From: a virus
Taxonomy: Duplodnaviria > Caudoviricetes
Strand: one strand, 5' to 3'
DNA length: 64,000 nt
IMG/VR virus record: IMGVR_UViG_3300005686_000008
Part shown: in pieces, positions 1 through 64,000 of the stretch
Numbering within the stretch: the stretch's first letter is position 1
Layout of the letters: every line of letters begins with the position of its first letter
The notes under the pieces: generated by a model
Told to the model about the DNA's origin: nothing
What the model saw: the letters and a program-made list of their open reading frames with translations, nothing else
Databases searched by the model: none
Position numbers and translations under genes: made by a program

Positions 1-116
1 GGTTGTTGTTATTGAATCTGATGAACCAATAGTTATTGGTAATATACGGACGCTCCCTAATGCCTCCGCTGAACAATGGTACATTGTGAATGTTTGCTCT
101 CAACCGGAAGGAAATA

Positions 117-353
117 ATGAAGACTTACCATTCTAAAACACAGTTTCTAGCTAAATGCGCAGCCGTCGCTGTCCCCCTTGTGTCAGCCGTAACCCTCTTT
201 ATCTACTTGTCGATTAAAGGAAAGCCAGAACTCGGCGAAGAAACTGCAAGAGAAATAGCACTTCTTTACTTGTCGTTTTGCACTCTTATCTTCTGTATCA
301 TCACCCCAGTAGCGGCTAAAATAATCGTCCGCACCCCCGCCTGTAAGGAATAA
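117..353 (+). CDS. hypothetical membrane protein (2 TM)
   Basis: ORF with two hydrophobic stretches, in a tightly packed + strand run. Confidence 0.6.
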   Translation: MKTYHSKTQFLAKCAAVAVPLVSAVTLFIYLSIKGKPELGEETAREIALLYLSFCTLIFCIITPVAAKIIVRTPACKE

Positions 354-529
354 TGCTTGAAGAACTATATCGCAGTCAAAAACGAACTCTTCCGTAATGA
401 CTCCGAAAGAACTTGGGTCGCTACCTTCCAATCCGAAAATGACTGCCAGGCAGTCTGTAAAAGCCTCAACCAGAAAAACCCGCGCAAAGAAACTAGACAA
501 CTCCAAGAAGTTCAATCAGAAAAGTAAAT

Positions 530-712
530 ATGCGATTCCTTGTTAACTTCATATTGGTCTCTTTTGACTTCTTCATCATTGTAATCGAAATCGCTGTATG
601 CTTCTTCCAGCTTATGCTGGAAATCTCCCTCTTTTGTTTTGAAATCATTTCTGATATATTCTTCTCATTTATCGCCTTCACTGCCTATAGTATTAGACAA
701 CTCTTTAGGTAA
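530..712 (+). CDS. small hydrophobic protein
   Basis: 60 aa ORF, very hydrophobic. Confidence 0.5.
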   Translation: MRFLVNFILVSFDFFIIVIEIAVCFFQLMLEISLFCFEIISDIFFSFIAFTAYSIRQLFR

Positions 713-717
713 GAAAT

Positions 718-942
718 ATGACGCTCCATAAAATCATCCACATCCTGAGATTCGTTATGTACTTCGTTACATTGGTCTACTTCTCATACCAAACATACGA
801 ATCTGCTCAAAGAAAAGAAATTGGCCTTATGTTTTGCTCGGTTTTCCTTGCATCGCTATCGCTCCTCCTGATTATAGGATATCTTACTCCAAGATGTAGA
901 ATCTGCGAAAGACAAGACCCTCCCATCGGTCCCCCAACCTGA
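718..942 (+). CDS. hypothetical membrane protein
   Basis: 2 TM segments, C-terminal CxxC. Confidence 0.6.
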   Translation: MTLHKIIHILRFVMYFVTLVYFSYQTYESAQRKEIGLMFCSVFLASLSLLLIIGYLTPRCRICERQDPPIGPPT

Positions 943-953
943 AGGATAAGATA

Positions 954-1256
954 ATGTTCGCTAGATTCCTCGATGAAGAAGAAGCCCTTGAACAAGCCAG
1001 AATAATCGGAGAAAAATGGGGATACGGAAACTGTATCCAATACCTCCAATATGCCTGGGCTGACTCCCTTATCGAAAAATACCCCTCCGTCTCCCGCTCC
1101 ACAGCAGCTATAAGCGCAGGGATAACTGACCCTGAAGAAATTGAAGCCTATGCCAAAGGATTCAATGTCCTCAAAAACCCGTCAACCAAAGGCCTCCAAA
1201 ATGCCGCGCAAGAAAATAACGCTCAAACAAGTACAGTTAAACCTCAAAACGCTTAG
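954..1256 (+). CDS. hypothetical protein
   Basis: ORF with AGGA upstream, packed in operon. Confidence 0.65.
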   Translation: MFARFLDEEEALEQARIIGEKWGYGNCIQYLQYAWADSLIEKYPSVSRSTAAISAGITDPEEIEAYAKGFNVLKNPSTKGLQNAAQENNAQTSTVKPQNA

Positions 1257-1680
1257 AAGAAGATCTGACTCGGCAGAAGATGAATTCAAGAAAGAATTCC
1301 AAAGAATTAATGACTGGGTACAAATAGTTGGAACAGATGCCCTTGGAATAGATAATGACCTCTCTAACCTTATGAAAATGTACTACGCGGCAAATGTTCA
1401 TAGAAACTTGGCAGACTTCGTTGAAAAAACGCAATATAGTGGAGTTCAAGATATGCACCCCTTCGCTTTTCCTGATAATGATACCGGCGCTCTTGGAATG
1501 AAATCGGGACAAACCTTGATAGATAATGAGGGTAATATCTGTACCGCTGATGAGTTCCTTACAGATGGAGAAGTCTTTGTCTCCTATCCAGATGGTTCCT
1601 ATTCTACTCTCAAATGGACGCAAGTAAGACCGCCAACACCAGAAGAAATGGATAAGTTCAATGGACAAAACAAAAAATAA
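1201..1680 (+). CDS. hypothetical protein
   Basis: ORF track 1141..1680; ATG at 1201 (MPRKK) is the likelier start. Confidence 0.6.
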   Translation: MPRKKITLKQVQLNLKTLRRRSDSAEDEFKKEFQRINDWVQIVGTDALGIDNDLSNLMKMYYAANVHRNLADFVEKTQYSGVQDMHPFAFPDNDTGALGMKSGQTLIDNEGNICTADEFLTDGEVFVSYPDGSYSTLKWTQVRPPTPEEMDKFNGQNKK

Positions 1681-1885
1681 GGTCATATGGGCAAATAAAT
1701 ACGTCGATTATGATAAACTCTCTCCCTTAGAGAAAAAGGCTTTCGAAATCTGTAGTAAAATAACCTATGACCACGCCGGTATCCCTCCCTACATCGACGT
1801 AGTACAAGGCACCGAAGTCTGGGCGCAAGATGGAAATGACCTTAAAAAACAAGTCATTGAGATCCTGAAGGGAAAAGCAAAATGA
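1661..1885 (+). CDS. hypothetical protein
   Basis: ORF overlapping both neighbours. Confidence 0.6.
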   Translation: MDKTKNKVIWANKYVDYDKLSPLEKKAFEICSKITYDHAGIPPYIDVVQGTEVWAQDGNDLKKQVIEILKGKAK

Positions 1886-2166
1886 AGTTCTTTGAATTCT
1901 CAAATACGTCCGGCGAAATCTTCCGAGCTAAGTTCACTACAAAACAAGAAAAACTCAAAGCTTATAAACGGATGTGGAACTATTATAATAATGATAATAG
2001 ACTCCATCCTATCTTGGAGTTCCTTGACCTGGCAGAAGAACAAGAACTAAAACTCTATACTAAGGCTGAACAAGGTAATGTCTGGGCTATCCAGAGATGC
2101 TTGAGAATCATGTGGAGTAGAACTGACCTGTCTTCCTTCTATGGCAAAATTGTAACTATCAGATAG
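1882..2166 (+). CDS. hypothetical protein
   Basis: ATGA overlap with upstream stop. Confidence 0.65.
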   Translation: MKFFEFSNTSGEIFRAKFTTKQEKLKAYKRMWNYYNNDNRLHPILEFLDLAEEQELKLYTKAEQGNVWAIQRCLRIMWSRTDLSSFYGKIVTIR

Positions 2167-2178
2167 GATTGTAAGGCA

Positions 2179-2373
2179 ATGAAAATCACACCACAACAAA
2201 TGCAAGAACTTGACCAGGCAACAGCACGCTATGTTGACCTCATAACTCCTTCCCTCAAAAGACTTTATGATAACCTCATAGAGTCAGGAATACCCAAGGA
2301 AGTTGCAGCCCAAGCATTAGCAAGAGCAGCATCTGACCTGTTCATATCGTTCCTTGGTATTAAGAGAGAATAA
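2179..2373 (+). CDS. hypothetical protein
   Basis: packed ORF. Confidence 0.6.
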   Translation: MKITPQQMQELDQATARYVDLITPSLKRLYDNLIESGIPKEVAAQALARAASDLFISFLGIKRE

Positions 2374-2379
2374 CAAAGT

Positions 2380-2598
2380 ATGGATACCGTCCTAACAATT
2401 CTCAAGTTCATTGCTATTGGCGTTGGAGTCATCATCGCTATCCCTGTAGCCGTTGTTCTTCTTGGAATGGCTGTCGCAATACTCGGCGCTATCGTTGAAG
2501 CAGGCGTCTTCCTCTTCCTCTTCCTTGTTGCCGCTGCCGCTAGCTTCTTTAATGCTTTCTTCGAAACGTTCTTTACCCCAAAGAACCCCAAAACCTAA
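2380..2598 (+). CDS. hypothetical membrane protein
   Basis: long hydrophobic helices. Confidence 0.65.
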   Translation: MDTVLTILKFIAIGVGVIIAIPVAVVLLGMAVAILGAIVEAGVFLFLFLVAAAASFFNAFFETFFTPKNPKT

Positions 2599-2613
2599 GA
2601 AAGTTTCGCGCAT

Positions 2614-2901
2614 ATGAAAAAAGCTTTCACCCTCATCGAAATTCTTGTTGTCGTTATTATCTTTGCCATCATTGTTCTAATCATAACCGCTGTTACTCCC
2701 TCGTCAAAAAGAAATACACCAAAACAACCAACAGTACCCGCAAACTTCACTGTACTCTCCAGAGAAGCTACAGGAGCAACCTGCTGCGAACCCTTCATCA
2801 TTATTGTCAAAGATTTACAGACAGAGCAGGAATATATCATCATTGAGGACGGTAGCGGAGTCTCTATAACCCCAAGATTGCCAAAGAAAGAAGAACGATA
2901 A
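2614..2901 (+). CDS. prepilin-type N-terminal cleavage/methylation domain protein
   Basis: MKKAFTLIEILVVVIIFAII class III signal peptide. Confidence 0.8.
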   Translation: MKKAFTLIEILVVVIIFAIIVLIITAVTPSSKRNTPKQPTVPANFTVLSREATGATCCEPFIIIVKDLQTEQEYIIIEDGSGVSITPRLPKKEER

Positions 2902-3395
2902 TGTCAAAGCTTAGAAGAGGCTTCGTCGAGCCTCCTGAAATCCTCGTTATCCTCGCTATCATCTGCCTACTCATTGGTATCCTCATACCAGCAATAGGTA
3001 AAGCCAGAGAAGCTGTTCGAAGGAATGCCGCCGCACAACCCCAAAGCATCTCCCAAGAAGAAAAAGATAGACTGCAAAAAGATGGCGAACTATCTGCCAG
3101 AGAACGAGCTGAAATCGCTAGAAAACAAAATGAGGCAGACTCTAGAGAAAATGAACAATCCCTCCTTAACCGAATCCGACAAGAAGAACAAACTGAACTC
3201 CAAATCCAACAAGAATACGCTAGCCAACTCCAACCCCTTTCCTTTATAGTCTCTAACTGGCAACTCAATAGAAAAGAAAATCTTAAAGTATTCGTTCTCT
3301 ATGATATCCAAAATAAACAGGAATATATCATTGTCCAAAATGTTTATAACCCCGAAGTTATGACCATTACCCCGAGAATCAAAAATGACCACTGA
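2901..3395 (+). CDS. prepilin-like N-terminal protein, paralogous C-terminus to 2614..2901
   Basis: RRGF...EILVILAIICLLIGILIPAIGKAREA; both proteins end in QEYII...ITPR. Confidence 0.75.
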   Translation: MSKLRRGFVEPPEILVILAIICLLIGILIPAIGKAREAVRRNAAAQPQSISQEEKDRLQKDGELSARERAEIARKQNEADSRENEQSLLNRIRQEEQTELQIQQEYASQLQPLSFIVSNWQLNRKENLKVFVLYDIQNKQEYIIVQNVYNPEVMTITPRIKNDH

Positions 3396-3618
3396 TTATG
3401 CAACACTTAAAAAGTCCGTATCAGAACTCCAAACTATCATAGAAGAACATGAACGCTATAAACGAGCGCTCCTCATTATCTCTAGCCCAGTTCCAGCAGC
3501 CCTCTCTCCCCATGATATAGCGCTACATGCCCTCAAGGATTGGCCCTTCCCTGACCCGCCAAAACCCCAACCCAAACCTTGCCGTATCTGCGGAGACCCT
3601 GACTGTAAGAAAGATTAA
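3385..3618 (+). CDS. hypothetical protein
   Basis: packed ORF, C-terminal CxxCxxxxC. Confidence 0.6.
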   Translation: MTTDYATLKKSVSELQTIIEEHERYKRALLIISSPVPAALSPHDIALHALKDWPFPDPPKPQPKPCRICGDPDCKKD

Positions 3619-3621
3619 CAT

Positions 3622-3823
3622 AATGAGAATGAATAATAAAAAAAGATGCACAACCTATACCTGGCAATGCCCTATCTGCCGTAAAACCTATTCGGAACTT
3701 GTATCCTATTGCCAGCCCTGCCATAAAGCCGAAATAGATGATCCATCCCTCCGATATGCCGCTAACCCAAACGCCCGAAATATACCATCCAAACCTAAGA
3801 CTAAACTTCCCAAAAGACCCTGA
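3622..3823 (+). CDS. small zinc-ribbon protein
   Basis: CPIC...CQPC; start MRMNNK. Confidence 0.55.
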
Positions 3824-3829
3824 TACCCT

Positions 3830-4123
3830 ATGCAAACACCCGTTCTCTCCAAAGTAGTCGTTTCTCCCCAATCAATCCAGTTTTTCGCGCAAAAGAAACT
3901 CGTCGCCAGTATCACCCCTACCTCCATCAACGCCCCAGCTTCTAAACACAATAAGAACCTGATACCCTACCCAAGACAATCTACTAGCCTCCAACTGTCC
4001 TCTAATATCCTCTCATTCTCCTCAACCTCCTATGCTGCCACTGATTCCTTCAATATCGCTATTGTACCTAATGACCTTAAAGAACAAGTTTCTATAGCTA
4101 TCGCAAAGGAACCCTCCCCATGA
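3830..4123 (+). CDS. hypothetical protein
   Basis: ATG 31 nt after a GACTAAACTT motif (3799). Confidence 0.55.
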   Translation: MQTPVLSKVVVSPQSIQFFAQKKLVASITPTSINAPASKHNKNLIPYPRQSTSLQLSSNILSFSSTSYAATDSFNIAIVPNDLKEQVSIAIAKEPSP

Positions 4124-4297
4124 AACCAATCAAAGATTATCTCAAAGACCCGCCCACAATGTTCCTCGTTGTTATCTCTATCTTCTTCCTCTGTACAATC
4201 ATCAATCTTGCTATTAGTATCCTCCACCTCTTCATTAATCACTAATCCTTCAAAACCTTCGAAAACTTTATACTAGGAAATCTTACAGGAAAGTTTT

Positions 4298-4747
4298 ATG
4301 AATATCAAAATGTATATCAAAAACCTGTTCAAGAAACTCTTTATTTCGGAGAACCCGTTCTATCCGTTCAAGGCGGCAATCGCTATCTTCTGTATCATCC
4401 TTCTTGTTGATTATTGTATCATGGGAAGTCTCAATGTCGTTGTCTTCTTTATGTCTGCTATGACCCTCGCTACAATGTTCCCAATCTGCTTGTATAATGA
4501 ACGCCTGCTCCAAGAAAAACAACTCAGAGAAATACAAGCACAAAAAGAACATCTTGAACTCGAAAAATCTATCAAGTATTGTATGGAAATGAATAATGTC
4601 ATTCGAGAAGAGAATAGTATAAAATCTCCTGACACTGAATCGAAATGTTCCACTGCGCAAGCCCAGATTGCAAGTAGAGAAGAAAGCGGTAGGTTTCCTG
4701 CTCCTAAAGGAAGATGGCCCACTGTTTACCGAGATTCTGACCTCTAA
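4298..4747 (+). CDS. hypothetical membrane protein
   Basis: 2 TM segments followed by a coiled coil. Confidence 0.65.
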   Translation: MNIKMYIKNLFKKLFISENPFYPFKAAIAIFCIILLVDYCIMGSLNVVVFFMSAMTLATMFPICLYNERLLQEKQLREIQAQKEHLELEKSIKYCMEMNNVIREENSIKSPDTESKCSTAQAQIASREESGRFPAPKGRWPTVYRDSDL

Positions 4748-4892
4748 ATGAGGTTTTTGTTGGTAAAGTTTATACTACTTCTACACTTTGCTACACTTTG
4801 CACCACATAACGACACTTTTCGTATCTATACCCGCTTCTCTCTTCCAGTAACTTTTCCCGCTTTCATCAAAATATAACACAGGAAATAATAG

Positions 4893-5192
4893 ATGATTCC
4901 CCCAACTCTTTCTCCCCTCTTTGTTTATTCTTTCATCTATGTTGCAATGGGCGCTATTACAGCCTTTGGAGTTACCTCTCAAGATGAAGAATCTGCTCAG
5001 CCCGTTCCCTCTTGGACTTTCTTATTGAGCTTCTTCTTTTGGCCCGTCTTCATCTTTGTTTATTTCTTTCTAACTTTGCTTACAGCCGTCCATAAAGGGC
5101 TTGAGCTTGCTAATACGCTATGGATTCAAAAATCTTATGGTAAAACGTCTTTTTGGGCCATCCTCAAAGACCTTTCAAAGGACAAAAAATGA
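4893..5192 (+). CDS. hypothetical membrane protein
   Basis: hydrophobic helices, FFWP motif. Confidence 0.6.
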   Translation: MIPPTLSPLFVYSFIYVAMGAITAFGVTSQDEESAQPVPSWTFLLSFFFWPVFIFVYFFLTLLTAVHKGLELANTLWIQKSYGKTSFWAILKDLSKDKK

Positions 5193-5860
5193 GAATACGC
5201 AGGGTACAAGTAGAATGGTCCACTGGTAAGGCGAACCTTGATCTTCGCAATGAAGCGGGTTTACCATTATCTCTTGTGGGGATTGTTGGGCCTAACGGCT
5301 CGGGTAAGAGTTTATTACAATTGCTAGCACTGCGCTGTTTCAAGAACAGCATGAGTCCTAACACTGTTTTCCTCGATTGGGATGATGTCTCTGGTAGCGT
5401 AGAGATGGAATATGGCGGGGCCATAGCAACAGCGATTGTTCATAATGGCAAGATAGTGCAAAACTTAGTATTTCCAAATATGACGGTAGACAAGATGAGG
5501 ATGCAGGGAGGGGTACTTGGGTATACTCGTCATAGGTTCTCTTGGGAGTTAGCTCGTTGGGGAGAGAGCAACGAGATGGGGTTAGGGGAGAAGGGCATAA
5601 CATCTATCCTTCATGATTTGTACAAGGGCGATATTAGGAATAGCGTGATATGGGTTGATGACTTTGCTATTGGCTTGGATAAAGAGAACTCTTCCAGGTT
5701 CCTGCAAACTTTGATAAAGAAGTGTTTAGAGAAGAGCAATCAGTTGATATTTAGTACAACTGGGAATGCTGGGGTAGGGGAGTCTGGGGTATCAGTTGAG
5801 TGTACAAGGTTCTTAGCTGATAAGGTTGATCTTGTATCTACTGTCTTGAAGAAGTTATGA
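5189..5860 (+). CDS. ABC/AAA-type P-loop ATPase
   Basis: Walker A GPNGSGKS, Walker B-like IWVDD, LIFST. Confidence 0.75.
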   Translation: MRIRRVQVEWSTGKANLDLRNEAGLPLSLVGIVGPNGSGKSLLQLLALRCFKNSMSPNTVFLDWDDVSGSVEMEYGGAIATAIVHNGKIVQNLVFPNMTVDKMRMQGGVLGYTRHRFSWELARWGESNEMGLGEKGITSILHDLYKGDIRNSVIWVDDFAIGLDKENSSRFLQTLIKKCLEKSNQLIFSTTGNAGVGESGVSVECTRFLADKVDLVSTVLKKL

Positions 5861-5986
5861 CTAGCACTGATTCCACTAAATTGGTTTCTTCTACAAAGGA
5901 AGAAATGGAGGAGATGCTTCCACTGCGCTGTTGTTCCACTGCGCCTCTGGGACTAAACTTTCTTTTGCGCGAAAAAACTGATTCCA

Positions 5987-6721
5987 TCAAAACTTATAGT
6001 AACGGTCTTGATGTTCTTGGACATCTCGGAGGAACTGGTCCTTATCATCTCTGATTTTGAACTTAAGTCCGGCATTCAGTCGCAGTAGGTTTTCGGTCAA
6101 GCGAGAGACACGATTGGACCCATCTTGGAAGGGTTTGATACAGGCGATTCCGAGGGACGTAGTATAAATCTTACGTTCCAAGTTTTTCCAATCTGATTCT
6201 TCCATAAGTCTGGGGTTATCGAGTTGGTCTTTGATAGAGAGTACATAGGAGGAGTAATCTTGGAAGAGGCTGATGAGGAGAGGTTGGATTTGTTCTGGGG
6301 GAGGCATTTGGCGATGGCCCAGGGACTTTTCATGGATACGGTATTGACCGAGTTCATCTTTGGAGGGATAATCAATGGAGTTAATAAGTTCTTCTCCCTT
6401 TTTCCAAAAGTCATGAAGTAAGTTCTTATGAAGTTGTTTCAACCACGGGAACTGTGAATCGAAGTTCTTCATTGTTATAAGATTTGCTTTTGGGAACAGG
6501 TTTGGATTTTCAGCAAGTTGTATAACAAGGTGGATACATCTCATTTGACCTGATACGGCTGGATGCGCTCTACCCTGGAAGAGCAGGTTAGATTGGACTT
6601 CTTCTCGTTTCATGAAGATTCTTTCCATTTCATTAGAGTGGAGGATGAAGTCTATTTTTTCATCTTCTGTTACTTCCGGGAAGTAGCGTCTATCGAAGTC
6701 AGTGATTGGGATAAGTTCCAT
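5987..6721 (-). CDS. Fic/Doc family protein with non-canonical active-site motif
   Basis: HSNEME N-terminus, LHKNLL, GQYR, KPFQDGSNRVSR versus canonical HPFxDGNGRxxR. Confidence 0.8.
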   Translation of the reverse strand: MELIPITDFDRRYFPEVTEDEKIDFILHSNEMERIFMKREEVQSNLLFQGRAHPAVSGQMRCIHLVIQLAENPNLFPKANLITMKNFDSQFPWLKQLHKNLLHDFWKKGEELINSIDYPSKDELGQYRIHEKSLGHRQMPPPEQIQPLLISLFQDYSSYVLSIKDQLDNPRLMEESDWKNLERKIYTTSLGIACIKPFQDGSNRVSRLTENLLRLNAGLKFKIRDDKDQFLRDVQEHQDRYYKF

Positions 6722-6894
6722 ATTTGTTAATATCGGCCTTTCGTTGGGCGAAGTTTGGCAGGCACGATAGGGTAATCGTTATGAGTGTGGGGAAGGGGTT
6801 TGTTTGGCGTTGAAATTCTTTTGTGGAGCGCTTGCTGGTGGCTTTTCGGTTGCCTATAGTTCGTATGATGGGAGAGGTCGTTGGAGCTTTCGTT

Positions 6895-7566
6895 ATGGCA
6901 AAAAGTCGTCAACTGTACCTTGATGTTGCTTCGCATGCGGAGATTCCTCTAGCAAACAGAAAAGAGGTTGTTTCAGGAAGGGGCGGGGAGCTTAGGGTTC
7001 CTCGCCGTTATCATTTGAAGGCGGACAAGCTTATTGCTTTGCGCAATCAGATGAAGGAATCTGGTCATTTCATATCTCCTTACGGGGCGAATCGTCTCTA
7101 CACATTTATCATTGAGGCCTTATCCGAGTTAGGGACGAACAAGCCTCACGCATGCAATGTGGTATGGGAGAAGTTCAAGGAGGTAGCATCTCGTCCTGGG
7201 ACGACGAAGGCAGGGAAGACGGCGTGGGAGCGTTTTTCTGAGCGTCCCAGTCGCAGCGCGACGACCGGGCTTGACGATTTTTCTCGGTTTCTTCAGAACC
7301 TTGAGGTACTTCAGAGGCTTGGGGGAGATCATCCTTACGGGTTCAAGCTATCGCAGGTGGGCGCTTGTATTGACATCTTGATGGACATTGAGACGGGGAT
7401 GAAGGTACAGCTTCGGACTGGGATTACTGATGGCGAGCCTGTGAAGCCTGTTAACATGAGTCGTAAGAGGGTATATAAGAAGACGGTTGATTTCATTCCT
7501 GCTGGAACGTTGATTGATGCGGTCTTTTCTGATGACGAGGGGGCTTCAGAGGAGTCCGAGGACTAA
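6895..7566 (+). CDS. hypothetical protein
   Basis: long ORF, GGAG upstream; its TAA stop is part of a GACTAAACTT motif. Confidence 0.7.
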   Translation: MAKSRQLYLDVASHAEIPLANRKEVVSGRGGELRVPRRYHLKADKLIALRNQMKESGHFISPYGANRLYTFIIEALSELGTNKPHACNVVWEKFKEVASRPGTTKAGKTAWERFSERPSRSATTGLDDFSRFLQNLEVLQRLGGDHPYGFKLSQVGACIDILMDIETGMKVQLRTGITDGEPVKPVNMSRKRVYKKTVDFIPAGTLIDAVFSDDEGASEESED

Positions 7567-7700
7567 ACTTTTTTGGCGGAAAATTAGGCTATCCGTTCGC
7601 TCTCGCCATGAGCGGATTCTTTGGACCCCTAGGGAGTTTCTCTGGGGGTCTTTTCTAGACAGAGAGAGTTTTCAGGTAGCAACATATAGGAATCATTCGT

Positions 7701-8729
7701 ATGGGACGGAAGAGCGTAACGGTTCCAAAGGATCAGGGCGCTGGGTTATCGAACGAGCAGCGGATTGGGGTATTACTTCAGCACACATGCGACAATGATA
7801 GCGTCTTCTATGCATTATGTCGGATGAGGCCAAATCTTGCTGCGATTGAGGACAACGAGACGCGCCGGCGGTATGCAAGGAATCATGGCGTTGAGTGTCC
7901 TGCATTTGACGCAATATTCCATCAACGGTTACTAGAGCAGATCCGCAAAGTCAAGTGCAAATACATGGAGGAAGTCAGGAAGGATGAGGTTCTGAAGCCT
8001 TCCAAGAACGACGATGGCTCGGCTGTGAAGGTTGCAGATATTGAGATTGCTGACATTCCGAGGTTTAGTCTGGGCATTCCGGCTTTGGACCAGATTTTGG
8101 GGAAGGATGACAAGACCGGCATATATGGGATGCCGAAGGGGTCTTGTCTTATTTTCGGCGCGGAAAGAGGAACTGGCAAAACCAGGCTATCAGTAGAGGT
8201 AGCATCTCATGTAGGAAGTCCTTGGCGTCACATCGACGCCAATGGCAATAACGGCGTTTTGTATATTCAGAACGAGGAGAAGCTTTCCGTCTTCAGGGCA
8301 AGGGCTGCGAGGTCTTGGACGGATGAGCATAATATTTGGGTTTCTTCTTCTGACAATCTACTTCAGCATCAGTTTCTGATTGACAAGCACAAACCGAAGC
8401 TTGTGATTATTGATTCGATGCAGGATACGGTTCAGGCTCGTTATACTGGCGGCTTGATCAATATGTTAACTACCTATAAAGCGATAGCAGAGGATACTGG
8501 TATTTCTTTCTGGTTGATTTCTCACCTGACGGTAAAGGGGACCATCAAGGGAGGGAGTTATCCTGGGCACAAAGTGGACATCGAGTTGATTGCAGTTCGG
8601 AACAAGGAGGACAAGGGGTTATTTGATGTATCTTGTCCTGTGAAGAACAGGTACGGGGCTACGAACATTGTATCTACCTTTAGGCATACTGACTCTGGGG
8701 TTCGGTTTGTAGCGATGAGAGAGACCTGA
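7701..8729 (+). CDS. RadA/Sms-like RecA-fold ATPase
   Basis: GIPALDQILG, GAERGTGKT, LYIQNEE, IIDSMQ, KNRYG (RadA KNRFG motif). Confidence 0.8.
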   Translation: MGRKSVTVPKDQGAGLSNEQRIGVLLQHTCDNDSVFYALCRMRPNLAAIEDNETRRRYARNHGVECPAFDAIFHQRLLEQIRKVKCKYMEEVRKDEVLKPSKNDDGSAVKVADIEIADIPRFSLGIPALDQILGKDDKTGIYGMPKGSCLIFGAERGTGKTRLSVEVASHVGSPWRHIDANGNNGVLYIQNEEKLSVFRARAARSWTDEHNIWVSSSDNLLQHQFLIDKHKPKLVIIDSMQDTVQARYTGGLINMLTTYKAIAEDTGISFWLISHLTVKGTIKGGSYPGHKVDIELIAVRNKEDKGLFDVSCPVKNRYGATNIVSTFRHTDSGVRFVAMRET

Positions 8730-8757
8730 GTTTGGTTCTAGTTTGGGATTTTATATG

Positions 8758-8790
8758 AACAGCCTCCGAATAGGGGGCTGTTTTCTTTCT
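8758..8790 (+). terminator. intrinsic terminator
   Basis: AACAGCCTCC-GAATA-GGGGGCTGTT followed by T-rich tail. Confidence 0.7.
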
Positions 8791-9028
8791 AACTTTATGT
8801 TGCCGACTAAACTTTTGCGCGAAAAAATAAGGTTGTCGGATAGAATAGGATAAGAAGGGGTAGTCTAGCGGGCTAAACTTTCTTAGGAAAAAAGAAACTT
8901 ATCAGAAAGATGGACAGACGTAAAGATGCTGGCTAAACTTTCTGAGGCGAAAAGAAAGAATGTCAAAGTCGAGCGAAATGTAAGTAGCAATAACTTTGAC
9001 GGACGAATCCTTCTAAAGGAGAAAGCAA

Positions 9029-9682
9029 ATGGCGACTGAGCAGAACGGCGTAGCGGTAGCGGATGAGCAGGTGCAGTCGGTGGCGGCGGCTTTGGCGCAG
9101 TCCACGGAGTCGGCGGGGGCGGTTGCCCAGCCGGTGGTTGCGGAGGCGGTTGCCCCGGCGCAGACGGATGCGGGGCAGTTGGACGCGCTGCGGGCGCTGT
9201 TCGCATCGCTCGATGAGCAGCGGGACTCGTTGATGGAGCAGATTCGGGCGGCTGGCGGGACCACGGGGCGTCGGGGTCGTCCGAAGGGTTCCAAGAACCG
9301 CAAGCCCTCGAAGGCCAAGGCGAAGCCGAAGGCCAAGGCTGGCAAGCGGGGTCGTCCGGCTGGCTCGAAGAACAAGGCTCCTCGCGCCTCGAAGCGTGCG
9401 AGCAACGAGACTTCGCTGATTGTCTCGGTTGCTCAGGCTCTCAGCAATGCGAAAGAGCCGATGAACAACACGCAGATTTGCGAAGCGGTGGAGGCTGCGG
9501 GCTATCAGACGAAGGCCGGCTCCTTCAAGACGATGGTGGCGCAGTCGCTCGTCAAGCTCAACGGTCTGCGGGTTGGCAACAGCCACGTTGTGAACCGTCC
9601 CTCGCATGGTCACTACGTCGCTGGCAGCGGCATGGCGGCGTACCTCGCCGACCCCTCGAAGGCCGTTGTCATCGAGGAGTAA
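9029..9682 (+). CDS. nucleoid-like DNA-binding protein (AT-hooks plus winged-helix-like C-terminus)
   Basis: two GRPxGSKN AT-hook motifs, K/A-rich linker, strong SD AAAGGAG, terminator at 9706-9740. Confidence 0.75.
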   Translation: MATEQNGVAVADEQVQSVAAALAQSTESAGAVAQPVVAEAVAPAQTDAGQLDALRALFASLDEQRDSLMEQIRAAGGTTGRRGRPKGSKNRKPSKAKAKPKAKAGKRGRPAGSKNKAPRASKRASNETSLIVSVAQALSNAKEPMNNTQICEAVEAAGYQTKAGSFKTMVAQSLVKLNGLRVGNSHVVNRPSHGHYVAGSGMAAYLADPSKAVVIEE

Positions 9683-9813
9683 TCAGTTCGGGTCTCGGAA
9701 GGGCAAGCCCCCTCTCTTCATGGGAGGGGGTTTTATTTTTGCAGAAAATCCTAGGACTAAACTTTCCCAAAGGATATGGAAAGCATAAGATTCACGATAC
9801 GGAGATAAAACAG

Positions 9814-11475
9814 ATGGCTAACGTCACGATTCCCAAGTCCTTTTTCATCAAAGAGCGCCGCATGTATTCTCACTGGCGCTTTGCCTTCTGGCGCGAACTT
9901 TTCCAGAACTCAACAGACGCAGGGGCATCCGAGATCAAGGTTGAACTCGTTCAAAAAGAAAACGGGGTCATTGGCGTTTCATTTGACGACAATGGAACTG
10001 GGATGACCAGGGAGGTTTTGGAGAACGTCTACTTCAAGCTTGGAGAGACCACCAAGAACTCTGGGTCAACGGTTGGCGGATTTGGACGCGCTCGTATCCT
10101 GACCTGTTTCTCAATGAAGAACTATACCATTCATACCCTGAACAATCTGGTTCAAGGGGATGGCGGCAGCTACGATATTGCTGAGGTTGACCCTCGCGAG
10201 GGCTGTCTCGTACAGGTTGAGATGGAAGACGAGAGTTTTGGCTCTTTGCATGATGCTCTTCAGCAGTATCTTTCTCAGAGTCAGATGCCTTGCGATGTGT
10301 ACGTCAACGGCAGTCGTTGGAGGAGCTGGCTTTATCGCCGTCAGCTTACTCGTCAGCTCGAACTGAACGGAGTTCCTTTTGCGAGCATGTACGTCAACAA
10401 GAGCGGATCATCCGGTCTTCTTGTTGTTCGCGTCAACGGTACGGTGATGTACAGCCAGTCAACGTCGGCGAAGGCTCAGGTTATCATTGAGGTTGACTCC
10501 TCGATGAGTCGCGAGGTTTTGACGGCAAACCGCGATGGAATGCATTCTCAGTACAGCGCCGTCATGAGCAGCTTTGTTGAGGAGCTATCCGTTGATACGG
10601 TCTCAGCGTTGAAGCCTCGTTTCAAGAGGAAGGACGCAACGATTCGCGGTCGCGGTCTTATCTACTCAGTTCCGAACTCTAAGAAGAGGGAGGAGTCTCT
10701 CAAGAAGATCGAAAAGATCGCTTCTGAGTATGGAGTTCCTCAGTTGTCAGCAGCTCGTTTGAGCGGCGGAATTTCAGTTCATTCTGAGGGCATTACTGAG
10801 GTTCTGAAGACGGCGGACCTTCTTGGTCGTACCAAGGAAGTTGTCACGATGGCTCGCATTTCCGAGGTAATCGGAGGAGAATCTGGCGACATTTTCACGA
10901 AGAAGACGCAAGACCGTCTTTTCGCTCCGGTTGCTCCTCAGGTTGGAGAGCCTTTCGTCAATGATCTTCCTGACATCTTTATTGTTGATGAATCAGAGAA
11001 TCCTCTGGTTCGCAAGGTGATTGACGCATACAACCCTGAAGGCTGGGTTGTCATGGCAAATGGGGACAAGACCTTCAACAAGGGCAGCAAGCATTATAAG
11101 TTGTTGATGTTGTGGAAGATTGCTTGTCAATATGCGATTGACGCAATGATGGTTGCCCATCCTGAGATTTCTCAGGTGGCCTGGGGTCTTGGCTGGGTTT
11201 TCTGCGACAGTTCAGAAGCTCGTCATATGGCGATTCGGGGCGGGTCAGTTCTTCTGATCAACCCGGTTGACAAGAATGGCAAGATGAAGTATGGGGTTCG
11301 CGATCAGCAGGACCACAAGAAGATGATGGCGTTGGCGAAGCATGAGGTTGCGCATACTGCTTTTTTATACCACAATGAGGAGTATGCAAACATGCTGACC
11401 GACATTGATGAGAACTACGACGAGAGAGAAGTCTACAGAAAAATGAGGGAGTTCCTCGACGGCTCTGACGACTAA
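9814..11475 (+). CDS. GHKL (HATPase_c/Hsp90/MORC-like) ATPase with C-terminal HExxH motif
   Basis: RELFQNSTDA, DDNGTGM, GGFGRA; KHEVAH near the C-terminus; SD GGAG before ATG 9814. Confidence 0.8.
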   Translation: MANVTIPKSFFIKERRMYSHWRFAFWRELFQNSTDAGASEIKVELVQKENGVIGVSFDDNGTGMTREVLENVYFKLGETTKNSGSTVGGFGRARILTCFSMKNYTIHTLNNLVQGDGGSYDIAEVDPREGCLVQVEMEDESFGSLHDALQQYLSQSQMPCDVYVNGSRWRSWLYRRQLTRQLELNGVPFASMYVNKSGSSGLLVVRVNGTVMYSQSTSAKAQVIIEVDSSMSREVLTANRDGMHSQYSAVMSSFVEELSVDTVSALKPRFKRKDATIRGRGLIYSVPNSKKREESLKKIEKIASEYGVPQLSAARLSGGISVHSEGITEVLKTADLLGRTKEVVTMARISEVIGGESGDIFTKKTQDRLFAPVAPQVGEPFVNDLPDIFIVDESENPLVRKVIDAYNPEGWVVMANGDKTFNKGSKHYKLLMLWKIACQYAIDAMMVAHPEISQVAWGLGWVFCDSSEARHMAIRGGSVLLINPVDKNGKMKYGVRDQQDHKKMMALAKHEVAHTAFLYHNEEYANMLTDIDENYDEREVYRKMREFLDGSDD

Positions 11476-11563
11476 ACTTTTTCTTGGCTTTTCAAGAAAA
11501 GGCTTGCGTTCTCGGCCCATGAATCTATCAATATATGACCAACAGAAAGAGTAGGGTATTGTT

Positions 11564-12124
11564 ATGGGTCTATTCGGCAGCAAAGAAGAGGAACTTCTCA
11601 GTTCTCTTTCCGAGCAGATTGCCGAACGGGTCCAAGCGTCGAACTCTTCTGTCAAGCCCTTACTAAAACGGTTTGTATATTCTCGCGCAAAACAGAATAT
11701 ACTCGCCCTTCATCCGAACTGGACGAATAAAGGGGTCTTGGGGCCTGATTCTCTTGACCATCTTGCCGAACAAGGCGTTATCATTGATTTGAGCTATTTC
11801 CCCAAAAAGGTCATGGACGAGTTTTTGGCTGCGATGGAACGAGAAATCATTCGTAAGAAGGAACCAATCGTTGAGATTGTTGTCGAAAAGCCTGCTGAAG
11901 TTGTCTTCAACGAGATTGATAAAAAGATTGGACCTGGCGGACAGACTGTTTTGATGATGGCGGCTGGCAGAGGAGACTACGATGAGGTCGTCCGCTTGGT
12001 CGAGGTCGAGAAAGCAAGGGTTGATGTGGTTGATAACAAGGGCATGACGGCGGCTGTGCGGGCGCAGCGTCTTGGTCATGCGAGAGTCGCTCAGTATTTG
12101 ATGCAAATCAGAACGATTACCTAA
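11564..12124 (+). CDS. ankyrin-repeat protein
   Basis: GQTVLMMAAGRG...DNKGMTAA...GHARVAQYL. Confidence 0.75.
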   Translation: MGLFGSKEEELLSSLSEQIAERVQASNSSVKPLLKRFVYSRAKQNILALHPNWTNKGVLGPDSLDHLAEQGVIIDLSYFPKKVMDEFLAAMEREIIRKKEPIVEIVVEKPAEVVFNEIDKKIGPGGQTVLMMAAGRGDYDEVVRLVEVEKARVDVVDNKGMTAAVRAQRLGHARVAQYLMQIRTIT

Positions 12125-12193
12125 CAGAAAAAAATGATTACGAATCACAAGTTTGGCTTTACTGGCTAAACTTTCGAACGTATCCTTTAAGGT

Positions 12194-12649
12194 ATGAAAG
12201 TAGCCATGCCCAACGAAACGGAAAGTCAAAGTGTTCTTTGTTACCTGACTGATTGGCAGGAAAGGCCTTCAGAGGGGCCGAAGAGCAAGACGGACACCTT
12301 ACGTTTCAGGTTTGGGATTTCTGTATCTCCGAACCAGTGGATGCTGACGGAGTTTAGGGATGCTCTTGCGTTGCATCGAACCTATGCTTCGAACTTTTCG
12401 GACCTGACGCCGACTTTCAAGACGATTGCTGGGATTAGGGCTTTTGATGGTATCAAGAAGGTTCAAGAGGCATTGGAGGCGGTAGCAAAAATCAATCCAA
12501 ACTTGAAGCCTTTGCCAACAAAAGACGATATTGAGTTGGCATTGGATTTCGCCAACCAAGTAGATTCTTTCTATCAAACGGATTTTGCAATCCATGATAA
12601 TGTACGAGAGAGGTACTTTGGGGCTGGCGGGGAAGAAGACGACGAATGA
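12194..12649 (+). CDS. hypothetical protein
   Basis: ATG exactly 30 nt after motif at 12164. Confidence 0.7.
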   Translation: MKVAMPNETESQSVLCYLTDWQERPSEGPKSKTDTLRFRFGISVSPNQWMLTEFRDALALHRTYASNFSDLTPTFKTIAGIRAFDGIKKVQEALEAVAKINPNLKPLPTKDDIELALDFANQVDSFYQTDFAIHDNVRERYFGAGGEEDDE

Positions 12650-13098
12650 AGACTGCAAAGCTTGTCAAGACAATTGAGATTAATCATCCCGAATATCCTG
12701 GGACGGTTATTAGTTTGAATATTTACGAGGTTGAAGGCGGCTATGTAGGCGTAGACTCTTCTTTTACGGATGAGGTTGCGAACTACATTGCGAATCCTTA
12801 CGCCGAGTGTCAGTTGGTTAAGCTTCCTGATCCGATTGGGAATGATGAAGAGATTGACCCTCCTCTGGAGGAGGATGAACTCGTTGGGTTCTTGCGCATT
12901 TTGACTGCATTTGACTCAACGATTCAACTTTTGCCAGTTGAGCAGCAAGAGATCATTATGAACGGTTTGGCGAAGAGGTCTGGTTTGGCTCGCGACCGTT
13001 TGAGCGTGTTGCTCGGGTTGGCTCGTCAGGAAGTTGATTCTGCTGCTTTGTTCCAGTTTGTACAGGCCTTGAAGCCCGAAAGCGAAAATGGGGATTGA
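12646..13098 (+). CDS. hypothetical protein
   Basis: ATGA-coupled ORF. Confidence 0.7.
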   Translation: MKTAKLVKTIEINHPEYPGTVISLNIYEVEGGYVGVDSSFTDEVANYIANPYAECQLVKLPDPIGNDEEIDPPLEEDELVGFLRILTAFDSTIQLLPVEQQEIIMNGLAKRSGLARDRLSVLLGLARQEVDSAALFQFVQALKPESENGD

Positions 13099-13744
13099 TA
13101 ATCTCATAATCATTGGCGACATTCATGGGAAATGGCCCATGCTGAAGAATGTCTGCGACAAGTACAAGGACAAGACTGTTCTTGGGCTTGGAGATGTCGG
13201 TCTGGGCTTTTTTGGGAGCAGAGAGCCGAAGCTTCCTGAGAACTTTCGTTTTTTCCGCGGAAATCATGATAACCCCGCCGTCTGCAAGGCTCACCCTCAG
13301 TACACCGTTGATTACGGAATGTGGGAGGGCGTCTACATTCTCGCCGGCGCTGACTCCATTGACAAGAAATGGAGAACTGAAGGTAGGGATTGGTGGCCTG
13401 ATGAGCAGTTGAGCCGTGAGAACATGGAGTTAGCTTTGGAGGACTATGCCAAGGCAAAGCCCGACATTTTGATTTGCCATGAGGCTCCCTTCAGGATTCA
13501 CGAGATTGCTCGGGCGGCTTCAGTTACGCATGACCGCAACAACGAGGGCTGGGGCGGCGCAAAGGGCAACTCCACCGCCTTTTTGTTGGATTCGATGATT
13601 CAGGCTCATATGCCGAAGATGTTGGTACATGGGCATTGGCATAACCCGTTGATTTACAAGCATTGGGGCTGTGTTTTCATCTCTTTGGCGGAACTTGAGG
13701 CGTTGGATTTGGCTGAGGCTGCAAAATTCTTTCGTGTTTTTTGA
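13088..13744 (+). CDS. calcineurin-like metallophosphoesterase
   Basis: GDIHG, GDVG, GNHD, HEAP, GHWH motifs. Confidence 0.9.
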   Translation: MGIDNLIIIGDIHGKWPMLKNVCDKYKDKTVLGLGDVGLGFFGSREPKLPENFRFFRGNHDNPAVCKAHPQYTVDYGMWEGVYILAGADSIDKKWRTEGRDWWPDEQLSRENMELALEDYAKAKPDILICHEAPFRIHEIARAASVTHDRNNEGWGGAKGNSTAFLLDSMIQAHMPKMLVHGHWHNPLIYKHWGCVFISLAELEALDLAEAAKFFRVF

Positions 13745-13752
13745 AGGAGTTC

Positions 13753-13781
13753 TTGACATCTAGCCGAAAGAGGTATAGAGT
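13753..13781 (+). promoter_or_regulatory. sigma70-type promoter for the Leu leader/tRNA-Leu array
   Basis: TTGACA-17 nt-TAGAGT, 7 nt before the leader ATG. Confidence 0.7.
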
Positions 13782-13788
13782 GACCATT

Positions 13789-13836
13789 ATGAAGAATGCA
13801 TCCTTGTTATCCTTGAGCCTACTACTCCTCAGTTGA
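13789..13836 (+). CDS. Leu-rich attenuator leader peptide MKNASLLSLSLLLLS
   Basis: 7 of 15 codons are Leu (TTG,TTA,TTG,CTA,CTA,CTC,CTC); overlaps alternative hairpins. Confidence 0.8.
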   Translation: MKNASLLSLSLLLLS

Positions 13837-13910
13837 GGGGCAGAAGTCTCATTGCTTGCAAGGCAAGTTGTGACCCTGCTCCTCCCCAAAGAGAAGTAGG
13901 GTTTTTTGTT
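13822..13910 (+). promoter_or_regulatory. transcription attenuator (1:2 pause, 2:3 antiterminator, 3:4 terminator)
   Basis: seg1 CTACTCCTC 13822-30, seg2 GAGGGGCAG 13835-43, seg3 CTGCTCCTC 13876-84, seg4 GAGAAGTAGGGT 13891-902 plus poly-T. Confidence 0.8.
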
Positions 13911-13927
13911 TTGGCAAGTAAATATTC

Positions 13928-14001
13928 GCTCGTGTATCCCAACTGGCAGAGGAGCAATCCTGAGAAGGTTGTTGTTGGTGGTTCGAATCCACTCATGAGC
14001 A
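13928..14001 (+). tRNA. tRNA-Leu(GAG), short variable loop
   Basis: GCTCGTG/CATGAGC acceptor, CAATC-CTGAGAA-GGTTG, TTCGAAT loop. Confidence 0.85.
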
Positions 14002-14007
14002 TTTGTA

Positions 14008-14091
14008 GCGGCTATGGCGGAACTGGCAGACGCAACAGCTTGAGGTGCTGTCTCTCGAAAGGGAATGGAGGTTCAAATCCTCTTAGCCGCA
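14008..14091 (+). tRNA. tRNA-Leu(GAG)
   Basis: GCGGCTA/TAGCCGC, ACAGC-TTGAGGT-GCTGT, long V arm. Confidence 0.9.
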
Positions 14092-14102
14092 TTTGACAAT
14101 TA

Positions 14103-14183
14103 GGCCCTGTGGCGTAACGGCAGCCGCGCCAGACTTAGGATCTGGTCCCGTAAGGGGTGGAGGTTCAAATCCTCTCAGGGTCA
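14103..14183 (+). tRNA. tRNA-Leu(TAG)
   Basis: CCAGA-CTTAGGA-TCTGG, long V arm. Confidence 0.9.
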
Positions 14184-14197
14184 TTTGGAAAAAGCAG

Positions 14198-14280
14198 GCC
14201 CCTGTGGCGAAACGGCAGACGCGGCAGATTCAAAATCTGCTTCCCGCAAGGGAGTGGAGGTTCAAGTCCTCTCAGGGGCA
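14198..14280 (+). tRNA. tRNA-Leu(CAA)
   Basis: GCAGA-TTCAAAA-TCTGC, long V arm. Confidence 0.9.
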
Positions 14281-14286
14281 TTTAGA

Positions 14287-14360
14287 GAGCATGTGGCGAA
14301 ACGGCAAACGCGCCAAGCTCAGAACTTGGTTCTCTGGAGGTTCGAATCCTCTCATGCTCA
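14287..14360 (+). tRNA. tRNA-Leu(CAG), short variable loop
   Basis: GAGCATG/CATGCTC, CCAAG-CTCAGAA-CTTGG. Confidence 0.85.
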
Positions 14361-14378
14361 TTCCGCAGGCTAAACTTT

Positions 14379-14452
14379 GGCCCCGTAGCACAATTGGCAG
14401 ATGCACTCGATTTAAGGTCGAAGGGTTGAGAGTTCGAATCTCTCTGGGGCTA
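14379..14452 (+). tRNA. tRNA-Leu(TAA), short variable loop
   Basis: GGCCCCG/TGGGGCT, CTCGA-TTTAAGG-TCGAA. Confidence 0.8.
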
Positions 14453-14457
14453 TTCTG

Positions 14458-14820
14458 ATGGCATTAGTTGTTTGTTCAAATCCTCTTGGTCGGGCGCTCA
14501 AGTCTTCTCTTGTAGAGAAAGCAACAGAGCTGGCACGAAAGGATATTGCTCACGCAATAGTTTGCGATTGGATTAGCATTTACAGAGCATGCTTTGACAT
14601 GAATGAGCCAGACATTGACTGGGATATGTGGACAAAGTATGTGAATGAGTTGGAATCTTCTTTATTAACTTTCATTGACAGAGGAGAGATTGCCAAACGA
14701 AGAATTTTGTTTTCTTCGATTATTAGACCCCGTGGCGGAACCGGCAGACGCAACGGACTTAAAATCCGTAGACCTTCAAAAGTCATGGGGGTTCAAGTCC
14801 CCCCGGGGCCATTAGACTAA
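14458..14820 (+). CDS. hypothetical protein whose 3' end overlaps a tRNA-Leu
   Basis: ORF fills the gap between tRNAs; last ~30 codons run through the tRNA. Confidence 0.45.
   Translation: MALVVCSNPLGRALKSSLVEKATELARKDIAHAIVCDWISIYRACFDMNEPDIDWDMWTKYVNELESSLLTFIDRGEIAKRRILFSSIIRPRGGTGRRNGLKIRRPSKVMGVQVPPGPLD
14726..14811 (+). tRNA. tRNA-Leu(TAA)
   Basis: ACGGA-CTTAAAA-TCCGT, long V arm. Confidence 0.9.
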
Positions 14821-14881
14821 ACTTTTTGCCAAGTAGTGATACGCTGTAGGGACAGCCTTTTTCTAGTCGATGTAACACTGC

Positions 14882-14982
14882 GCGGCAGATAAAAAGCTCA
14901 CTACTCGTTTGGTAGGCGAATATCATCAGTTGACTTGATGGTTGAAAAGGAGAGCTAGCGGGTCAAAAACCCGCCTGCCGCT
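14882..14982 (+). ncRNA. tRNA-like structured RNA (acceptor stem plus T-like arm, atypical core)
   Basis: GCGGCAG/CTGCCGC 7 bp stacked on GCGGG-TCAAAAA-CCCGC; internal AGCTC/GAGCT helix with two hairpins. Confidence 0.55.
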
Positions 14983-14987
14983 TTAGA

Positions 14988-15242
14988 ATGAAGCTTTATC
15001 CTCGTCACAGGAAGGTTCTTTCCGCCGTCAACGGGTATAGCGATCTCAATTATGTCTGTCAAAGAACAGGCGTTCAATCCGTAATTCAGGTTGCAAAAGA
15101 GTTAGAAAAGGCCGGTCTTATTCGTGTCAGGAAAAGAGGCTATATGAAACGGCGCTCTTATTCCTATTCACTCGTTAAGACCAAAGGGGCCTACGAAAGA
15201 ACCGCTGCTGGTCATAAGATTGTGGGGAAACATGCTTGGTAA
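14988..15242 (+). CDS. putative winged-helix DNA-binding protein
   Basis: basic; ...VAKELEKAGLIRVR...YSL wHTH-like pattern. Confidence 0.55.
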   Translation: MKLYPRHRKVLSAVNGYSDLNYVCQRTGVQSVIQVAKELEKAGLIRVRKRGYMKRRSYSYSLVKTKGAYERTAAGHKIVGKHAW

Positions 15243-15471
15243 CACTACGCCGGATTTGGACTCTCAGGGTCGTGACCGGAACGACTATGCTCGCTGCAAG
15301 ATGTGTAACGCTTCTGCGCTGGACAAGGAAGTTCATCTTGAGCCGAGCAGGTCTGCTCTTATCTTTGGTCCGTTCCCTGGGATGAGGGTTCCGATGGAAC
15401 ATCGCTGCACTGATTGCGAGCAAAAGGTCTGCGACGGTATTAACAAAACATTGGAAGCGATGAAAAGATGA
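15232..15471 (+). CDS. small zinc-finger protein
   Basis: CKMC...CTDC. Confidence 0.6.
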   Translation: MLGNTTPDLDSQGRDRNDYARCKMCNASALDKEVHLEPSRSALIFGPFPGMRVPMEHRCTDCEQKVCDGINKTLEAMKR

Positions 15472-15893
15472 GAATCATGTTCTTAGATGACATGAAGAGC
15501 AGGCGAGACGCTTTCAAGCAAAATGCTATTGGTCACATTGTTGACTTTGCCTCCACTGCGCAGGAGGCGATTGCTTTTTTGCGCGCAAATAAATACGACG
15601 CCATCTACCTCGACCATGACCTAGAGGCTGAGCATTATCAAACCAACGAGGAGTACCACGAAGACGGTAGTTTCGTTGCTCGCAATTTGGTTGATATGAA
15701 TCAGCATCATGGAGTCATTGTCGTTGTTCATAGTCTCAACCCGAGCGGAAGATTGAATATTAGAAGCATTCTTAAGGAAAGCTTTGATGTTTGGCTTCCA
15801 GAGAACTTCAGGGGCATTAGCGAGCTTTGGAAGATTGAAGTGAATGTTATTATTGGAGCAATCAAGAAATATAACAAACAGTCAAAGGACTAA
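15468..15893 (+). CDS. cyclic-phosphate-processing receiver-like domain protein
   Basis: IMFLDD...IYLDHDL...VVHSLNP signature. Confidence 0.8.
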   Translation: MRIMFLDDMKSRRDAFKQNAIGHIVDFASTAQEAIAFLRANKYDAIYLDHDLEAEHYQTNEEYHEDGSFVARNLVDMNQHHGVIVVVHSLNPSGRLNIRSILKESFDVWLPENFRGISELWKIEVNVIIGAIKKYNKQSKD

Positions 15894-15958
15894 ACTTTTT
15901 TCTCCTTGAAATAGGTACTTGTCGATATACTGGTCGATAATGCCTAAAGGAGGGCGTC

Positions 15959-16255
15959 ATGACTGTTAATGAATTTCTTGACATTGTGCAGGTCGGATAT
16001 GTCGTTCAAATAGTCTGGAACGGGCCTTTGTTTGACCCTGATTTGATTGTCAAACCTGGTGAAAAAACAGTCGGCCTTAGTAAGGTGTATACTTGCGGAT
16101 TTGTTGCATACACTGAACCGGGCGGATCTTTCATTTCTATTGGAATAGATGCAATGTATGAAGCTGAAGGAACTTCTCCTAGCTTTAGAAGTATTGTAAC
16201 TATTCCTGTTTCTTCTATTGAGAGCGCAGAGATTTATGGCGCAATTGTGAAATAA
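15959..16255 (+). CDS. hypothetical protein
   Basis: SD AAGGAGG. Confidence 0.65.
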   Translation: MTVNEFLDIVQVGYVVQIVWNGPLFDPDLIVKPGEKTVGLSKVYTCGFVAYTEPGGSFISIGIDAMYEAEGTSPSFRSIVTIPVSSIESAEIYGAIVK

Positions 16256-16323
16256 AAGAAGGAATTCAGGAAGCGTAATCGGTATGAGTGTAAAATCGGT
16301 TCACAATTCTGTGAGATTCATTC

Positions 16324-16352
16324 TTGACTTTTGCGGAAATAGCCGATAGAGT
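16324..16352 (+). promoter_or_regulatory. sigma70-type promoter for the Trp leader/tRNA-Trp pair
   Basis: TTGACT-17 nt-TAGAGT; same -10 as the Leu promoter. Confidence 0.65.
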
Positions 16353-16371
16353 ATGGCGGAGTAGTACAGAA

Positions 16372-16437
16372 ATGAACAACAAGATAGTACATCAGGTGAT
16401 TTGGCATGTCATTACCTTCAGGGGTAAGGGCTGTTGA
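16372..16437 (+). CDS. Trp-containing leader peptide MNNKIVHQVIWHVITFRGKGC
   Basis: GGAG SD, single TGG at 16402, overlaps antiterminator segment. Confidence 0.65.
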   Translation: MNNKIVHQVIWHVITFRGKGC

Positions 16438-16500
16438 CTACTTGATGTATGTTGACGGATTCTCGAACCCCTGAGCAAAAGTGCTTAGGGGTTTTTTGTT
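16388..16500 (+). promoter_or_regulatory. transcription attenuator upstream of tRNA-Trp genes
   Basis: terminator AACCCCTGAGCA/TGCTTAGGGGTT plus T-run; antiterminator TTCAGGGGT (16417-25) pairs ACCCCTGAG; competing helix 16388-97/16440-49. Confidence 0.7.
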
Positions 16501-16532
16501 TGGTTCTTTGACAAGTGAATAGTTAGCATTTT

Positions 16533-16603
16533 ACGCCGTTGGTCTAGTGGCTGGGCCTTGGATTCCAAATCCAACGACGCGGGTTCGATTCCCCCACGGC
16601 GTG
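16533..16603 (+). tRNA. tRNA-Trp(CCA)
   Basis: ACGCCGT/ACGGCGT, TTGGA-TTCCAAA-TCCAA. Confidence 0.88.
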
Positions 16604-16608
16604 TTCAT

Positions 16609-16681
16609 CCGCCGTTAGCTCAACTGGTAGAGTTCTGGATTCCAAATCCAGCGGTTGCGGGTTCGATTCCCCCACGGCGGG
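16609..16681 (+). tRNA. tRNA-Trp(CCA)
   Basis: CCGCCGT/ACGGCGG, CTGGA-TTCCAAA-TCCAG. Confidence 0.9.
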
Positions 16682-16778
16682 CTTGCTGGCTAAACTTTTC
16701 TTGTGATTTCACAAAATAATGAGAAAGGTCTAGTCGATAAGACCTATAGTTTCTTTCCTTTCTTTTTGGAGATTTTCA

Positions 16779-17117
16779 ATGTCTGATACCAAGTCTTCTC
16801 GTCCTCGTCGTCCTCTTCAGAAGCCTGTTTTCATTATTCAGGATTTCGATCCTTCGAATCCCGAACACATGAAGGGCAATGTTCCGATTATCCTGAACAA
16901 GGCTTTGGCCTTGGAACTCGTCAAGTTCATCAGGGAAAGCGAACTTGGACCGAACGAAGGACATATTTACGCCATGCAGGGACGCTTGGGGCGTTGGTAC
17001 AAGAACCGTATCGAACATATCAGGAAGTTGAAGGCTGAAGAGGCCAAAACTGCGCTTCCTGAAGAAGTTCATGATGAGATTCATGAAGAGTCTCATGAGA
17101 ACCCGGTTCAAGGCTGA
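16779..17117 (+). CDS. hypothetical protein
   Basis: GGAG SD, coding-like composition. Confidence 0.7.
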   Translation: MSDTKSSRPRRPLQKPVFIIQDFDPSNPEHMKGNVPIILNKALALELVKFIRESELGPNEGHIYAMQGRLGRWYKNRIEHIRKLKAEEAKTALPEEVHDEIHEESHENPVQG

Positions 17118-17127
17118 GCAGTTATTT

Positions 17128-17200
17128 GGGCGCATACGTCAGCGGCTAGACGGCTTCCTTTACACGGAAGAGGGCGGGGGTTCAAATCCCTCTGCGCTCA
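17128..17200 (+). tRNA. tRNA-Val(TAC)
   Basis: CTTCC-TTTACAC-GGAAG. Confidence 0.9.
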
Positions 17201-17221
17201 TTTCCCTATGTGGGATTTGAT

Positions 17222-17294
17222 GGTGGCTATAGTTCAAAGGCTAGAATACCTGGTTGTGAGCCAGGGGGTACGGTTTCGAGATCCGTTAGCCACC
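17222..17294 (+). tRNA. tRNA-His(GTG)
   Basis: G-1, GTGGCTA/TAGCCAC, CCTGG-TTGTGAG-CCAGG. Confidence 0.85.
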
Positions 17295-17307
17295 CTTTGA
17301 TTTGTTT

Positions 17308-17379
17308 AGGACTGTAGCTCAGAGGCAGAGCATTCCCTTGATAAGGGAGGGGTCGGGATTTCAATATTCCCCAGTCCTA
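17308..17379 (+). tRNA. tRNA-Ile(GAT)
   Basis: AGGACTG/CAGTCCT, TTCCC-TTGATAA-GGGAG. Confidence 0.85.
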
Positions 17380-17386
17380 TTTTCCC

Positions 17387-17476
17387 CGGATAGTGTCCTG
17401 AGTTGGCTAAGGGGCCGCCTGATAAGCGGTGCATACTCCACAAGAGTATATGTAGGTTCGAGTCCTATCTATCCGA
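17387..17476 (+). tRNA. tRNA with GAT (Ile) anticodon and long variable arm
   Basis: CGGATAG/CTATCCG, GCCGC-CTGATAA-GCGGT, V arm ATACTC-CACAA-GAGTAT. Confidence 0.75.
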
Positions 17477-17488
17477 TTATAATCTTAT

Positions 17489-17562
17489 GGGCGTCTGGCG
17501 CAATTGGCTAGCGCGCTTCTTTGACGTAGAAGAGGTTCCGGGTTCGAGTCCCGGGATGCCCA
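17489..17562 (+). tRNA. tRNA-Val(GAC)
   Basis: CTTCT-TTGACGT-AGAAG. Confidence 0.9.
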
Positions 17563-17597
17563 CTTCAGACTAAACTTTTTGGGGAGAATATTAAGAC

Positions 17598-18477
17598 ATG
17601 CGTAAGGACATGAAAAAGGTCGTTACTGAGAAGGGCGCTGTCGGAGGCGTCGGCAATTTCATGATCCGCCGCAATCGTCGTCAGGTTAAGAAGGCCTGCT
17701 TGGACGGTAACGAAGACGTTGATTCTCTCAACTTCCACGGAATCAGGAAGGTTCACACCTCCAGCCCCTGTTCTTGGGATAACCTCAAGTCATCGGGGTG
17801 CAACTCGAATGTCATCCGTCGTTACCTCAAGTCCCGTGTTGGCCAGGTGTGGAACGATGTCTACAGCGACATGAGCAAAAACCTGGACCGTAAGGCTCTC
17901 GATAATGTCAACTGGATGGTCGAAACCAAGACTTTCTTTGAGAATGGCAAGATTTGGGTCGCCGGCATCCCTCCCACTGTCCTTGGTTTGTCGTACCATC
18001 GCGATGAGTTCTATGTTGACCCGAGGGACGGGACACTGCGCTGCATGCCGCAGGCCGCAGGCTCCTGGCGGTAAGCATTACGCCGCTCGTCGCATGGAGA
18101 TGATGGACAGGTTCCGCTACATTGATTCAAAGAAACCTCTCGTTCAGTACCACTGCATCAATGGTATTTGGTACGAGATCAAGCTCCGCGAGGCTTCTGC
18201 TTCCGAGAAGAAGGAGAAGTCCTTCGGCGAGTACCGTCGCAACTACAATCGTGCGACTTTCATGCTTGAGACGGAGTGGTGCAGGATTTACAACAACGCC
18301 ATTGTTGACCAGCTTGTTGAAAACCACAGGGAAGCTCTCGTTTTCGAACGTGATAATGTTTGGGAGCTTTGCGTTTCACTGTTTCGCGGTCATTACTTAC
18401 CCATCTCGAAGAGGCAGATTTCCTCGAAGGAGATTCGTCTCGTTAAGGAGTTGATGGAAGAGAGAGACAAGGAGTGA
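17598..18477 (+). CDS. conserved hypothetical protein split by a +1 frameshift near 18065-18074
   Basis: 17598..18074 stops at TGG CGG TAA; coding continues in +1 frame (KHYAARR...) to 18477. Confidence 0.55.
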
Positions 18478-18518
18478 AGTCTGTAGGACTAAACTTCTGT
18501 AAGTCGAAAAATGTTTGA

Positions 18519-18594
18519 GGGATGCGTGTTGCCGAACGGTTTAGGCTCTCGACTCATAATCGAGGCAATGTGGGTTCAAGTCCCACCCATCCCA
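18519..18594 (+). tRNA. tRNA-Met/Ile2(CAT)
   Basis: CTCGA-CTCATAA-TCGAG, GTGGG-TTCAAGT-CCCAC. Confidence 0.8.
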
Positions 18595-18600
18595 TTTGTT

Positions 18601-18672
18601 AGGCTCTTAGCTCAGCGGTAGAGCAGGAAACTCATAATTTCTTGGTCGCCGGTTCGAATCCGGCAGAGCCTA
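18601..18672 (+). tRNA. tRNA-Ile2/Met(CAT)
   Basis: AGGCTCT/AGAGCCT, GGAAA-CTCATAA-TTTCT. Confidence 0.88.
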
Positions 18673-18676
18673 TTTT

Positions 18677-18877
18677 ATGCCGAAAGCAAAAATCAGAGAC
18701 CCCTGGAATGTTGTTGAAGAAACAATAACCAGAGCTGTTCGAAGAGCCTGGGAACGACGCTTGTACAAGCATGTCGAATGTCCCATCAAAGATGATGCTG
18801 AAGTTCAACGTATTATCGACACTGTTTCTGATGAAGTTCTAGTTCAGATCATGGAAACCATCAGCTTTGAGGATTAA
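18677..18877 (+). CDS. hypothetical protein
   Basis: packed ORF. Confidence 0.6.
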   Translation: MPKAKIRDPWNVVEETITRAVRRAWERRLYKHVECPIKDDAEVQRIIDTVSDEVLVQIMETISFED

Positions 18878-18879
18878 TA

Positions 18880-19095
18880 ATGAAGCTTACGCAAATTGAA
18901 CAAGGTCAAACGGTAAAATACAAAGGCTCCAACTACGTTGTTATGTTGACCTGGGGAAATCGCGCCATTCTTTCTCCTATTGTAGGAGATCAGCGTATCG
19001 AGGTTGATGTAGGAGAGATTTCTGGACTTGTTCGGGTTTCTCCTGCTCAGCAGTTTGTTTTGGATTCGCAGGCTAAACTTCCGCAGCAGTCCTAG
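18880..19095 (+). CDS. hypothetical protein
   Basis: packed ORF. Confidence 0.6.
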   Translation: MKLTQIEQGQTVKYKGSNYVVMLTWGNRAILSPIVGDQRIEVDVGEISGLVRVSPAQQFVLDSQAKLPQQS

Positions 19096-19100
19096 GGGAT

Positions 19101-19490
19101 ATGGCACAACTCTCCCCCAATCCCCATCAGCCCACTGAACCGAATGTCAGCTTTGAGGATTTTTCCCTAGAGGGGATGCGTCGGGCTGACAAGTACGTTC
19201 AAGATTTGATTGACAAGATGCAGCAGAAGGATCCGGACGATCCGAACTGCGACATTCGGGGAGTGATTCTTTCATTCCCTCGGGGCGATGGTGCTGCTTA
19301 CTACATTGTCAGCAAAGTCCGCCCACTGACTGTCGAGCATATTCCTGTCTGCGATGCATGGCGGGCCTATCCGGAAGATCTTGTTTTGAGGGGCATCAAC
19401 AAGGCCTACATCATGGACATCCTCCGCATGGAGAAGAGGATGCGGGGAGCGTTAGGCGTCCGTCAGCGCGGCTGGGCACCCGGCAACTAA
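19101..19490 (+). CDS. hypothetical protein
   Basis: ATG 30 nt after motif; stop inside next motif. Confidence 0.75.
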   Translation: MAQLSPNPHQPTEPNVSFEDFSLEGMRRADKYVQDLIDKMQQKDPDDPNCDIRGVILSFPRGDGAAYYIVSKVRPLTVEHIPVCDAWRAYPEDLVLRGINKAYIMDILRMEKRMRGALGVRQRGWAPGN

Positions 19491-19514
19491 ACTTTCTGCG
19501 CGCAAAAAAGAGGC

Positions 19515-19748
19515 ATGGCAAAGACCAAGAAAACCTCGAAGCGCTTCTATTTGATGTATGTTTGCGGAGGGACTGATCCGATGGTACTCGGTCGCTCTCA
19601 CAAGGACTATGATGGCGTTTTGAGGGCGGCTCGAAAGTTTGTCAGGGGAGATGATTACAAAGAGGGCGAGGACGGTGTTTTTTACCTCGTTACTACCAGC
19701 AGAACCGTGAGAGCTGGTTCATTCGACAGTTCAGAACTTGAGGATTAA
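19515..19748 (+). CDS. hypothetical protein
   Basis: ATG 30 nt after motif. Confidence 0.7.
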   Translation: MAKTKKTSKRFYLMYVCGGTDPMVLGRSHKDYDGVLRAARKFVRGDDYKEGEDGVFYLVTTSRTVRAGSFDSSELED

Positions 19749-19751
19749 GTC

Positions 19752-19946
19752 ATGGGTATGGTAAGCAAAGAACTGATGGAAGGCATGGAAGTCAACGTTT
19801 CCGCTCCCGAAGAGGGCGATTCTCATCCCGGTCCTTTTGTGGGACTGGTTGCTGGTATTCAGGAAGATACCATTCTGGTCAAGGATCAGGATGGAAACGT
19901 GTTTGAAATGGGCAAGGCGAGGGTCAAGCCGATTTCTGAGGACTAA
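19752..19946 (+). CDS. hypothetical protein (SH3-like?)
   Basis: packed ORF, stop inside motif. Confidence 0.65.
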   Translation: MGMVSKELMEGMEVNVSAPEEGDSHPGPFVGLVAGIQEDTILVKDQDGNVFEMGKARVKPISED

Positions 19947-19990
19947 ACTTTCCGCGCAAAAACGGAAGGTATCTCAAAGGGAACAAAGAA

Positions 19991-20167
19991 GTGAAGGATA
20001 ACAGCTTTTGGATTGTGGTTGAAGAGGGGAAGTCACTAGCGAGCGGAATTCGTTGTGACGGCGGAAAGTCGGAAGCCAAGAACCTCCGAAAAGAGATGGA
20101 ACAGCAGGGCGGCAAATGGAAGGCCCTGAAGACGACGAAGAAAGAGATTGTTTCCTCGAACGCTTGA
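19991..20167 (+). CDS. small hypothetical protein (58 aa, GTG start)
   Basis: read manually: VKDNSFWIVVEEGK...; AAAGGG SD. Confidence 0.5.
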   Translation: MKDNSFWIVVEEGKSLASGIRCDGGKSEAKNLRKEMEQQGGKWKALKTTKKEIVSSNA

Positions 20168-20294
20168 GCTTGAAAAGGTGAAACGAACGAGGATACAATG
20201 AAGAGCATGTTCCTTGGGCCTTTCGATGGCAGCCTGCAAGGGACAACCCACTGCGACGGAAACGACGTAATGGGTGTTTGACGGTTTCTTTGAT

Positions 20295-20621
20295 AAGTGA
20301 ATATGGTAAGCGGTGGCTGAAAACCTAATGTCTATCTCCAGACATAAGGCACTGAGTTTATGGTGACTCAGGTACGAGTAAGCCATTTTGGTGTAGTGCA
20401 GAAGGAAAACGGGTATCCGGCAAAGGCCATAGGAAAACCGTTGGGGCGCTAAAATCTCGACTGGCCATACTAACAATGACCAGGGGAGCGGGATTGCAGG
20501 TAACCATTCCTGCCTCGGAGAGACCTGATTCGAAGCGGGTTTCATTGATGAGTCGCATAATAACATCAGGATGGACGAAAATTCAGAGGCTAGTAACCTC
20601 TGCCGCTTACCATGTTCACTT
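20295..20621 (+). ncRNA. large structured ncRNA of unknown class
   Basis: 22-bp terminal helix with G-U pairs enclosing at least 6 hairpins; no + strand ORF. Confidence 0.7.
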
Positions 20622-20636
20622 TTCAATGGAGGTTTT

Positions 20637-20753
20637 ATGTGGTACAAAGTAGAACACAATCCACCGGATGATGACAACAGCGGTAGCGATTCGAATTGCC
20701 CTTGCGGTGATTCTGATTGCGACGGCGGCGGTAGCGATGGCGATTACGATTGA
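20637..20753 (+). CDS. 38-aa acidic Cys-containing peptide
   Basis: GGAGG SD; MWYKVEHNPPDDD...CPCGDSDC. Confidence 0.5.
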   Translation: MWYKVEHNPPDDDNSGSDSNCPCGDSDCDGGGSDGDYD

Positions 20754-20934
20754 ACCAATAGGGTCGTGTCGAACTTCTCCGTAGTAAGTTGACATGCTCC
20801 TAGCCGATGCAAGCGGCGAAGATTATGACGGAGCGTTGGGCTACGACTGAGCGGTAGCAGCGAATCCACTGTGCGGTGCAAGCCGAAGTTCAGCGGCAAT
20901 CAACTCCTGCAAGAGTTGGATTGCATTTACAGAT

Positions 20935-21010
20935 TGCGGAGTAGAGGAGTCTGGCCGTCCTCGTCTGGCTCATAACCAGGAAATCGCAGGTTCAAATCCT
21001 GCCTCCGCTA
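20935..21010 (+). tRNA. tRNA-fMet-like (CAT)
   Basis: unpaired 1:72, GCGGAG/CTCCGC, TCTGG-CTCATAA-CCAGG. Confidence 0.85.
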
Positions 21011-21083
21011 TTCAAGGATTGGTCGCCTTGTAAATCAACAGACCTATTCTGTGTACTTAGGGTCGCTCCCTCGGGAAAGAATA

Positions 21084-21158
21084 ACGCCCAAAGCCTAAAT
21101 GGTGAGGCACTCGGCTTTCATCCGAGGTATCTAAGGTTCGAATCCTTAGTGGGATGTT
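21084..21158 (+). tRNA. tRNA-Glu(TTC), irregular acceptor stem
   Basis: CTCGG-CTTTCAT-CCGAG, CTAAGG-TTCGAAT-CCTTAG. Confidence 0.7.
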
Positions 21159-21679
21159 CCGTTCGAGTAGGTAGAACTTCTTAGAGATGGAGTAGGTCTA
21201 GTAAAACCTGAAAAGGTCGAAAAACCGTAGATAACTTTTCTGAGAAAGCCCTCACTGAGGGAAAATCCTATCTAGAGCGCCATCTAGATCGGTGTCAAGA
21301 ACCACCGAGAGGCGCAGTTGAGATGTTGGGTGAAACTCCCTTCATTCTCGCTTTCAGTAGACCCACGTTGGTATGAGGCTCGCCTCGGCAAGACCTGCAC
21401 CCAACCTCTGGGAGAGCAAGAACTGAACCGTATACTCGATGCATGCCCGGGGTTTAAAACGGTTCTCTACTGGATTTCGCCGTCAGAGCTACCGCAAGGA
21501 AAACTCTGGCGGCGTTTTCTTTTGTAGGCAGGCTAAACTTTTAGCCGATATGAGGGGGACTTATCCAGACCTTTTCCCTGTCTGGCTAAACTTTCGTACC
21601 AAAAAGGGATACTGTCTTACCCAAATCCTCTACCTTGTCGGAACGAGTAGGTTTGGGTACTTTAGTAGGAGTCCTCAAC

Positions 21680-22597
21680 ATGAAGTTCTTTGCATCTCTT
21701 CTTGCGTTAGTCTGTGCTGTGGTAGCGTTTGCCCAGCCCATTCCACCGAAGGCTACGGCTGGTCCTGCGGTGGCTTCTCTCGATGATGTCGTCATTGACG
21801 AAGGCCCTCTGGTTTATTACCCGGCTCGCGACCCCCTCGCCTATATGGGGCAGGCGTGCTACGACCAGATGGAGCTGACCTGTTTCGGCGTTCAGACCAA
21901 TCAGACCGTTTGGAACCTCGACCTCAGTTCTCCGCCCACTGGCAACTACGCAAGCGGGCTGACTCGCAGCAACCTTCCGTTCAATGTGCAGTTCTCCGTC
22001 TTCATCGTTCGTGATGTGGATGACCCTTCTTTGGACCGTATGGGTACTTGGTATGGCGTCATCAGCGGCGATAACGGGAGTTTTCACTGCGGAGGTTACT
22101 ACTTCGAGCTTGGAGGCTTTGCGTCTATTGTCCCTCTTTATGCTCGCAGCGAGCAGGCGGAGATGTTCTCGATTCACGAGAATCTTTTGAGCTTGAGCGA
22201 CGGCGGCGGCTACGATGGTCGCCAATGGAACTGCGCTCTTGACGAAACTGCATTGTTCCAGGCGCAGCAGAACTACATCAACGCCACCGCATGTGCGGAT
22301 GCCCATTTCAATCGCTACATGGGCATCGCCCTCTCTTGTACGGCGATTGGAGTCGGCTCTTGCTGGATTTCGTTCGGAGCCGGCTGTATCGGCGCGCTCA
22401 TCTGCGATGGAGTCATTCTCATCAAGGATATCTTCTGGCAGCGCGAGTTCATGGGCGAGCAGAACCGCGCTCGGTCATGCCTCTGCCTTGAGTCCAACTG
22501 GCGCACGGCTCACCCCGGACAGCCGATTCCGAACTCGTCTTGCGGCGATTTCCATTGTCCTGACTCTCCCGGAGTTGATATCCCCAAGCTCGACTAA
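21680..22597 (+). CDS. secreted Cys-rich protein with hydrophobic Gly/Cys hairpin
   Basis: signal peptide MKFFASLLALVCAVVAFA, AGGAG SD. Confidence 0.75.
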   Translation: MKFFASLLALVCAVVAFAQPIPPKATAGPAVASLDDVVIDEGPLVYYPARDPLAYMGQACYDQMELTCFGVQTNQTVWNLDLSSPPTGNYASGLTRSNLPFNVQFSVFIVRDVDDPSLDRMGTWYGVISGDNGSFHCGGYYFELGGFASIVPLYARSEQAEMFSIHENLLSLSDGGGYDGRQWNCALDETALFQAQQNYINATACADAHFNRYMGIALSCTAIGVGSCWISFGAGCIGALICDGVILIKDIFWQREFMGEQNRARSCLCLESNWRTAHPGQPIPNSSCGDFHCPDSPGVDIPKLD

Positions 22598-22635
22598 ACT
22601 TTCTTTGGAAGTTTATTTTCTCAAAGGAAGAATCA

Positions 22636-22806
22636 ATGACAACGCTTCAAATTTCCATCTCCCTCATGCTCTTGCTCCTTGTCTCGCTCTTTATTCGGGC
22701 GAAGCGTAAGGGCATGAAAATGGACGGTCGGACGGTTGGACTTGGAATCCTCTTGGGTATTGGGTTGGCTTTCGGCCTTCCGCTCTTGTTCAACCTGCTT
22801 TCGTAA
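22636..22806 (+). CDS. 56-aa two-TM membrane protein
   Basis: read manually: MTTLQISISLMLLLLVSLF...GLGILLGIGLAFG; AAAGGA SD; terminator follows. Confidence 0.6.
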   Translation: MTTLQISISLMLLLLVSLFIRAKRKGMKMDGRTVGLGILLGIGLAFGLPLLFNLLS

Positions 22807-22957
22807 TCCATCCTGTCCATCTTAGACTCCCCATCCCTACTCGCTGTACGGGGTGGGGAGTTTTTCTTTTTGCAGGCTAAACTTTGCTGGGCGAAATGCA
22901 AAGAGTCAGAAGCAGAGGAGTATCTGCCTGACAAGGTTCATAAGATGGAGAAAGCAA

Positions 22958-23515
22958 ATGTCTGACACCGCGACGAAGAAGGAGAAGAAGGCCAAGGCGA
23001 AGAAGCCCGTTGAGGCAACTCCGACTGCGGCTCCCGTTGAGGCTCCGCAGGACACTGCGCCGGTTCTGGAGGCGAAGGTTGATGCGGTCCCCGAGGCGAA
23101 GCCCGAGGACGCGAAGACCGATTCGGCGAAGCGCAAGAAGAAGAACACGACCGTTGCGGTCATCGACCCCTCGAACCCCGAGAGCGTGACACAGTTCCTC
23201 AGCGAGTTCCTCGCTCAGTCGGCTGCTCAGCCTCCGACGAAGGGCTACGACCAGCACGTGAACCGCGAGGGCTTCGTCCATGCGGGGACGGCTCAGCGGC
23301 TCAGCAACGGCGGCATCTCGAACATGCTGGCGGTTCAGTTCGACATCCTGGCTCGTCGTTCGCTCGATGGCGACAAGGCTGCTGGCGAGTTCTATGACGC
23401 CATGCTGAACTTCGCCACGAGCCGGCGCGACCAGCTCAAGGCCGAGCGCAAGGCGAAGATTCTCGCCGAGGCGGAGGCCATTCGCGCTGAGGAGGCTGCG
23501 AAGGCGAACGCCTAA
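22958..23515 (+). CDS. hypothetical protein, paralog of 23759..24166
   Basis: GGAG SD, strong codon bias, C-terminus ILAEAEAIRAEEAAKANA, own terminator. Confidence 0.8.
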   Translation: MSDTATKKEKKAKAKKPVEATPTAAPVEAPQDTAPVLEAKVDAVPEAKPEDAKTDSAKRKKKNTTVAVIDPSNPESVTQFLSEFLAQSAAQPPTKGYDQHVNREGFVHAGTAQRLSNGGISNMLAVQFDILARRSLDGDKAAGEFYDAMLNFATSRRDQLKAERKAKILAEAEAIRAEEAAKANA

Positions 23516-23758
23516 CGAACTCTCTCTCCTCCATGACCCCCTGGCGCAAAAGCGTAGGGGGTCTTTCTTTTGCTGGCTAAACTTTTTGCGCAAGGGGAAA
23601 GAGAAGAACGGCCAACAACCCAACAGACAGAAGGGAAGTTGGATTGCAAGACTAAACTTTCTTGCAAAAAACGGTTAGTATCAGATGAGAGCCGAAACAG
23701 AAGTAGGCTTTCCAAACAAGGCCCAAATAAAGGGCAGTTCAAGAAAGAGGAATGAATC

Positions 23759-24166
23759 ATGAGCGAAGCAACCAAGAAGACCCGCGCCTCCCGCAACAAC
23801 CACATCGCGACGAAGGACAACGCCATCACCGATGCGAAGTCGGCGCAGTTGTTCGTTGAGTCCGCTCGTCACGCCACGGCTGGCGACAAGCCCTCCACGA
23901 TGTTCAACGGTTCGGGTTTCGTCACCCCCTCCGCCCTCGATGGCCAGGACGCCGAGAACCTCGTTCGGATGGGCGCGACCATCAACGACGCTCTGGCTCG
24001 CATGGTTTCGCAGAACGCCGAGCAACGCGATATCGCCGAGCTCGGCCTCCGCATCCTCGCTCAGCACGCTGCCGACGCCAGCGAGATTCAGCGGCAGGCT
24101 CGTCGCGCCGCCGTCCTCGCCGAAGCCGAGCGCATCCGCGCCGAAGACGCAACGGCGAACGCCTAA
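23759..24166 (+). CDS. hypothetical protein, paralog of 22958..23515
   Basis: C-terminus VLAEAERIRAEDATANA, terminator 24183-24207. Confidence 0.8.
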   Translation: MSEATKKTRASRNNHIATKDNAITDAKSAQLFVESARHATAGDKPSTMFNGSGFVTPSALDGQDAENLVRMGATINDALARMVSQNAEQRDIAELGLRILAQHAADASEIQRQARRAAVLAEAERIRAEDATANA

Positions 24167-24245
24167 TCAGCCAATCCAAGAGAGCCGTCCGAAAGGGCGG
24201 CTTTTTTATTTGACAGGCTAAACTTATTTGGGAGCAATGGAATCT

Positions 24246-24551
24246 ATGACAACGCCCAAAGAACAATGCTCTGACCCCTTTTGTCGTTGCCATGATAAGT
24301 TTACTGGTCCGGGCTGCTGCGGAGACTGCAAAATGCTCCCCATCGTTCAAGTAACTCTTGGGCTTGCTCTCGCCGACCATACTTGGATTGAGCGGGTTGT
24401 CGAGTTCGAGTGCGACCCTGAGTTTGACGATGACGATTCGTTTGACTTGCAGGAAACTGCTGCTAATCATTTGATGTCCAAGAATCAGGAAGAAATGGAC
24501 AAGTTGGCTCCATCTGGCTGGTTCTTAATCGCCTGGCAATGGAAGGAATAA
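24246..24551 (+). CDS. hypothetical Cys-rich protein
   Basis: ATG 30 nt after motif at 24216. Confidence 0.65.
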   Translation: MTTPKEQCSDPFCRCHDKFTGPGCCGDCKMLPIVQVTLGLALADHTWIERVVEFECDPEFDDDDSFDLQETAANHLMSKNQEEMDKLAPSGWFLIAWQWKE

Positions 24552-24552
24552 C

Positions 24553-24927
24553 ATGCCTACTCCGATTACCGTCCCTGTTCTCGATGACGCCGAGAAGTGG
24601 TTGCGCGAGAATTTCCATGATCTGATGACCGACACGGTTTGTACGGTTCTCCCGGACCACAAGGTAGACCTTGATGGGAAGACTCGTTGGACTGATTCTG
24701 AGGATGGCTCAGAGAAAATCCTTGAAATGAAGGATTATGTCAACGGAATGTCTCTTCTCTTCAACCAAATCGGTCGCAAGTGGGTTGATGAGAATGGGAA
24801 TCAGCGCGGGTTGTTTGTCGGCTGCATTACGAACCCTGCTGACTTGATTGACCCCGGCAATTGGGACGCAGAGGTTGTTGATGCCTTTTTCCAACTCTGC
24901 TATTATGGAGAGGTTATCTACGGATGA
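24553..24927 (+). CDS. conserved phage hypothetical protein
   Basis: C-terminal DAEVVDAFFQLCYYGEVIYG pattern. Confidence 0.75.
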   Translation: MPTPITVPVLDDAEKWLRENFHDLMTDTVCTVLPDHKVDLDGKTRWTDSEDGSEKILEMKDYVNGMSLLFNQIGRKWVDENGNQRGLFVGCITNPADLIDPGNWDAEVVDAFFQLCYYGEVIYG

Positions 24928-25051
24928 TTAATCCGTTCAAGTTCCTCTGTTGTTGGTTCCGAGGTAAACATTCCTTCCGCTTTACATGCCGTCATCGTTG
25001 CGCATATTGCGGTAGGGATTTTGGTCAATGGGCAAGCAAATAGGGTGCTAT

Positions 25052-25522
25052 ATGCTTTCCAGATATGAAAAAGCGCAAATGGAAGAAGAATTGGCGGAAT
25101 TGACCCGAGAGTTGAACTCTTTAAGTTCTCCATCGGGTAGGATTGAAAACCGCTGTAATAAATGCAGAGCAACCCTCACATATGACAATCAAGGAGAACT
25201 ATGTGATGGACTCTGCAAAAGCTGCGAGAGTTCTTATAACATTGAGCGGATTGTAGAAGCGGGAAGAGAGGCGGGAGTTTACCCCTCTGACATTCGTAAA
25301 GACATTAATGAGAAGTATCCTCCCATCGTTTTGCTTCTTTGTCCTTATTGCGACAACGCTTGTTATCCAGAAGAATATGAACAAGGAGGGCATAGCGGAT
25401 GTATTCGCGATAACGAAGGAACCAAAGAAAGAATACAGAGAAGAATTGATAGGATCAATCATCTTCTAAACGAAGACCGCGAAGAAGCTTTGAAAAACTA
25501 TCGTGAGGAATTAAACTCATGA
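25052..25522 (+). CDS. zinc-finger protein
   Basis: multiple CxxC. Confidence 0.6.
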   Translation: MLSRYEKAQMEEELAELTRELNSLSSPSGRIENRCNKCRATLTYDNQGELCDGLCKSCESSYNIERIVEAGREAGVYPSDIRKDINEKYPPIVLLLCPYCDNACYPEEYEQGGHSGCIRDNEGTKERIQRRIDRINHLLNEDREEALKNYREELNS

Positions 25523-25713
25523 ATATGACATGGCGGCAACTCTTAGAGATTTTGTCCCAAATGCCTAACGAGCGTTTGGATGACAACGTAACCGTCTTCG
25601 TTTGCGGCGAGTTTTTCCCAGTGCTGAGCATAGGTAAGGTTGAGAACGACCAAGACGAAGAGGGCGGCGGAGTCTTGGACGACGGCCATTCCTATCTCAT
25701 CGTTAACGACTAA
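25519..25713 (+). CDS. hypothetical protein
   Basis: GAGG SD, stop in motif. Confidence 0.7.
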   Translation: MNMTWRQLLEILSQMPNERLDDNVTVFVCGEFFPVLSIGKVENDQDEEGGGVLDDGHSYLIVND

Positions 25714-25737
25714 ACTTTCTGCGCGGATAAAAGAAGT

Positions 25738-26268
25738 ATGAACAGCAACCTTGCCCAAGAGATTCTCCAAGACGCAGCTCGTCGCCTCGATGACAAGGGA
25801 GAAGGAGATGACTTTTCTCTTGAACAATGCGATGCGATTGCGAACGCTGTCAGTAAGGTTATGGAGGGCAAGGTCGTTGCTCGTTCTGCTGACCTTGACG
25901 GCATCTATAATGCGCTTGAGTACGCTTGCTCCTTCATCAAGGCTGGTCGTAAGGAGATGGACTCGACGGCTCGGGACCAGCTTTTGGTTGCGATGGAGCA
26001 AATCCGTCGCTATTCGAGGGGCGAACCCGAAGAGGGCGGCGAGGTTGTCCAAGACTCTTCGATCACATTCAAAGTTGATGATGTGCCGATTCGGGTTGGT
26101 AACGACATGAGGGTGGAGGCTTCTCTCCCTGACGGCGCAATGCTCGTTGTTGTTCTGACGCACGAAGGCATCATCATGGACTTTTGGCCCGAGGACGCAG
26201 ACGAGCCTGCGGCTACTTCTTCGATGATGTACGATGAGCAGGCTGTGGAGATGACAGAAGGACTATAA
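25738..26268 (+). CDS. hypothetical protein
   Basis: ATG 30 nt after motif. Confidence 0.75.
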   Translation: MNSNLAQEILQDAARRLDDKGEGDDFSLEQCDAIANAVSKVMEGKVVARSADLDGIYNALEYACSFIKAGRKEMDSTARDQLLVAMEQIRRYSRGEPEEGGEVVQDSSITFKVDDVPIRVGNDMRVEASLPDGAMLVVVLTHEGIIMDFWPEDADEPAATSSMMYDEQAVEMTEGL

Positions 26269-26269
26269 A

Positions 26270-26485
26270 ATGATCTACATTGAAAAAGAGCAAGCTTCTC
26301 AGACTTCTGAGGGAGACTTTACCCTTCCCTGGTGGGTTGCGAGATTTCCGGTCAATACATGGCCCGAAAAGGTGGACTTTGATGGGTTCATCTATCGCAT
26401 GGACCAGTTCAGAAGGGACAGCGTTGGAGAGGTTCTGTCTGTCACATACATTTGCGGAGACAAGAAGCTTGTTGTTACAAGTTAG
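26270..26485 (+). CDS. hypothetical protein
   Basis: packed ORF. Confidence 0.6.
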   Translation: MIYIEKEQASQTSEGDFTLPWWVARFPVNTWPEKVDFDGFIYRMDQFRRDSVGEVLSVTYICGDKKLVVTS

Positions 26486-26522
26486 GACAGACTAAACTTT
26501 TTGAGCAGCATTGGACAAAGCA

Positions 26523-26735
26523 ATGAGCGAGAAAATCAAAAAGGTTCTCTTGACGGATGAGGAGCGGCGGATTAAAGTTGAGGAGGCTATCCGCTTTTTT
26601 CAGTCAAGCAAGAAGACTGAACAAGACCTCTATAACCTCATCAGTAATCTTACAGCAATCTACAACGATAGCGTCCCGGGCGGTCGAGAGATGGATTTTA
26701 TCTTGAGTTGGGTTGCGAGTTTCCCTGACAACTAA
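26523..26735 (+). CDS. hypothetical protein
   Basis: between two motifs. Confidence 0.6.
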   Translation: MSEKIKKVLLTDEERRIKVEEAIRFFQSSKKTEQDLYNLISNLTAIYNDSVPGGREMDFILSWVASFPDN

Positions 26736-26776
26736 ACTTTTAGACTTGGTAGCTCAGTTGGTAGAGCAGCGGCCTT

Positions 26777-26848
26777 GAAGACGTAGCTCAGCGGTAGAGC
26801 AGTGGACTTTTAATCCATTGGCCGAGGGTTCAAATCCCTCCGTCTTCA
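26777..26848 (+). tRNA. tRNA-Lys(TTT)
   Basis: GAAGACG/CGTCTTC, GTGGA-CTTTTAA-TCCAT. Confidence 0.92.
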
Positions 26849-26901
26849 TTAAAAAGAAGGATTCTTATATAGACCGACAGAATACATTTCTGGAGGTGTA
26901 T

Positions 26902-27330
26902 ATGAATCCAAAAGGAAAAGGCGAAAAAGCTCAGTTGATAGTAATGGGAGAGTTTGCGAAACTTGACATTCCGGTTTTGGTTCCGCTAAGCGATAACCTA
27001 CCATTTGACTTTGTTGCCGTAATAAACGGTAATCTCAAAAAGGTGCAGGTCAAGTCAAGCGAAGGCGTTCAGAGAACAGGATCAAGAGAATTCAAACTTC
27101 GCAAGACAAACTGGTACAAAAAGACTCACAAGGGATATACAGAGCAAGACTGCGACCTAATAATCTGCTACGATCACGAAACGAATGATCTGTATGTCCT
27201 AAAACCTGAGCATTTTATTGGCGCAAAAAGTTTTGCCATCAGGAAAGAAAAGGCTAAAAACGGTCAAACCAAAGGACTAAACTTTCACGAGGATTTTGTT
27301 CTCACGAAGGAAAGGTTAGAGCAGGTATGA
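26902..27330 (+). CDS. PD-(D/E)XK endonuclease, I-Ssp6803I / group I intron-associated type
   Basis: KGKGE...PFDFV...KVQVKS...Y...CD pattern; GGAGG SD. Confidence 0.8.
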   Translation: MNPKGKGEKAQLIVMGEFAKLDIPVLVPLSDNLPFDFVAVINGNLKKVQVKSSEGVQRTGSREFKLRKTNWYKKTHKGYTEQDCDLIICYDHETNDLYVLKPEHFIGAKSFAIRKEKAKNGQTKGLNFHEDFVLTKERLEQV

Positions 27331-27917
27331 AGAAGATTGTTCTTTTTGTTTTTTCTTTTCTTTGCCTTACTAATGCAGGGTGTCATTATCCAACCGTTGC
27401 AGAGCAATGGGAGAATGATCCTCGAATGAAAGAGGCCGCAGAAAAAGCAAAGCAAGAACAATCTCAGTGGGAAAAAGAAAGAATTGAAAGAGAAGACGGT
27501 TTTGCGAAGTTCCAAGCGCAAATGGATAAACTTCGAGAAGCTGAAAAAAAGAGACAAGAGATCGACAATAGGAAAATCTCTCGTAAAGCAATCAAAGCAA
27601 TTGATCTTTACATTGCTTTTCTGGAAAAGCACGAAAACCCGACAGATGATGAGGTTTACATTTCGCCGGAATGTCTCACTTGGTGGGGACAAGTAAAAAA
27701 AGGCATGAGCGAAGAGCGATTGCTTGCAGAAATCAATTATTATCGAGAACTTCATTCTTTTATTGAAAGTGGAGTTGATGAGAATTGTTTTCTTGCTCAT
27801 ATGGAATACCTCCGCCTCACTTTGGGGTATCTCGATTCAAGCAAAGTTACGGTGCAGGGGTATTTCAGAAAAGACGGAACATATGTTAGTCCTCATTTTA
27901 GATCACGACCAAAGTAA
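27327..27917 (+). CDS. putative lipoprotein
   Basis: signal ending NAG-C; C-terminal VQGYFRKDGTYVSPHFRS motif. Confidence 0.7.
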   Translation: MKKIVLFVFSFLCLTNAGCHYPTVAEQWENDPRMKEAAEKAKQEQSQWEKERIEREDGFAKFQAQMDKLREAEKKRQEIDNRKISRKAIKAIDLYIAFLEKHENPTDDEVYISPECLTWWGQVKKGMSEERLLAEINYYRELHSFIESGVDENCFLAHMEYLRLTLGYLDSSKVTVQGYFRKDGTYVSPHFRSRPK

Positions 27918-27955
27918 GCCGTTGGTCGCGGGTTCGAGTCCCGCCCGGGTCATTT

Positions 27956-28252
27956 ATGAACAACGATAAAGTTGAGCAGATTTTCGCGGAAGAGGTAGAA
28001 GACATCTGCAAGCAACTGCGCGAAAAGCTCAAAGGTCGTCGTTCAAAGTCTTCTCATGGAGTCATTCATATTACCATCAATCCTTTTGGAGGAGAGGAGA
28101 TATGGAACTTCGGAGAGCCGAATATCCATACAACGAGAATTGATGTTCAAATTGGAGGAATGAGTCGCCGAGAAGAAGTTGGCTCCTTCAAAAATATGGA
28201 TGAGGCTTTTTCTGCGATAAAAAAAGTTGCGCAGATAATTGGTCTTATCTGA
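27956..28252 (+). CDS. hypothetical protein
   Basis: ORF. Confidence 0.6.
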   Translation: MNNDKVEQIFAEEVEDICKQLREKLKGRRSKSSHGVIHITINPFGGEEIWNFGEPNIHTTRIDVQIGGMSRREEVGSFKNMDEAFSAIKKVAQIIGLI

Positions 28253-28283
28253 AGACTAAACTTTTTACGGAAGGTTGAAGGCT

Positions 28284-28532
28284 ATGGACCTCAAGCAACT
28301 GATTTTCGAGAAGGATGGCAGCCGGATGACCGTCTCAAGGACGGAGGGCGGCTTCTTGTTTGAGACGAGCAAGAGCAAGTTCATCCGCAGGCATGGCGAA
28401 TCAATCGAGTTCCTCACGAGTTCGGCTTGCGAGAGCGACCCTGATTTCGCCACAGCATCAGAGCAGTTGAAGAACTCTCATCGGGGGATTCTGAATACGG
28501 CTTATGCTGGTATGTTGAACATGCTGTCATGA
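28284..28532 (+). CDS. hypothetical protein
   Basis: ATG 30 nt after motif. Confidence 0.7.
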   Translation: MDLKQLIFEKDGSRMTVSRTEGGFLFETSKSKFIRRHGESIEFLTSSACESDPDFATASEQLKNSHRGILNTAYAGMLNMLS

Positions 28533-28573
28533 AAAAGCGCAAGACTAAACTTCCGAAGAAGAAGGGGAAGAGT

Positions 28574-28861
28574 ATGGATACTTCTCTTGTTAAAGTCTCA
28601 AGGCCTACCCCTCCGCCCGGAGCCGTTGCAGTCTATGACGATTCCGCTCGGTACAAGTTCGGGTTTGGCGTTGCCTCGCAGAGCAGCGGGCGCATCTACA
28701 AGATTTCGTTTGATGCGGCTCCTGGCTGTCTGTATTGGAAATGCTCTTGTCCGGGCTGCATCTCTCATGGAGACTGCAAGCATCTGAGGGCTTGCGGCTT
28801 GAAGGGGAAGAACGGCGGCAAGCAGATTGATTTCGCCAAGAAGCATGGGTTCCTTCGCTGA
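28574..28861 (+). CDS. SWIM zinc-finger protein
   Basis: WKCSCP...CKH. Confidence 0.75.
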   Translation: MDTSLVKVSRPTPPPGAVAVYDDSARYKFGFGVASQSSGRIYKISFDAAPGCLYWKCSCPGCISHGDCKHLRACGLKGKNGGKQIDFAKKHGFLR

Positions 28862-28889
28862 CTAAACTTCCGCTCCCAAAATGTGGAGC

Positions 28890-29297
28890 ATGATTACCAT
28901 TCCTATTGAAGATGTGGAAGGTCTGGTTCGGGCAGTTGAAGACTTCTTTGGCCCTGATATCTTTGTTCACTCATCCGAGACAGAAACAAAGACGGCCAAC
29001 CTCCACAAGTATGGGAAGGCTATCAAAGACATTCTTGACAAGAAGCGCAACGCAGAAGCCGAGGCCAAGCGCATCTACGAAACAATTGAGGCTCTTCCCA
29101 CTGCTGACCGTCTGGCCGAGATGAATGGGCTGCAAGAGTTCCTTGACGACACCTGCCATGACCTTGCCTCAAATGAGGGGTCTGACATCAACAATGAGGG
29201 CATCGAGGCTCAGATTGCTTTTGTCATTGAGGAATTAGGCATGGAAGAGGCAAAGCGCCAGTTGAACGTTTGGTTTGATGGACGCTTGGAGTTCTAA
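28890..29297 (+). CDS. hypothetical protein
   Basis: ATG 30 nt after motif. Confidence 0.7.
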   Translation: MITIPIEDVEGLVRAVEDFFGPDIFVHSSETETKTANLHKYGKAIKDILDKKRNAEAEAKRIYETIEALPTADRLAEMNGLQEFLDDTCHDLASNEGSDINNEGIEAQIAFVIEELGMEEAKRQLNVWFDGRLEF

Positions 29298-29299
29298 AA

Positions 29300-29503
29300 A
29301 TGGAAAAGAAGGCAACGAAGGCTCAGAAGGCCAACAAGCGGCTTCGTCAGCATAATTCCATTGAAGGAATCGCTTTTCGGCAAGGCTGGGACGCTTCTTC
29401 TGAACTTGGATTTTGTCGGGATTTCATTCTGAGCGACTCCAAGCGTGGCGATGCGTTTATCCGCTTCTTGCGGAACAAGGCAAAAAAGGAAAATGAAATA
29501 TGA
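29300..29503 (+). CDS. hypothetical protein
   Basis: packed ORF. Confidence 0.65.
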   Translation: MEKKATKAQKANKRLRQHNSIEGIAFRQGWDASSELGFCRDFILSDSKRGDAFIRFLRNKAKKENEI

Positions 29504-29718
29504 ACAAGCCCTTCATTGTTATTAACGTTGTTGATGGCAACGTTGCGGTTGTTTATATGAGGGATTCTGAAGAGGCAGCTCTCGAACTTGCCGTTTCGAT
29601 GGCGCAAGAGCAGTGCAACGAGCCTGAAGAGGACATTCGGCAGCAGTTGATGGAGAACTGGCTTTTCGTTCCTCCGAACGAAGACTTCAATGTTTGTATC
29701 CAGCAGCCCAAAGACTAA
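29500..29718 (+). CDS. hypothetical protein
   Basis: coupled ORF, stop in motif. Confidence 0.65.
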   Translation: MNKPFIVINVVDGNVAVVYMRDSEEAALELAVSMAQEQCNEPEEDIRQQLMENWLFVPPNEDFNVCIQQPKD

Positions 29719-29742
29719 ACTTTCTGCGCGAAGAAAGAAAGT

Positions 29743-30069
29743 ATGCCGAGGAAGTTAACCAAGCCCCGTCCCAACGTCTTTGCGAAGGACTACGCTCCTT
29801 ACGGAACGACCACGCAGAGAGGAAACCCCGATGACTGGCGCAAAGCCTATGAACATCGCATGATGGGCGAGGAGGAGGCGGTTGCGGTACTCGACAAGGA
29901 CAACCCGTACACTGTTTTGGGCTTGTCGCAGGGCGCAGACAAGGATGCTGTCAAGAGGGCGTTCCGCGCCTACTCGATGAAGTGGCATCCTGACGTTTGC
30001 AAGGAACCCAACGCAGCCGAGATGTTCAAGAAGGGTCATGCGGCTTATTCTTTACTGATGGGGAAATAA
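29743..30069 (+). CDS. J-domain (DnaJ-like) protein
   Basis: NPYTVLGL...VKRAFR...WHPD...AY. Confidence 0.88.
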   Translation: MPRKLTKPRPNVFAKDYAPYGTTTQRGNPDDWRKAYEHRMMGEEEAVAVLDKDNPYTVLGLSQGADKDAVKRAFRAYSMKWHPDVCKEPNAAEMFKKGHAAYSLLMGK

Positions 30070-30070
30070 C

Positions 30071-30688
30071 ATGACAGAAGCCAAGCAAAAGCCCGACCGG
30101 GTTATCCGGGTCACCAAGAAGACCTTGAAGTTCTGGCGCGAAAATCTGGCTCGCAAGAGTTGGAACCCCGAGTACCCCGCTGGCGAGGTAATCCAAGAGG
30201 TTGCCAAGACTTTTGGAGTCGCAGGAACGAGGTACGAGGTTGCGCTGAAGTTGGTCAACTCCGAGCCGGACCGGGCAAGAGAGGCTGGCGGCGGACTCGG
30301 AGAACCGTCTGGCGGGCCATACCTCGATGCGATTTTGTTCGCCGATGGTTCGGAGCAATGCGTTCTGCCTCCCGAGCGCGAGCAGCTTGACGGCGAGTAC
30401 GTTTTCCGCGATTCGGTTGAGAACCGCGACATCCGGGTTCTGGTCAAAGGTCCGGATGTGAAGAAGCATGTGCTTCACAGGGATGGATGGAAGACCGAGT
30501 GGTGGATGGAGGATGGAGAGGTTTGCGTTAGCGTCTATCGCAAGGAGTTCTCTCCTTCTGGTCCCTTCTATAGCGATAAGCCCTGCCTTGAGTGGAGTTT
30601 CCCAAAGGTTCCGGGCAACAACATCTTGGGCAATGCGGCTATCTACCTTGACCAAGCGATTCTGTACGCCAAGAATCCTCCAAACTAA
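30071..30688 (+). CDS. hypothetical protein
   Basis: long ORF, stop in motif. Confidence 0.7.
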   Translation: MTEAKQKPDRVIRVTKKTLKFWRENLARKSWNPEYPAGEVIQEVAKTFGVAGTRYEVALKLVNSEPDRAREAGGGLGEPSGGPYLDAILFADGSEQCVLPPEREQLDGEYVFRDSVENRDIRVLVKGPDVKKHVLHRDGWKTEWWMEDGEVCVSVYRKEFSPSGPFYSDKPCLEWSFPKVPGNNILGNAAIYLDQAILYAKNPPN

Positions 30689-30727
30689 ACTTTTTCCGCG
30701 CAAAGAAAAGTCAGAAAGGAACTCAAA

Positions 30728-31285
30728 ATGCCCGCCAAGACAACCAAGAAGACGACCAAGAAGGCAACCAAGAAATCCGCCAAGAAGACCAAGAAGGCCG
30801 CTCCTCCGCAGGAGAACTTCGGCAAGGTCTATATCAGCGCAGAGCAGGCTGGCAAGTTGGACGGCAGCGGAGATGGGATGGGCGAGAGTTTTTGGGTTGT
30901 CCTTCTGGACGAGAAGAACACCGCCGAAGTGCGCAACAACTGCATGTGCGGTCTTTGCGTCGGCGATGTGATTGAGTTCAAGGAATACGTCGAAGACGAC
31001 GGAATCCATCATCCGAGGGAGTTCGTGAAGGTCATCAAGCGCGTTGCGGAAGCCTTTGGCCTTTACTACACCTTCCCCGGTCTCAAGGGGAAGACTTCGG
31101 GCGATAAGTTCCCCGAGGACTGCCAAAAGCATCTGCATATGCTCAACGAGCATAACATCAAGTTCGAGGGGATGGTTCCTGGTCTCGCGAGCGTTTCCAA
31201 ACCCGTCGAAATGAGCGATGAAAAGTTCTTCGCTCTCCTTAACAGCGGCCCCATGACCTTCTCGACCTCCAAGATTGAGGACTAA
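30728..31285 (+). CDS. hypothetical protein with Lys-rich histone-like N-terminal tail
   Basis: PAKTTKKTTKKATKKSAKKTKK; AAAGGA SD. Confidence 0.75.
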   Translation: MPAKTTKKTTKKATKKSAKKTKKAAPPQENFGKVYISAEQAGKLDGSGDGMGESFWVVLLDEKNTAEVRNNCMCGLCVGDVIEFKEYVEDDGIHHPREFVKVIKRVAEAFGLYYTFPGLKGKTSGDKFPEDCQKHLHMLNEHNIKFEGMVPGLASVSKPVEMSDEKFFALLNSGPMTFSTSKIED

Positions 31286-31323
31286 ACTTCCCCTACCGCT
31301 TTCCAACACAAAAGGAGAACCCA

Positions 31324-31986
31324 ATGCCCGTACAGACGACTATTCTTGATATCGTGGAGGTTTTGCTTCCTGTCGTTTCTACCTGCTCCCATCAAACAGG
31401 GAACATCAACATCATCTTTATCCCGATTGCGGATGAGAATTGTTTTATTGCGAACTGGGGAAGCGGCTCCGAAGACGAGGATGTGGATTCTTGCATCGAG
31501 TGCGAGACTTTGGGAGAGTTGGGCGATGCCCTGCCCTTCTTCTTCATCCCTGCCATCTGCAAACCCAATTCGGATGATGATAGGGAGATTGTCGTTGTCT
31601 TGAAGATGGATGTTTCTGTCATCGAGACCCTGACCAATCTCGTCAACAACTATGCGGAGGAGAAGCTTTCCCCGAAGGAGCTTCGCGTCTATCCAGCGCA
31701 TGAGGAGATGTGCAACAAACTTGCTGACAATTTCCATGTTTTTGTCCAGCAAGGAAATGACGGGGACTTTTTTGACGACGATTGGACGTTCGATAAGCCC
31801 CGCTTCGTTGAGCGCAATAAGGCTGTAGTGGTTGGATACAACGGAGTTCATCTGTCCGCTGATATCTCAACAGTCGGCGACAATGAGCAAGAAATCTGTT
31901 CGGTTGAAACCATTTGGCTCAGTAAGAACGACCTTGCTGCACTGAATAGTTGGCTGACGAATCGGACAGAGCCAAGCCAGAGGTAA
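31324..31986 (+). CDS. hypothetical acidic protein
   Basis: AAGGAG SD. Confidence 0.7.
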   Translation: MPVQTTILDIVEVLLPVVSTCSHQTGNINIIFIPIADENCFIANWGSGSEDEDVDSCIECETLGELGDALPFFFIPAICKPNSDDDREIVVVLKMDVSVIETLTNLVNNYAEEKLSPKELRVYPAHEEMCNKLADNFHVFVQQGNDGDFFDDDWTFDKPRFVERNKAVVVGYNGVHLSADISTVGDNEQEICSVETIWLSKNDLAALNSWLTNRTEPSQR

Positions 31987-32025
31987 CACCGCGCCGGCTA
32001 AACTTCCTGAGAGGAAAGAACAAGC

Positions 32026-32508
32026 ATGGAAAGCAACGTCACAACTTATTCTCGGGAAAGTTTCATCAAGTTGCTGAGCGACCCCAGCAAGGTTGACGCT
32101 TTCATGGCTTTGTTCAACTCTGCCGCCCTCATCGTTGGCGACTTCGATGACTATGGCGAGGTTTTGCAGAGCAACGAAGCAGGCATGTACGACGAAACAA
32201 CCAACATTGAAAAGCTGCGCGGAGCTATCAACCTCATTAGCCCCGGCATGGTTCCCGAGGGGGATTATCTTCCCCATTTGACAGAGCAGCAGCAGAAGCG
32301 GCTCGAAGAGGTTGCGGCTGAGGTTGTTGCGATTGGCGATGGTGTGGAAACCAAGCCTATAGAAGATGCTGCTTCTGAGGTTGAAACCATGACCCCGAGG
32401 GAACGGCTCGAAGCCACGGGCTATTGGGCAAGTACCGAGGACCGTCAAAGGAGCTTGCGGAAGCGGTTAGGATTCGACCCTGAAAATGGGGAAGAGTTCA
32501 AGGACTAA
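32026..32508 (+). CDS. hypothetical protein
   Basis: motif-to-motif cassette. Confidence 0.75.
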   Translation: MESNVTTYSRESFIKLLSDPSKVDAFMALFNSAALIVGDFDDYGEVLQSNEAGMYDETTNIEKLRGAINLISPGMVPEGDYLPHLTEQQQKRLEEVAAEVVAIGDGVETKPIEDAASEVETMTPRERLEATGYWASTEDRQRSLRKRLGFDPENGEEFKD

Positions 32509-32545
32509 ACTTTCTTCTCATCTTTTATAAGCAAGGAGATATTCA

Positions 32546-32887
32546 ATGTCCGAACTCATCAAGCCCCATGTCCTGACCGAAGCCGAAGCTTTGAAGCGCA
32601 TCAGAGATGCTATTGATAGCATGGACCTTGATGACCTTGCTTGTCTCGTCAGCGACGTTTGTGACACTGATGGACCTGTCGTTGTTGTCCATGACGGCTG
32701 CGAGGCCACGACCGCCGAGGAACTCGGAGCGGACGACACAATTCCCGTTTCTGCTGTCTACGAGAACGGCGAGAATGTCGGCGATTTGGCCGAGGATGGA
32801 ACCATCTACGGCGATGATGCGGAGGATGACGCGGACGAGGCCAAGAATCAGTCCGACAAGTCTTTCGGCGGGATGGATGACGACTAA
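32546..32887 (+). CDS. hypothetical acidic protein
   Basis: AAGGAG SD, stop in motif. Confidence 0.7.
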   Translation: MSELIKPHVLTEAEALKRIRDAIDSMDLDDLACLVSDVCDTDGPVVVVHDGCEATTAEELGADDTIPVSAVYENGENVGDLAEDGTIYGDDAEDDADEAKNQSDKSFGGMDDD

Positions 32888-32911
32888 ACTTTCCTCGCGC
32901 AAAGGAATCGC

Positions 32912-33262
32912 ATGAAGGCTACAAGGTTCAAACTCGAAGGGAAAAGGCATGAGGCCCTTCGGTTCATCAATCGGCAAGAGGGTTTCGAGCTTCTCATGTC
33001 CTGCGAGTGCGTTTTGGTTAATGGGGATTTGCTTGAAGATGGGTTTTATCCCTTCAAGAACGACAGTCAGACTCTTGTTGTTGCGATTCCCGAGCTTGGG
33101 AATAGCAGCAGCAAGGAAAACGAGAACATCCACGAATGGGTGGACAGTTTCGTAGATGGTTTGATGGAAGCGGTCGGGAAGATGAAGGCGGACGAGTTTG
33201 AGGCTGCTTCTTTGGAGGGCATGAAGGGTTACAGTAGGATTGCTCGCTTCCATTGGTATTGA
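32912..33262 (+). CDS. hypothetical protein
   Basis: ATG 30 nt after motif. Confidence 0.7.
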   Translation: MKATRFKLEGKRHEALRFINRQEGFELLMSCECVLVNGDLLEDGFYPFKNDSQTLVVAIPELGNSSSKENENIHEWVDSFVDGLMEAVGKMKADEFEAASLEGMKGYSRIARFHWY

Positions 33263-33457
33263 CGAACTAGCGCGATCGGATGTCGGACCCTAGACTCCCG
33301 TGCGGCGATACGGCACGAACAAAATGGGGTAGGTGTTGCGGTTGCAGTTGCTTCCCCTTTCAGCCTTAAATGCGGAATCGGCAACGGGACAGAGGAGGGT
33401 TTGCAAGCCCTTCTCTGTTCGTTTAAGACTAAACTTCTTGCGCAAAGGAGTGTTGAT

Positions 33458-33778
33458 GTGCCAAAGTCAAATTCCCAAAAGAGGAAACTACCTCCGCTGA
33501 AAGAGGGAGACCTGGTCATCACTGTTTCTCTTGAGTTCCCTAACCATGAACGAGGCGGAGTTCCTCGCAAGTTTGATTTGGTTTGCGACCCCGAGACAAT
33601 GACCGTTCAGTTGGAAGAGGACTTGGTTGAACTTACTGAACCGTTCGACCCCAACGAAGACCCCGACAGTTCTGCTTTGGAGGTTTGCAAAGCCATCGAA
33701 GACGAAGGCATCTCCATGAAGGGGATGCGCCACCATATTGCTGCACTGCTTACGGCGGTCATTGAAGCGACTCCGTAA
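33458..33778 (+). CDS. hypothetical protein
   Basis: GTG 31 nt after motif. Confidence 0.6.
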   Translation: MPKSNSQKRKLPPLKEGDLVITVSLEFPNHERGGVPRKFDLVCDPETMTVQLEEDLVELTEPFDPNEDPDSSALEVCKAIEDEGISMKGMRHHIAALLTAVIEATP

Positions 33779-33808
33779 GACTAAACTTCCAGAGAAAGGA
33801 ACACTGTT

Positions 33809-34150
33809 ATGGCAAAGAAGAAAGCAAAGAAGAAAGCGAAGAAGGTTGTTGCTGACCCCAAGTTCCAGGTTTGGGCGTACTACAGCCATCCGCAAGGGAT
33901 TGACTGGGACAAGGATGACGAGATCCGTAAGGCCGCCGGCAAGGAGGACTTCGGTTCTGGTTTCGGTATGCACGGCGGGCTGCGCGACCTTTCTTTCTTC
34001 GCGCAAAACATGGCTCATGCGCTGCGCATGAAGGACCGCATCCTCAAGCTTCGCTGCGTCGTTCGCGTCGAGGTATCCGAGGACGAGAAGGGCGGCAATA
34101 CGGTCTTTACCAAGAAGAACAAGAAGGGGAAGTGGCAAAGCTACGGTTGA
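33809..34150 (+). CDS. hypothetical protein
   Basis: ATG 30 nt after motif. Confidence 0.75.
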   Translation: MAKKKAKKKAKKVVADPKFQVWAYYSHPQGIDWDKDDEIRKAAGKEDFGSGFGMHGGLRDLSFFAQNMAHALRMKDRILKLRCVVRVEVSEDEKGGNTVFTKKNKKGKWQSYG

Positions 34151-34354
34151 ATGGGTAAAGTAGGGGAAACCCTCTCTGGCTAAACTTTGACCATTGAGCC
34201 AAAGGATGTTCAGAACTCAAGAACCACTCTAAGGAGCGAGTCAAGTGAGCAAGAAGACCCCTATCAAAGGCAAAAAAGTTGGGAAGACGGTGACTTTCCA
34301 AGCCAAGCCGAAGGTTGACCCCTTGACTAAACTTCCTGCGCAAAAGAAGAAGAT

Positions 34355-34496
34355 GCCGACATAGTTTATCCTGGTTAGAACAGCAATGTTTGACTCAAGT
34401 AGGAGCTAGCGCAGTTCTGAAAAGTAGTCAAACCGAGCCTTGGCGCAAAGGCGGGAAAATTGAAAGAAGGAGGTTCGATCCCTCCTGTCGGCACCA
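34355..34496 (+). ncRNA. enlarged tRNA-like RNA with the anticodon loop replaced by a branched domain; encoded CCA
   Basis: GCCGACA/TGTCGGC-ACCA, D arm, GGAGG-TTCGATC-CCTCC; terminator 34505-34530. Confidence 0.75.
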
Positions 34497-34826
34497 CCGA
34501 TAACAACCCCCGAAATGGGGGTTTTCTTTTGCGATCATCCGTCTAATCGTTATGAGTGAAGAAGATCTACACAACCGCCAAGATCACCTCGTAGATCACC
34601 TCGCACATTTGGCACACAATGACCCACATTCTTAAGCTAACAAGCCACGCGATGTCCGGAGCTGCCACGCGATGTCCGGATGCCCAGGGCAAAAAGCCCA
34701 GGACTCGGAGGAGCCTCTCTTCAGTTCTGAGGCGGAGCCGCTCCGAACTGAGAGTTCCGTTAGGATTTTGGTATCTACAGTACGAGACTCCTCGCTGGCT
34801 AAACTTTCTTTGGAGCAGTTTTGGGT

Positions 34827-35075
34827 ATGAGCGTACAAAGACATTGTTCAATCTACCTCGCCAAGAACGGCAAATGGTACATGGAGCTTGGCGACCAAGA
34901 ATATGACCGCCAAGACGATTCAACGACGTATGGACCCTTTGCCTCAAAGGAGAGGGTCTATGATGAGCTGAGGTTCCATGCGAACCCCGGCGGAAGTTTC
35001 CAAGACGACAGCGGAACTCGTGAAGTTCCTACCGTTTCTCCCAATGGCAGGCCAATCCAAAAACCAAGAGGATAA
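34827..35075 (+). CDS. hypothetical protein
   Basis: ATG 30 nt after motif. Confidence 0.7.
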   Translation: MSVQRHCSIYLAKNGKWYMELGDQEYDRQDDSTTYGPFASKERVYDELRFHANPGGSFQDDSGTREVPTVSPNGRPIQKPRG

Positions 35076-35076
35076 C

Positions 35077-35292
35077 ATGAGCAACAAAAACTGGAACAAC
35101 AGTCACATTCAGTTCGCCCGCCTCATCGCTGAGATTGAAGCGAACGGAGGCTTTACGAACAGTTTGATGGACGACCTTTGCTCCTCGATGGACTTGGAGA
35201 GGATGGACGTTTGCGGCCTCATCAATCGGGCGCAGAGCGAGTGGGACGAAATCAAGGCTCAGATTCCCAAGACGATTCCCAAGAAGAAGTGA
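35077..35292 (+). CDS. hypothetical protein
   Basis: GAGG SD. Confidence 0.65.
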   Translation: MSNKNWNNSHIQFARLIAEIEANGGFTNSLMDDLCSSMDLERMDVCGLINRAQSEWDEIKAQIPKTIPKKK

Positions 35293-35442
35293 ACCGTCCT
35301 CGAAAGATGACGACTAAACTTATCTGATGGCTCTACTACAGAGCAAGGTTTACTTGTCGTTATTGTTCCAAAGGAGGTGCCTTATGTAACCCTAACTATG
35401 GTTTGTTTGCAGGACTAAACTTCCTGAGAAAGATTTAGAGAC

Positions 35443-35709
35443 ATGGAAAACTTCTTGTTTGGTTTCGAGCTTGAGACAGTTAGCCCCTTCGATAAGAGGC
35501 ACTTGTCTTCTGTTCTTAATCAAAGAGGAATCAAGACCGTCGTTTCCGAGGATCTTCATTACAGAGAAAAGAACGCTTACCTGGTTGATGGGTCATACTC
35601 GCTTGTCGATGATGGCAGCATCAAGCCTGATGGGTTAAAGTTTGGTGTTGAGTTTAGGAGTTGCATCTTTGCGCTCCACTGTCTCGACATGCACAAGCCT
35701 CTGGTTTGA
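35443..35709 (+). pseudogene. truncated amidoligase-like N-terminal fragment
   Basis: FGFELET...DGSI...GVEFRS but only 88 aa. Confidence 0.55.
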
Positions 35710-35890
35710 TCGCCACAACCAAGAGACCGGCGTTCTTATGACGAAGGAAACGAAAAACCCTTGGGCTGAGATGGACAAGGGGCGCGAAAAGAAAAGCTAC
35801 GCCTTCCTGGCGGAACGGTTGGACGGGTACTTGAAGGCCCCGTGACTAAACTTCCGTCGCAGAACAAGAAAGCAACAAGGAGTATCAACC

Positions 35891-36127
35891 ATGATTGATT
35901 TCATCGCTCACAACTGGCATTGGTTCGGTTTCACGACCTTCGGAATTCTCATTCTCTGCGTCATCAACTTCATCGTAGCGGCTCGCTACTCGATGAGAAT
36001 GGACCGCCAGGTCTTCGTCTACTCCATCGGTGTCCACCTGTTCCTCGGCCTTCTGTTCCTTCTCTCGGCGATTCCTTTCTCCATCGGCGCAATCATCGCC
36101 ATCATCAAGTACGTTCAGGCTCAGTAA
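35891..36127 (+). CDS. membrane protein (2 TM)
   Basis: AAGGAG SD, hydrophobic. Confidence 0.7.
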   Translation: MIDFIAHNWHWFGFTTFGILILCVINFIVAARYSMRMDRQVFVYSIGVHLFLGLLFLLSAIPFSIGAIIAIIKYVQAQ

Positions 36128-36167
36128 CACTGCGCAGGACTAAACTTTCAGCGCAAAGAGAACTGAC

Positions 36168-36374
36168 ATGAGCAAGGGCATACGAATCAAGAGCGAGAAC
36201 TTCTCGGCAATCTCTGATGCCCTTGAAAAGTCAGGAATTGATTGGTCGGTTTGGAACGCAGAGGCCATGATGGACCCTAACTACAGCGGTCCCATCGACC
36301 TTGAGTGTCACGACAATCATCGTTTCGGAGAATTTTCTCGCATCGTCCGTAGTGTCGAAAAAAGGAGTCAGTAA
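36168..36374 (+). CDS. hypothetical protein
   Basis: ATG 30 nt after motif. Confidence 0.7.
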   Translation: MSKGIRIKSENFSAISDALEKSGIDWSVWNAEAMMDPNYSGPIDLECHDNHRFGEFSRIVRSVEKRSQ

Positions 36375-36637
36375 TGGACCGCATTTTCGCAGGTATCGCC
36401 ATTGGCATCGCCGGTTTCTTCGCTATCATCGCCCTCGCCTTCTGTATCGCTCTCCTCGCTGCCATCCCGCTGTATTTCCTCTGGAACGCCTTCGCTCCGA
36501 CGTACTTCCCGTTCCTCCCCGCGCCCTGGCTCGCCATCCCCTTCTGGCACGTTGTCTGTCTGACATGGCTGCTCAGTATCGTCCGCGGCATCATCATGCC
36601 GAGCGCAGTCGCAAACGCAACGGCCAAGAACGACTAA
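36374..36637 (+). CDS. membrane protein
   Basis: hydrophobic, LWN motif, SD. Confidence 0.7.
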   Translation: MDRIFAGIAIGIAGFFAIIALAFCIALLAAIPLYFLWNAFAPTYFPFLPAPWLAIPFWHVVCLTWLLSIVRGIIMPSAVANATAKND

Positions 36638-36722
36638 ACCTCGTCGTCATGTCCTTGAGCGAGGCCCTGAGCAATCGGGGCCTTTCTCTTGTGACTAAAC
36701 TTTTCGCGCAAAGGAAAGTTGT

Positions 36723-37019
36723 ATGGCAACTGAACTGAAAATCGACAGAGAGAAAGCCAAGTCCGTTTACAGCGGCAAGGATGGCGCATGCTGCTGCGGT
36801 TGCAGCGGAACCCATTACTACGCCTCCAAGCACCGCGAAGAGGCCGGGAAGAGTCGTGGTTACAATGTTGAGGACAAGGAAATCAACGACAAGCAAGTAA
36901 CTCGCATCATCAACAAGATCGAGAAACTCGCAGCGGCAGGCGTCCAGATCGATACTGTTCCCGATGTCTACTTCTCCGCTGTTGAGGGCAAGCGGCTTTA
37001 CATTGTTTATTACAACTAA
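36723..37019 (+). CDS. conserved phage protein with YSGxxGACCCGCxG motif
   Basis: Cys cluster; motif-to-motif cassette. Confidence 0.75.
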   Translation: MATELKIDREKAKSVYSGKDGACCCGCSGTHYYASKHREEAGKSRGYNVEDKEINDKQVTRIINKIEKLAAAGVQIDTVPDVYFSAVEGKRLYIVYYN

Positions 37020-37043
37020 ACTTTCCAATCAGAAGGGAAAGAC

Positions 37044-37442
37044 ATGAAGAACGTAAGATTCCTTACAAGGGATGAGATTCTCGAAACCGATGGCGGACGA
37101 GAAGGAACTCTGAGCGAGAACTACGCCACCGTTCGCAAGGCGGTCGAGAAACTCCCCGGATTTGACCAGGGCTTCTTCATCAATCCCAAGAGCGGCGGCG
37201 AAGATGCCGACTTCCCCGATGATGATGAGAAGGTCGATGTTACCTTCGGTCTGAAAGATGAGGAAACGGGCGAGGTTCTCATTGTTTGGAACTATAAGAG
37301 CGGTCCCGCTTACAACCCCAGAGATAACCTGACACTGGATGACATTTCCGAGTTCTCCATCGGATATGGAGGCGATAAAAAGAAACCGTCCACTGCGCTG
37401 CTCTCCGCTCTGATGGAGGCTTGCGATATCGCCAAGCATTGA
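37044..37442 (+). CDS. hypothetical protein
   Basis: ATG 30 nt after motif. Confidence 0.75.
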   Translation: MKNVRFLTRDEILETDGGREGTLSENYATVRKAVEKLPGFDQGFFINPKSGGEDADFPDDDEKVDVTFGLKDEETGEVLIVWNYKSGPAYNPRDNLTLDDISEFSIGYGGDKKKPSTALLSALMEACDIAKH

Positions 37443-37473
37443 GGACTAAACTTCCTGCGCCCGTTTGTAAGGT

Positions 37474-37683
37474 ATGAACGTCAACGATACCATCCACCGC
37501 CGCTGCCAAGATTGCGGAGAAACCTTTGAGGTTATCGACCCCGATTGCAAGGCGGAGGTTCGCTGCATTTCTTGTCAGGTGCAGTTCCGTATCACCGGCA
37601 AGACGGCTCTTGAGCGGTACGCCGAGGCTCTCGCCGAATCAATGAGCCAAGCCCTCCCCGCAAAGGAGAAGGTGTCATGCTGA
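37474..37683 (+). CDS. zinc-ribbon protein
   Basis: CQDC...CISC. Confidence 0.7.
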   Translation: MNVNDTIHRRCQDCGETFEVIDPDCKAEVRCISCQVQFRITGKTALERYAEALAESMSQALPAKEKVSC

Positions 37684-38114
37684 TTTCAGCCATCGAAGTT
37701 CAAGAGGCAAGGCAACGGCTCATCGCCAAGTACGGACAAGCCTATGGCCTACGGCGCGGCTGGTTGCCTCCAGAAGAAGCCGAGAAGCTGAAGGTCAAAC
37801 TGAAGGTCACTCGCAAGGAGGGCGTTCTGGGGCAGTTCTGTCAGCTCTGGCAAGGCAACGTGTTGGTGGTCGAGTCTTACATCTTCCCGACCCCAAGAGG
37901 AGAGTTCAAGAACGTAAGGGAGTTCATCGAGGCGAAGAAGAAGGAGTGGGAGATTGTCAACCTTCCCACCGAGAACGACCCTCGGTATTACGTTCGCTTG
38001 CTCGCTGTTTATCAGTCAATAGGAACGATGTCGATGGGTTGTGTTGTCGAGGGAGGCAAGAGCGTCGATTGCTACACCGTTGACGATTTGATTGCGGTTG
38101 GCTTTGCCGACTAA
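37677..38114 (+). CDS. hypothetical protein
   Basis: ORF, stop in motif. Confidence 0.7.
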   Translation: MLISAIEVQEARQRLIAKYGQAYGLRRGWLPPEEAEKLKVKLKVTRKEGVLGQFCQLWQGNVLVVESYIFPTPRGEFKNVREFIEAKKKEWEIVNLPTENDPRYYVRLLAVYQSIGTMSMGCVVEGGKSVDCYTVDDLIAVGFAD

Positions 38115-38138
38115 ACTTCCTGCGCAAGGAAAGTAGCT

Positions 38139-38618
38139 ATGAACAATAGCAAACACCGCCAGACTCTCAGCAAGGCAGCTCTCATCGGTCGGCTCAACGG
38201 CATCATCGCCCGCATGGACCGTAACCGCGATGCTTACTTGTGTTCCCACAAGAAGACAAGGGACGCTGACACTGGAAAGCTCCCCGCCGAACTGCTCGCC
38301 ACTGATTTCGCAGCGGCCCAGGCTGAGCTTGAGGCGTTGCACCGCGAGGTCAACACTGATATGGTCGAGGGGTCAACTCTCGAAGGGCAGTACGATAAGA
38401 GCCTTGTGGAGACAACCATCGCGACGGTCTTGGGCAAGGTTCAGCAGCAGTTTGGGCATCAGCCGAACATCCTCGCTACCCTTCAGATGTTCGCGATGCT
38501 CCTTCAGTCCGAACTGTGCCTCAACGCTCATTTCCTCTTTCTCAAGACGGACGCCAATGTGGAGGACCGCATCAACCATCCGAACCTCTACGGTCTTGAC
38601 GGAAACCCCAAGCGTTGA
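38139..38618 (+). CDS. hypothetical protein
   Basis: ATG 30 nt after motif. Confidence 0.75.
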   Translation: MNNSKHRQTLSKAALIGRLNGIIARMDRNRDAYLCSHKKTRDADTGKLPAELLATDFAAAQAELEALHREVNTDMVEGSTLEGQYDKSLVETTIATVLGKVQQQFGHQPNILATLQMFAMLLQSELCLNAHFLFLKTDANVEDRINHPNLYGLDGNPKR

Positions 38619-38646
38619 CTAAACTTTCAGCGCAAGGTAGAATGGT

Positions 38647-38904
38647 ATGAGGTAATGCGGGTCTAACCCCGCTAGAGGATGCGTCCTCTATAGTATAAGC
38701 CGAAAGGCCAGAGAAATACCGCCTCTAGGGATTGGAACCCCTCTAAGAAATCCCCTCGTCGGTAGGTAGCCGAACAGCCGAACCCGAGCGGCAATCGGGA
38801 GTGTATCGCGCCGACCCTAAACAAGTCGGCTTATTTCTTTAATCCCTCTTGTTTCCGTTTGCGGAAACTCGCCGAGTTTAGGAAACTCACCCATAACCAT
38901 TACC
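38647..38904 (+). ncRNA. multi-hairpin ncRNA (~255 nt)
   Basis: starts at motif +30; GGTAATG/CATTACC closing helix, about 9 internal helices, no ORF. Confidence 0.7.
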
Positions 38905-39156
38905 AGACGCCAACATAATCGTTATGAGTGAAATAGTGTTCCAACGGGTTTCAGTGTCCGGATCCCGGATCCGGGTGACCAGTCTCAGGTCAACCGGGTG
39001 TCCGGGTGTCGTAGCCAGAAATTTCTGCGCAGAAACAAACTCCGAACAACCCCAACAGACTAAACTTTCCAATAATCCAAACAGACCAAAGCCTCAACAA
39101 TCCCAACAGACTAAACTTTCCTCGCAATTTTGCAGAGTACCCAATAGGAGAAACCC

Positions 39157-39912
39157 ATGAAACTCATCAGCCGCAAAGAACTCATCGAACGCCTTTACAA
39201 TCAGACGACTCAGACCATCGTTTCGATGGTTTGCGTTACCGAGCCTGACATGAGGGCGAAGGCAATCATCGAAGCCGTCGATATCGCCGTCCCCCAACCG
39301 AACCCCTACCGCATCGGCAAGGGCAAGGCAGCGGTTTCGACCATCAGCAAGGTCTTAAAGGTCAACGGCAAGATTAACGACCGCTACGAGCGCGTCGTTA
39401 CCAACAAGGCCAAGCGCATGATTATCGCCGAGCGCGAGGCCGCGAACCTTGCTCCGCTCTCGCCCGAGCAACTCGATGCAGCAGCGGCGGCGGTCCCCGA
39501 CTTTGGGGAATCTTGGCATACGCCGATTCTCGATGCCGAGGGCAAGCCGACTTGTCTCAGCGTCAACCGCAAGACGCCCGAGAACGGCAAGGTTTATATT
39601 CGGTTCATCTTCAAGGCGAAGGGCGAAGCCGAATACGTCAACAACGACAACGGCGCAACCGAACCGAGCGAGAACGTCTACCCATTCCTCTCTCCCTCAT
39701 CCGACTACAGCAATCAGAATCTCGCCGAGGGCGATGAAGTCCGTTTCGTCGTCTATGACGTTGCCAATATCGCCGAAATCGCGCTTGGCGGCGAACGGCT
39801 CCGCATCCTCGATACCCTCGCCGAACAGTCCGAGGGCATGAGGAATAAGGTTTGGGCAATCGCCGAGGAATACTTGGAGGGCGAACGGAGCATGAGCAAG
39901 GTCGGCAACTAA
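39157..39912 (+). CDS. hypothetical protein
   Basis: AGGAG SD, 251 aa. Confidence 0.8.
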   Translation: MKLISRKELIERLYNQTTQTIVSMVCVTEPDMRAKAIIEAVDIAVPQPNPYRIGKGKAAVSTISKVLKVNGKINDRYERVVTNKAKRMIIAEREAANLAPLSPEQLDAAAAAVPDFGESWHTPILDAEGKPTCLSVNRKTPENGKVYIRFIFKAKGEAEYVNNDNGATEPSENVYPFLSPSSDYSNQNLAEGDEVRFVVYDVANIAEIALGGERLRILDTLAEQSEGMRNKVWAIAEEYLEGERSMSKVGN

Positions 39913-40100
39913 CGCCGGCTAAACTTTCCCCAACCCTCAACCCCAATCGTTTGTCTCCATTGGGGACCGAACGCCAGCCTTACAAGGTTGGCGTTTGGTC
40001 ATTGCAAACACTGAATCATTATGAGTGAAATAGAACAGCCGAGCAAACATTAGCCGACTAAACTTTCAGCGCAGAATTGAGAAGTAACGAAAGGAACCCC

Positions 40101-40514
40101 ATGAACAGCCGCAACCATAACGATGACAGCCTTAACGGTCATGGCTTTTTCGAGCATGACATTCCTTTTGGACAGCCCGAACTCCAGCCCGACAAGGCTA
40201 CGGCGGTCATCGTCAAGGACAGGCCGAAGGACGAAACGAAGGGGCAGCGTCCGCATGTCGTTCTCGTTTGGAATGACCAAGAACATTCGGAATTGTTCGT
40301 CATCGGCGTTCTCATGGAAGTCTGCAAGATGAATTTGCAGCAAGCCATCCAAACGACCATGAAGATTCATGCCGAAGGCAAGGCGGCGGTCATCGGCGGA
40401 TTGTTGGAGTATTGCGAGTTAAAGAGGGACCAGATTGCAACCTTCCGCGATGCCCTTGTCATCTCGATGGGAGGCCCCAACGTCCCCCTCAACGTTACGG
40501 TCGCGGAGGCATGA
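40101..40514 (+). CDS. clpS: ClpS-like adaptor protein
   Basis: VLVWNDQEHSELFVIGVL...TMKIHAEGKAAV. Confidence 0.8.
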   Translation: MNSRNHNDDSLNGHGFFEHDIPFGQPELQPDKATAVIVKDRPKDETKGQRPHVVLVWNDQEHSELFVIGVLMEVCKMNLQQAIQTTMKIHAEGKAAVIGGLLEYCELKRDQIATFRDALVISMGGPNVPLNVTVAEA

Positions 40515-40676
40515 GGCGCAGCGGACTAAACTTCCGCTAGAAGGTACTTTCATGGGCGGGGTATTGAAGCGGCTCTCGGCGAGGCCGCTCTACCCCTTTA
40601 AGCCAACCGAATCGTTATGAGTGTAACGCCATCGCCGACCCCTCCAAACTAAACTTCCGTCAGCAAAGTTATAATC

Positions 40677-40892
40677 ATGGCAGCAGAACCAATCAACACG
40701 AAGCAGCCAGGCGATTGCGGATACGTCTTTTTCTTCCGCGGCAAGGAAATCGCCCTCTACGCTCCGAGCTTGGCAGCGGCAAAGGACAAGGCCGTGACGC
40801 ATTTCAAGGCCCCCAAGAGCCAACGGCATATGGTTCATGGAGGTATCGCAGAGGACAAGGACGGCAAGGAAATCGTCCATACAGCAGACTAA
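40677..40892 (+). CDS. hypothetical protein
   Basis: motif-to-motif cassette. Confidence 0.7.
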   Translation: MAAEPINTKQPGDCGYVFFFRGKEIALYAPSLAAAKDKAVTHFKAPKSQRHMVHGGIAEDKDGKEIVHTAD

Positions 40893-41002
40893 ACTTCTAA
40901 CTTTGTAATTCTCCGCGCATGGTTGTTTGTCTCGCCGACTAAACTTTCAGCGCAGAATTGCAGAGAGTTAGAACAGCCCAAACCCAATGAAAGGACAGAC
41001 AA

Positions 41003-41518
41003 ATGGCAAAGCTCGCTCTCCTCAACCTCGCCGCCTTCGAACTCGCCCGCCGTCGCATCGCCGAACGGAACATTACCCTTCCGAACGATGAACAGATCAT
41101 GGCTGGCAACTACAGCGTTCGCGTTTTCAACAGCCCCCGGCACAGCGATATCTACGTCATGCAACTTCTCTCCACCTTGTTCCGTACCCAACCGAACAAG
41201 GCGGCGGAAATCGCCCTCAAGATCCACGACAGCGGCGATGAGGGAGTTACAATCTTCACCGGCAGCCGCGATAACTGCCGCAACCTCATGCGGGCGTTGG
41301 CGGCTTGGGGCGGCGATGCCGCCGCAAACCTCGCCCTCCGCATCGACAATGACAAGGGACTGTACGCCGAAATGACCGACAACCGCAGCGGCGAAATCGT
41401 ACAGCGCAGCGGCGATGAGGATGAAGGGGCCGACGATGCCGCTCCCCAACTCGCCCCCGCCGTCGCTCCGCCCGTTCGCCCGCTCGATGCGGTTTTCGCT
41501 CGGCTTCTCGGCAACTAA
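41003..41518 (+). CDS. divergent ClpS-like protein
   Basis: YSVRVFNSPRHSDIYVMQLL...AAEIALKIHDSG. Confidence 0.65.
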   Translation: MAKLALLNLAAFELARRRIAERNITLPNDEQIMAGNYSVRVFNSPRHSDIYVMQLLSTLFRTQPNKAAEIALKIHDSGDEGVTIFTGSRDNCRNLMRALAAWGGDAAANLALRIDNDKGLYAEMTDNRSGEIVQRSGDEDEGADDAAPQLAPAVAPPVRPLDAVFARLLGN

Positions 41519-41710
41519 ACTTTCCTCGCCAAAGGAAAGTAGTAAAGGACAGGCAAGGGACTCTGCCTCCGAGACTCGTTCTCGGAGGGGCGTTCAGAGG
41601 ACAGCGGACGGGAAGTAACGCGCCCGAGCCGCACTTGCCATTTAAGCCAATCTAATCGTTATGAGTGAAAGCCGCATCCGAACTAAACTTCGCGCAAGAA
41701 AGTTATAAGC

Positions 41711-41920
41711 ATGGGACTCGGAAAGAAAATCGACGGCAAGTATCAACCCATCAGTAATTACGAAGGCTCATGGGCCGACGTAATGAAGAAGGCAAGAGAA
41801 AGAACTCGCCGCGAAGCCGAGAAGGACAAGAGGCCCTCATCCTTGCTCGCCTACGAAGGAGTCCATACCCTCTCCAACGGCGTCAAGGTTGAGTTTACAA
41901 ATACCAACCGCATCGACTAA
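41711..41920 (+). CDS. hypothetical protein
   Basis: motif-to-motif cassette. Confidence 0.7.
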   Translation: MGLGKKIDGKYQPISNYEGSWADVMKKARERTRREAEKDKRPSSLLAYEGVHTLSNGVKVEFTNTNRID

Positions 41921-41944
41921 ACTTCTAGGGGAAGGATTAGAAAC

Positions 41945-42262
41945 ATGGTAGACTACAATGCTCCATTGTTTCAGCATCCCCAAGAGACTTGGGACAAGGC
42001 GAAATGCGAGAAACTCGCCAAGTATCGCCATGTCGATGCTTTCGGAACCAAGCAAAGCCGCAAGGGGTTTCTAGGCTCGGGCGCAGCCATCCCCGCAAGG
42101 TTCGGCATAACTCGTTACAACGGAGGATGCGAGCGTAATGGCGAATGGTGGCAAGGCGAGAATTTTCCCTTCCCCATCCTTGCCGAAGGGTTTGAGATTG
42201 TTTACGTTCTGACTTGGGGATGGTACATTCAACGTAAGGCAGGCAGCCATGAACGTCAATGA
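41945..42262 (+). CDS. hypothetical protein
   Basis: ATG 30 nt after motif. Confidence 0.7.
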   Translation: MVDYNAPLFQHPQETWDKAKCEKLAKYRHVDAFGTKQSRKGFLGSGAAIPARFGITRYNGGCERNGEWWQGENFPFPILAEGFEIVYVLTWGWYIQRKAGSHERQ

Positions 42263-42440
42263 TGGAATTTTCTACCTCTACTCCGACGATGAGAAGGGGT
42301 TTTGGAACAACGAGAGCGGCTGGGGTTCGCTCGAAACGGCGCAAGAGTATTTGGAGGAGGACTTGCATGGGTACATCCCTAAAGGTTCTCGGTTCGTTTC
42401 CGCAAGCGAAGCCGAAACCCTTTGCGATGACCCAAACTAA
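42249..42440 (+). CDS. hypothetical protein
   Basis: FWNNESGWG; stop in motif. Confidence 0.65.
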   Translation: MNVNDGIFYLYSDDEKGFWNNESGWGSLETAQEYLEEDLHGYIPKGSRFVSASEAETLCDDPN

Positions 42441-42481
42441 ACTTTCGCGCAGGTACTTCTAGGTAGAAAGGACTCTATCCC

Positions 42482-42721
42482 ATGAAGGTTGAAATCCGTC
42501 ATCTCAAGACCCTCAGCCAGCCCAACGGCGAACTCATCGAAATCGTTGAAGTTAACGCCCAAACCATGAACGCCGAACAAATCCAAACAAAGGTTGGTTC
42601 GGCCCTCATCAGCAAGGGCATCGAACTGTTCGGCTCCGAATTCCAATCGGTCGGCAACAACTCCATCTTCGGCGGTTACGTTCGTAACAAGGCCAACGGC
42701 GAATGTATCATCGCCGTTTGA
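42482..42721 (+). CDS. hypothetical protein
   Basis: AAAGGA SD. Confidence 0.7.
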   Translation: MKVEIRHLKTLSQPNGELIEIVEVNAQTMNAEQIQTKVGSALISKGIELFGSEFQSVGNNSIFGGYVRNKANGECIIAV

Positions 42722-42858
42722 GGAGAAACTAAACTTCCGTCGCGGAAGTTAAGAGTATGAAATACAACTCTACTTTCTGCGGCTCGCAAACTCCCCCAAC
42801 TTGGCGTTGGGGGAATCTTTTTGCGCCAGGCTAAACTTCCTGAAAAGAAATGAGAAGC

Positions 42859-43071
42859 ATGGCAACTCAAACAGTCAAATCTCGTTCAAGCAAGCCCCGT
42901 TCAAGCAAGCGGACCCATCTCAACATCAATGTTTCTCTCGAAGTCGATGATGTTGTCAGAGTCGCCGGCTGGCATAAAGCCAACCACATGCTCAACCGCG
43001 TTCTCGCCTTCGCTGCAAACAACAAGGGACGCATCAGCCTCAAGGTAACAAAGCCCACGACGAAGGGCTAA
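42859..43071 (+). CDS. hypothetical basic protein
   Basis: ATG 30 nt after motif. Confidence 0.65.
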   Translation: MATQTVKSRSSKPRSSKRTHLNINVSLEVDDVVRVAGWHKANHMLNRVLAFAANNKGRISLKVTKPTTKG

Positions 43072-43180
43072 CAACGGAGCATGGTACGGGTAAAGGGCGA
43101 GCAGCCTAACCCAGCCCGCAAGGGTATGGGTTCCGTACCGATTTAATGAGGACTAAACTTTCCTTCCAACAATCAAGAGC

Positions 43181-43372
43181 ATGTTGAACTGGAACATTGA
43201 CAAGATGAGAGGGGCAGATAAGAACAGCGTTGAGGTTCAGCTCTTCAATGCAGAGAACGCTCTCTCAAACTGGCGCGAGGATGTAGCGAAAGGGTATTGC
43301 CGTTATGATGCTGGCGAGGAGAGGAAACTCAAGGCGAAGATTAAGGAACTGAGGACTAAACTTCCCGGCTAG
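43181..43372 (+). CDS. hypothetical protein
   Basis: ATG 30 nt after motif. Confidence 0.65.
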   Translation: MLNWNIDKMRGADKNSVEVQLFNAENALSNWREDVAKGYCRYDAGEERKLKAKIKELRTKLPG

Positions 43373-43569
43373 AACCCCCTCCGTTGGGGCGCAGTGGAAG
43401 GGATGCTCTCTCACTCATAATGATTAACATCACAGAGGCACCCCATACCCCTCGCCCGCCCCTTCAGGAAAAGTAAGATATCTATATTTCAAAGGAGTAC
43501 CCTAGAGTATACTCAGTTACAGAAAGAAGGTATCCTCAAAATGTCGATATTATTTTAGGAGGATACCGC

Positions 43570-44004
43570 ATGCCATATAAAAGTGTAGAAAAAAGAACTG
43601 AATGGAAAAGAGAATGGGCAAAGAAAAATAAAGACAAAATACAAGAATATGCCAAGCGATATTATGATAAGAAAAAGAACAGCCTACCAAAGTCTGTAAG
43701 AATAAAGAAGACAAAAGAAGAGATAAAAGAAACAGATACGGTTGCAAGAAAAAGAAGAATACAAAGAAATAGAGAATATATCAATTCTATAAAACAAGGA
43801 AACAAGTGTTTGAAATGCGGAGAATCTCATATTTCATGTTTAGTTTTTCATCATAGAGATAGAAGAGAAAAAGAATATACGATTAGCGATATGGATAACA
43901 TGAGTCTTGAAACAATAAAGAAAGAAATAGAGAAATGCGATATGCTTTGTCATAATTGTCATGCTAAACTACATTATGAAGAAAGAGGGTACGCCGTCAC
44001 TTAA
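43570..44004 (+). CDS. HNH endonuclease
   Basis: CLKC...FHH...CDMLCHNCH; AGGAGG SD. Confidence 0.85.
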   Translation: MPYKSVEKRTEWKREWAKKNKDKIQEYAKRYYDKKKNSLPKSVRIKKTKEEIKETDTVARKRRIQRNREYINSIKQGNKCLKCGESHISCLVFHHRDRREKEYTISDMDNMSLETIKKEIEKCDMLCHNCHAKLHYEERGYAVT

Positions 44005-44100
44005 AATTCGCAATATGGGGGATACCTTATCTCGTTCACAGCAAAGAGGTATTTTTTTGATATTGACGAATTGGTAATAGAAGACTTGCAGGAGAATGAA

Positions 44101-44496
44101 ATGAAAAGGATAGAAAGTAAAAACTACGCAAAATCAAAGACGGCTCAAGTAAATCAAGAAGATATAAGAAGCCGTGTTTTTGATTTTGCTAAAAAGATGT
44201 TTCATCTTGCTAAAAACGCAAGAGTGATTATTAGCATGAACGAGGTAGGAAACTTATTCGTAGGCGAATATGGATGGACAGATGAAGGCAAGAGGATACA
44301 CGATATGTCAGTAAGGGTTCTCTCCAATCCAAGGTCTTCTATTCAAGAACTTTTTGAAATCATAGAAAGCATTATAAATCTAGCAGGCGATAAAGAAGTT
44401 GCGGACGGAACCCCTCCCGGAAGAGGCCAACCTCGTGTTATTGGTCCAGAGTTGATTACTGAATATAGAAACCTAAAAGCAGAAGCCAATTTCTAA
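44101..44496 (+). CDS. hypothetical protein with N-terminal KTAQ motif
   Basis: GGAG SD; flanked by 17-bp direct repeats. Confidence 0.65.
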   Translation: MKRIESKNYAKSKTAQVNQEDIRSRVFDFAKKMFHLAKNARVIISMNEVGNLFVGEYGWTDEGKRIHDMSVRVLSNPRSSIQELFEIIESIINLAGDKEVADGTPPGRGQPRVIGPELITEYRNLKAEANF

Positions 44497-44624
44497 AATT
44501 AGGTATACGTCACTTAAAATTCGCGCACAGAGGGATACCTTGCTTGTTTATTCCTGACCCTAATCAGAAGCCAATATAATAATACAAAGGACTAAACAAT
44601 TATATTGTGGAATCCCACAATATA

Positions 44625-45170
44625 ATGAAAGGCTTTACTCTCATCGAGTTGCTTGTTGTTATAGCGATAGTTGCGATACTCTTATCTCTTGCTATGACGG
44701 CTCTTTCAAAATCTCGTGATACAGCAAGGGGAGCCATCTGTAAAAACAATCTACACCAACTCGCAACTTCTATTCAAATGTACTCGTTTCAATATAATGA
44801 TTTACCAGACGCTTGCCTTATCGAGGGCATGATTTCAGAACATTCTCTTTCAATAAAGCTAGAAAACTTTCTAGACGCTCCAAAACCAGAAATCGGCAAA
44901 AGAGTAAACCCTTGGTGTTGTCCGTTTGACGAGCGATATTATAAACTCTGCGGAGGCAGTTATCATTATGCTCCTGCATCATTACGAAATACCTATACTC
45001 TTCCAGTTTTGAAGATTTACGAGAGTATTCCAAGGATGGCTCTTCTTACGGACATTTCTCCAAGAAAAGATAGCAGTTATCATCTTGCGAGGATTGACGG
45101 TTCGGTTATAGATGCGAATAGGACGACGCCTTTTCCTGATACAAGGTGGTTGTTTGATTATCGAAGGTAA
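44625..45170 (+). CDS. prepilin-type (DUF1559-like) protein
   Basis: KGFTLIELLVVIAIVAILLS...CKNNLHQL...WCCP.D. Confidence 0.85.
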   Translation: MKGFTLIELLVVIAIVAILLSLAMTALSKSRDTARGAICKNNLHQLATSIQMYSFQYNDLPDACLIEGMISEHSLSIKLENFLDAPKPEIGKRVNPWCCPFDERYYKLCGGSYHYAPASLRNTYTLPVLKIYESIPRMALLTDISPRKDSSYHLARIDGSVIDANRTTPFPDTRWLFDYRR

Positions 45171-45189
45171 GGACTGCCGATACTCTAGT

Positions 45190-45483
45190 ATGGCAAAGAA
45201 ACCAATCAAAGAAAAGAAACTAACCAAAGAGAAGATAGCATCGCAAATTGTAAACGAAGCATGTCATCTATACAATAAGATTTTATTTGGACAAAAGAAG
45301 CTCAAAGGAACTTTTGAGGATTTACAACAAGTTTTGGTTGCTTGTATTTATTGCGTTCGAAGCAACAACTATAACGAGGCTCTTATAATTCTTGAAGACT
45401 TATCTTCTGTAAAGAGGTCTAGCAAGACCTTGCGAGACTTGATTACGAAGCACAACGATCTTACAAAGAAATCTAGCACATAA
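45190..45483 (+). CDS. hypothetical protein
   Basis: ORF. Confidence 0.55.
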   Translation: MAKKPIKEKKLTKEKIASQIVNEACHLYNKILFGQKKLKGTFEDLQQVLVACIYCVRSNNYNEALIILEDLSSVKRSSKTLRDLITKHNDLTKKSST

Positions 45484-45736
45484 CGATTTGGCTATTACGA
45501 ATAAAGTAATGGGACTTACATCCGCCCCGATGCTGTAACGAAGGTTCAAACGTTACAGAGCCATCGGGGTTCTTCGTTAATGTCCAACCATCATTCCATC
45601 TTGGCTTGATAGAAATAGCAATTTTTGAACCGCAACCGCATCCGCAAAGATGGACAGAGCAGCCATACTCTTCAGATATGTATAAAGTATCCTTTTCGAC
45701 CTCATTGGGGATATACTCGCAAAAGACAGTTTTCAT
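45473..45736 (-). CDS. DUF6527-like Cys/His protein
   Basis: HLCGCGCG...WTL...GSVTFEPS...CKSHYFI. Confidence 0.75.
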   Translation of the reverse strand: MKTVFCEYIPNEVEKDTLYISEEYGCSVHLCGCGCGSKIAISIKPRWNDGWTLTKNPDGSVTFEPSLQHRGGCKSHYFIRNSQIVMC

Positions 45737-45897
45737 GGATTTTTCTTTCTTTAGATTGATTCTTGGGCTATCTGTATATGCATAGCAATGTTACATCAAA
45801 CCTTGTTTTTCTATAAAGGGAGAAGGTTAGATGATGTCGAAATAAGAAGGGTACAGGATAATTTCGCGCAAAGGCATAAAGCAAGGGATTGGTTTTT

Positions 45898-47592
45898 ATG
45901 TGTGAACATTGCACAAATGATGGTTTAGAAAAGTTTGCTCTTCTCATGGGAAGGCATTTTACTATATATCCATTTCATCAATCCTTAGCAATGCTTCCGC
46001 CCGACATTCAACAGCTTACAGTCAATCGTTATCAAACGCTACTAAACAACCCTGCTTCGGGAGCGAACATCAAACCCATAACAAGAAGCAATGGAGAGAT
46101 GTATGCGGCGGAGATAACAAAAGGGCATCCTGGGTATAGGGCATTAGCCTATAAGCTAGGCGAAATCTTTGTTTGGTATTGGATTGGGGCGCATCGAGAA
46201 TACGAAAAGATGATTTATAAGAGTATTCCGGTTGAAGCCATAAGGAAAGCTCAAAAGGAGTTAGCGAACATGACAAATAAGAAATCTTCGGAATATTTCA
46301 ATCTTAGCAAAGAGGCCCAAGCGGAACCTCCTTATATTCCAGAAGGCGTACAGCCAAATCCTGAATATCAGCAAATGCTAGATAATCATGCCAAGAATCC
46401 AACTCGTTGCTCTCAGTGCGGCGAAGTTATGGACCATAAGAACGTACTAAGTCCATCGCATCCTATGATATATGATTGTCATAAGTGCGGACACAGGTTC
46501 AATCCTGATAATGAAAAGTTTACAGGAAAGTTTGCTCAGTTTGAGGGAAGCATGGGATTACCATCTATTCCTCCATCGCAACCGCCAACAGATCCTACTC
46601 TTCCAAAATCTCCTAATAACAAGTTTGATGAATGTCCGCAATGCGGAGGTCCGATGTCTGATTGGGAGGAGGGGGAGGTTGATGCTTGGAACCAAAGTAC
46701 CGAGACTCATTATACAAAGCCAAGCGGCAAAGAATACAGGACATGCGCCGAGTGCGGTTATAAAGAAGAGCAAGAAGTTTACAACCCAAGAAACGACCCC
46801 GACTATCAGTATGAGAGGATGAGGGATGACGAAATGGACGGGGGAAGATTTGCTTCATCTCTTGGCGCGAAAATTGCCGCTGGCGAGCATCCATCAAAAG
46901 GCGAAGGTCATAAGTGTATGAAGTGCGGCAAGCCAACGCAAGCTGGTTGGGGACCAACGATGTGCGCCGAGTGCGCGAAAAACGAAAAGAAGGCAGGTTC
47001 TTATTTTGATTTGTCAAAGGTATCTCAGGTGAAGAGCGAAACTTGTCCGAAGTGTCATAGCGGGTTTTTATCTCAATGGGAGATGGAGCAAAAGCCATCA
47101 GACCAAGGAACGATGGGTATAACGAACATGCTCAGTCGTTCTTGTAGCAACGATATGTGCGATTTTTATGAAACGAAGCCATATCAAGCCGAGCAGCCCG
47201 GCGGCAATCCTTGGGCCGGTTCAGACTTCTTAGGCAAGGATTCGGATATCCCGGACAGCGATTTTGGTAATAACGATTCTATTGTAGCTTCGGGATCTGG
47301 GAGGAAGACGGCTCAGTTTTTTGACGAAGCGATTCAGCAACCGAATAATGAAGTTATTCCTTGTAACAGGTGCGGCGAGCAGAAGCCTGATGTTGAGGAG
47401 AGGAACTCGTATGGGATATATGCTGGCAGGATGTGCGCTGAGTGCGCATATGATTCATACAGGGATCATTGCGGTCTTGTAAAGAATCCTGACGGAACGT
47501 ACAGCGAAGGCTCTCAGGGGGATACGAGGGAGTTAGAGGACATGGGGGAAGTTATAGAACCGGACGGCAATGACGAAATGAGATATTACTAA
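45898..47592 (+). CDS. modular protein: RelE/ParE-like N-terminal domain plus five zinc-ribbon modules
   Basis: YRALA...VWYWIGAHREYE; repeated CxxC pairs separated by KxAQ-type linkers. Confidence 0.7.
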   Translation: MCEHCTNDGLEKFALLMGRHFTIYPFHQSLAMLPPDIQQLTVNRYQTLLNNPASGANIKPITRSNGEMYAAEITKGHPGYRALAYKLGEIFVWYWIGAHREYEKMIYKSIPVEAIRKAQKELANMTNKKSSEYFNLSKEAQAEPPYIPEGVQPNPEYQQMLDNHAKNPTRCSQCGEVMDHKNVLSPSHPMIYDCHKCGHRFNPDNEKFTGKFAQFEGSMGLPSIPPSQPPTDPTLPKSPNNKFDECPQCGGPMSDWEEGEVDAWNQSTETHYTKPSGKEYRTCAECGYKEEQEVYNPRNDPDYQYERMRDDEMDGGRFASSLGAKIAAGEHPSKGEGHKCMKCGKPTQAGWGPTMCAECAKNEKKAGSYFDLSKVSQVKSETCPKCHSGFLSQWEMEQKPSDQGTMGITNMLSRSCSNDMCDFYETKPYQAEQPGGNPWAGSDFLGKDSDIPDSDFGNNDSIVASGSGRKTAQFFDEAIQQPNNEVIPCNRCGEQKPDVEERNSYGIYAGRMCAECAYDSYRDHCGLVKNPDGTYSEGSQGDTRELEDMGEVIEPDGNDEMRYY

Positions 47593-47675
47593 ACGTGGAA
47601 GTTTTGGATCTGCGCGAAAAAAAATGGGCCGAAAAATTTTGCGAGCGTGGCCGAGCTAAGGGAATGGGGGATTAA

Positions 47676-47873
47676 ATGTCTACATGGTATGAACTATCAA
47701 AAAAGGCGGACGGGCAGTGGCAGAACGTTGGCCTAGCTGAGGTTCAAGACAATGATACGTTTAGAGAGAAGATTCTTGATATGTACAAGAAGAGGTTTCC
47801 TATTCTTCAAATATCAAGACAATTAGGTGTTGGTCTTCATGCCGTTGAGTCAATAGTAAAAGATTCTCTGTAA
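47676..47873 (+). CDS. small HTH protein
   Basis: ILQISRQLGVGLHAVESIV; N-terminal WYELSKKA. Confidence 0.65.
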   Translation: MSTWYELSKKADGQWQNVGLAEVQDNDTFREKILDMYKKRFPILQISRQLGVGLHAVESIVKDSL

Positions 47874-47891
47874 CAAGTGTCAGGAATAAAG

Positions 47892-48257
47892 ATGGCTTGG
47901 TATAAGATAGCACAACTAGCAACAAAGCAACAACTAGTACAAGCCATTGTTCAGGTCAAAGGTACTTTAATTGATAACGGCAGTAGCGTTTCTTGCCTTG
48001 CTCCTCATAAAATGATATGGAATTCTTCTTCCAATCATGAACTAAGTATCATGTATGAGCGAGGATGGAAAAAAGGCGAAGTATATTATGAATTATTACA
48101 AGAGGTTCTCATGGGAGTTTCTCAGTGTAACGATCCAGAATGCGAGTGGTGTAGCGAATTAGGTAATGAAGGCTCTCCAATGGGATTACCATATGGAACA
48201 AATCCAAGAGATTGCATTGTTATAAATGGAGTCCTTCAGCAAAAGGGTGTTGTATAA
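47892..48257 (+). CDS. hypothetical protein
   Basis: N-terminal MAWYKIAQ. Confidence 0.65.
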   Translation: MAWYKIAQLATKQQLVQAIVQVKGTLIDNGSSVSCLAPHKMIWNSSSNHELSIMYERGWKKGEVYYELLQEVLMGVSQCNDPECEWCSELGNEGSPMGLPYGTNPRDCIVINGVLQQKGVV

Positions 48258-49804
48258 TGACAGTATTTGCTTCTAAAATAGATTCTCCCAGAGACCCAAG
48301 ACAGCCTTGGGAAATGACTGGACAAGAATACTTGGCAGACAATTATACTGGCAGTATTTCTTCTGGCGCTTACGATTCTTATGCTGACTCTAAAGGCCTT
48401 GATTGGGTAAAATATGAAAAATTTGGAATACTGATTGATACTCTTAATATAAATGGTCAACCTGTAGAAATACGAGCAAAACAAGAAAAGAACAAATATG
48501 TAAAGCATGATGAAAATGATGAAATTGTTCGAGACCAAAAAGGGATGGCCTTATATCTTACTGATGAAGAGATTCAATCTAAAGGATATTCATTAGAAGA
48601 GTTTACTATTGCGGCTTTTGCGAATAAGATTCCCGTAGGTATTGCGAGCGATGAATGGGGAGCATCTGGTGTCTGGGTTGTAAAGGATTTTCAACGTCAA
48701 GGTTTAGGTATTCGATTACTAGAAGAATTACATCGCCTAAATCCTCGTCTCGCGAAAAATAGGCTTGGTCAAATGACAAATGCTGGTTGGAACATGACAA
48801 AAGCCTATCATAAACGTCTTGTTCAAAAGGCCTTGCAAGAAGGGAAGAGTGTTCCTCAAAATGTTTTACAAGAATATCCGGAATTTGCTAATCAAAAACA
48901 ATCTATGGTTACATATTTCGAACTAGAAAAAATTGCAGATAGACTAACTATTGCGCCAAATGTTTATCCAGAGGACAGACCAATTCTAAAAGACTCTGAT
49001 TATGTTAGAGTTTTTCATGGATTTAGGGATATGGAAGATGCGATAGCAGCATGTCGTTATGGTATATCTGGAAAATCTAGAGTTGGAAGAGTTTATTCGT
49101 ATGAGGCTGACAACAATCCAACAGGCTTATTTGTTACAACCAATCCAAAGGCGGCTGCTGAGTTTGGTGAAGTCATCATTGAGTTCCATGCAAAAGGAAC
49201 AGAGCTAGAGGCTCCTGTTTGGCCGGGAGGCTCATATACCGTTCAAGGTCAAATGGCTCAATACTTTGGTAATAACAAAGCTAAAAGAGAAGAAGCAAGA
49301 CAGTTAGCCCGACAAAGGGCCATTGAAAGAGGATTTGATCCTATCAGCAAGAGCGACCGTCCTGAACTTGCAAATACTCTCATGGCATTTGGAGAAAACC
49401 AAGCGCTCTTTATTGGGCATCTTAATCCAAACAGAATAACTAGAGTCTGGTTGAGAGGAAATAGAGGAGAGCTTCATGTTCTTTCTCGAAGAGAGTTTCT
49501 TGTAAAAAACAAGGGTTACAATTTCTCTCAAAAGAGCGGCAAAGATGCATGGCAAGCATCTCATAGAGCATTTCGAGTTGATGAAGACTTCAATCCAGAT
49601 AAGTTAGTTCAATGGCTTTCTTCCAAATATGGAAATCGTTGGTCTTTCGATGAGGCCAAGAAAATCCTTGTAAGAGCTTTAGGCGCTAAAGACTTATACA
49701 CAATGAAGTATGAGTTATTGAAGTATGTTTGGCCGAAACAGTTACCTGCCGCTCTAAGATGGCTTGGCAGGGAATACAGGGCAACCAACAAATTAACGCC
49801 TTAA
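48257..49804 (+). CDS. GNAT acetyltransferase plus ADP-ribosyltransferase-like fusion
   Basis: VWVVKDFQRQGLG; RVFHG...GLFVTTN..AAAEFG. Confidence 0.7.
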   Translation: MTVFASKIDSPRDPRQPWEMTGQEYLADNYTGSISSGAYDSYADSKGLDWVKYEKFGILIDTLNINGQPVEIRAKQEKNKYVKHDENDEIVRDQKGMALYLTDEEIQSKGYSLEEFTIAAFANKIPVGIASDEWGASGVWVVKDFQRQGLGIRLLEELHRLNPRLAKNRLGQMTNAGWNMTKAYHKRLVQKALQEGKSVPQNVLQEYPEFANQKQSMVTYFELEKIADRLTIAPNVYPEDRPILKDSDYVRVFHGFRDMEDAIAACRYGISGKSRVGRVYSYEADNNPTGLFVTTNPKAAAEFGEVIIEFHAKGTELEAPVWPGGSYTVQGQMAQYFGNNKAKREEARQLARQRAIERGFDPISKSDRPELANTLMAFGENQALFIGHLNPNRITRVWLRGNRGELHVLSRREFLVKNKGYNFSQKSGKDAWQASHRAFRVDEDFNPDKLVQWLSSKYGNRWSFDEAKKILVRALGAKDLYTMKYELLKYVWPKQLPAALRWLGREYRATNKLTP

Positions 49805-50347
49805 ATATTGTTGAACCCAGTACATATCAATAGCATAGTAGTTTTTTACGTTGATTACTGAGGTATCAGTTCTAACAACATTAATAGTTCCGTTTTCTAC
49901 TATAAAGAAGTCCTGCATAAGCTGAAGATTTGGAACCTGTTCATACATCTTTATCATGGGAAGGACATAGTTACGTCTCATGAAATATGGAGCATACAAG
50001 TAACTTCCGCCTCCTTCGCCATACCAGTACAAGATCTTATCATTAGGGCAAGCCCACGGCATTATTCTTTGTTCTACTGAACCGGAAGGAGCAGAGATAA
50101 ATGATGATAGTTTGTATGATAGATTTAGTTCTGGAACAGAACATTCTCTTCCAAATGCATCTGGAAAGTCTTTCCTTTCATCAACGTACATTTGAATGCC
50201 TGTCGCTATTTGTCTGAGATTATTTCTGCAAACGATCTCTCTAGATGTAAACCTAGCCTTTGCAAGAGTAGGCGTAATGATGGCAATAAGAAGTCCGATA
50301 ATAAAAATCACAACAAGCAATTCTATTATTGTAAAACCCTTTGCCAT
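49793..50347 (-). CDS. prepilin-type (DUF1559-like) protein
   Basis: KGFTIIELLVVIFIIGLL...CRNNLRQI...WACP.D; paralog of 44625..45170. Confidence 0.85.
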   Translation of the reverse strand: MAKGFTIIELLVVIFIIGLLIAIITPTLAKARFTSREIVCRNNLRQIATGIQMYVDERKDFPDAFGRECSVPELNLSYKLSSFISAPSGSVEQRIMPWACPNDKILYWYGEGGGSYLYAPYFMRRNYVLPMIKMYEQVPNLQLMQDFFIVENGTINVVRTDTSVINVKNYYAIDMYWVQQYLRR

Positions 50348-50446
50348 ATACACTTAAGTATATATAGGGAGTTTGTAGTCCTCCTATTTTAACATAAATA
50401 CGGCGTTCTTTGTGTTTTTTGGCATTACATGACGATGTTTGTGATT

Positions 50447-50695
50447 ATGGCAAAATCAAAAGGGCGGCGGGGATTAATCACAACCAAGGACTTTGTAAGA
50501 ACGCTTTCCAAGATGGGGATAAGTTGCAAGCAAGTTGAGGGCGGTTATAAGTTTGTGAACCCCAAAACAAAGCAAACAAGCAACATTCATGCTCATGGGG
50601 AAAAGCACGAATTAAATCCATCTGTTATTAAGAAAACTGTTATATGGCTCGGTTTGGATTACGATCAGTTCAATTCGGCGGTTTTTGATCAGTAG
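50447..50695 (+). CDS. HicA-like protein
   Basis: L.KMG....VEGG....P......IH.H...EL....IK, HicA-fold pattern. Confidence 0.55.
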   Translation: MAKSKGRRGLITTKDFVRTLSKMGISCKQVEGGYKFVNPKTKQTSNIHAHGEKHELNPSVIKKTVIWLGLDYDQFNSAVFDQ

Positions 50696-51752
50696 GCTCA
50701 AAAGGCTCTTGGTCATACTGGGGTTCATAGAGCGGCGGCATTGGAGGGGATGGTTTCTTTCTAGTAGGGAATTTAGAACCAACTTCTTTAAGTTGTTTAT
50801 CCCAATGTCTAAAATCTGTCATATTGCTTAGTTTGCTCATGACTGATTCTATTTCACTAGAATCTTCTCCTGTCGCTTCGGAAATAAACGCCAACATCGG
50901 ACCTGATTGGTGAGATGTATTGATAACCAAGTTAATTGAGGATATAGCCAAATTAAAAGGCATATTTGGAATTTGTAATATCATTTTATAAGCATTCTCA
51001 ACTCGGTCTCTAGTTTCGTCTATTCCTCTTTGTTGCCAGAACTCATACCAAATAGGGAAACATGCAAACTGCATAAATTCGAAAAGTATTTCCTCAAGAC
51101 CATAAAACTGAGATAATGCAGAAATAAGTTGTATCATATCATCTTGGTAGAATGTATTTACAAACTCGGAAAAATCCATTTCTTTATAATATTGTTCCAA
51201 TTCTTCTTTTATCTGGTCTTCTGTTTTTTCATTTCCTGAGTCAGAGATAAGATTTTCTAGATCAGCTTCAATTAGTTCATTTTTACAATCATTGAGCCAT
51301 GCTGATATTACTTCAGCTTCTCCGCTTTTTACAGCATAATCCATTTTTTCAAACACTATGCTTGGGTCAATGTTTTTAACATTCTTTTCAACATTAGCTT
51401 CTGTAAGAATTAATTCAGCGACTGCTTCTGGAGTATGACCGTATATATCATCCCATTGTTTAATTCTGTCTTCTGCCCATATTGCAGGCGAAAGAAGCGC
51501 GTGGCCTTGTAGCCAAGTGGCAAAAACTGGTTCTAATATATTAGCAATATCCTGAATACATTGTCGAGTAGAGGCTTCTAAGCCTTTGAGAATATTTTCA
51601 TATCTTTTGGGATAACCCTTAAAACCTTGAGTAGTAATTCTTTGATATTTGTAAACAAGTTCATAGAGAGTCTCAAGACAACTAATAAGAGATCTATTGT
51701 TGTATTGTTTATCCCAGATTTGGCCGTATTTTGCTAGTTCAAACCATCTCAT
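50670..51752 (-). CDS. hypothetical protein with N-terminal WF tag
   Basis: MRWFELAKYGQ; long ORF. Confidence 0.75.
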   Translation of the reverse strand: MRWFELAKYGQIWDKQYNNRSLISCLETLYELVYKYQRITTQGFKGYPKRYENILKGLEASTRQCIQDIANILEPVFATWLQGHALLSPAIWAEDRIKQWDDIYGHTPEAVAELILTEANVEKNVKNIDPSIVFEKMDYAVKSGEAEVISAWLNDCKNELIEADLENLISDSGNEKTEDQIKEELEQYYKEMDFSEFVNTFYQDDMIQLISALSQFYGLEEILFEFMQFACFPIWYEFWQQRGIDETRDRVENAYKMILQIPNMPFNLAISSINLVINTSHQSGPMLAFISEATGEDSSEIESVMSKLSNMTDFRHWDKQLKEVGSKFPTRKKPSPPMPPLYEPQYDQEPFEPTDQKPPN

Positions 51753-51835
51753 GCTTATTATCTTATCGTAAAAAATGAAGTATTCCTTGTTGCTCAAAGG
51801 AAAAGGCCCTTCTTTTTCGATAATATAAGTAAGAT

Positions 51836-52333
51836 ATGTGGTATACTTTAGCCTCAGAAGGAACGGTCACGTTATATCATGGCACAAGTCGTGAGAATTA
51901 TCTTTTAATGAAAATAAGCGGAGTTTTCAAAAGGTCAGGAGTTGCGAATCTAACCACTAATAAAAAGTCAGCTATAGCTTGGGCGAGAGCAATAGCAGGA
52001 GATGACGATCTTGTTGTTTTAACATTTGTTGTACCTGTTGAAATGCTTGATTACAATCTTAATGTTGAAAACGTTCTTGGTCTTACTGATATACCAATGA
52101 AGTTTTGCAAAAAAGTAGAAAAAATACGTCCTGTAGACGAGATAATAGATCCAACAGATGTTATACATGATACAAGGATTAAGAATCTCAAACCAGAAGA
52201 TATGTCTAATCCATCCAACCCTCAGCATGAAAAGCAAATTCAGGACAAGTTGAGTGAATTACGCAGAAATCCTAGTGCATATATCCCTGCATGGATGAAG
52301 AATGATCCGAGATTAAAGGGCTATCTAAGATGA
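51836..52333 (+). CDS. ADP-ribosyltransferase-like protein
   Basis: TLYHGTS...LTTNKKSA..WA. Confidence 0.65.
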   Translation: MWYTLASEGTVTLYHGTSRENYLLMKISGVFKRSGVANLTTNKKSAIAWARAIAGDDDLVVLTFVVPVEMLDYNLNVENVLGLTDIPMKFCKKVEKIRPVDEIIDPTDVIHDTRIKNLKPEDMSNPSNPQHEKQIQDKLSELRRNPSAYIPAWMKNDPRLKGYLR

Positions 52334-55300
52334 ATTGGTACAAGAAAGCACATCAAATGAAGAAGAAAGCAAACGGGCCATGTCCGCAATGCGGCGGTCC
52401 TATGGTTAAGAGGAAGAACAGTAAAACCGGACAAGAATTTTGGGGTTGTTCTAACTACTCAAAGGGATGCAGGGGAACAAAACCTGTTGAAGCTCCTCGC
52501 CAGCAGCCTCAAGCTCCTCAACCAGCTATAGCTCGCCCTCAACCAATTCAGGCTCCGGTTCCAGCTCCTGCGGATAAAAAACTATGGCTTCTCGCAACCA
52601 TGCTTGATGATGGAACTCCTATTGCTGTTACCAGAGGCGTAAACGGGTGGGAGTATAAGAGAGAAAACGGAGAAGAAGGAACTCTTCCAAACGCTAATAT
52701 TGCTAATCTAATAAAGTCTGTTGAAAAAGACGGCAAGAAAGTAAGCGGAGCAGCGCCTGAAGAAGTGTTTAAAATATTCCACCAAATGAACAATCAGCAA
52801 CCTCAAGAGGTTGAAAAGCCAAAGGAAGAGGGAGTTAAGGGAAGAATACCTGCTGATAGAATGAGTCCTCATCAAAAGGGGATTGAGAATTCATTCCTAA
52901 ATACTCAGCAAAGTGTTATGATAAATGCATTAGCAGGCACGGGTAAGACAACAATGCTTCGCCACTTGGCGACTTTCAAAGACCCTGGAGCAAAATGGCT
53001 CTATCTTGTTTTCAACAAGAAGAATCAACTTGAAGCGTCTGAGGGTAAAGGCAAATTCCCTAATGGAGTTGAAGTAAAAACAAGTCACTCATTCCTTGGA
53101 CAAGTTTTAGGTCGCAGCGCTGATCTCAATGCTATTCAAAAAACAGACTTATGGAATAGAGGCGGAGAAAGAATATCAGTCATTCTAGATAGTATGATGG
53201 AGGGAGATAATACTTTCCCTCAATCTGTTCGTTTTGTTGCAAAGCAGGTTATTAAACAAGTTGCGAGCTGGAGTAAGGGTTTTGCTGTTAATCCGGCGTC
53301 CCTGAATGCAGCAGAACAAGTTGCTGCCATAATCAAGCAATATGGGGTTGACACGGATCTTTCTACAAATAAAGACAATCCGCAACCCGGAAGAGCAATT
53401 GATTATACTCCTCAGATAATTGATAAAGTTTTAGACCTTCTTCATTATTGCTTGCCAGGCAATGCCCCAAGCGCAGAACTCGGAATTATGAGAGACCATG
53501 ATGACACGTTATGGTATTCTGCGATTAACCCAAATATCAAGTGGCCTCGTTATGATGTTGTTTTGGCTGACGAAGTACAAGACTTCAATCGTTGTCAAAC
53601 TTTCATGCTTCAAAAACTTTCAGAAGCAGGAGCGAGAGTTGTTGCGGTAGGAGATCCAAATCAGTGTCAACCTGCGGGAACTATAATATCTTTGACTAAT
53701 GGAATTTCTAAACCAATAGAGAACGTTGTTGCTGGAGATGAAGTAATAACATATAACACAAAGAAAAGTTATTTCCCTGGAACAAAAAATCAAGGAAGGA
53801 AAGTTATACAAGTTGCGTCTAGAGATTTCTATGGTCAACTTATAACAATTAAAACGTCAAAATATGAACACAAATGTACACCAAATCACAGGTGCCTTGT
53901 TAAATTTAATGCTGATAATAAATATGCGCTATATCTAATGATAAAAGGAGATTCGGCAAGAGTTGGCATTGCTAAAGTGAAATATTTTCAATCATTTGGA
54001 CCAGCAATGAGAGCTATATCGGAAGAAGCGGATAGTCTTTGGGTTTTAGATGTTTTTGAAACTCAAGAAAAAGCCAGATTGGAGGAAATGCTTACTTGGT
54101 CTAAATTTGGTTTACCTGGTCTTATATTTAAACATAATGGGCAAAAAACAGGATCACAAGAATTTATTGATAAGTTTTACAATCAACTTGGAAATAATCT
54201 AGAAAAAGCTAAAAAATGCCTTTCTCATTATGGAAGAGATTTTTCTTATCCTCTTTGGACAAAAAAAGAACAGGAAAGATTTGGAACGTTAAAACAGAAT
54301 TATATTGGTAGTAAGAAAAGCTTTGTAACTCAATCTTGTAATCTAATTTCTGGAGCTATGCAAGTTAGAACTTTTGAGGGATCTAATAGGGGAGGAAATT
54401 GGGAAACAATTCAGGTATCAAGAGAAGATTCTAATTGTAAAGTTTATAGTCTCGAAGTTGAACCAACAGAAGATGGGAAAAGATTATATATAGCAAATAA
54501 TATAGTTACTCATAACTCTATTTATATGTTTAGAGGAGCTGATGCTCAGGCTTTCAATTCTGTACAACAAGTTCTTGGTAACGCTCCTAATGGCAATGCC
54601 CCGCATTCTCTTCCTGTCAACTATCGCAGCGGTCGCAAGATTATACAATACGTCAATGAGAATACTCACGTTAAGGATCTTCAAGCCGGCAAGGATTTTG
54701 ACGGAACTGTAACAGAGAATCGTCCTGCTGAAGAAGCTGTTAGCGGCATAGTTACAGAAAAGAATAGAGGCGGCAGGCTTGCAATGCAAACCTCATTTAT
54801 TGCAAGAACAAACGCTCCTCTTGTTAGGACGGCTCTTGATTTAATGTCAAATGATGTAGATTTCGTTATGATAGGAAGAGATTTTTCCAAAGAGCTTACA
54901 GACCATATTGAAAACGTAACTGGCAAAGGAAGAAACGCCAAAGTTATTCCTATTAACAATCTTGACATGGCGCTCATTGATTATGTTTCTAGAATGGAAA
55001 ATGCTTGGAAGGGAAAAATAAGCAAAGAAGGCGAACTCAAGGAAATGAAGATCATTAATGATGCCCTTATGGACGTTATTGAGTTTCTAAAAAGAAACAA
55101 CTTCAGAGACAGAAAACTCAACGTTCAGGTTACAAACAGCACAACATTTATTTCTTACATAAAGCAGAAGTTTTCTGGCGTAAATATTGACGACGCTGCT
55201 GAAGCTCAGAAGTTAAGAGAAAGAGACCCTCTATCTTTTGTAACATTAACTTCTGCTCACAGATCCAAGGGTCTTGAGTTTGATAGAGTTTTCATTCTTG

Positions 55301-55902
55301 AACCTCAACTTTTCCCTCATCCAAAGTCTAAGACTCCAGAAGCTTTAGCTCAAGAAGAAAACGCCAAGTATGTTGCATTTACAAGAGCCATGAAAGAGCT
55401 TCATGTTCTTGCTCCAAGCAAGGAAGAGAAGAAGCAAGAAAGAAACGCCTCTTCTAAATCAAAGAAAAAGAACGGATGGTATGTAAAAGCTAAGACTCCA
55501 AAATCAATAAAAGTGGTTGAAGCCTTTATTACTCCTGAAAACCTAAGAACTCTTCAACAAATGGGGTATCAGAAGAATGAAGAGTTTTTCATAGGTCCAT
55601 ACGAGTTGTATATCATAGGTCATCCTGGCGCTCAAATGTATCAACTTGCCATACAAACAAGAAATACTCAGGCCGTAGATATTAAACAACAAAACATGAA
55701 ATTCAAAATGGAGCCAGATACAGATCCTGGCTATATCAATGATATAAAGAGTAAGATTATAGAATGGAAAAGCAAATACGGTGATTTAGTTATTGCGTCT
55801 CATAATCCAAAGAAAACAGAAAAGTACAAAAACATTCTAACTTATCTTGGATTTGAACCAAGGCAAACAAACTTTATGGGTCACACTCTTTATGTAATAT
55901 AA
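52330..55902 (+). CDS. UvrD/SF1 helicase with N-terminal topoisomerase-type C4 zinc ribbon, an intein and an extra C-terminal module
   Basis: CPQCG..M...FWGCS.Y..C; ALAGTGKT, DEVQD, VGDPNQ|SIY.FRGAD, NYRS, HRSKGLEF, YVAFTRA. Confidence 0.9.
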   Translation: MNWYKKAHQMKKKANGPCPQCGGPMVKRKNSKTGQEFWGCSNYSKGCRGTKPVEAPRQQPQAPQPAIARPQPIQAPVPAPADKKLWLLATMLDDGTPIAVTRGVNGWEYKRENGEEGTLPNANIANLIKSVEKDGKKVSGAAPEEVFKIFHQMNNQQPQEVEKPKEEGVKGRIPADRMSPHQKGIENSFLNTQQSVMINALAGTGKTTMLRHLATFKDPGAKWLYLVFNKKNQLEASEGKGKFPNGVEVKTSHSFLGQVLGRSADLNAIQKTDLWNRGGERISVILDSMMEGDNTFPQSVRFVAKQVIKQVASWSKGFAVNPASLNAAEQVAAIIKQYGVDTDLSTNKDNPQPGRAIDYTPQIIDKVLDLLHYCLPGNAPSAELGIMRDHDDTLWYSAINPNIKWPRYDVVLADEVQDFNRCQTFMLQKLSEAGARVVAVGDPNQCQPAGTIISLTNGISKPIENVVAGDEVITYNTKKSYFPGTKNQGRKVIQVASRDFYGQLITIKTSKYEHKCTPNHRCLVKFNADNKYALYLMIKGDSARVGIAKVKYFQSFGPAMRAISEEADSLWVLDVFETQEKARLEEMLTWSKFGLPGLIFKHNGQKTGSQEFIDKFYNQLGNNLEKAKKCLSHYGRDFSYPLWTKKEQERFGTLKQNYIGSKKSFVTQSCNLISGAMQVRTFEGSNRGGNWETIQVSREDSNCKVYSLEVEPTEDGKRLYIANNIVTHNSIYMFRGADAQAFNSVQQVLGNAPNGNAPHSLPVNYRSGRKIIQYVNENTHVKDLQAGKDFDGTVTENRPAEEAVSGIVTEKNRGGRLAMQTSFIARTNAPLVRTALDLMSNDVDFVMIGRDFSKELTDHIENVTGKGRNAKVIPINNLDMALIDYVSRMENAWKGKISKEGELKEMKIINDALMDVIEFLKRNNFRDRKLNVQVTNSTTFISYIKQKFSGVNIDDAAEAQKLRERDPLSFVTLTSAHRSKGLEFDRVFILEPQLFPHPKSKTPEALAQEENAKYVAFTRAMKELHVLAPSKEEKKQERNASSKSKKKNGWYVKAKTPKSIKVVEAFITPENLRTLQQMGYQKNEEFFIGPYELYIIGHPGAQMYQLAIQTRNTQAVDIKQQNMKFKMEPDTDPGYINDIKSKIIEWKSKYGDLVIASHNPKKTEKYKNILTYLGFEPRQTNFMGHTLYVI
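53665..54516 (+). mobile_element. intein (284 aa) in helicase motif III
   Basis: starts CQPAGT, contains CTPNH block B, ends IVTHN followed by Ser. Confidence 0.92.
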
Positions 55903-55911
55903 AGGTCCAGC

Positions 55912-58101
55912 ATGAGATGGTTTACCAAATTATCTGATGAACAAAGCAGAAGGCAGGGATTGCTTAAACAGTTCCCCAAAGCCGATCCTGCGCTTATAGA
56001 TAATGTTATGCAAGCCGATCCGTCTATCAATAAACAATATAGTCGTTTCATTTTGCAATGGGCATTAAACGGCAGCATTCGTTTACCAGAAGATTCCGGA
56101 AGGCTCAGTAGGTCTCTTTCTTTCTTCGGTTCAAACTTCAATAAGTTTCAGAAGAAAGACATTAGCGCTTATCCAACTTTCAATGATTTTGAGTTTGCCG
56201 TTGATAGTGTTATTGATATAATGCAGGGCAAAGACAACAGAAGCAACAGGCAAGTTGTTAGGGACATAAAGACAGAAGGAACCAGAGAAGTTTATCGAGA
56301 TAATGAGTGGCGTATTATTGAGATGACAACGCCTCAAGCCGTATGCGAACTAGGTAAAGGAACGAAGTGGTGTACGGCTGCTGATGATGACGGTCTAGAA
56401 ACTGCTGAGTCTTACCTACAGAGCGGTTCTTTATTTCTCATTTTGTATAATAGCGGAACTAAATGGGAAAAGTATGCTCAGTTCACGAAAGACCTTGATC
56501 AAATAATGGATGTTAGGGATAGGCAGATTGTAAAGCCTCCTCAATCTCTTGTTGTCGCCATTAAGTCCTTGATAGAAAAAGGCATTTTGAGGGCTGACCA
56601 TTTCTGGGAAAACTTTACGGCTTCAAGAGATTACGAAGGGGTAGACCAGGATTTTGTAAATTGGTTCAAGTATGAAGAAGAAAAATCTGATGGATTTTTA
56701 CCTAATGAGGTTCTTAAAGAGATATTCAGGCATATAAAATCTTATGGAGTAAGGATGCCTGCCGTTGAAAACAACATTATATTTACAAGAACAAAGAGCG
56801 ATAAAAAGAAATATCACGGCCTTATTGATGGCGATAGAATATCTGAATATCTTGAAGCTATTGGCGTAAACAAGAGAATAAAAGAAAAAGAGCCTGCTAT
56901 ATTGCAATCTACATTTGCTATGGAATATTACATGGATTTCTACAATGAACTGAAAGGATACAACAGGCTTCGTAAAGAAGTAGTCAAAGATATAAATGGA
57001 CTTGAACGTTGGCCAGAACTTGAGCAAGCCTTTCTATCTAATCCTTATAGATCAGAAGAGATGGTGGAGTATCTTTGGCAGACAAATGGGCATAAGAGAG
57101 CCGAGCCTATTTTTGAGCAATATCTTCTTAATTGCGCGAAACAATCAAAGAGTCAGTCCTTTGAGCATTGTATTCAGTATGCAAAAAACTGTAATATGAG
57201 ATGGGACGAGCTTGAAAAAGCCATTCTATCGACTGAGGATCCAGCATCTCTTACTGAATATGCTGAAGATATTCTTAGACAAAGGTGGCCTGAGGCGGAA
57301 CCTTTGATTCTAAATAACACATGGAATGCGTATTTGTATGCAAGAGAAGTTATTAGAGGAAGATGGCCAGAGCTTGAAAAGATCCTTTTAAGGAGCGGAG
57401 ACGGGTGGACTAGCGCTGCTTATGCTGTAAACGTTATGAGATCAAGATGGCCCGAGATGGAAAGATATATGAAGAATTTTGGATTTGATAACACAAATCA
57501 ATTATATGAAAAGACATTTGGGGTTAAACTGAAAGAGGCTAGCATGACTTGGTATAAAAGGTGTCAAAGACTAACTCCTCAGCAGATGGGGATGTATCAA
57601 AACTTCAAAAGCCCAACTGGTGTTCAGTTGAAAGGTAGCGGAATGTCTGCTGTTTTTCAGATTCCCGGCATCAATCAAACAATCAATGGCGCTCAACTTA
57701 TGAATCAAGTTGTTGCCAGAATAAAAGGCGTTCTTAATCAAAACAACGTTCACACAATAGATACAAGTCCTGTTTCTAGAGCCGATGCTATAGGGTTGGC
57801 AGTAAGTTCTGAACCAGGAACTGTCCATGTCGATATTGCAAAAATATTCAATATAGTCAAGAATCAGACGTTGCCTGCTGTTACCCAACTTGACGGGACA
57901 ACGGTTGACAAAGACGTTCAAAATGACATTATAGGTAAAATTTCATCATACATTACGAATCAGCTAGCAAATACAGCAGCTCACGAATCTCAGCATAATA
58001 TAGACTATTTTCAGAGTTTTCCAAAGGGCAAGTTTGAGTCTCCTGAAGGAGGGGCAGAGGCTTTTGGTAATCAAATAGCAAATCAGTATTTTAGACCATG
58101 A
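55912..58101 (+). CDS. modular protein: PcfJ-like WCT domain, RWPELE repeats, C-terminal HExxH module
   Basis: GTKWCT; 5 RW[PD]E.E repeats; AAHESQH. Confidence 0.7.
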   Translation: MRWFTKLSDEQSRRQGLLKQFPKADPALIDNVMQADPSINKQYSRFILQWALNGSIRLPEDSGRLSRSLSFFGSNFNKFQKKDISAYPTFNDFEFAVDSVIDIMQGKDNRSNRQVVRDIKTEGTREVYRDNEWRIIEMTTPQAVCELGKGTKWCTAADDDGLETAESYLQSGSLFLILYNSGTKWEKYAQFTKDLDQIMDVRDRQIVKPPQSLVVAIKSLIEKGILRADHFWENFTASRDYEGVDQDFVNWFKYEEEKSDGFLPNEVLKEIFRHIKSYGVRMPAVENNIIFTRTKSDKKKYHGLIDGDRISEYLEAIGVNKRIKEKEPAILQSTFAMEYYMDFYNELKGYNRLRKEVVKDINGLERWPELEQAFLSNPYRSEEMVEYLWQTNGHKRAEPIFEQYLLNCAKQSKSQSFEHCIQYAKNCNMRWDELEKAILSTEDPASLTEYAEDILRQRWPEAEPLILNNTWNAYLYAREVIRGRWPELEKILLRSGDGWTSAAYAVNVMRSRWPEMERYMKNFGFDNTNQLYEKTFGVKLKEASMTWYKRCQRLTPQQMGMYQNFKSPTGVQLKGSGMSAVFQIPGINQTINGAQLMNQVVARIKGVLNQNNVHTIDTSPVSRADAIGLAVSSEPGTVHVDIAKIFNIVKNQTLPAVTQLDGTTVDKDVQNDIIGKISSYITNQLANTAAHESQHNIDYFQSFPKGKFESPEGGAEAFGNQIANQYFRP

Positions 58102-60596
58102 AGATAATAGATACACATTCTGGGTGGTTCAAGGAAGCTCAGCTATCCAATTATTTAGTTCAATTGGGGTACAGCCAGCAGTTTATCCAATACGTTTCTA
58201 CATTACCAAAGCATGTTCAAAAGGCGATTGGCAACGAGATAAATAGCAATGGTCCTATTCCTGAACCTCAGTTTATGCCAATGATTCAGCAGTTTCTTTC
58301 TCAGCCGCCTCCGGCCCCAGGTCCAGTTCAGAAAAATCAACCAAGGACTCCGGTTCTTGATGCAAGATTTGCCAACCCGCAAGCAAAAGAAGAGTTTTTC
58401 AAGACCATACCAAAAGAATACGTTCCTTGGGTTATTGGGCAATTGAATAATCAAAGAACGCAGTTTATACCAGATGAAGATTCTCCAAGATTGATTGGCG
58501 CTCTTAAGGCCTTTACTGAACTCAAAGGCAGAGCAGATATTCCTATTGAGAAAGACATAAACAAATATCAAAACCTGTTAGAACTCGAAAATGTTGTTGA
58601 GAGATATTCTGGCACTGGCTCTAAGTCAGGCGGCTATTTACAGTACAATCCAATGAAACTCCCGGGAGTTGAACTTATTGCGACTCTCAAGAACGGAGAA
58701 CAGCTTTACAAAGTTTCTGATGTTGGTTCTGTCGAAAAAATGGGGCTTGGAACAAAATGGTGTACAAGAGGAGACTATGGATCTCGCAGCATGGCTGAAA
58801 GATACATACAGGAATATAAGCATTTGTTTATTATGGTAAAAGACGGCAAGCCATATATGCAGATGACTCCTGACCTTTATCAAATTATGGATGTAAAAGA
58901 TAATCCCATGCCTCTTCCAAAAGAGCTATACAAAATGTTTGGCCCTCAGTATGCTAAACAGATTGGCGTAACTCCCCAGGTTTTGCAGTTATTTGAACAA
59001 GAAGGCGCTGATAAGAACGAGGAGCTTCTTCTAAAGACTGTTGCGAAATCTCCAAATGCAATAAGACTTGCATCTCCTGAGTTAAAGATGAATCCTCAGT
59101 TTGCTATACGAGCTATACAAAATGGCGTGGATTCTAGCGAGTTTGAAGATTTGCTAAATGATAAACATATTGGCGATGATTTTACAAATGTTGTTGAAAG
59201 ATTGCAAGGCAATTACGATTATAGAAACTTGAGCTACAGAGATCTTAGCGACGATCTTGAAAATATCATTTTTGGAAAAGATAACTTTGGAGTAGAGGTA
59301 AGCCTTTCTAGTTGGGACTATACAGAGGCGTATGATGAGGTTCTTGAAGAACTAAGCGGGCGTTCTGGCGGCTACAATAATGATGGAGGAGGCGAAACTC
59401 ATTATTGCGCGAAAGTTCTTGCAAGAGCGGCCATTGAATCTGACATGTGGAAAATAAAAGAGGGAGACTTCAAGCAAGACAAGATAATGTATATTGCTCT
59501 TGGTTTAGCACAAAGCCATCGTAAAGTAAGTAAGATGAACTACGAAAGATCAAATAACGCATACGTTAATCCTCTTATTGAACCATTCCTGGAACCTGCA
59601 AGAAAAGAAATTGAAGAAAGTCTTAAGTATTATGGCAATACTGGAATGGTCAGACCGGATGATTTTGAACAAAGAGTTAGAAAAAGAGCTTTTGAGAAGA
59701 TGCAAGAAGAAAGAAAGTATCCAAATCTAAAGTCTCTTGACGAACTCGATCCGGCTGTTAAGAGAAACTATATTTGCGAAGCTATAGACAAGACTTCTAG
59801 AATATCTCAAGTTTATGATAGAAGACAAAAGAATGATGAGGATTTCTATTTTGAAGATGATTGGATGGAATATCCAGACGAGCCAGATCCTGATGATTTT
59901 GAGAGCGATGATGATTATAGAAAAGCTTATGATGAATGGGAAACCGCAAAAGACAGTCAAAGAGAAGAAGCAGAAACTGAACATAGAAATAATAACCTTC
60001 CTTGGTGTTTGGATGATGCAGTTATAGAGGAAATGGCAAGACTACTTGAAACGACCTACAAGAGTTCTATGAAGCTTCCGTCATGGATGGTTAAAATGTT
60101 TGGGTCTCAAAAGAGCGGATCTCGTCCTCAGTTGATATGGTCGCTTGAGCATCTAATAAGAAAGGCTAAGAAGCCGAAGGCTACCGTAAAGACTAAGAAG
60201 CCAAAAAGAAAGGTAAAAGCAAACGGGTGGTATAGTGTAGCAGGAAACTTGTCAGAGGAGGAATTGGAGAAAAAGAGAAAAAGCGATTTCACAAAACAAT
60301 ATCTAGAGACTGAAATAGAATGTGTCGGCTATCATCACGGGCAAACTGACATGATGGTAAGAGCATATGACACATATACGAATCAATATGTGGGCTATTT
60401 GAGCTATAGTATTTTCAATGATGAGATTCATGTTTCCATGATTGAGGTTCTTCCAAACTACAGAAGGCAAGGAGTAGGCACCCTTCTTATAAAGAAAATG
60501 AAAGAAGAAAATCCTAAAGAGAAACTCGTTCCGGGTTTATTTACAAGCGATGGTTATCCATTTTTCAAGGCCATGAAAAGAAGAAGGGTTGTTTGA
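58098..60596 (+). CDS. modular protein: PcfJ-like WCT domain plus C-terminal GNAT
   Basis: GTKWCT; IEVLPNYRRQGVGTLL. Confidence 0.75.
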   Translation: MKIIDTHSGWFKEAQLSNYLVQLGYSQQFIQYVSTLPKHVQKAIGNEINSNGPIPEPQFMPMIQQFLSQPPPAPGPVQKNQPRTPVLDARFANPQAKEEFFKTIPKEYVPWVIGQLNNQRTQFIPDEDSPRLIGALKAFTELKGRADIPIEKDINKYQNLLELENVVERYSGTGSKSGGYLQYNPMKLPGVELIATLKNGEQLYKVSDVGSVEKMGLGTKWCTRGDYGSRSMAERYIQEYKHLFIMVKDGKPYMQMTPDLYQIMDVKDNPMPLPKELYKMFGPQYAKQIGVTPQVLQLFEQEGADKNEELLLKTVAKSPNAIRLASPELKMNPQFAIRAIQNGVDSSEFEDLLNDKHIGDDFTNVVERLQGNYDYRNLSYRDLSDDLENIIFGKDNFGVEVSLSSWDYTEAYDEVLEELSGRSGGYNNDGGGETHYCAKVLARAAIESDMWKIKEGDFKQDKIMYIALGLAQSHRKVSKMNYERSNNAYVNPLIEPFLEPARKEIEESLKYYGNTGMVRPDDFEQRVRKRAFEKMQEERKYPNLKSLDELDPAVKRNYICEAIDKTSRISQVYDRRQKNDEDFYFEDDWMEYPDEPDPDDFESDDDYRKAYDEWETAKDSQREEAETEHRNNNLPWCLDDAVIEEMARLLETTYKSSMKLPSWMVKMFGSQKSGSRPQLIWSLEHLIRKAKKPKATVKTKKPKRKVKANGWYSVAGNLSEEELEKKRKSDFTKQYLETEIECVGYHHGQTDMMVRAYDTYTNQYVGYLSYSIFNDEIHVSMIEVLPNYRRQGVGTLLIKKMKEENPKEKLVPGLFTSDGYPFFKAMKRRRVV

Positions 60597-60702
60597 TATC
60601 TATAACTTGGCTTAGAGACCAGTTCGGTCTTGTAGAAAATAGAGGTATTTTCTATACCAACTAAGTTTCAGAGAAGAGAGAGAAGACATGACAAGACCTG
60701 CG

Positions 60703-60731
60703 CCCGCTTCTTTATTGAAGCGGGTTTTTTA
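60703..60731 (+). terminator. intrinsic terminator
   Basis: CCCGCTTC-TTTATT-GAAGCGGG-TTTTTT. Confidence 0.8.
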
Positions 60732-60839
60732 TTAGTATTTTGTCGAAAATGATTATAGATAAACGTTAACAGAAAGAAGGATGAAGGCTTTTTTTAGCGA
60801 AATATAGAGGTAGCCTCTAAAATAGTGGAGTCATGTCTA

Positions 60840-63800
60840 ATGGGATGGTTTTCAACAGCAAAATTGCTAGTAAAGTTCGCAGGCCCTAAAGAGAGAATCC
60901 AGCAGTTTAAGATCACAGATCCTGATTTGCAGCTCTTTATTATGCGTTATGATCAGCTCATTAAATGGGGCGGCTATACTGTTGAAAACCCAGGAACAGG
61001 CGAAATTATACAAAAGAAGATTGACCCCAAAAATGGACCTGCTGATGTCAATGAATATATAAAGACCCAACTTGTTCCTAGAGTTTTGAACAAAACTGAG
61101 GAAAAGACTCCAGAAGACGAAATAAATAAAGATAGTTATTTCATGAAAGATTATAATATTGAAGAACGATATAACTTCAATAAACTTAATAACATTCACA
61201 ATCCAGAATTGGAACACGCTTATTGGCTTTGGCAGAATGATCCCAAAGCAGGCGTTGCCTTTTATTTAGGAGTTATTAACAAACAAAAGAAAGATGTATA
61301 TAATGGATGGAAAGAACTTCTTGTAAATCATCAAGAGTATTCTGCTCATCCGGCTTTTGTTTATATGGTACTTTCTCAGGTAGTTGAATCTTCTGATGCT
61401 TCTCAAGAGAAGCCGCCAGTACAGGCAAATCCAATTGTTTTGGCTAAGATGTTCAACAAAGTTAATAAAGCGGTTTTCAAATATAATGGACCAATTAAGG
61501 ATGAAGGGATATATAAGAAGATTCTTGCTCTTTCTAGAGAGACTCTTTCTCCGGAAAAGATATCTGAAACATCAGAAGTTCCGGTGGAAAAAGTTCAGCA
61601 AATTCTTGGATTAAGAGGTAAGAAACTTAATGAAATAGCAAACGAGACTGGAATACCTCAACCTAAAGTTCAACAGGTTATGGGGCTTGCTAAAGAGACT
61701 CGTCCTGCCGCCGATATTGCAGCCGAGACCGGAGTTCCTGTTGATCATGTTCAGGGAGTTATAGATCAAAATAACTCATCTAAGATTGATATTCTAAAGA
61801 CTTATCAAAAAGATCTAAACGAACATAGCCTTGAAATGACAAGGCAGATTTTTGATGAGAAGACAAAATCCGGTTGGATTAAGTTGCCTATGAAAGACAA
61901 CGTAAAGCCCGGAGTTGACGAGAAAGGCAATCCTCTCACAAAAGAACAAGTTTGGGATAAGAACCTAGACATATTGAACAACTTCTCTCTTCCTAATAGC
62001 TGGTGTACCACAAAGAATGTTAATGGTCCATTATACTTATCTGAGGGCGACTTCTGGATTCTTGTTGAAAACGGCAAGGGTTGTGTTGGTATTCGATTTG
62101 GCGAAAAGAATAAGAAAATATATGAGATTGCCGGGGACCAAAGTTTTGCTGGCGGAGTAAGTCGTTCTTGTCCTGTTACTTATTGGAGAGAGATTACAGA
62201 TCTCATATTCAGAGAAGGACTTGAACCAATGATAACTGGCTCTGCGAGGTATCATTGGGAAAGAATTCTCAAAGAAAGAGATAATAACAAGAGCTACTTC
62301 AATGATGATGGAACTCCAAATATGGAGGAAATTGAAGAGCTTATTACAAGAATCAAAGCAGACCCATCCTTGTATAACAATGCTATAAAAAATGAACAAT
62401 TCCAAGAGTTTCCAGAGATAATGCAATCTCTTCAAACAGCTTGTAAGGAAGCGTGGTTTAAGAAAATTCATGCTCTTCAAGGAGCTGACGCTTTCCAGCT
62501 TGCTGAAGATGTTGCTCAAAATGCAGCTCAAATGCCAGATTTCGTTCTAAGAGATCCGGCTTTTATTGAGAATGTTCACGGCAGACTTGCCGCTATGTAT
62601 CAAAACTCCCCTGAACAAGTTGCAAAAGTTTTGGGCAAAGTTCCTAACCACTGGGACATATATCCAAGAGGTAAAGAGATATTTAAGCAAGCAGTTATCA
62701 ATAAGTATGCAAGCGGTTTATATTGGAAATCTAACGTCTTTAGTACAAGTAGAAAAACAAAGGAGATGAAAGAGAGAATAAGGGTTGCCAAAAAGGAGTT
62801 TGAAGATATTCAGAAGGCCATTGGCGATTACATGCCGGAATTAAACGCAGACCATGAGTTTGAAATGGCTATTCAGCAAGCGAAAGTAGAAAGCGCTCCT
62901 GCGGCCATGATAGAGGGTTATTTTGCTATTGATATGCCTCGCGATGCTGTTGCTCAGTTTTTTGATAATCCGGAAAACGTAGATGCTATGGCTAATAACC
63001 TTTCTACAAAAATAAGTCCAGAAGTAAAAGACCCAAGAGATGTAAGAAGAGACCATTCTGTATACTTAGATAAAACATTTGAAAAAGAGCTTTCAGCTAT
63101 TGCTCCATTATGGGTTCGTAGACTTCCTGGATTCCAGTCTTTTGCTGATAAAGTAAAACAAAAGGTTCTTAGAACTAACATTGATATGTTTAGAAAATTT
63201 GAACCTCAATTCAAGAATGATGAGCTTTTCCAAGAGTACAAAAAACACATGCTTCAGCAAGGAGCTTTAAGAAACAGACTAAGATGGGGAGATGAAGAAA
63301 TAGATCCAAGACTTCTTGCCGATCCTGATTATCAAAAAGCGACAGGTCAGGTTGATGATCAAAACATCAATCAAGTTCTTACAATAATGAGAACAAGAGC
63401 ATCTGCATTCCTTACTCTTCCACTGGAAACTCAGCAAAATCCAAAGATTCAAGAGGCATATATTGCAGCAAGAGCAACAACAACAAATGATGCGTTTAAG
63501 GCTCTTCTTGTAAAAGAGTTCCCTCGTTTGCCAGACTTTATGAAAGAAGATCAAAGACTATTGAATGCATATATACTAACAGTTATTAACCTTCTTATAG
63601 TAGCAAGACCTGGATCTAAACAATATCTTGACTGCAAAGATATTGACCCAATGGCGTATATTGAACCAAGAATTATTGAATTGTGCAAAGCCAGAGGAAC
63701 TCCAATCGCCTATAATGCCGAACCATTACCAGAGATAGATCAAGGCGATATTGAATTTGGCGGACCAGATATTCCTCCAGATGAACCAGATAATCCTAAT

Positions 63801-63851
63801 GTAATAGCATCTCAACTAGGCTGGTATAGGAAATCTTCGATAATATATTGA
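60840..63851 (+). CDS. large protein with HTH-like repeats and a WCT domain
   Basis: three EI..ETG[IV]P...VQ repeats; NSWCT; WF tag at N-terminus and WY tag at C-terminus. Confidence 0.75.
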   Translation: MGWFSTAKLLVKFAGPKERIQQFKITDPDLQLFIMRYDQLIKWGGYTVENPGTGEIIQKKIDPKNGPADVNEYIKTQLVPRVLNKTEEKTPEDEINKDSYFMKDYNIEERYNFNKLNNIHNPELEHAYWLWQNDPKAGVAFYLGVINKQKKDVYNGWKELLVNHQEYSAHPAFVYMVLSQVVESSDASQEKPPVQANPIVLAKMFNKVNKAVFKYNGPIKDEGIYKKILALSRETLSPEKISETSEVPVEKVQQILGLRGKKLNEIANETGIPQPKVQQVMGLAKETRPAADIAAETGVPVDHVQGVIDQNNSSKIDILKTYQKDLNEHSLEMTRQIFDEKTKSGWIKLPMKDNVKPGVDEKGNPLTKEQVWDKNLDILNNFSLPNSWCTTKNVNGPLYLSEGDFWILVENGKGCVGIRFGEKNKKIYEIAGDQSFAGGVSRSCPVTYWREITDLIFREGLEPMITGSARYHWERILKERDNNKSYFNDDGTPNMEEIEELITRIKADPSLYNNAIKNEQFQEFPEIMQSLQTACKEAWFKKIHALQGADAFQLAEDVAQNAAQMPDFVLRDPAFIENVHGRLAAMYQNSPEQVAKVLGKVPNHWDIYPRGKEIFKQAVINKYASGLYWKSNVFSTSRKTKEMKERIRVAKKEFEDIQKAIGDYMPELNADHEFEMAIQQAKVESAPAAMIEGYFAIDMPRDAVAQFFDNPENVDAMANNLSTKISPEVKDPRDVRRDHSVYLDKTFEKELSAIAPLWVRRLPGFQSFADKVKQKVLRTNIDMFRKFEPQFKNDELFQEYKKHMLQQGALRNRLRWGDEEIDPRLLADPDYQKATGQVDDQNINQVLTIMRTRASAFLTLPLETQQNPKIQEAYIAARATTTNDAFKALLVKEFPRLPDFMKEDQRLLNAYILTVINLLIVARPGSKQYLDCKDIDPMAYIEPRIIELCKARGTPIAYNAEPLPEIDQGDIEFGGPDIPPDEPDNPNVIASQLGWYRKSSIIY

Positions 63852-63875
63852 AGAACAAGATAGTATGGAGAAAAG

Positions 63876-64000
63876 ATGAGTAGCTCATATTTTGATATTA
63901 CCAAGATTGCTCAGGCTGAAGATGAAGTACCTTTAGAAGAGGTACAACCGCTACAGCCAAGGCAACCAATACAACCAGCACAACCGGCTCAACCAGTACA
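63876..64000 (+). CDS. partial CDS running off the window end
   Basis: GGAG SD, MSSSYFDITKIAQ then QP-rich. Confidence 0.65.
   Translation, partial: MSSSYFDITKIAQAEDEVPLEEVQPLQPRQPIQPAQPAQPV

Follow-up and report, generated by a model that had tools for sequence, protein, structure and literature searches.

The window analysed here, a stretch of 64,000 nucleotides, comes from an uncultivated phage with a genome of roughly half a megabase, in which some 90 gene starts carry one invariant 8-base word. Scanning the window, we found 68 exact matches to this word, CTAAACTT, all of them on the + strand at positions 3801-43363 and none on the - strand, against 2.7 matches on average and at most 8 in shuffled sequence (Table 1). 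No copy lies beyond 43363 within the window. The whole 370-kb contig holds 91 copies on the + strand and 12 on the - strand, and the + copies outside the window comprise 21 within 84 kb upstream and 2 downstream. The stretch occupied by the array is 47-56% G+C, compared with ~38% in the remaining genome. Two purines precede the word in 68/68 copies (G in 59 and A in 9 at the second base ahead of it; A in 52 and G in 16 directly ahead), and a pyrimidine follows it in 66/68. The dense region contained no one-mismatch variants with the same context or with an ATG at the distance described below, and a literature search for the word itself returned primers only. The initial annotation had described about 65-70 co-oriented copies with a [GA][AG] prefix that disappear after 43.4 kb, and all of this holds. 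It had also described a downstream purine run, which we recovered as a near absence of C from -12 to -3 of the putative start site, but the GCGC that it said often follows the word is present in only 20/68 copies (GCG or CGC in 31/68).

Table 1. Boxes and associated features in the window
Feature	Position	Strand	Details
Array of 68 co-oriented RRCTAAACTTYY boxes	3801..43363	+	one per ~580 bp
Three tandem boxes (8807, 8873, 8933)	8807..8960	+	no ORF between; upstream of HATPase-domain gene
Exception: box abutting 5' end of tRNA-Leu(taa)	14370..14453	+	offset 8; same arrangement in G001
SD-led unit with GTG start	19941..19993	+	ATG at +28 in G002 orthologue, then the same N-terminal codons
Typical putative leaderless unit	25708..25740	+	box 25710-25717; 20-nt variable spacer; T, then ATG at 25738; 176-aa ORF
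SD-led unit with putatively leaderless G001 orthologue	30683..30730	+	ATG at +28 in G001
Shortest SD-led unit	32503..32548	+	box 32505; C-A step at 32532/32533; ATG 32546
Box with tRNA-like RNA	34327..34493	+	139-nt RNA; 5' end exactly +28; Rfam tRNA, 38.8 bits
Terminator and putative promoter	36661..36725	+	10-bp G+C-rich hairpin and T-rich tail 36661-36684; box 36695; ATG 36723
Further terminator/box pairs	8757/8807, 9705/9757, 22834/22877, 36978/37016, 42792/42831		
Box, then ATG-AGG-TAA at +28	38619..38655	+	structured non-coding sequence follows

Counting offsets from the C of the box, so that position 28 lies 30 nt past the first motif base, we found an ATG at position 28 in 26/68 window copies, while the second most common offset occurs in 5. 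The 26 ATGs that the initial annotation had listed are all correctly placed. A pyrimidine precedes the ATG in each of the 26, as it had stated, and in 55/55 such sites once two relatives are added, compared with 39% at 122 Shine-Dalgarno (SD)-led starts in the same genome. Start-codon offsets are bimodal, with 47 at 28, 11 at 26, 27 or 29, only 4 from 30-39, and the SD-led starts from 40 on. SD-like sequence is present at 14/47 sites with ATG at 28 and at 56/69 SD-led units (81%); in the latter the SD begins at or just past position 28, never before, and lies within 0-6 nt of the putative +1. The SD-like purine tract upstream of ~30% of the sites with ATG at 28 counts against a leaderless promoter reading. 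Position 28 is also marked where no start codon occupies it: a pyrimidine-A (YA) step falls at 27/28 in 37/129 sites lacking an ATG at 28, versus a background of 11% (p = 7e-8), and the seven SD-led sites for which a pyrimidine-purine step had been listed all have YA there. Changes 3' of the ATG are those of a coding region, namely synonymous substitutions and in-frame indels of whole codons. From the nucleotide-exact spacing, the pyrimidine at -1 and the lower frequency of SD-like tracts, the units with ATG at 28 would be leaderless mRNAs, a class that accounts for 57-59 of 188 units over five related genomes (the range reflecting whether a 45-codon ORF is required). The accompanying idea that leaderless mRNAs permit translation while SD-led initiation is shut off fits badly, as the genome elsewhere has strong canonical AAGGAG SD sites and many units of the regulon are themselves SD-led.

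Individual units show how the spacing is maintained. In the typical unit (box at 25710), the upstream ORF ends at the TAA within the box, and the orthologues in G001 and G002 keep the 20-nt length of the spacer without keeping its sequence; across orthologues in general, spacer sequence changes and spacer length never does. Orthologous genes switch between the putatively leaderless and the SD-led form through insertions 3' of position 28, as in the unit at 30683..30730, where a 15-nt leader (AGAAAGGAACTCAAA) is inserted 3' of a conserved C-A step at +27/+28. The putative RNA of the shortest SD-led unit would open with AAGGAG. Some units other than ordinary coding genes show the same register. 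The tRNA-like RNA that had been reported to start at the fixed distance is an Rfam match at 34355-34493, its first base being the motif C (34327) + 28, and two independent tRNA-like 5' ends fall at exactly +28. In the unit of G001/G002 comparable to the box followed by ATG-AGG-TAA, the ATG is ATA in one genome and the YA step is kept. The three tandem boxes are likewise arranged in G001, G002, G008, L080 and L081. Some tRNAs start 8, 17 or 33 nt 3' of a box, so those copies are not promoters of those tRNAs if +1 is at 28; for the box at 14370, a start at +28 would lie inside tRNA-Leu(taa), and this box therefore cannot be the promoter of that tRNA.

Besides initiating RNA, a promoter is expected to head transcription units, to be strand-locked with the genes and to stand behind terminators; the boxes show the last three, with strong intrinsic terminators 11-24 nt upstream of at least six of them. 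We also considered that the word acts in RNA, as an endoribonuclease site at which polycistronic transcripts are cut 20 nt downstream at the YA step, releasing leaderless mRNAs and the 5' ends of other RNAs. Many boxes follow the previous ORF without a terminator and in 26/68 copies the upstream ORF ends with the TAA of the box, so the word would be present in read-through RNA; YA is moreover a common cleavage step, and a tRNA 5' end lies directly against one box. At the at least six boxes just behind strong terminators, however, read-through RNA should be scarce, and we know of no RNases that cut at a fixed 20-nt ruler distance from a short linear word, whereas promoters do work in this way. 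A hairpin following the box was striking by eye and against simple shuffles, but it proved to be mostly positional composition when mismatched 5'/3' partners served as the control (22 stems of at least 6 bp vs 12.7). We therefore dropped both an N4-like hairpin promoter and a structured RNA element, and we regard RNA processing as improbable.

If transcription starts at position 28, the box occupies -28 to -21 and a 20-nt gap follows its last T. A sigma-70-type promoter would have two hexamers, -35 TTGACA and -10 TATAAT, 16-18 bp apart, with the -10 element at -12 to -7. No conserved hexamer lies there, the only biases being A at -11/-12 (~65%) and T at -8 (~42%). Consensus scans gave no enrichment of sigma-70-type promoters over shuffles in the box region, and no cluster of strong ones is present in the genome. 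The geometry would change if the box were itself a -10-type element recognised by a small sigma of the phage, on the model of T4 late promoters, with RNA starting ~7-8 nt later, at position 15. The start would then be the C-A step of GCGC-AAA, and the units with ATG at 28 would have a constant 13-nt purine-rich leader. In favor of this, TAAACT keeps T-12, A-11 and T-7; a secondary YA peak lies at 14/15 (29/129 sites without ATG at 28); half of the sites with ATG at 28 have G11-C12-G13-C14 and then an A run, which resembles a discriminator plus +1; known single-box phage promoters (AR9, phiKZ) end ~6 nt before +1 (PMC5312081); and SD-like tracts do occur at the 14 sites mentioned above. It leaves unexplained, however, why the base ahead of the ATG is always a pyrimidine, why SD-led units, too, have YA at 27/28, why diverged orthologues would have leaders of exactly equal length, why offsets 30-39 are nearly empty and SDs never start before 28, and why tRNA-like 5' ends lie at 28; the GCGC on which its start depends is, again, in a minority of copies. 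Membership in the class of promoters with a -10 element only, whose word ends 5-8 nt before +1, would hold only if +1 is at ~15, and the other positional evidence points to 28. We consider this alternative unlikely.

We searched for a protein that might read the box. The initial annotation had proposed a phage RNA polymerase or a sigma factor. As for the polymerase, none was found in the 370-kb contig nor in 333 kb of a relative reaching ~90 kb past the contig end: Pfam RNA_pol, Rpb1_2 and Rpb2_6 had no match in G000, G003, G008, G001 or G002; PHROGs or Pfam comparison of 20 large ORFs, including all those >1,700 aa, revealed no phage RNA polymerase; and a DxDGD scan returned one DFDGD, in a 221-aa ORF without a family match. 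A protein-atlas look-up of a 1008-aa HTH-bearing protein gave no usable result. Sigma factors, by contrast, are indeed encoded, but those considered make poor readers. The divergent 302-aa sigma was rejected, since it is missing at the syntenic place in G001, which uses the same box, and where G008 has an ECF sigma, the syntenic place in G000 holds a membrane protein instead. The phage also encodes a complete FliA/WhiG-family sigma (E = 2e-53), which raises the prospect that the word is a -35 element for a FliA/sigma-28-like factor with a start ~34 nt past the T; TAAACTTT is similar to the E. coli sigma-28 -35 consensus, TAAAGTTT. A sigma-28 promoter consists of TAAA, ~15 nt, GCCGATAA and then +1 ~8 nt on. 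TAAA does occur in the word, but no GCCGATAA-type -10 lies at positions 20-27, where the sequence is T-R-A-A-A-R-R-Y, and with a start near +34 the leaderless class would lose its ATG and the shortest SD-led units their SD. The candidate promoter class of the FliA-like sigma is a different set of boxes, GCCGATA, which lie elsewhere in the genome with a strand bias of 24 to 5, so that we give a role for this factor at the word very little weight.

The same word is used by relatives G001, G002 and G003, which share the architecture at 61-74% protein identity. G001 has 41 copies, 12 with ATG at 28, and G002 has 35 copies, 15 with ATG at 28; in G003 the word lies at the edge of the contig, and L080 has it too. 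In G008 (24 + copies, 2 - copies) and L081, which are sister lineages, every copy is instead CTAGACTT, at the same offset. The shift from CTAAACTT to CTAGACTT is a concerted change, as expected for a co-evolving reader, and points to a reader protein particular to the lineage. The motif is absent from the distant relative G004 (TerL 47% identical), which has no word at a fixed offset at all, and no close relatives were found among GenBank phages. Between G001 and G002, homology breaks at or no more than 35 nt from a box in 8 cases vs 1.6 expected (4 vs 1.5 in the other direction). These breaks would suit a word that is mainly a recombination or cassette-boundary site, shuffling small genes without being an expression signal, and the promoter-terminator cassettes (PeSLs) of T4-type phages shuffle genes in this way (PMC2839356). 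Shuffling in PeSLs is nevertheless a by-product of repeated promoters, no integrase or resolvase was found here, and recombination leaves unexplained the nucleotide-exact ATG spacing, the Y at -1 and the strand lock. As the primary function of the word, we think recombination highly improbable.

Taken together, these data favor, with a probability of roughly 0.7, a phage-private promoter with its box at -28 to -21 and a start at a YA step. Its mRNAs would be either leaderless or short and SD-led, and some transcripts would be tRNAs or non-coding RNAs. What we observed directly are the statistics of the motif, its geometry, and how it is conserved and co-varies; that the box acts as a promoter, where exactly +1 lies, that the units are early and what reads the box are inferences from the sequence. 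Of the single-box promoter first proposed, the fixed start point, the TATA-like distance and the leaderless share are supported by sequence and comparison, and the phage RNA polymerase is not. In the proposed mechanism, RRCTAAACTTYC would be the single specific element of the promoter. A lineage-specific DNA-binding factor or an unrecognised polymerase would bind the box at about -30 to -19, and the bound factor would position RNA polymerase such that synthesis begins at the YA step 20 nt past the last T of the box. The purine-rich region between box and +1, which has no -10 consensus, would be easily varied. Where +1 coincides with the A of an ATG, the product would be a leaderless mRNA (26/68 window units, about 40%); in the other units the RNA would open with an SD 0-6 nt from +1, or would be a tRNA-like or non-coding RNA. 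The need of each leaderless mRNA for a separate 5' end would account for the presence of a box at nearly every small gene.

Mapping of 5' ends to +28 would make this a promoter of a bacterial virus with its sole specific element 20 nt from the start. To our knowledge, a sole specific element at -28 to -21 fits no known sigma-70-family geometry, so such mapping would indicate an unrecognised factor or polymerase. A still broader proposition, that a clade of ~0.5-Mb phages runs a regulon of ~90 units by TATA/initiator-like transcription new for bacteria, in which a factor ~25 bp upstream fixes the start without -35 or -10 elements, is speculative and on balance doubtful. That factor could be injected, or could be encoded by a gene that current profiles do not recognise. 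Translation of leaderless mRNAs could later be turned down by the phage's own IF3 homologue, whose gene (L079, 1459-1989, - strand) lies in the SD-led part of the genome; with leaderless and SD-led units behind one promoter, this raises temporal control of translation as an idea. If the promoter reading is true, transcription units and true start codons could be annotated by a sequence rule across an uncultivated clade of huge phages, and CTAAACTT and CTAGACTT would be a compact orthogonal promoter pair.

Among known systems, archaea combine TATA box and initiator promoters with frequent leaderless mRNAs, and the likeness extends to the box itself (8 bp, centre near -25), the two purines immediately ahead of it and the Y(-1)R(+1) initiator. 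We nevertheless rejected assignment to the archaeal/eukaryal TATA-Inr class: the word is not A/T-rich and TATA-like, a search for a TBP homologue gave no match, and bacterial sigma factors are encoded, which together with the SD sites and bacterial-type tRNAs indicate a bacterial host. The resemblance is one of how the promoter would work, not of family membership. T4 middle promoters have a MotA box centred at -30, depend on sigma appropriation and need a good TAnnnT -10. There too, recognition of a -35 element gives way to that of a phage-specific box ahead of the -10 region, but the box centre here is at -24.5, only the weak A(-11 to -12)/T(-8) bias is seen, and searches for MotA and AsiA homologues found neither, although the controls for both searches were silent too.

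The promoters of Thermus phage phiYS40 reportedly have -10-type elements a few nt before the ATG and are read by the host RNA polymerase, and the host phylum is itself said to use leaderless mRNAs. Here, by contrast, the sole specific element ends 20 nt before +1, and the genome elsewhere uses strong AAGGAG. The two systems are alike in the large share of mRNAs starting at the start codon (putatively so in our case) and in a fixed promoter-to-ATG distance, as far as phiYS40 middle and late leaderless transcription is summarised in PMC3594737 (Sevostyanova et al. 2007). The jumbo phages AR9 and phiKZ have private promoters and their own multisubunit RNA polymerases (PMC5312081, PMC8244752), none of which was found here. 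Their words are, like ours, highly invariant and phage-specific, tolerating almost no mismatch, with a defined +1 purine; their consensus, however, ends 6 nt before +1, UTRs in AR9 measure 26-491 nt, and no leaderless transcripts were seen in phiKZ (PMC5312081, PMC8244752). The promoter-early stem-loop (PeSL) elements of T4-type phages (PMC2839356) likewise bracket small, mostly unknown genes with a repeated promoter and often a terminator, and their repeats coincide with gene-content breakpoints between relatives; here, terminator-box pairs occur at at least six sites, and breakpoints are enriched at boxes for G001/G002 and not for G001/G000. Whereas PeSLs carry sigma-70-like promoters (-35 plus -10) and SD-led genes, the units described here would be driven by one box at -28 to -21, many of them as leaderless mRNAs.

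On the + strand of the window, the 8-mer CTAAACTT (here, the box) occurs 68 times between 3801 and 43363, against 2.7 copies expected from dinucleotide shuffles, and it is absent from the - strand, in agreement with the co-oriented array at 3799-43363 described in the initial annotation. The extended motif R-R-CTAAACTT-Y-C carries ~20 bits of information, and as no one-mismatch copies with the same context were found in the dense region, the 8-mer is effectively invariant. A further 21 + copies are scattered through the 84 kb upstream, and only 2 lie in the 243 kb downstream. For 44 of the 68 copies, an upstream ORF of at least 50 codons ends no more than 40 nt before the box, and in 26 of those 44 the TAA within the box is that ORF's stop codon; the intergenic space is thus essentially the box plus 20 nt. 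(When this TAA is used as a stop, an ATG at +28, counted from the C of the box, shares its reading frame, 9 codons on.) The sequence 3' of the box has hairpin potential, most of which is accounted for by a run of pyrimidines with a purine run behind it.

Bases 222598-286597 of one 370,652-bp IMG/VR viral contig (G000), taken as the reverse strand, make up the window; CheckV puts the completeness of the contig at 73%. Genes for a large terminase, tail fibres and giant virion proteins are present on the contig, as are 25 tRNA genes, 17 of them within the window, where nearly all large ORFs lie on the + strand; a search of GenBank phages returned no close relatives. The box-dense region has 47-56% G+C vs ~38% elsewhere in the genome. 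The block with this composition spans 6000-44000, with flanks at 37-41% on both sides, and G+C is likewise raised in the relatives G001, G002 and G008 (45-46%). Directly past the box-rich block, a 1008-aa protein outside known families, with weak, below-cutoff helix-turn-helix matches (Sigma70_r3 and TrmB), adjoins a 1043-aa SNF2-family helicase. A Ro60/TROVE homologue (vWA_Ro60, E = 2e-52) is encoded close to a box upstream of the window, and so is a RelA/SpoT-like protein whose N-terminus resembles Clp_N.

Several independent lines of sequence evidence indicate that RNA most likely begins at position 28. An ATG stands at this offset in 26 of the 68 boxes, while every other offset is occupied no more than five times; the initial annotation had listed these ATGs as lying 30 nt from the first motif base, and every position was correct. 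It had also stated that the preceding base is always a pyrimidine, which held at 55 of 55 such sites across G000, G001 and G002, vs 39% of 122 confident Shine-Dalgarno (SD)-led starts in the same genome. Among boxes without an ATG at 28 (n = 129, five genomes), 37 nevertheless have a Y-A step at 27/28, against a background of 11% (p = 7e-8). The first plausible start codon falls at offset 28 in 47 units and at 26, 27 or 29 in 11, with only 4 units at offsets 30-39 and a broad SD-led class from 40; the offset-28 class has SD-like tracts in 30% of its units, the SD-led class in 81%. Where SD-led units are shortest, their SD starts right at position 28 (32505) or a few nucleotides past it (31282, 30685, 35846, 40058 and 42437), and never earlier.

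Comparison of orthologues points to the same position. Box 30685 leads into a gene with a 15-nt SD leader in G000 and an ATG at 28 in G001; for the gene after box 19943, the G000 copy has a GTG start preceded by a 20-nt leader and the G002 copy an ATG at 28. In both, the insertion follows a retained Y-A step. Across orthologues, the 20-nt spacer varies in sequence but never in length. Downstream of the ATG, differences consist of synonymous substitutions and whole codons, showing that the ATG is a true start codon. Structured RNAs also begin here: the 5' end of the tRNA-like RNA at 34355 lies exactly 28 from the box C, as first annotated, and in G001 the 5' exon of a tRNA with a group I intron begins exactly at +28. 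Other boxes directly adjoin a tRNA or lie shortly before one (offsets 8, 17 and 33), so some copies cannot serve the RNA directly downstream. Fragments resembling a tRNA 5' half were also observed between a box and a complete tRNA gene, one (acceptor stem and D arm) before the tRNA-Lys at 26776 and a similar one before a tRNA-Met in G002; at the same place in G001 lies the intron-interrupted tRNA (Rfam, 61 bits).

We favor a model in which the box is a promoter with its start at position 28, all activity being predicted from sequence. Strong intrinsic terminators contradict an alternative role as an RNA cleavage signal, cut at +28: for boxes 8807, 9757, 22877, 36695, 37016 and 42831, such a terminator ends 11-24 nt upstream, and a box directly behind a terminator must start RNA rather than cut it; T-rich hairpin tails also precede boxes 21533, 23577 and 24218 and several boxes of relatives. 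A purely recombinational role is likewise contradicted, as our searches for an integrase or resolvase found none. In the main rival reading, TAAACT would be a -10 element, +1 would fall on the C-A junction of GCGCAAA (position 15), and the leader would have a constant 13 nt. A secondary Y-A peak fits this reading, but the reading leaves all of the position-28 evidence unexplained, and just 20 of the 68 copies have the GCGC that had been described as often following the box. The purine run reported with it does stand: under a start at 28, the spacer is a purine-rich tract with C nearly absent between -12 and -3, A at -11/-12 in ~65%, T at -8 in ~42% and A at -6 in 69%.

We scanned IMG/VR by exact pattern and recovered G001 (74.6 kb; 41 co-oriented copies of CTAAACTT, 12 with ATG at offset 28) and G002 (57.2 kb; 35 co-oriented copies, 15 with ATG at 28). 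Both come from one metagenome and, at 65-80% DNA identity, are syntenic with the stretch from -40 kb to +31 kb in window coordinates. A third relative, G003 (333.6 kb; terminase 73% identical), has five copies, all in its final 1.5 kb, where the contig breaks off at the dense region's edge. More distant relatives were found by a profile of the HATPase-domain protein encoded behind a conserved tandem box array. Of these, G008 (100 kb, 53% identical) carries CTAGACTT in 24 forward and 2 reverse copies, again at -28 relative to start codons; L081, a small metagenome contig, also has CTAGACTT, and L080 has CTAAACTT. Copies within any genome are all alike, a concerted change predicted by a co-evolving, lineage-specific reader. 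No such word was found in the still more distant G004 (terminase 47% identical). The main feature of this 187-kb phage (L055-L064) is a short, strand-locked repeat, e.g. CCACTATA (165 vs 0), which presumably represents a coding or fibre gene of repetitive sequence. Between G001 and G002 (L015-L021), homology breakpoints coincide with a box, or lie no more than 35 nt from one, in excess of chance (8 vs 1.6 expected; 4 vs 1.5), and the orthologous boxes G001r 64154 and G002r 49338 lead into different genes, which suggests PeSL-like cassette exchange at repeated promoters.

With +1 at 28, the word spans -28 to -21, and there is no -10 consensus between box and start. This matches neither sigma-70 nor sigma-28 geometry, and the mismatch with the latter contradicts a role for the box as a sigma-28 -35 element. 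G000 encodes a complete FliA/WhiG-like sigma, and also has a separate strand-biased set of GCCGATA boxes (24 vs 5). It encodes a second, divergent 302-aa sigma, for which G001 has no gene at the syntenic place; G003 has an additional SigH-like sigma in the region past the end of G000, and G008 an ECF sigma between its RelA/SpoT-like and PRPP synthase genes, without a counterpart at that place in G000. The sigma complement thus differs from genome to genome, and no sigma of G000, G003 or G008 could be tied to the box. Nor did we find an RNA polymerase domain in G000, in G003 (estimated to reach ~90 kb past G000's end) or in 20 large ORFs scanned. DFDGD is the metal-binding motif of two-barrel RNA polymerases; its only occurrence in the genome, in a 221-aa ORF without a Pfam match, is probably chance. 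Strong sigma-70 consensus promoters cluster nowhere in the contig, so an immediate-early, host-read class is not evident either. On these results, the reader may be an injected factor or be encoded in the missing part of the genome.

Coordinates of further protein and RNA features
Feature	Location
Sigma factor, clade of G000, G003 and G008	L001:1000-1830 (-)
Sigma factor, same clade	L002:826-1734 (-)
Sigma factor, same clade	L084:1051-1842 (-)
Sigma factor, same clade	L083:1411-1986 (+)
ORF with DFDGD	L036:9214-9879 (-)
Ro60/TROVE homologue	L036:11305-13011 (-)
RelA/SpoT-like protein	L037:7468-8448 (-)
1008-aa protein	window 60825-63851
SNF2-family helicase	window 63876-67007
IF3 homologue	L079:1459-1989 (-), outside the window at ~+252.6 to +253.2 kb
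tRNA 5'-half-like fragment	window 26743-26775
tRNA 5'-half-like fragment, G002	reverse strand 47970-48005
tRNA with group I intron, G001	L015:11846-12061

Small unknown genes, tRNAs and the single block make early expression plausible. The initial annotation had proposed that leaderless messages could escape a shut-off of SD-led initiation; a global shut-off is unlikely, however, because the rest of the genome uses AAGGAG at -13 and many units of the regulon are themselves SD-led. IF3 disfavours leaderless initiation, and the phage encodes a full homologue (176 aa, IF3_N and IF3_C) in the SD-led part of its genome. This protein may bear on the box regulon, and the phage might conceivably turn away from leaderless messages at a late stage; such a turn would be the opposite of phiYS40, in which IF3 is reported to be down-regulated (PMC3594737).

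The single-box promoters of AR9 and phiKZ end ~6 nt from +1 (PMC5312081), whereas the box described here would end 20 nt from it and does not fit that class. Leaderless transcription in a phage is known from phiYS40 (PMC3594737), and the phenomenon as such has thus been described before. The present system is set apart by the absence of a recognisable reader in the genome parts searched, the scale (~90 units per genome), a predicted architecture in which +1, at a strict Y-A initiator, lies 20 nt from an invariant box, and the presence of two co-varying alleles in sister lineages.

Follow-up and report, generated by a model that had tools for sequence, protein, structure and literature searches.

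A candidate ribosome-mediated attenuator ahead of a tRNA-Leu array in a giant phage

Discussion of phage tRNA genes usually treats them either as constitutive patches for codon usage or as substitutes for tRNAs that host defences have cut. The locus described here raises the question of whether their supply can also be set by the ribosome, through attenuation of the kind known from the trp and leu operons. The window is a 64,000-nucleotide stretch of DNA from a giant phage with a 370-kb genome. An earlier note, made from the letters of the window, had proposed an attenuator that senses Leu codons ahead of an array of tRNA-Leu genes. This proposal is now supported by eight homologous loci and by an independent second cassette that matches its own tRNAs. 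We consider it likely that the element is a ribosome-mediated attenuator of the trp/leu type that governs production of the very tRNA it senses, and hence a supply homeostat. The features of both cassettes and of their neighbourhood are collected in Table 1.

Table 1. Positions of the cassette elements and neighbouring genes within the window
Feature	Coordinates	Strand	Basis or remarks
Metallophosphoesterase	13088-13744		RNA-repair-type gene adjoining the Leu cassette upstream
Predicted sigma70-type promoter, TTGACA-17-TAGAGT	13753..13781	+	Consensus scan and conservation in 8 related loci; -35 box 13753-13758, -10 box 13776-13781, spacer 17 nt
Leader ORF, MKNASLLSLSLLLLS and stop, 15 codons, 7 Leu	13789..13836	+	ORF reading and conservation
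Segment 1, ACUACUCCUCAG	13821..13832	+	Within the last Leu codons; 1:2 duplex -11.7 kcal/mol (RNAduplex)
Segment 2, UGAGGGGCAGA	13834..13844	+	Begins on the TGA stop; partner is segment 1 or segment 3
Segment 3, CCUGCUCCUCC	13875..13885	+	5' arm of the terminator; pairs with segment 2 as antiterminator
Intrinsic terminator	13873..13912	+	Hairpin 13873-13902, then U6-G-U4 to 13912; -14.9 to -16.7 kcal/mol
Seven tRNA-Leu genes (GAG, GAG, TAG, CAA, CAG, TAA, TAA)	13928..14811	+	ARAGORN; Rfam tRNA, 48-59 bits each
cREC domain protein	15468-15893		RNA-repair-type gene near the cassettes
Second predicted promoter, TTGACT-17-TAGAGT	16324..16352	+	Consensus scan; kept in 5 relatives
Second leader ORF, MNNKIVHQVIWHVITFRGKGC and stop	16372..16437	+	9/10 residues of IVHQVIWHVI are Ile, Val, His or Trp
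Second switch	16416..16500	+	Segment 2 CUUCAGGGGUA 16416-16426; segment 3 ACCCCUGAGC 16467-16476; terminator 16465-16494 and U-run
tRNAs Trp, Trp, ORF (16779-17117), Val(TAC), His, Ile, Ile, Val(GAC)	16532..17563	+	ARAGORN

The promoter-like sequence upstream of the Leu leader lies where it had been reported. The eight related loci keep both of its boxes, -35 and -10, together with the spacer motif TCTAGCCGAAA. The consensus match alone, however, is at chance level, since the genome holds 50 and 48 such matches on its two strands, without enrichment. The promoter call therefore stands on conservation in relatives and not on the match. The 15-codon ORF was also confirmed, 7 nt after the -10 box and with Leu codons TTG TTA TTG CTA CTA CTC CTC. 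A content of 7 Leu in 15 codons is reached by only 11 of the 2,895 short ATG ORFs across the genome. The spacing between the -10 box and the ATG is 5–7 nt in seven of the nine loci, and no Shine-Dalgarno sequence is present ahead of the Leu leader ATG. From this spacing and this absence we infer that the mRNA is probably leaderless, with a predicted start at or just before the ATG.

The mutually exclusive 1:2, 2:3 and 3:4 pairings and the T-run described previously were reproduced by RNAduplex and folding. The 2:3 duplex has an energy of -17.2 kcal/mol, as compared with a shuffle mean of -9.7 kcal/mol (p = 0.004-0.018); the 3:4 value is -14.9 kcal/mol. The 1:2 helix is present both in the minimum-free-energy fold and in the RNAalifold consensus, and the leader fold has a z value of -3.7. 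The anti-antiterminator, segment 1, overlaps the leader codons, and the last four Leu codons double as this segment. The distances between all the elements are those to be expected of such an attenuator. The enterobacterial leader families of Rfam (Leu, Trp, His, Thr) gave no match at E <= 1 over 12500-28000.

The comparison covered this locus and eight related ones from metagenomic phages, nine in all and representing at least six distinct sequences. Because MAFFT failed to align segments 3 and 4 in agreement with the structure, pairings were tabulated per sequence with RNAduplex. The related loci encode the leaders MNMSSLLSLSLLLLI, MNAKSLLSLGLLLLT, MFRIHSSLLLGLSLLI, MNTNFNSLLCGLLLLE, MNINFNSLLCGLLLLT and MPKDFSYNLLSGLLLLE. 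Their N-terminal residues differ completely, and the Leu residues are kept, with 6–7 Leu codons per locus (3 in the degraded L066). Leu codons swap synonymously across both codon boxes; one aligned position is TTG, CTG or CTA. A frame that runs from ATG to stop and is enriched in the cognate amino acid persists in 8/9 loci, the ATG ORF being broken in L066. In all nine loci, segment 2 starts at -1 to +2 nt relative to the stop codon's first base, and the 2:3 duplex (-13.9 to -17.5 kcal/mol) exceeds shuffled controls with p <= 0.018. The helices covary. Segment 2 CAG->CGG, segment 3 CUG->CCG and segment 4 UAG->GCGG change together, and a second subfamily has the whole segment 2/3/4 set swapped for AUGG/CCAU/GAUGG. 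RNAalifold found changes on both sides of the 1:2 helix (3 sequences, one pair) and of the terminator. Both the Leu codons and the 2:3 pairing are thus kept in the eight homologous loci, with compensatory changes. The more distant relatives L025, L026, L041, L047, L055, L061, L062 and L063 showed no clear cassette at this locus.

These data also bear on the question of what sets the switch. A real terminator/antiterminator pair could be controlled by a tRNA, as in a T-box, by an RNA-binding antiterminator protein of phage or host, or by polymerase pausing, rather than by a ribosome. The 2:3 versus 3:4 geometry alone would fit any antitermination mechanism, and the Leu leader has no ribosome-binding motif of the Shine-Dalgarno type. 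We nevertheless regard this explanation as unlikely. Neither a T-box, with its specifier loop and T-box motif, nor any other Rfam cis-regulatory family matched the leaders at E <= 1. Control of this kind would also leave unexplained the cognate-rich reading frame, the synonymous changes of the Leu codons and the stop codon abutting segment 2.

A second cassette (16324-16500) precedes the tRNAs Trp, Trp, Val, His, Ile, Ile and Val, and this set is the one spelled by its leader. Among the 2,895 short ORFs of the genome, the second leader alone contains a 10-residue window of this Ile/Val/His/Trp type, a composition that a switch operating independently of the ribosome likewise fails to explain. 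A GGAG motif lies 9–11 nt ahead of its ATG. Its 2:3 duplex has an energy of -15.6 kcal/mol (p = 0.012 from shuffles), and no strong terminator is predicted between 16500 and 17563. The cassette is conserved in six relatives, five close and one distant. Among the five close relatives, insertions in segments 2, 3 and 4 are matched (CAGGGG/CCCCUG vs CAAGGGG/CCCCUUG). The distant relative, at 51% identity, encodes a different peptide (MTQIHAHHIVVITHW...) of the same composition, with four His, directly before Val/His/Ile tRNAs.

The two leader peptides are both hydrophobic, as would be expected if the short ORFs encoded functional micro-peptides, membrane-active or toxin-like, with an incidental tRNA adjacency. 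We give this explanation very little weight. The peptides have 15–21 residues, which is short for a membrane helix, and the cognate residues alone are conserved while the remainder varies freely. The His/Trp enrichment of the second leader, with the four His of the distant relative, fits the tRNA-His and tRNA-Trp genes and not hydrophobicity.

The tRNA-Leu array begins 17 nt past the terminator. ARAGORN and Rfam confirmed the seven tRNA-Leu genes with the anticodons that had been assigned, but the claim that only tRNA-Leu genes lie downstream has to be qualified. A small ORF (from 14458) is embedded in the array, and a phage-specific motif occurs inside it (14370) and at its end (14817), as well as upstream of the Leu cassette (12166). 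The array is thus not strictly made of tRNA genes alone. The regulated genes, tRNA genes and one small ORF, fall outside the usual scope of attenuators (biosynthesis, transport, synthetase), a scope that the mechanism itself does not demand. The motif copies in and after the array may allow attenuator-independent transcription of some tRNAs.

This motif would also suit an ordinary layout, in which the hairpin ends the upstream operon (genes to 13744) or a short non-coding RNA, and constitutive expression of the array comes from read-through or phage promoters. The Leu frame would then be a by-product of a C/U-rich arm pairing with GAGGGG. The chance frequency of sigma70-like matches and the double use of the last four Leu codons as segment 1 are both consistent with such a layout. 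It seems quite improbable to us, since the Leu codons upstream of segment 1 (TTG TTA ... TTG) lie outside the pairing arm and are still conserved as Leu. Moreover, a promoter about 120 nt before a terminator would be futile unless the terminator were conditional. The coincidence would be needed twice in one window, with differing amino-acid sets that match their own tRNAs, and it would have to persist across relatives.

Folding with a modelled ribosome was used to follow the helices of the preferred attenuator. In the nascent Leu transcript, with the ribosome footprint masked, segment 3 paired with segment 2 with P = 0.91 for A-site codons 1–12, and this value dropped to 0.18 with the A site at the stop codon. 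The same calculation for L001 gave 0.71 falling to 0.22. According to the model, a ribosome held up at either of the last two Leu codons would mask part of segment 2. Without a ribosome, the truncated Leu transcript already favoured 2:3 (P = 0.90), so that basal read-through could be high. The expected response to a stalled ribosome was seen in silico in the nascent Leu transcript, but in equilibrium folding of the complete Leu transcript the ribosome effect was patchy. For the second cassette, equilibrium folding of the complete transcript retained the terminator at every ribosome position (P = 0.96). As this calculation was non-discriminating for the second cassette, it was replaced by nascent-transcript folding. 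On these results read-through must come from kinetic trapping, as it does in classical attenuators.

The following sequence of events would account for these results. Host RNA polymerase would initiate at the AUG or immediately ahead of it. On the resulting leaderless mRNA, a ribosome would translate the 15-codon Leu-rich leader. When charged tRNA-Leu is plentiful, the ribosome would reach the UGA and cover segment 2. Segment 3 would then remain available to segment 4, and transcription would stop at the U-run around 13908-13912. When Leu decoding is slow, the ribosome would stall on codons 6–12, covering segment 1 and leaving segment 2 free. Segment 2 would pair with segment 3, the terminator would not form, and polymerase would enter the seven tRNA-Leu genes. 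The second cassette would apply the same logic to the Trp, Val, His and Ile tRNAs. Since the Leu element would yield the very molecule whose scarcity it detects, it would act as a negative-feedback supply homeostat for Leu decoding.

The physiological trigger may be starvation or a tRNA-cleaving host defence. Supporting context for such a trigger comes only from the RNA-repair-type genes. The metallophosphoesterase and the cREC protein lie in the neighbourhood, and RtcB is encoded elsewhere in the same genome. A broader and rather doubtful possibility is that such per-amino-acid decoding sensors make the phage tRNA supply inducible and, together with these three proteins, form a self-tuning counter-defence and host-range device. 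The tRNA blocks would then be kept silent in a host that is undamaged and well matched, and would be induced within seconds of a failure of the host tRNA pool through an anticodon nuclease, phage-induced loss or codon mismatch. No LeuRS-type (class-I) synthetase was found in the genome record, which is 73% complete.

Control of the translation apparatus by tRNA charging has precedents. The pheM-pheST attenuator and the T-box riboswitches both control aminoacyl-tRNA synthetase genes. They resemble the present cassettes, as modelled here, in that the translation apparatus is regulated by the charging state of tRNA. The target of pheM is a synthetase, however, and not tRNA genes, and T-boxes bind uncharged tRNA directly via a specifier loop and the T-box motif. 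The multivalent ilvGMEDA and ilvBN leaders, with Ile, Val and Leu codons, are similar to the second cassette in having several amino acids per leader and one transcription unit. Its Ile/Val/His/Trp mix, in contrast, mirrors the downstream tRNAs and not a shared biosynthetic pathway. The Leu cassette is also close to leuL of the E. coli and Salmonella leu operon and to the Leu-rich attenuator peptide of S. aureus ilv-leu (PMC5794164), with which it shares a short leader containing four consecutive Leu codons; several of the present relatives have GLLLL. Mutually exclusive 1:2, 2:3 and 3:4 hairpins and an intrinsic terminator before the regulated genes are shared as well, and so, on the model, is read-through favoured by ribosome stalling. 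Unlike these systems, the phage element would gate tRNA-Leu and not leucine biosynthesis, its start is probably leaderless, and it has no Rfam leader match. Its signal would be relieved by the product tRNA and not by amino-acid synthesis. The leaderless poly-Cys short ORFs of mycobacteria are reported to be Cys-responsive attenuators (bioRxiv 10.1101/834739). They resemble the Leu cassette in being rich in a single residue and, if the predictions for the phage hold, in their leaderless start and in the control of downstream genes by their translation. They gate cysteine-metabolism operons, whereas the phage leader is followed by a canonical intrinsic terminator and tRNA genes.

No published trp/leu-operon-type attenuation of tRNA genes was found in the literature searched. 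If the attenuator reading is true, it would be, to our knowledge and within that literature, the first ribosome-mediated attenuation of tRNA synthesis itself. An attenuator placed before tRNA genes would link the speed of decoding directly to the supply of tRNA in a feedback loop. Each leader spells the tRNAs that it would control, which would make it a simple and testable sensor. Such sensors could serve as a readout of tRNA depletion in infection, in the annotation of phage tRNA operons and in tRNA-responsive synthetic circuits. The probable leaderless start of the Leu cassette, with its conserved distance of 5–7 nt from the -10 box, is a further unusual feature. This genome offers a Leu-only cassette with such a start, and covariation evidence from eight relatives.

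Other candidates were also inspected. A genome-wide scan for biased ORFs gave a Ser-rich short ORF before a terminator as the sole further candidate; it was rejected because it overlaps the 3' end of a long gene in another frame. The Glu/Arg tRNA block has a similar promoter, TTGACA-17-TAGACT. It also has the short ORF MNSSFKFLEQRNFQERR, but lacks a U-tailed terminator and was not counted as an attenuator. No cassette was found for the Met and Lys tRNAs within the window. A tRNA with a CUA anticodon prompted a check for TAG recoding, for which the ORF lengths give no support.

The source of the DNA is a metagenome of bioreactor sludge. Distant blastn against GenBank phages returned isolated tRNA matches only, and gave no relative for the region. 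Scans of IMG/VR with exact and degenerate leader patterns gave nothing beyond two already known relatives. Two metatranscriptome runs from wastewater and two DNA runs from freshwater contain contigs of about 90% identity to the region that span both leaders. One RNA-library contig ends about 9 nt past 13913. These contigs come from a single study and start upstream of the promoter; they are evidence neither of transcription nor of a 3' end.

Promoter scanning, folding, ARAGORN and Rfam recovered every element that the earlier note had read from the sequence of the Leu cassette: the promoter, the Leu-rich ORF, the competing pairings, the terminator and the seven tRNA-Leu genes. All seven genes scored well over the Rfam tRNA threshold. 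The leader RNA folded well under its shuffled controls (z = −3.7). Leu accounts for 8.0% of the codons in the long ORFs of the genome, and the Leu richness of the leader was matched by only 11 of 2,895 short ATG ORFs. The strength of the 2:3 duplex (antiterminator) was attained by 0.4–1.8% of the shuffles. Because of these two low frequencies, a chance origin of the cassette is unlikely.

Features of the two cassettes and their surroundings (window coordinates)
Feature	Position	Details
Metallophosphoesterase, calcineurin-like	13088-13744	
Leu cassette, putative promoter	13753-13781	TTGACA-17-TAGAGT; promoter scan
Leu leader ORF, 15 codons	ATG 13789, TGA 13834-13836	MKNASLLSLSLLLLS; start 7 nt after the −10 box
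Segment 1, last Leu codons	13821-13832	pairs with segment 2, −11.7 kcal/mol
Segment 2, beginning on the stop codon	13834-13844	pairs with segment 1 or 3
Segment 3	13875-13885	2:3 duplex −17.2 kcal/mol
Terminator hairpin (segments 3 and 4), then U6-G-U4	13873-13902	fold
Seven tRNA-Leu genes, the first starting 17 bases after the terminator	13928-14811	anticodons GAG, GAG, TAG, CAA, CAG, TAA, TAA; ARAGORN
Short tRNA-Leu forms	13928-14001, 14287-14360, 14378-14453	74-76 nt
cREC domain protein	15468-15893	
Second cassette	16324-16500	putative promoter TTGACT-17-TAGAGT
Second leader ORF, 21 codons	16372-16437	MNNKIVHQVIWHVITFRGKGC
Second-cassette terminator	16465-16494	13 bp
tRNA-like genes	18520-18595, 21087-21154	Rfam, 36.6 and 38.9 bits
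G-R-CTAAACTT-(T/C) motif	14370, 14817, 15890, 16690, 17570, 18489, 26492, 26732	about 80 more genome-wide

Relatives were drawn from IMG/VR, JGI metagenomes and Logan assemblies, with the upstream metallophosphoesterase gene as the anchor. The Leu cassette was present in nine loci including the window (anchor-protein identity 67–85%); no close relative of the region was found among the GenBank phages. The earlier note had made its reading depend on conserved Leu codons and 2:3 pairing in homologous loci, and both were kept across the nine loci, with compensatory changes. The leader peptides of the relatives (MNMSSLLSLSLLLLI, MNAKSLLSLGLLLLT, MFRIHSSLLLGLSLLI, MNTNFNSLLCGLLLLE in two loci, MPKDFSYNLLSGLLLLE and MNINFNSLLCGLLLLT) retain the Leu positions, with N-terminal residues that are almost wholly different. 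In a degraded copy, the ATG frame is shortened, and a GTG start with a Shine–Dalgarno sequence yields VKTVDCNLLLG. Leu codons change synonymously between relatives, even across the TTR and CTN boxes, and those 5′ of segment 1 are retained too. Therefore, base-pairing constraints alone do not account for the Leu frame.

In all nine loci, segment 2 starts no more than 2 nt from where the stop codon begins, and the 2:3 duplex reaches −13.9 to −17.5 kcal/mol (p ≤ 0.018 versus shuffles). The helix of segments 2/3 changes in concert, from GAGGGGCAG/CUGCUCCUC in the window to GAGGAGCAG/CUGC-AA-UCCUC, GAGGAGCGG/CCGC-A-UCCUC and GAGGAGCGG/CCGCUCUUC in the related phage loci L058, L065 and L060, respectively, and AGGGAUGG/CCAUCCCU in the other subfamily. 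Segment 4 answers each of these segment 3 changes with one of its own (UAG, GCGG, GAUGG). A base covarying with two alternative partners is the signature expected of a switch. The 1:2 helix (anti-antiterminator) and the terminator were recovered independently by RNAalifold, including changes on both sides.

The second cassette precedes two tRNA-Trp genes, one ORF, and Val, His, Ile, Ile and Val tRNAs (ARAGORN), with no strong terminator predicted between the tRNA genes. GGAG stands 11 nt upstream of the leader's ATG. Nine of the ten residues of IVHQVIWHVI in this leader belong to the downstream tRNA set (Trp/Val/His/Ile), and a 10-residue stretch of this composition occurs in none of the genome's other short ORFs (n = 2,895 in all). 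Segment 2 of this cassette, CUUCAGGGGUA, comes after a long 1:2 hairpin and is complementary to the terminator 5′ arm, ACCCCUGAGC. The leader is retained in five close relatives as ...IV(V)HQVIWHVIT..., one of which has His in place of Gln. Where segment 2 has gained a single base (CAAGGGG), segment 3 (CCCCUUG) and its segment 4 partner carry insertions to match. At 51% anchor identity, one relative carries the cassette relocated directly before Val/His/Ile tRNAs; its leader, MTQIHAHHIVVITHWTAGGA, is a different peptide of the same composition with its own 2:3 and 3:4 pairings.

Ribosome-controlled folding was modeled with a footprint mask spanning positions −15 to +12 relative to the A site and a transcript truncated before segment 4. 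With the A site on codons 1–12 of the Leu leader, segment 3 was held by segment 2 (P = 0.91); at the stop codon, this sequestration dropped to P = 0.18. The leader of the related locus L001 behaved similarly, and the second leader followed the same trend as far as codon 12. As in classical attenuation, slow decoding of the regulatory codons would result in read-through, and fast decoding in termination. The nascent Leu leader already favors 2:3 without a ribosome, which suggests that a ribosome may have to translate the leader as far as the stop codon for termination to occur. For the complete second-cassette transcript, equilibrium always favored the terminator; therefore, the decision must be kinetic. 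The E. coli trp leader is likewise kinetic, with 3:4 as its most stable helix.

Taken as a whole, the sequence evidence makes it quite probable that the Leu cassette is a functional ribosome-mediated attenuator. Its mode of action would resemble that of the leu-operon leader, and for the second cassette the multivalent ilv leaders would be the counterpart; neither cassette matched an Rfam leader family or a T-box. Unlike the usual scope of this family, the regulated genes here are tRNA genes, and full-text literature searches turned up no paper on attenuators placed ahead of tRNA genes or of tRNA arrays in phages. Because the tRNA product would relieve the signal, the circuit would be a supply homeostat for decoding capacity. 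A response to tRNA loss from host defense, as the earlier note proposed, is plausible.

Sigma70 consensus matches occur at chance level genome-wide (50 vs 48 per strand). We infer the cassette promoter from the −35 box, spacer motif and −10 box conserved across relatives. In seven of the nine Leu loci, the ATG lies 5–7 nt past the −10 box without a Shine–Dalgarno sequence, so that the mRNA is probably leaderless. A preprint indicates a mycobacterial precedent for regulatory short ORFs on leaderless transcripts (bioRxiv 10.1101/834739). Most phage genes are preceded by the strand-specific G-R-CTAAACTT motif, usually 20–30 nt before the start codon (91 on the gene strand and 2–3 on the opposite strand, genome-wide). 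The motif, probably a phage-specific promoter or processing signal, also occurs immediately after tRNA blocks and once within the Leu array, where a tRNA follows it directly. Since most genes carry it instead, transcription of the sigma70-type cassettes may fall to host RNA polymerase, an enzyme that responds to intrinsic terminators.

The window belongs to a single record of 370,652 bp (40% G+C) from a bioreactor sludge metagenome. Genes of RNA-repair type lie near the tRNA region: those for the metallophosphoesterase and for the protein with a cREC (cyclic-phosphate RNA-repair receiver) domain, and, some 15 kb upstream, one for a full-length RtcB ligase (G000:C1:300593-301720 of the genome record). 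No LeuRS-type synthetase was found in this record, which is ~73% complete (CheckV). ARAGORN detected 25 tRNA genes, clustered by amino acid, and missed the two tRNA-like genes; the first of these, with a CAU anticodon, adjoins tRNA-Met and could be a lysidine-type tRNA-Ile reading the ATA codon found in the second leader. Despite a tRNA outside the window whose anticodon, CUA, is that of an amber suppressor (reverse-complement coordinate 7392-7465), ORF lengths gave no sign of genome-wide TAG reassignment.

A long variable arm is typical of bacterial tRNA-Leu. The three short forms lack it and adjoin 81–86-nt versions with the same anticodons; they are kept in relatives, L001 and L065 among them. 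In relatives, tRNA genes of these arrays are broken or spaced by ~0.6–1 kb inserts with endonuclease-like ORFs (L001 6893-7900; L012/G001 ~740-1400; L066 2575-3130; L002 11700-12050); in one case the insert splits the anticodon loop of tRNA-Leu(GAG). Such inserts may be introns or homing elements targeting tRNA arrays.

Some 57.5 kb ahead of the window (reverse-complement coordinate 26499-26670), a Glu/Arg tRNA block is preceded by a promoter of the cassette type, TTGACA-17-TAGACT, and a 17-codon ORF, MNSSFKFLEQRNFQERR. No U-tailed terminator was found after this ORF, and the arrangement may be a decayed control unit or one of another kind. Two more distant relatives, L025 (~14590-14800, minus) and L026 (~14693-14900, minus), carry a TTGACA-17-TATAAT promoter with a Met-rich mini-ORF, MSMKMVRG, immediately behind it and tRNA-Met downstream. 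Neither locus shows a clear terminator; the mini-ORF may be another leaderless sensor.

Follow-up and report, generated by a model that had tools for sequence, protein, structure and literature searches.

In the trp attenuator of E. coli, a short promoter-proximal ORF (trpL) has its regulatory codons in the 5' strand of the first hairpin of the transcript. A 9-12-bp antiterminator overlaps the 5' arm of the terminator, whose loop-proximal pairs are left free, and the terminator lies 60-70 nt past the stop codon. The terminator is the more stable of the alternative structures, so the switch is kinetic. The leaders ilvL (ilvGMEDA operon; Ile, Val and Leu codons) and thrL (Thr and Ile codons) are mixed, and shortage of any one of the sensed residues relieves termination. 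In E. coli pheST, an attenuator with the pheM leader precedes a translation gene whose product acts on the very amino acid that is sensed. To our knowledge, all described leader-peptide attenuators control genes of amino-acid biosynthesis or aminoacyl-tRNA synthetases. Full-text literature searches returned no description of leader-peptide attenuation of tRNA genes.

Here we describe a unit located in a 64,000-nt stretch of giant-phage DNA (the window; IMG/VR record IMGVR_UViG_3300005686_000008, Caudoviricetes). We propose that it is probably a multivalent ribosome-mediated attenuator of the trp/ilv type, leading from a sigma-70-type promoter into phage tRNA genes. The tRNAs would probably be made only when ribosomes slow on the Ile, Val, His and Trp codons of the leader. 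What appears to be new is the wiring of attenuator logic to viral tRNA genes, with a leader whose core spells the isotypes encoded behind it.

Organization and conservation of the unit

The features of the locus are listed in Table 1. All attenuator parts are present in the classical order and with the classical spacing. Related uncultured phages retain the unit, in six distinct variants; the neighbouring gene, encoding a 98-aa protein, is only 64-69% identical in them at the DNA level. Identity among the variants reaches 85-94% over the leader ORF and 93-97% over its 30-nt core. A sequence-only reading of the window had claimed a ribosome-mediated attenuator before tRNA genes, the second beside a Leu unit. 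The variants support this reading: ORF, Trp codon, hairpin, antiterminator and terminator are all kept, with compensatory changes.

Table 1 Features of the attenuator unit and of the downstream genes (positions in the window)
Feature	Position	Strand	Basis or remark
Sigma-70-type promoter TTGACT-17-TAGAGT	16324-16352	+	Consensus scan
-35 hexamer TTGACT (17-nt spacer)	16324-16329	+	
-10 hexamer TAGAGT	16347-16352	+	
Leader ORF, 21 codons, MNNKIVHQVIWHVITFRGKGC then stop	16372-16437	+	ORF conserved in six variants
Regulatory codons ATA GTA CAT CAG GTG ATT TGG CAT GTC ATT (I V H Q V I W H V I)	16384-16413	+	
Long hairpin H1 (anti-antiterminator, 1:2 equivalent)	16387-16450	+	MFE and centroid folds
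Segment 2, UUCAGGGGU, antiterminator 5' strand	16417-16425	+	Pairs with 16467-16475
Intrinsic terminator, 13-bp stem 16465-16477/16482-16494, then U-run	16465-16500	+	
Conserved boxA-like motif TTCTTTGACAAGTGAATAG	16504-16522	+	Kept in L002, L003/L015, L008, L011, L013
tRNA-Trp(CCA) 1	16532-16604	+	ARAGORN, Rfam
tRNA-Trp(CCA) 2	16609-16682	+	ARAGORN, Rfam
CTAAACTTT, copy of a phage-wide strand-specific motif	16690-16698	+	
orf112, conserved protein between Trp and Val tRNA genes	16779-17117	+	
tRNA-Val(TAC), His(GTG), Ile(GAT), Ile(GAT), Val(GAC)	17127-17563	+	ARAGORN

The promoter had been recognized in the sequence-only reading and was confirmed by a consensus scan. It recurs in the relatives as TTGACT-17-TACAGT, TATAGT or TAGAGT and as TGGACA-17-TATACT, positions T1, A2 and T6 of the -10 hexamer being invariant. 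The -10 hexamer is indeed identical in the Leu unit (promoter at 13753-13781), and GCCGATAGA is common to the present promoter, the Leu promoter and the Glu promoter. A Shine-Dalgarno sequence, GGAG (16358-16361), is found only 6-9 nt past the -10 hexamer, so that it is predicted to lie at the extreme 5' end of the transcript in this phage. The 5' UTR is 14-22 nt longer in the relatives than in this phage. All six variants have an ATG preceded by a purine-rich or GGAG stretch; the Shine-Dalgarno sequence is weak in two of them (L008 and L013).

A degenerate DNA pattern retrieved one relative, L008. The 98-aa neighbour protein, used as a query against metagenome contigs, retrieved none, and a pattern scan of viral contigs gave no relatives beyond two already known. 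With blastn, GenBank phages matched in the tRNA genes only. Among public sequence runs, the phage itself was found only in DNA runs from bioreactor sludge, which may be its source. Two metatranscriptome runs from wastewater and two DNA runs from freshwater contain a relative of about 90% identity, as contigs that carry no start, end or strand information. The wastewater RNA contigs span promoter and terminator and are neutral on regulation. The differences listed for this variant, a subset of all, are confined to the 5' UTR, to codons 3-4, to the spacer and to the loop of the terminator.

Hairpin H1 and the co-varying antiterminator

H1 is a hairpin of 27 pairs, with a stability of -21 to -32 kcal/mol across all variants. 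Its tip sequesters segment 2 and its 5' strand carries the regulatory codons. The competing 10-bp helix noticed earlier (16388-97/16440-49) is real, but belongs to the 12-bp base of this longer hairpin (16387-16398/16439-16450). In the alignment, 96% of the H1 cells are paired, compared with 35-49% in slid controls. Double compensatory changes are absent from H1 because it barely varies; its conservation could reflect either a peptide or an RNA constraint. Folding of the leader region beats 200 of 200 shuffles (z = -4.4).

The antiterminator segment (TTCAGGGGT) starts 12 nt past the Trp codon; the sequence-only reading had rightly placed it there, but at about 13 nt. Segment 2 and nucleotides 16467-16475, in the 5' arm of the terminator, form a 9-bp duplex of -15.9 kcal/mol. 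In all variants, the cognate duplexes of segment 2 with the terminator arm lie between -14 and -19 kcal/mol. A cross-matrix of the variants shows the cognate partner of segment 2 to be the best, or equal best, in five of six cases, the exception being L011, and shuffles match the observed pairing in at most 1% of trials. In the alignment, 94% of the antiterminator cells are paired and three of the nine pairs are changed on both sides. The covariation score is 0.312 versus 0.171 ± 0.044; only 1 of 500 shuffles reaches 0.312, and slid controls do not exceed 0.095. Judged from the aligned sequences, the antiterminator is kept by compensatory change, segment 2 co-varying with the terminator arm.

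The terminator had been described as a 12-bp stem at 16466-16493. It is present at this place, but its stem has 13 bp. An AAAG loop closes the stem, which is followed by TTTTTT (dG -20.5 kcal/mol). It ranks first among the terminator-like sites of the 12-28 kb region. All variants have it, with differing arm sequences. The distance from the leader stop codon to the end of the U-run is 63 nt.

When the full-length transcript is folded at equilibrium, the terminator always forms, whatever the position of the ribosome. Because equilibrium folding is thus uninformative on a kinetic switch, the switch was modelled on truncated transcripts, with the ribosome A-site set on each leader codon in turn. 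In all six variants, the modelled antiterminator is allowed through the Val of W-H-V and is off at the next Ile or Thr. The codons that permit the antiterminator in this model coincide with the I V H Q V I W H V I run. In the truncated transcript without ribosome, the antiterminator conformer and H1 differ little in stability. Given this and the equilibrium result, the switch depends wholly on the assumed order of co-transcriptional folding.

Leader codons match the downstream tRNA isotypes

Nine of the ten core codons are Ile, Val, His or Trp codons, and the seven tRNA genes that follow are of just these four isotypes (in order Trp, Trp, Val, His, Ile, Ile, Val). Among the 465,128 stop-free 10-codon windows of the 370-kb genome, taken in six frames, the core is the only place with at least nine such codons and all four residues. 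With a genome usage of these residues of 16.4%, the binomial probability of this composition is 7e-7. For the remaining codon, Gln, no matching phage tRNA was found in the record, which is 73% complete. The earlier description was of a Trp leader with a single Trp codon. The 21-aa ORF led by a Shine-Dalgarno sequence is present with its TGG (16402-16404), and conservation of the Trp codon, which had been suggested as a check, is complete among the relatives. The sensing codons, however, are cognate to four downstream isotypes rather than to one. By its codons, the leader is multivalent, of the ilv/thr type, rather than a weak one-codon Trp sensor.

The original, narrower idea, in which the attenuator serves the two tRNA-Trp genes only and senses essentially Trp, is unlikely. 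In this case, the Ile, Val and His codons would be there to build the hairpin, and the Val-His-Ile cluster would have its own start. The tRNA-Trp pair are indeed the sole genes directly behind the terminator, and the invariant Trp codon sits at the most effective stalling position. However, the I/V/H/W composition is not only unique in the genome but an exact match to the downstream isotypes. Moreover, the N-terminal codons upstream of the hairpin, which are structurally unconstrained, vary yet remain Ile or Val (KIV, IVV, IV or VIV). Within the hairpin, the codon for Val9 is GTG, GTT or GTC depending on the variant; the changes in its third base break a pair while Val is retained.

The organization of the downstream region bears on the same point. 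Both tRNA-Trp(CCA) genes announced by the sequence-only reading were recovered with ARAGORN and Rfam. The product of orf112 matched no family in Pfam or PHROG, and its homologues occupy the same position in all relatives. The Val-His-Ile-Ile-Val order is unchanged in L002, L003, L008 and L011-L015. In L002, L003 and L015, opposite-strand endonuclease genes are inserted between the attenuator and the downstream tRNA genes. No strong terminator-like site was found between 16682 and 17563, which argues against a separation of the Val-His-Ile cluster from the tRNA-Trp pair. On the other side, CTAAACTTT follows the second tRNA-Trp gene, and the relatives have a copy where the orf112 homologue ends, 14-17 nt ahead of tRNA-Val. 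Relatives also show, by eye, sigma-70-like sequences (TTGATT-16/17-TACGAT, TACAAT or TATAGT) right behind tRNA-Trp. The genome contains 62 copies of CTAAACTTT on this strand and 2 on the other, for about 1.4 expected. The copy at 16690 is a possible second transcription entry point or processing site. Either this copy or the motif at 16504-16522 could be an additional promoter, in which case synthesis of the tRNAs, above all those of the Val-His-Ile cluster, could bypass the attenuator.

The boxA-like motif and the Leu sibling

The sequence-only reading had placed a boxA-like site before the tRNA-Trp genes. The motif is present and conserved, but its boxA identity is a resemblance only, and it recurs before other structured RNAs. 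Copies resembling TTCTTTGACAAGTGAATAG immediately precede the tRNA-Leu cluster, a Y-RNA-like gene and a structured RNA of about 325 nt. One copy overlaps a sigma-70-like promoter, TTGACG-18-TATGGT, at 20278-20307. A literature search with the motif string returned primer sequences only. TTGACA at 16508 was considered as the -35 element of a further sigma-70 promoter but was discarded: the window has no suitable -10 element at 16-18 nt, the candidate -10 in L008 abuts the tRNA, and the motif of the Leu unit ends 2 nt before the tRNA.

The Leu unit has the same design as the Ile/Val/His/Trp unit, and its leader is conserved in the relatives as a Leu-rich ORF despite a diverged sequence. The claim that attenuator-tRNA modules are general in this phage holds for these two units but not for the Glu/Arg, Met and Lys clusters, which have no convincing attenuator. 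The Glu/Arg cluster shares the promoter class and has an ORF of 17 codons (MNSSFKFLEQRNFQERR then stop). It was discarded as an attenuator because a terminator with a U-run is missing and just 5 of 16 codons are cognate. The Met and Lys tRNA genes showed no such unit upstream.

A compact, strongly folded and highly conserved unit bracketed by promoter and terminator might also be an independent small gene. Its product would be a hydrophobic peptide of 21 residues, made from a short mRNA, or else a small RNA of about 140 nt, and the tRNAs would be transcribed from another start, for instance at 16504-16522. The recurrence of TTCTTTGACAAGTGAATAG directly 5' of structured RNA genes, once overlapping a sigma-70-like promoter, is in line with such a start; at the Leu unit, however, the motif is too close to the tRNA for a promoter. 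We consider this small gene quite unlikely. It leaves unexplained the covariation of segment 2 with the terminator 5' arm, the match of the peptide core to the downstream tRNA isotypes and the same arrangement, with a Leu-rich ORF, at the Leu cluster. In addition, the C-terminal third of the peptide is not conserved.

Signs of selection on translation of the leader

The leader ORF measures 20-21 codons in the six distinct variants. L011 has an in-frame 3-nt deletion, and the stop codon is TGA or TAA depending on the variant. The C-terminal residues are free to vary. Taken with the synonymous changes at Val9, these variants carry signs of selection on translation. Two other ORFs, at 16406-16474 and 16449-16511, were dropped because their length varies in the relatives.

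These observations argue against a translation-independent switch, in which H1 or the antiterminator would be bound by a protein, by a tRNA in a T-box-like manner or by a small molecule, the ORF being incidental. The near-invariance of the H1 nucleotides, including third codon positions, is as expected for a recognized RNA, and the UGG lies in the internal-loop region of H1. Nevertheless, start, frame, length and stop are kept, and the changes are synonymous or preserve Ile/Val. No Rfam family was matched, including T-box (RF00230), with E values up to 10. A T-box stem I is far larger than H1, and the unit lacks the T-box bulge that would be complementary to NCCA. Moreover, the T-box logic, in which uncharged tRNA induces, is hardly sensible for a tRNA gene. 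We therefore regard such a switch as very unlikely.

Most improbable of all is a simple terminator or insulator that acts constitutively behind the upstream 98-aa gene, ORF and complementarity being due to chance. In a single sequence, a G+C-rich arm is estimated to find a 9-bp complement within about 90 nt with a probability of about 0.06, and shuffles of the 27-nt segment of the window equal the observed value in 1% of trials. However, promoter hexamers are conserved between the 98-aa gene and the terminator, ORF, H1 and antiterminator are kept in six variants with compensatory changes, and the codon composition is unique in the genome.

Proposed mechanism and implications

From the sequence elements, their conservation and covariation, the codon composition and the geometry of the unit, we infer leader translation, stalling, a kinetic competition between structures and the reach of the read-through transcript. 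In the ribosome-mediated attenuator that we propose, host RNA polymerase would start near 16359 and a ribosome would load on the 21-codon leader. If charged Ile, Val, His and Trp tRNAs are plentiful, this ribosome would reach the stop codon at 16435 and cover segment 2. The terminator (16465-16494) would then form and transcription would end at about 16500. If no ribosome is loaded, H1 would form first and hide segment 2, again leading to termination. A ribosome stalled on I V H Q V I W H V (16384-16410) would hold the 5' strand of H1 open and leave segment 2 free. Segment 2 would then pair with the terminator 5' arm before the 3' arm is made. The polymerase would continue into the two tRNA-Trp genes and probably, in the absence of a strong terminator, through orf112 into tRNA-Val, His, Ile, Ile and Val. 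Scarcity of charged tRNA of the four kinds would thus cause more of those tRNAs to be made.

If true, this would be the most direct feedback possible on charged-tRNA supply. Phage tRNA islands would be regulated, demand-driven modules and not constitutive codon-usage patches. A leader could even predict which tRNAs share one transcription unit. With about 180 nt, the unit is compact and portable.

More tentatively, the unit and its Leu sibling may form an inducible counter-defence. By way of ribosome speed on chosen codons, the phage would sense that particular host tRNAs are being depleted, as by anticodon nucleases of the host or through tRNA turnover in infection, and would switch on exactly the tRNAs that replace them. 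We hold this to be possible rather than probable. It bears on why large phages carry tRNAs, codon usage being one answer and escape from tRNA-targeting defence another. Elsewhere, the genome encodes a receiver domain of the RNA-repair type (cREC_REC), a phosphoesterase and Ro60 with Y RNAs, a context in keeping with the idea of counter-defence.

Comparison with known systems

The phage motif GGTTCTTTGACAA agrees at 10 of 13 positions with E. coli rrn boxA, TGCTCTTTAACAA. As with boxA in rrn operons and lambda nut sites, the motif heads an untranslated RNA operon, where protection against Rho would help. The part resembling a GCUCUUUAACAA-like boxA consensus is conserved in all relatives. The phage block is longer than boxA (TTCTTTGACAAGTGAATAG); it recurs before structured RNAs and is found once inside a sigma-70-like promoter, a promoter-like context.

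T-box riboswitches are also codon-specific, act by termination and antitermination and report tRNA charging. A T-box, however, binds tRNA directly, without translation, by means of a stem I specifier loop and a T-box bulge, whereas the phage ORF is conserved as an ORF. Searches of 13700-16760 with the Rfam leader families (Trp_leader, His_leader, Leu_leader, Thr_leader and others) gave no match with E values up to 10. E. coli pheST differs in its target, an aminoacyl-tRNA synthetase, in sensing a single amino acid and in being chromosomal, while the phage unit is multivalent and precedes tRNA genes.

The phage unit resembles the E. coli trp attenuator (trpL; Rfam Trp_leader RF00513) in the order of its parts, in geometry and in having the terminator as the more stable structure, but shows no sequence similarity to it. 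A single Trp codon stands among codons for Ile, Val and His, where trpL has two adjacent Trp codons, and the phage unit precedes tRNA genes instead of genes for biosynthetic enzymes. Like ilvL and thrL, the phage leader mixes codons, with I, V, H and W in a 10-codon run. In ilvL and thrL, the set of codons reflects a shared biosynthetic pathway. In the phage, His and Trp together with Ile and Val lack metabolic logic, and the set is that of the downstream tRNA isotypes. The output of the phage unit is tRNA, and the loop would be closed on the supply of charged tRNA, not on amino-acid synthesis.

Organization of the Trp unit

The element ahead of the two tRNA-Trp genes, called here the Trp unit, lies in a linear virus record of 370,652 bp, estimated to be 73% complete and found in full only in public bioreactor-sludge metagenome runs. 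A sequence-only reading had described it as an attenuator with a single Trp codon. The parts on which that reading relied are confirmed. The promoter is TTGACT-17-TAGAGT, with the same -10 hexamer as a sibling candidate attenuator preceding the tRNA-Leu genes (the Leu unit). The leader ORF encodes MNNKIVHQVIWHVITFRGKGC and carries the TGG codon. The terminator, a 13-bp stem followed by a U-run, ranks first among the terminator-like sites of 12-28 kb. The 5' strand of the antiterminator (segment 2, TTCAGGGGT) is complementary to the terminator 5' arm over 9 pairs (-15.9 kcal/mol). The helix said to compete is present but forms only the base of H1, a hairpin of 27 pairs that holds segment 2 in its tip. 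The fold of the region beats 200 of 200 shuffles (z = -4.4). One weak point is the GGAG, which is very near the -10 hexamer and would fall at the extreme 5' end of the transcript.

Coordinates of the Trp unit and related features (window positions unless a locus of a related phage, L, or the whole virus record, G000:C1, is named)
Feature	Source	Position	Strand	Remark
Calcineurin-like phosphoesterase gene		13088-13744
Leu unit		13753-13927		promoter 13753-13781
Seven tRNA-Leu genes		13928-14811	+
Four protein genes		between tRNA-Leu cluster and Trp unit	+
cREC_REC gene		15468-15893
Trp unit		16324-16531	+	element under study
Promoter		16324-16352
GGAG		16358-16361
Leader ORF		16372-16437		TGG at 16402
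H1		16387-16450
Segment 2		16417-16425		complementary to 16467-16475
Terminator stem		16465-16477/16482-16494
Motif TTCTTTGACAAGTGAATAG		16504-16522		behind terminator
Two tRNA-Trp genes		16532-16682	+
112-residue ORF		16779-17117	+
tRNA-Val(TAC), His, Ile, Ile, Val(GAC)		17127-17563	+	in listed order
tRNA-like Rfam matches		18528-18587, 21087-21154, 34355-34493
Structured RNA, ~325 nt		20303-20629		region 20278-20640
(g/a)gaCTAAACTTT, examples		14370, 14817, 15890, 16690, 17570, 19487, 19943, 21533, 21586	+
Glu/Arg tRNA cluster	G000:C1	~343,980-344,160	-	~57.5 kb before window start
GGCTAAACTTTCTGCGGAAAAGCCGATAGAGT element	G000:C1	~360,500-360,740	-	~74 kb before window start
tRNA with anticodon CUA	G000:C1	~363,190-363,260	-	ARAGORN call
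Leu leader in relatives	L009; L010	1380-1530; 1375-1530	-; -
Endonuclease-type genes	L003; L015; L002; L008	2237-2875; 983-1606; 2298-2756; 6232-6562	-; -; -; +	within tRNA cluster

Leader codons and downstream tRNA isotypes

The leader has a ten-codon core, I V H Q V I W H V I, and nine of these codons specify Ile, Val, His or Trp. The seven tRNA genes that follow have just these four isotypes, and both Val isoacceptors are represented (anticodon TAC by GTA and GTG, anticodon GAC by GTC). The amino-acid set was dictated by the tRNA genes and not picked from the leader. Among 465,128 stop-free 10-codon windows in the six frames of the genome, only the core combines nine or more such codons with all four amino acids; nine codons occur at just two further loci, each lacking one or more of the four. 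The binomial expectation for this composition is 7e-7 at the genome's usage of 16.4%.

Conservation in related phages

Relatives were sought with the proteins encoded next to the unit, with a degenerate DNA pattern and through look-ups of exact proteins. This gave eight loci from uncultured phages (two IMG/VR contigs, one ENA assembly and five Logan or JGI contigs). One of them (L012) ends upstream of the leader, so that the unit is visible in seven. Six distinct versions were obtained, including that of the window, and all six fold H1 and the terminator. In the relatives, DNA identity to the window is 85-94% for the leader ORF and 93-97% for its 30-nt core, and 64-69% for the adjacent 98-aa gene. 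Another variant, ~90% identical, occurs in wastewater and freshwater runs; the differences listed for it are confined to 5' UTR, codons 3-4, spacer and terminator loop.

Five of six versions have a leader of 21 codons; that of L011 has 20, owing to a 3-nt deletion that keeps the frame. In L013 the frame is preserved by paired -1/+1 changes. Three versions end the leader with TGA and the other three with TAA. Val codon 9 is GTG, GTT or GTC, with an H1 G-U pair broken and Val kept. The codons ahead of H1, which are free of structural constraint, vary (AAG ATA GTA; ATA GTT GTA; ATA GTC GTA; ATA GTA; GTG ATA GTA) yet stay Ile/Val. The last seven residues also vary (TFRGKGC, TSRGSDC, TSRGKDC, THGVGDC). 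This pattern is the one expected if selection acts on which codons a translated leader contains, and argues against both a conserved peptide product and a purely RNA-level element.

Covariation was observed in the antiterminator. The terminator 5' arm differs among versions (ACCCCUGAG, ACCCCUUGAG, ACCCCUGGGA, ACCCCUGGGU) and segment 2 tracks these changes (UUCAGGGGU, CUCAAGGGGU, UCCAGGGGU, CUC[U]AGGGGU, ACCCA[C]GGGGU). The duplexes have energies of -14 to -19 kcal/mol in all versions, values reached by shuffled segments in at most 1% of trials. When all segments were crossed with all arms (6 x 6), no other partner outdid the cognate one in five rows; only L011 departed from this. In an alignment without gaps, the share of paired cells is 93.7%, and three of nine pairs have both partners changed. 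Covariation scores 0.312, as compared with 0.171 +/- 0.044 for shuffles (reached by 1 of 500) and at most 0.095 for slid controls. H1 is 96% paired versus 35-49% in slid controls; its variation is too small to show double changes.

Ribosome position and choice of structure

Transcripts were cut right before the terminator 3' arm and folded with 27 nt around each A-site codon kept unpaired. In all six versions, the CCCC core of the terminator pairs with segment 2 at every A-site position through the Val of W-H-V, partially at the following Ile and never from Thr on. H1 is opened by the modelled ribosome once it has reached about codon 3-4, and not before. The positions that permit the antiterminator are thus I V H Q V I W H V, the codon run itself. 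A ribosome modelled at the stop codon covers segment 2. Two points call for caution: at equilibrium the full transcript always forms the terminator, and in the truncated transcript without a ribosome H1 and the antiterminator conformer are of about equal stability. According to these models, the switch decision must therefore be kinetic. We infer a kinetic decision between structures, as in the E. coli trp attenuator.

Downstream reach of the unit

No strong terminator was found between tRNA-Trp2 and tRNA-Val(GAC) in the scan for terminator-like sites, and read-through transcripts could therefore span all seven tRNA genes. The motif TTCTTTGACAAGTGAATAG is conserved in all relatives and matches the E. 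coli rrn boxA at 10 of 13 positions. However, it also has similar copies immediately upstream of the tRNA-Leu genes, a Y-RNA-like gene and a ~325-nt structured RNA, the last of these copies within a sigma-70-like promoter. The motif is a candidate boxA, processing signal or start site.

A second, phage-wide motif, CTAAACTTT, follows tRNA-Trp2 at 16690. In the form (g/a)gaCTAAACTTT, the whole genome has 62 copies in the orientation of the window's + strand and 2 in the opposite one (~1.4 expected), nearly all within one 125-kb region. Often a copy includes the stop codon of the preceding gene and is placed exactly 20 nt ahead of the next ATG. The motif is kept in relatives (as CTAGACTTT in L008), with one copy 14-17 nt ahead of tRNA-Val. 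It is probably a phage-specific promoter, with TAAACT as a -10-like element, or a processing site. As a promoter, it would give the Val-His-Ile cluster a second, unregulated entry point.

Endonuclease-type genes are inserted in the relatives' tRNA cluster, on the other strand in L002, L003 and L015. Those of L002 and L008 are HNH-like. In L003 and L015 the insert takes the place of the 5' part of the second tRNA-Trp, of which only the 3' end remains.

The ~325-nt element is RNA-like, is closed by a 15-bp terminal helix (TGGTAAGCGG.../...CCGCTTACCA, z = -3.5) and gave no hit in Rfam up to E = 1. Ahead of it lie TTGACG-18-TATGGT and a close variant of the motif that precedes tRNA-Trp. Elsewhere, the promoter-like GGCTAAACTTTCTGCGGAAAAGCCGATAGAGT closely resembles the promoter region of the Trp unit; the ~160 nt behind it are enclosed by a long-range helix (GAGTTGTTCGGAAAGTCTGG ... 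CCAGATTTTTCGAACAACTC) and make up a candidate structured RNA.

Other tRNA clusters

At least 25 tRNA genes are present in the record, 17 of them in the window. In the Leu unit, TTGACA-17-TAGAGT precedes the leader MKNASLLSLSLLLLS. In two relatives the leader, MNTNFNSLLCGLLLLE, is likewise a Leu-rich ORF; it differs in sequence, yet again has TTG, TTA, CTC, CTA and CTT codons. The Leu leader mRNA is probably leaderless, because the ATG lies 6-7 nt past the -10 in all three loci (7 nt in the window, 6 nt in the relatives). The Glu/Arg cluster is preceded by TTGACA-17-TAGACT, of the same promoter class as the Trp unit and sharing GCCGATAGA with its promoter, and by a 17-codon ORF (MNSSFKFLEQRNFQERR, then stop) with little codon enrichment; the region folds well. 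Its status as an attenuator is doubtful because no U-run terminator was found there. No attenuator unit was found ahead of the Met or Lys tRNA genes. The proposal of a general system thus holds for two of the clusters seen in an incomplete record, with no convincing attenuator at Glu/Arg, Met or Lys.

Beside these clusters, one tRNA has the anticodon CUA (labelled Pyl), that of an amber suppressor. Three more tRNA-like Rfam matches (36.6-38.9 bits) have no ARAGORN call; the last spans 139 nt and may contain an insert. The genes for a cREC_REC protein (Pfam PF20274, cyclic-phosphate processing receiver, E = 4.5e-13) and a phosphoesterase, placed between and ahead of the tRNA clusters, respectively, are syntenic in relatives. 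Their association with the clusters suggests an RNA-repair and tRNA-supply island.

Comparison with known attenuators

The Trp unit has every structural feature that defines a leader-peptide attenuator. That it is a ribosome-mediated attenuator of some kind appears quite probable. We favour, with somewhat less confidence, a multivalent leader-peptide attenuator that would respond to Ile, Val, His and Trp and control the tRNA-Trp genes and, probably, the Val-His-Ile-Ile-Val cluster as well. The sequence-only reading was thus right in kind and too narrow in considering Trp only. An Rfam search of the leader up to E = 10, which covered T-box as well as the leader families for Trp, His, Leu and Thr, gave no match, and a full-text literature search gave no description of tRNA genes controlled by leader-peptide attenuation. 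Mixed regulatory codons like those of the Trp unit are found in ilvL and thrL. The described leader-peptide attenuators known to us have other targets, whereas the Trp unit precedes tRNA genes, in a phage.
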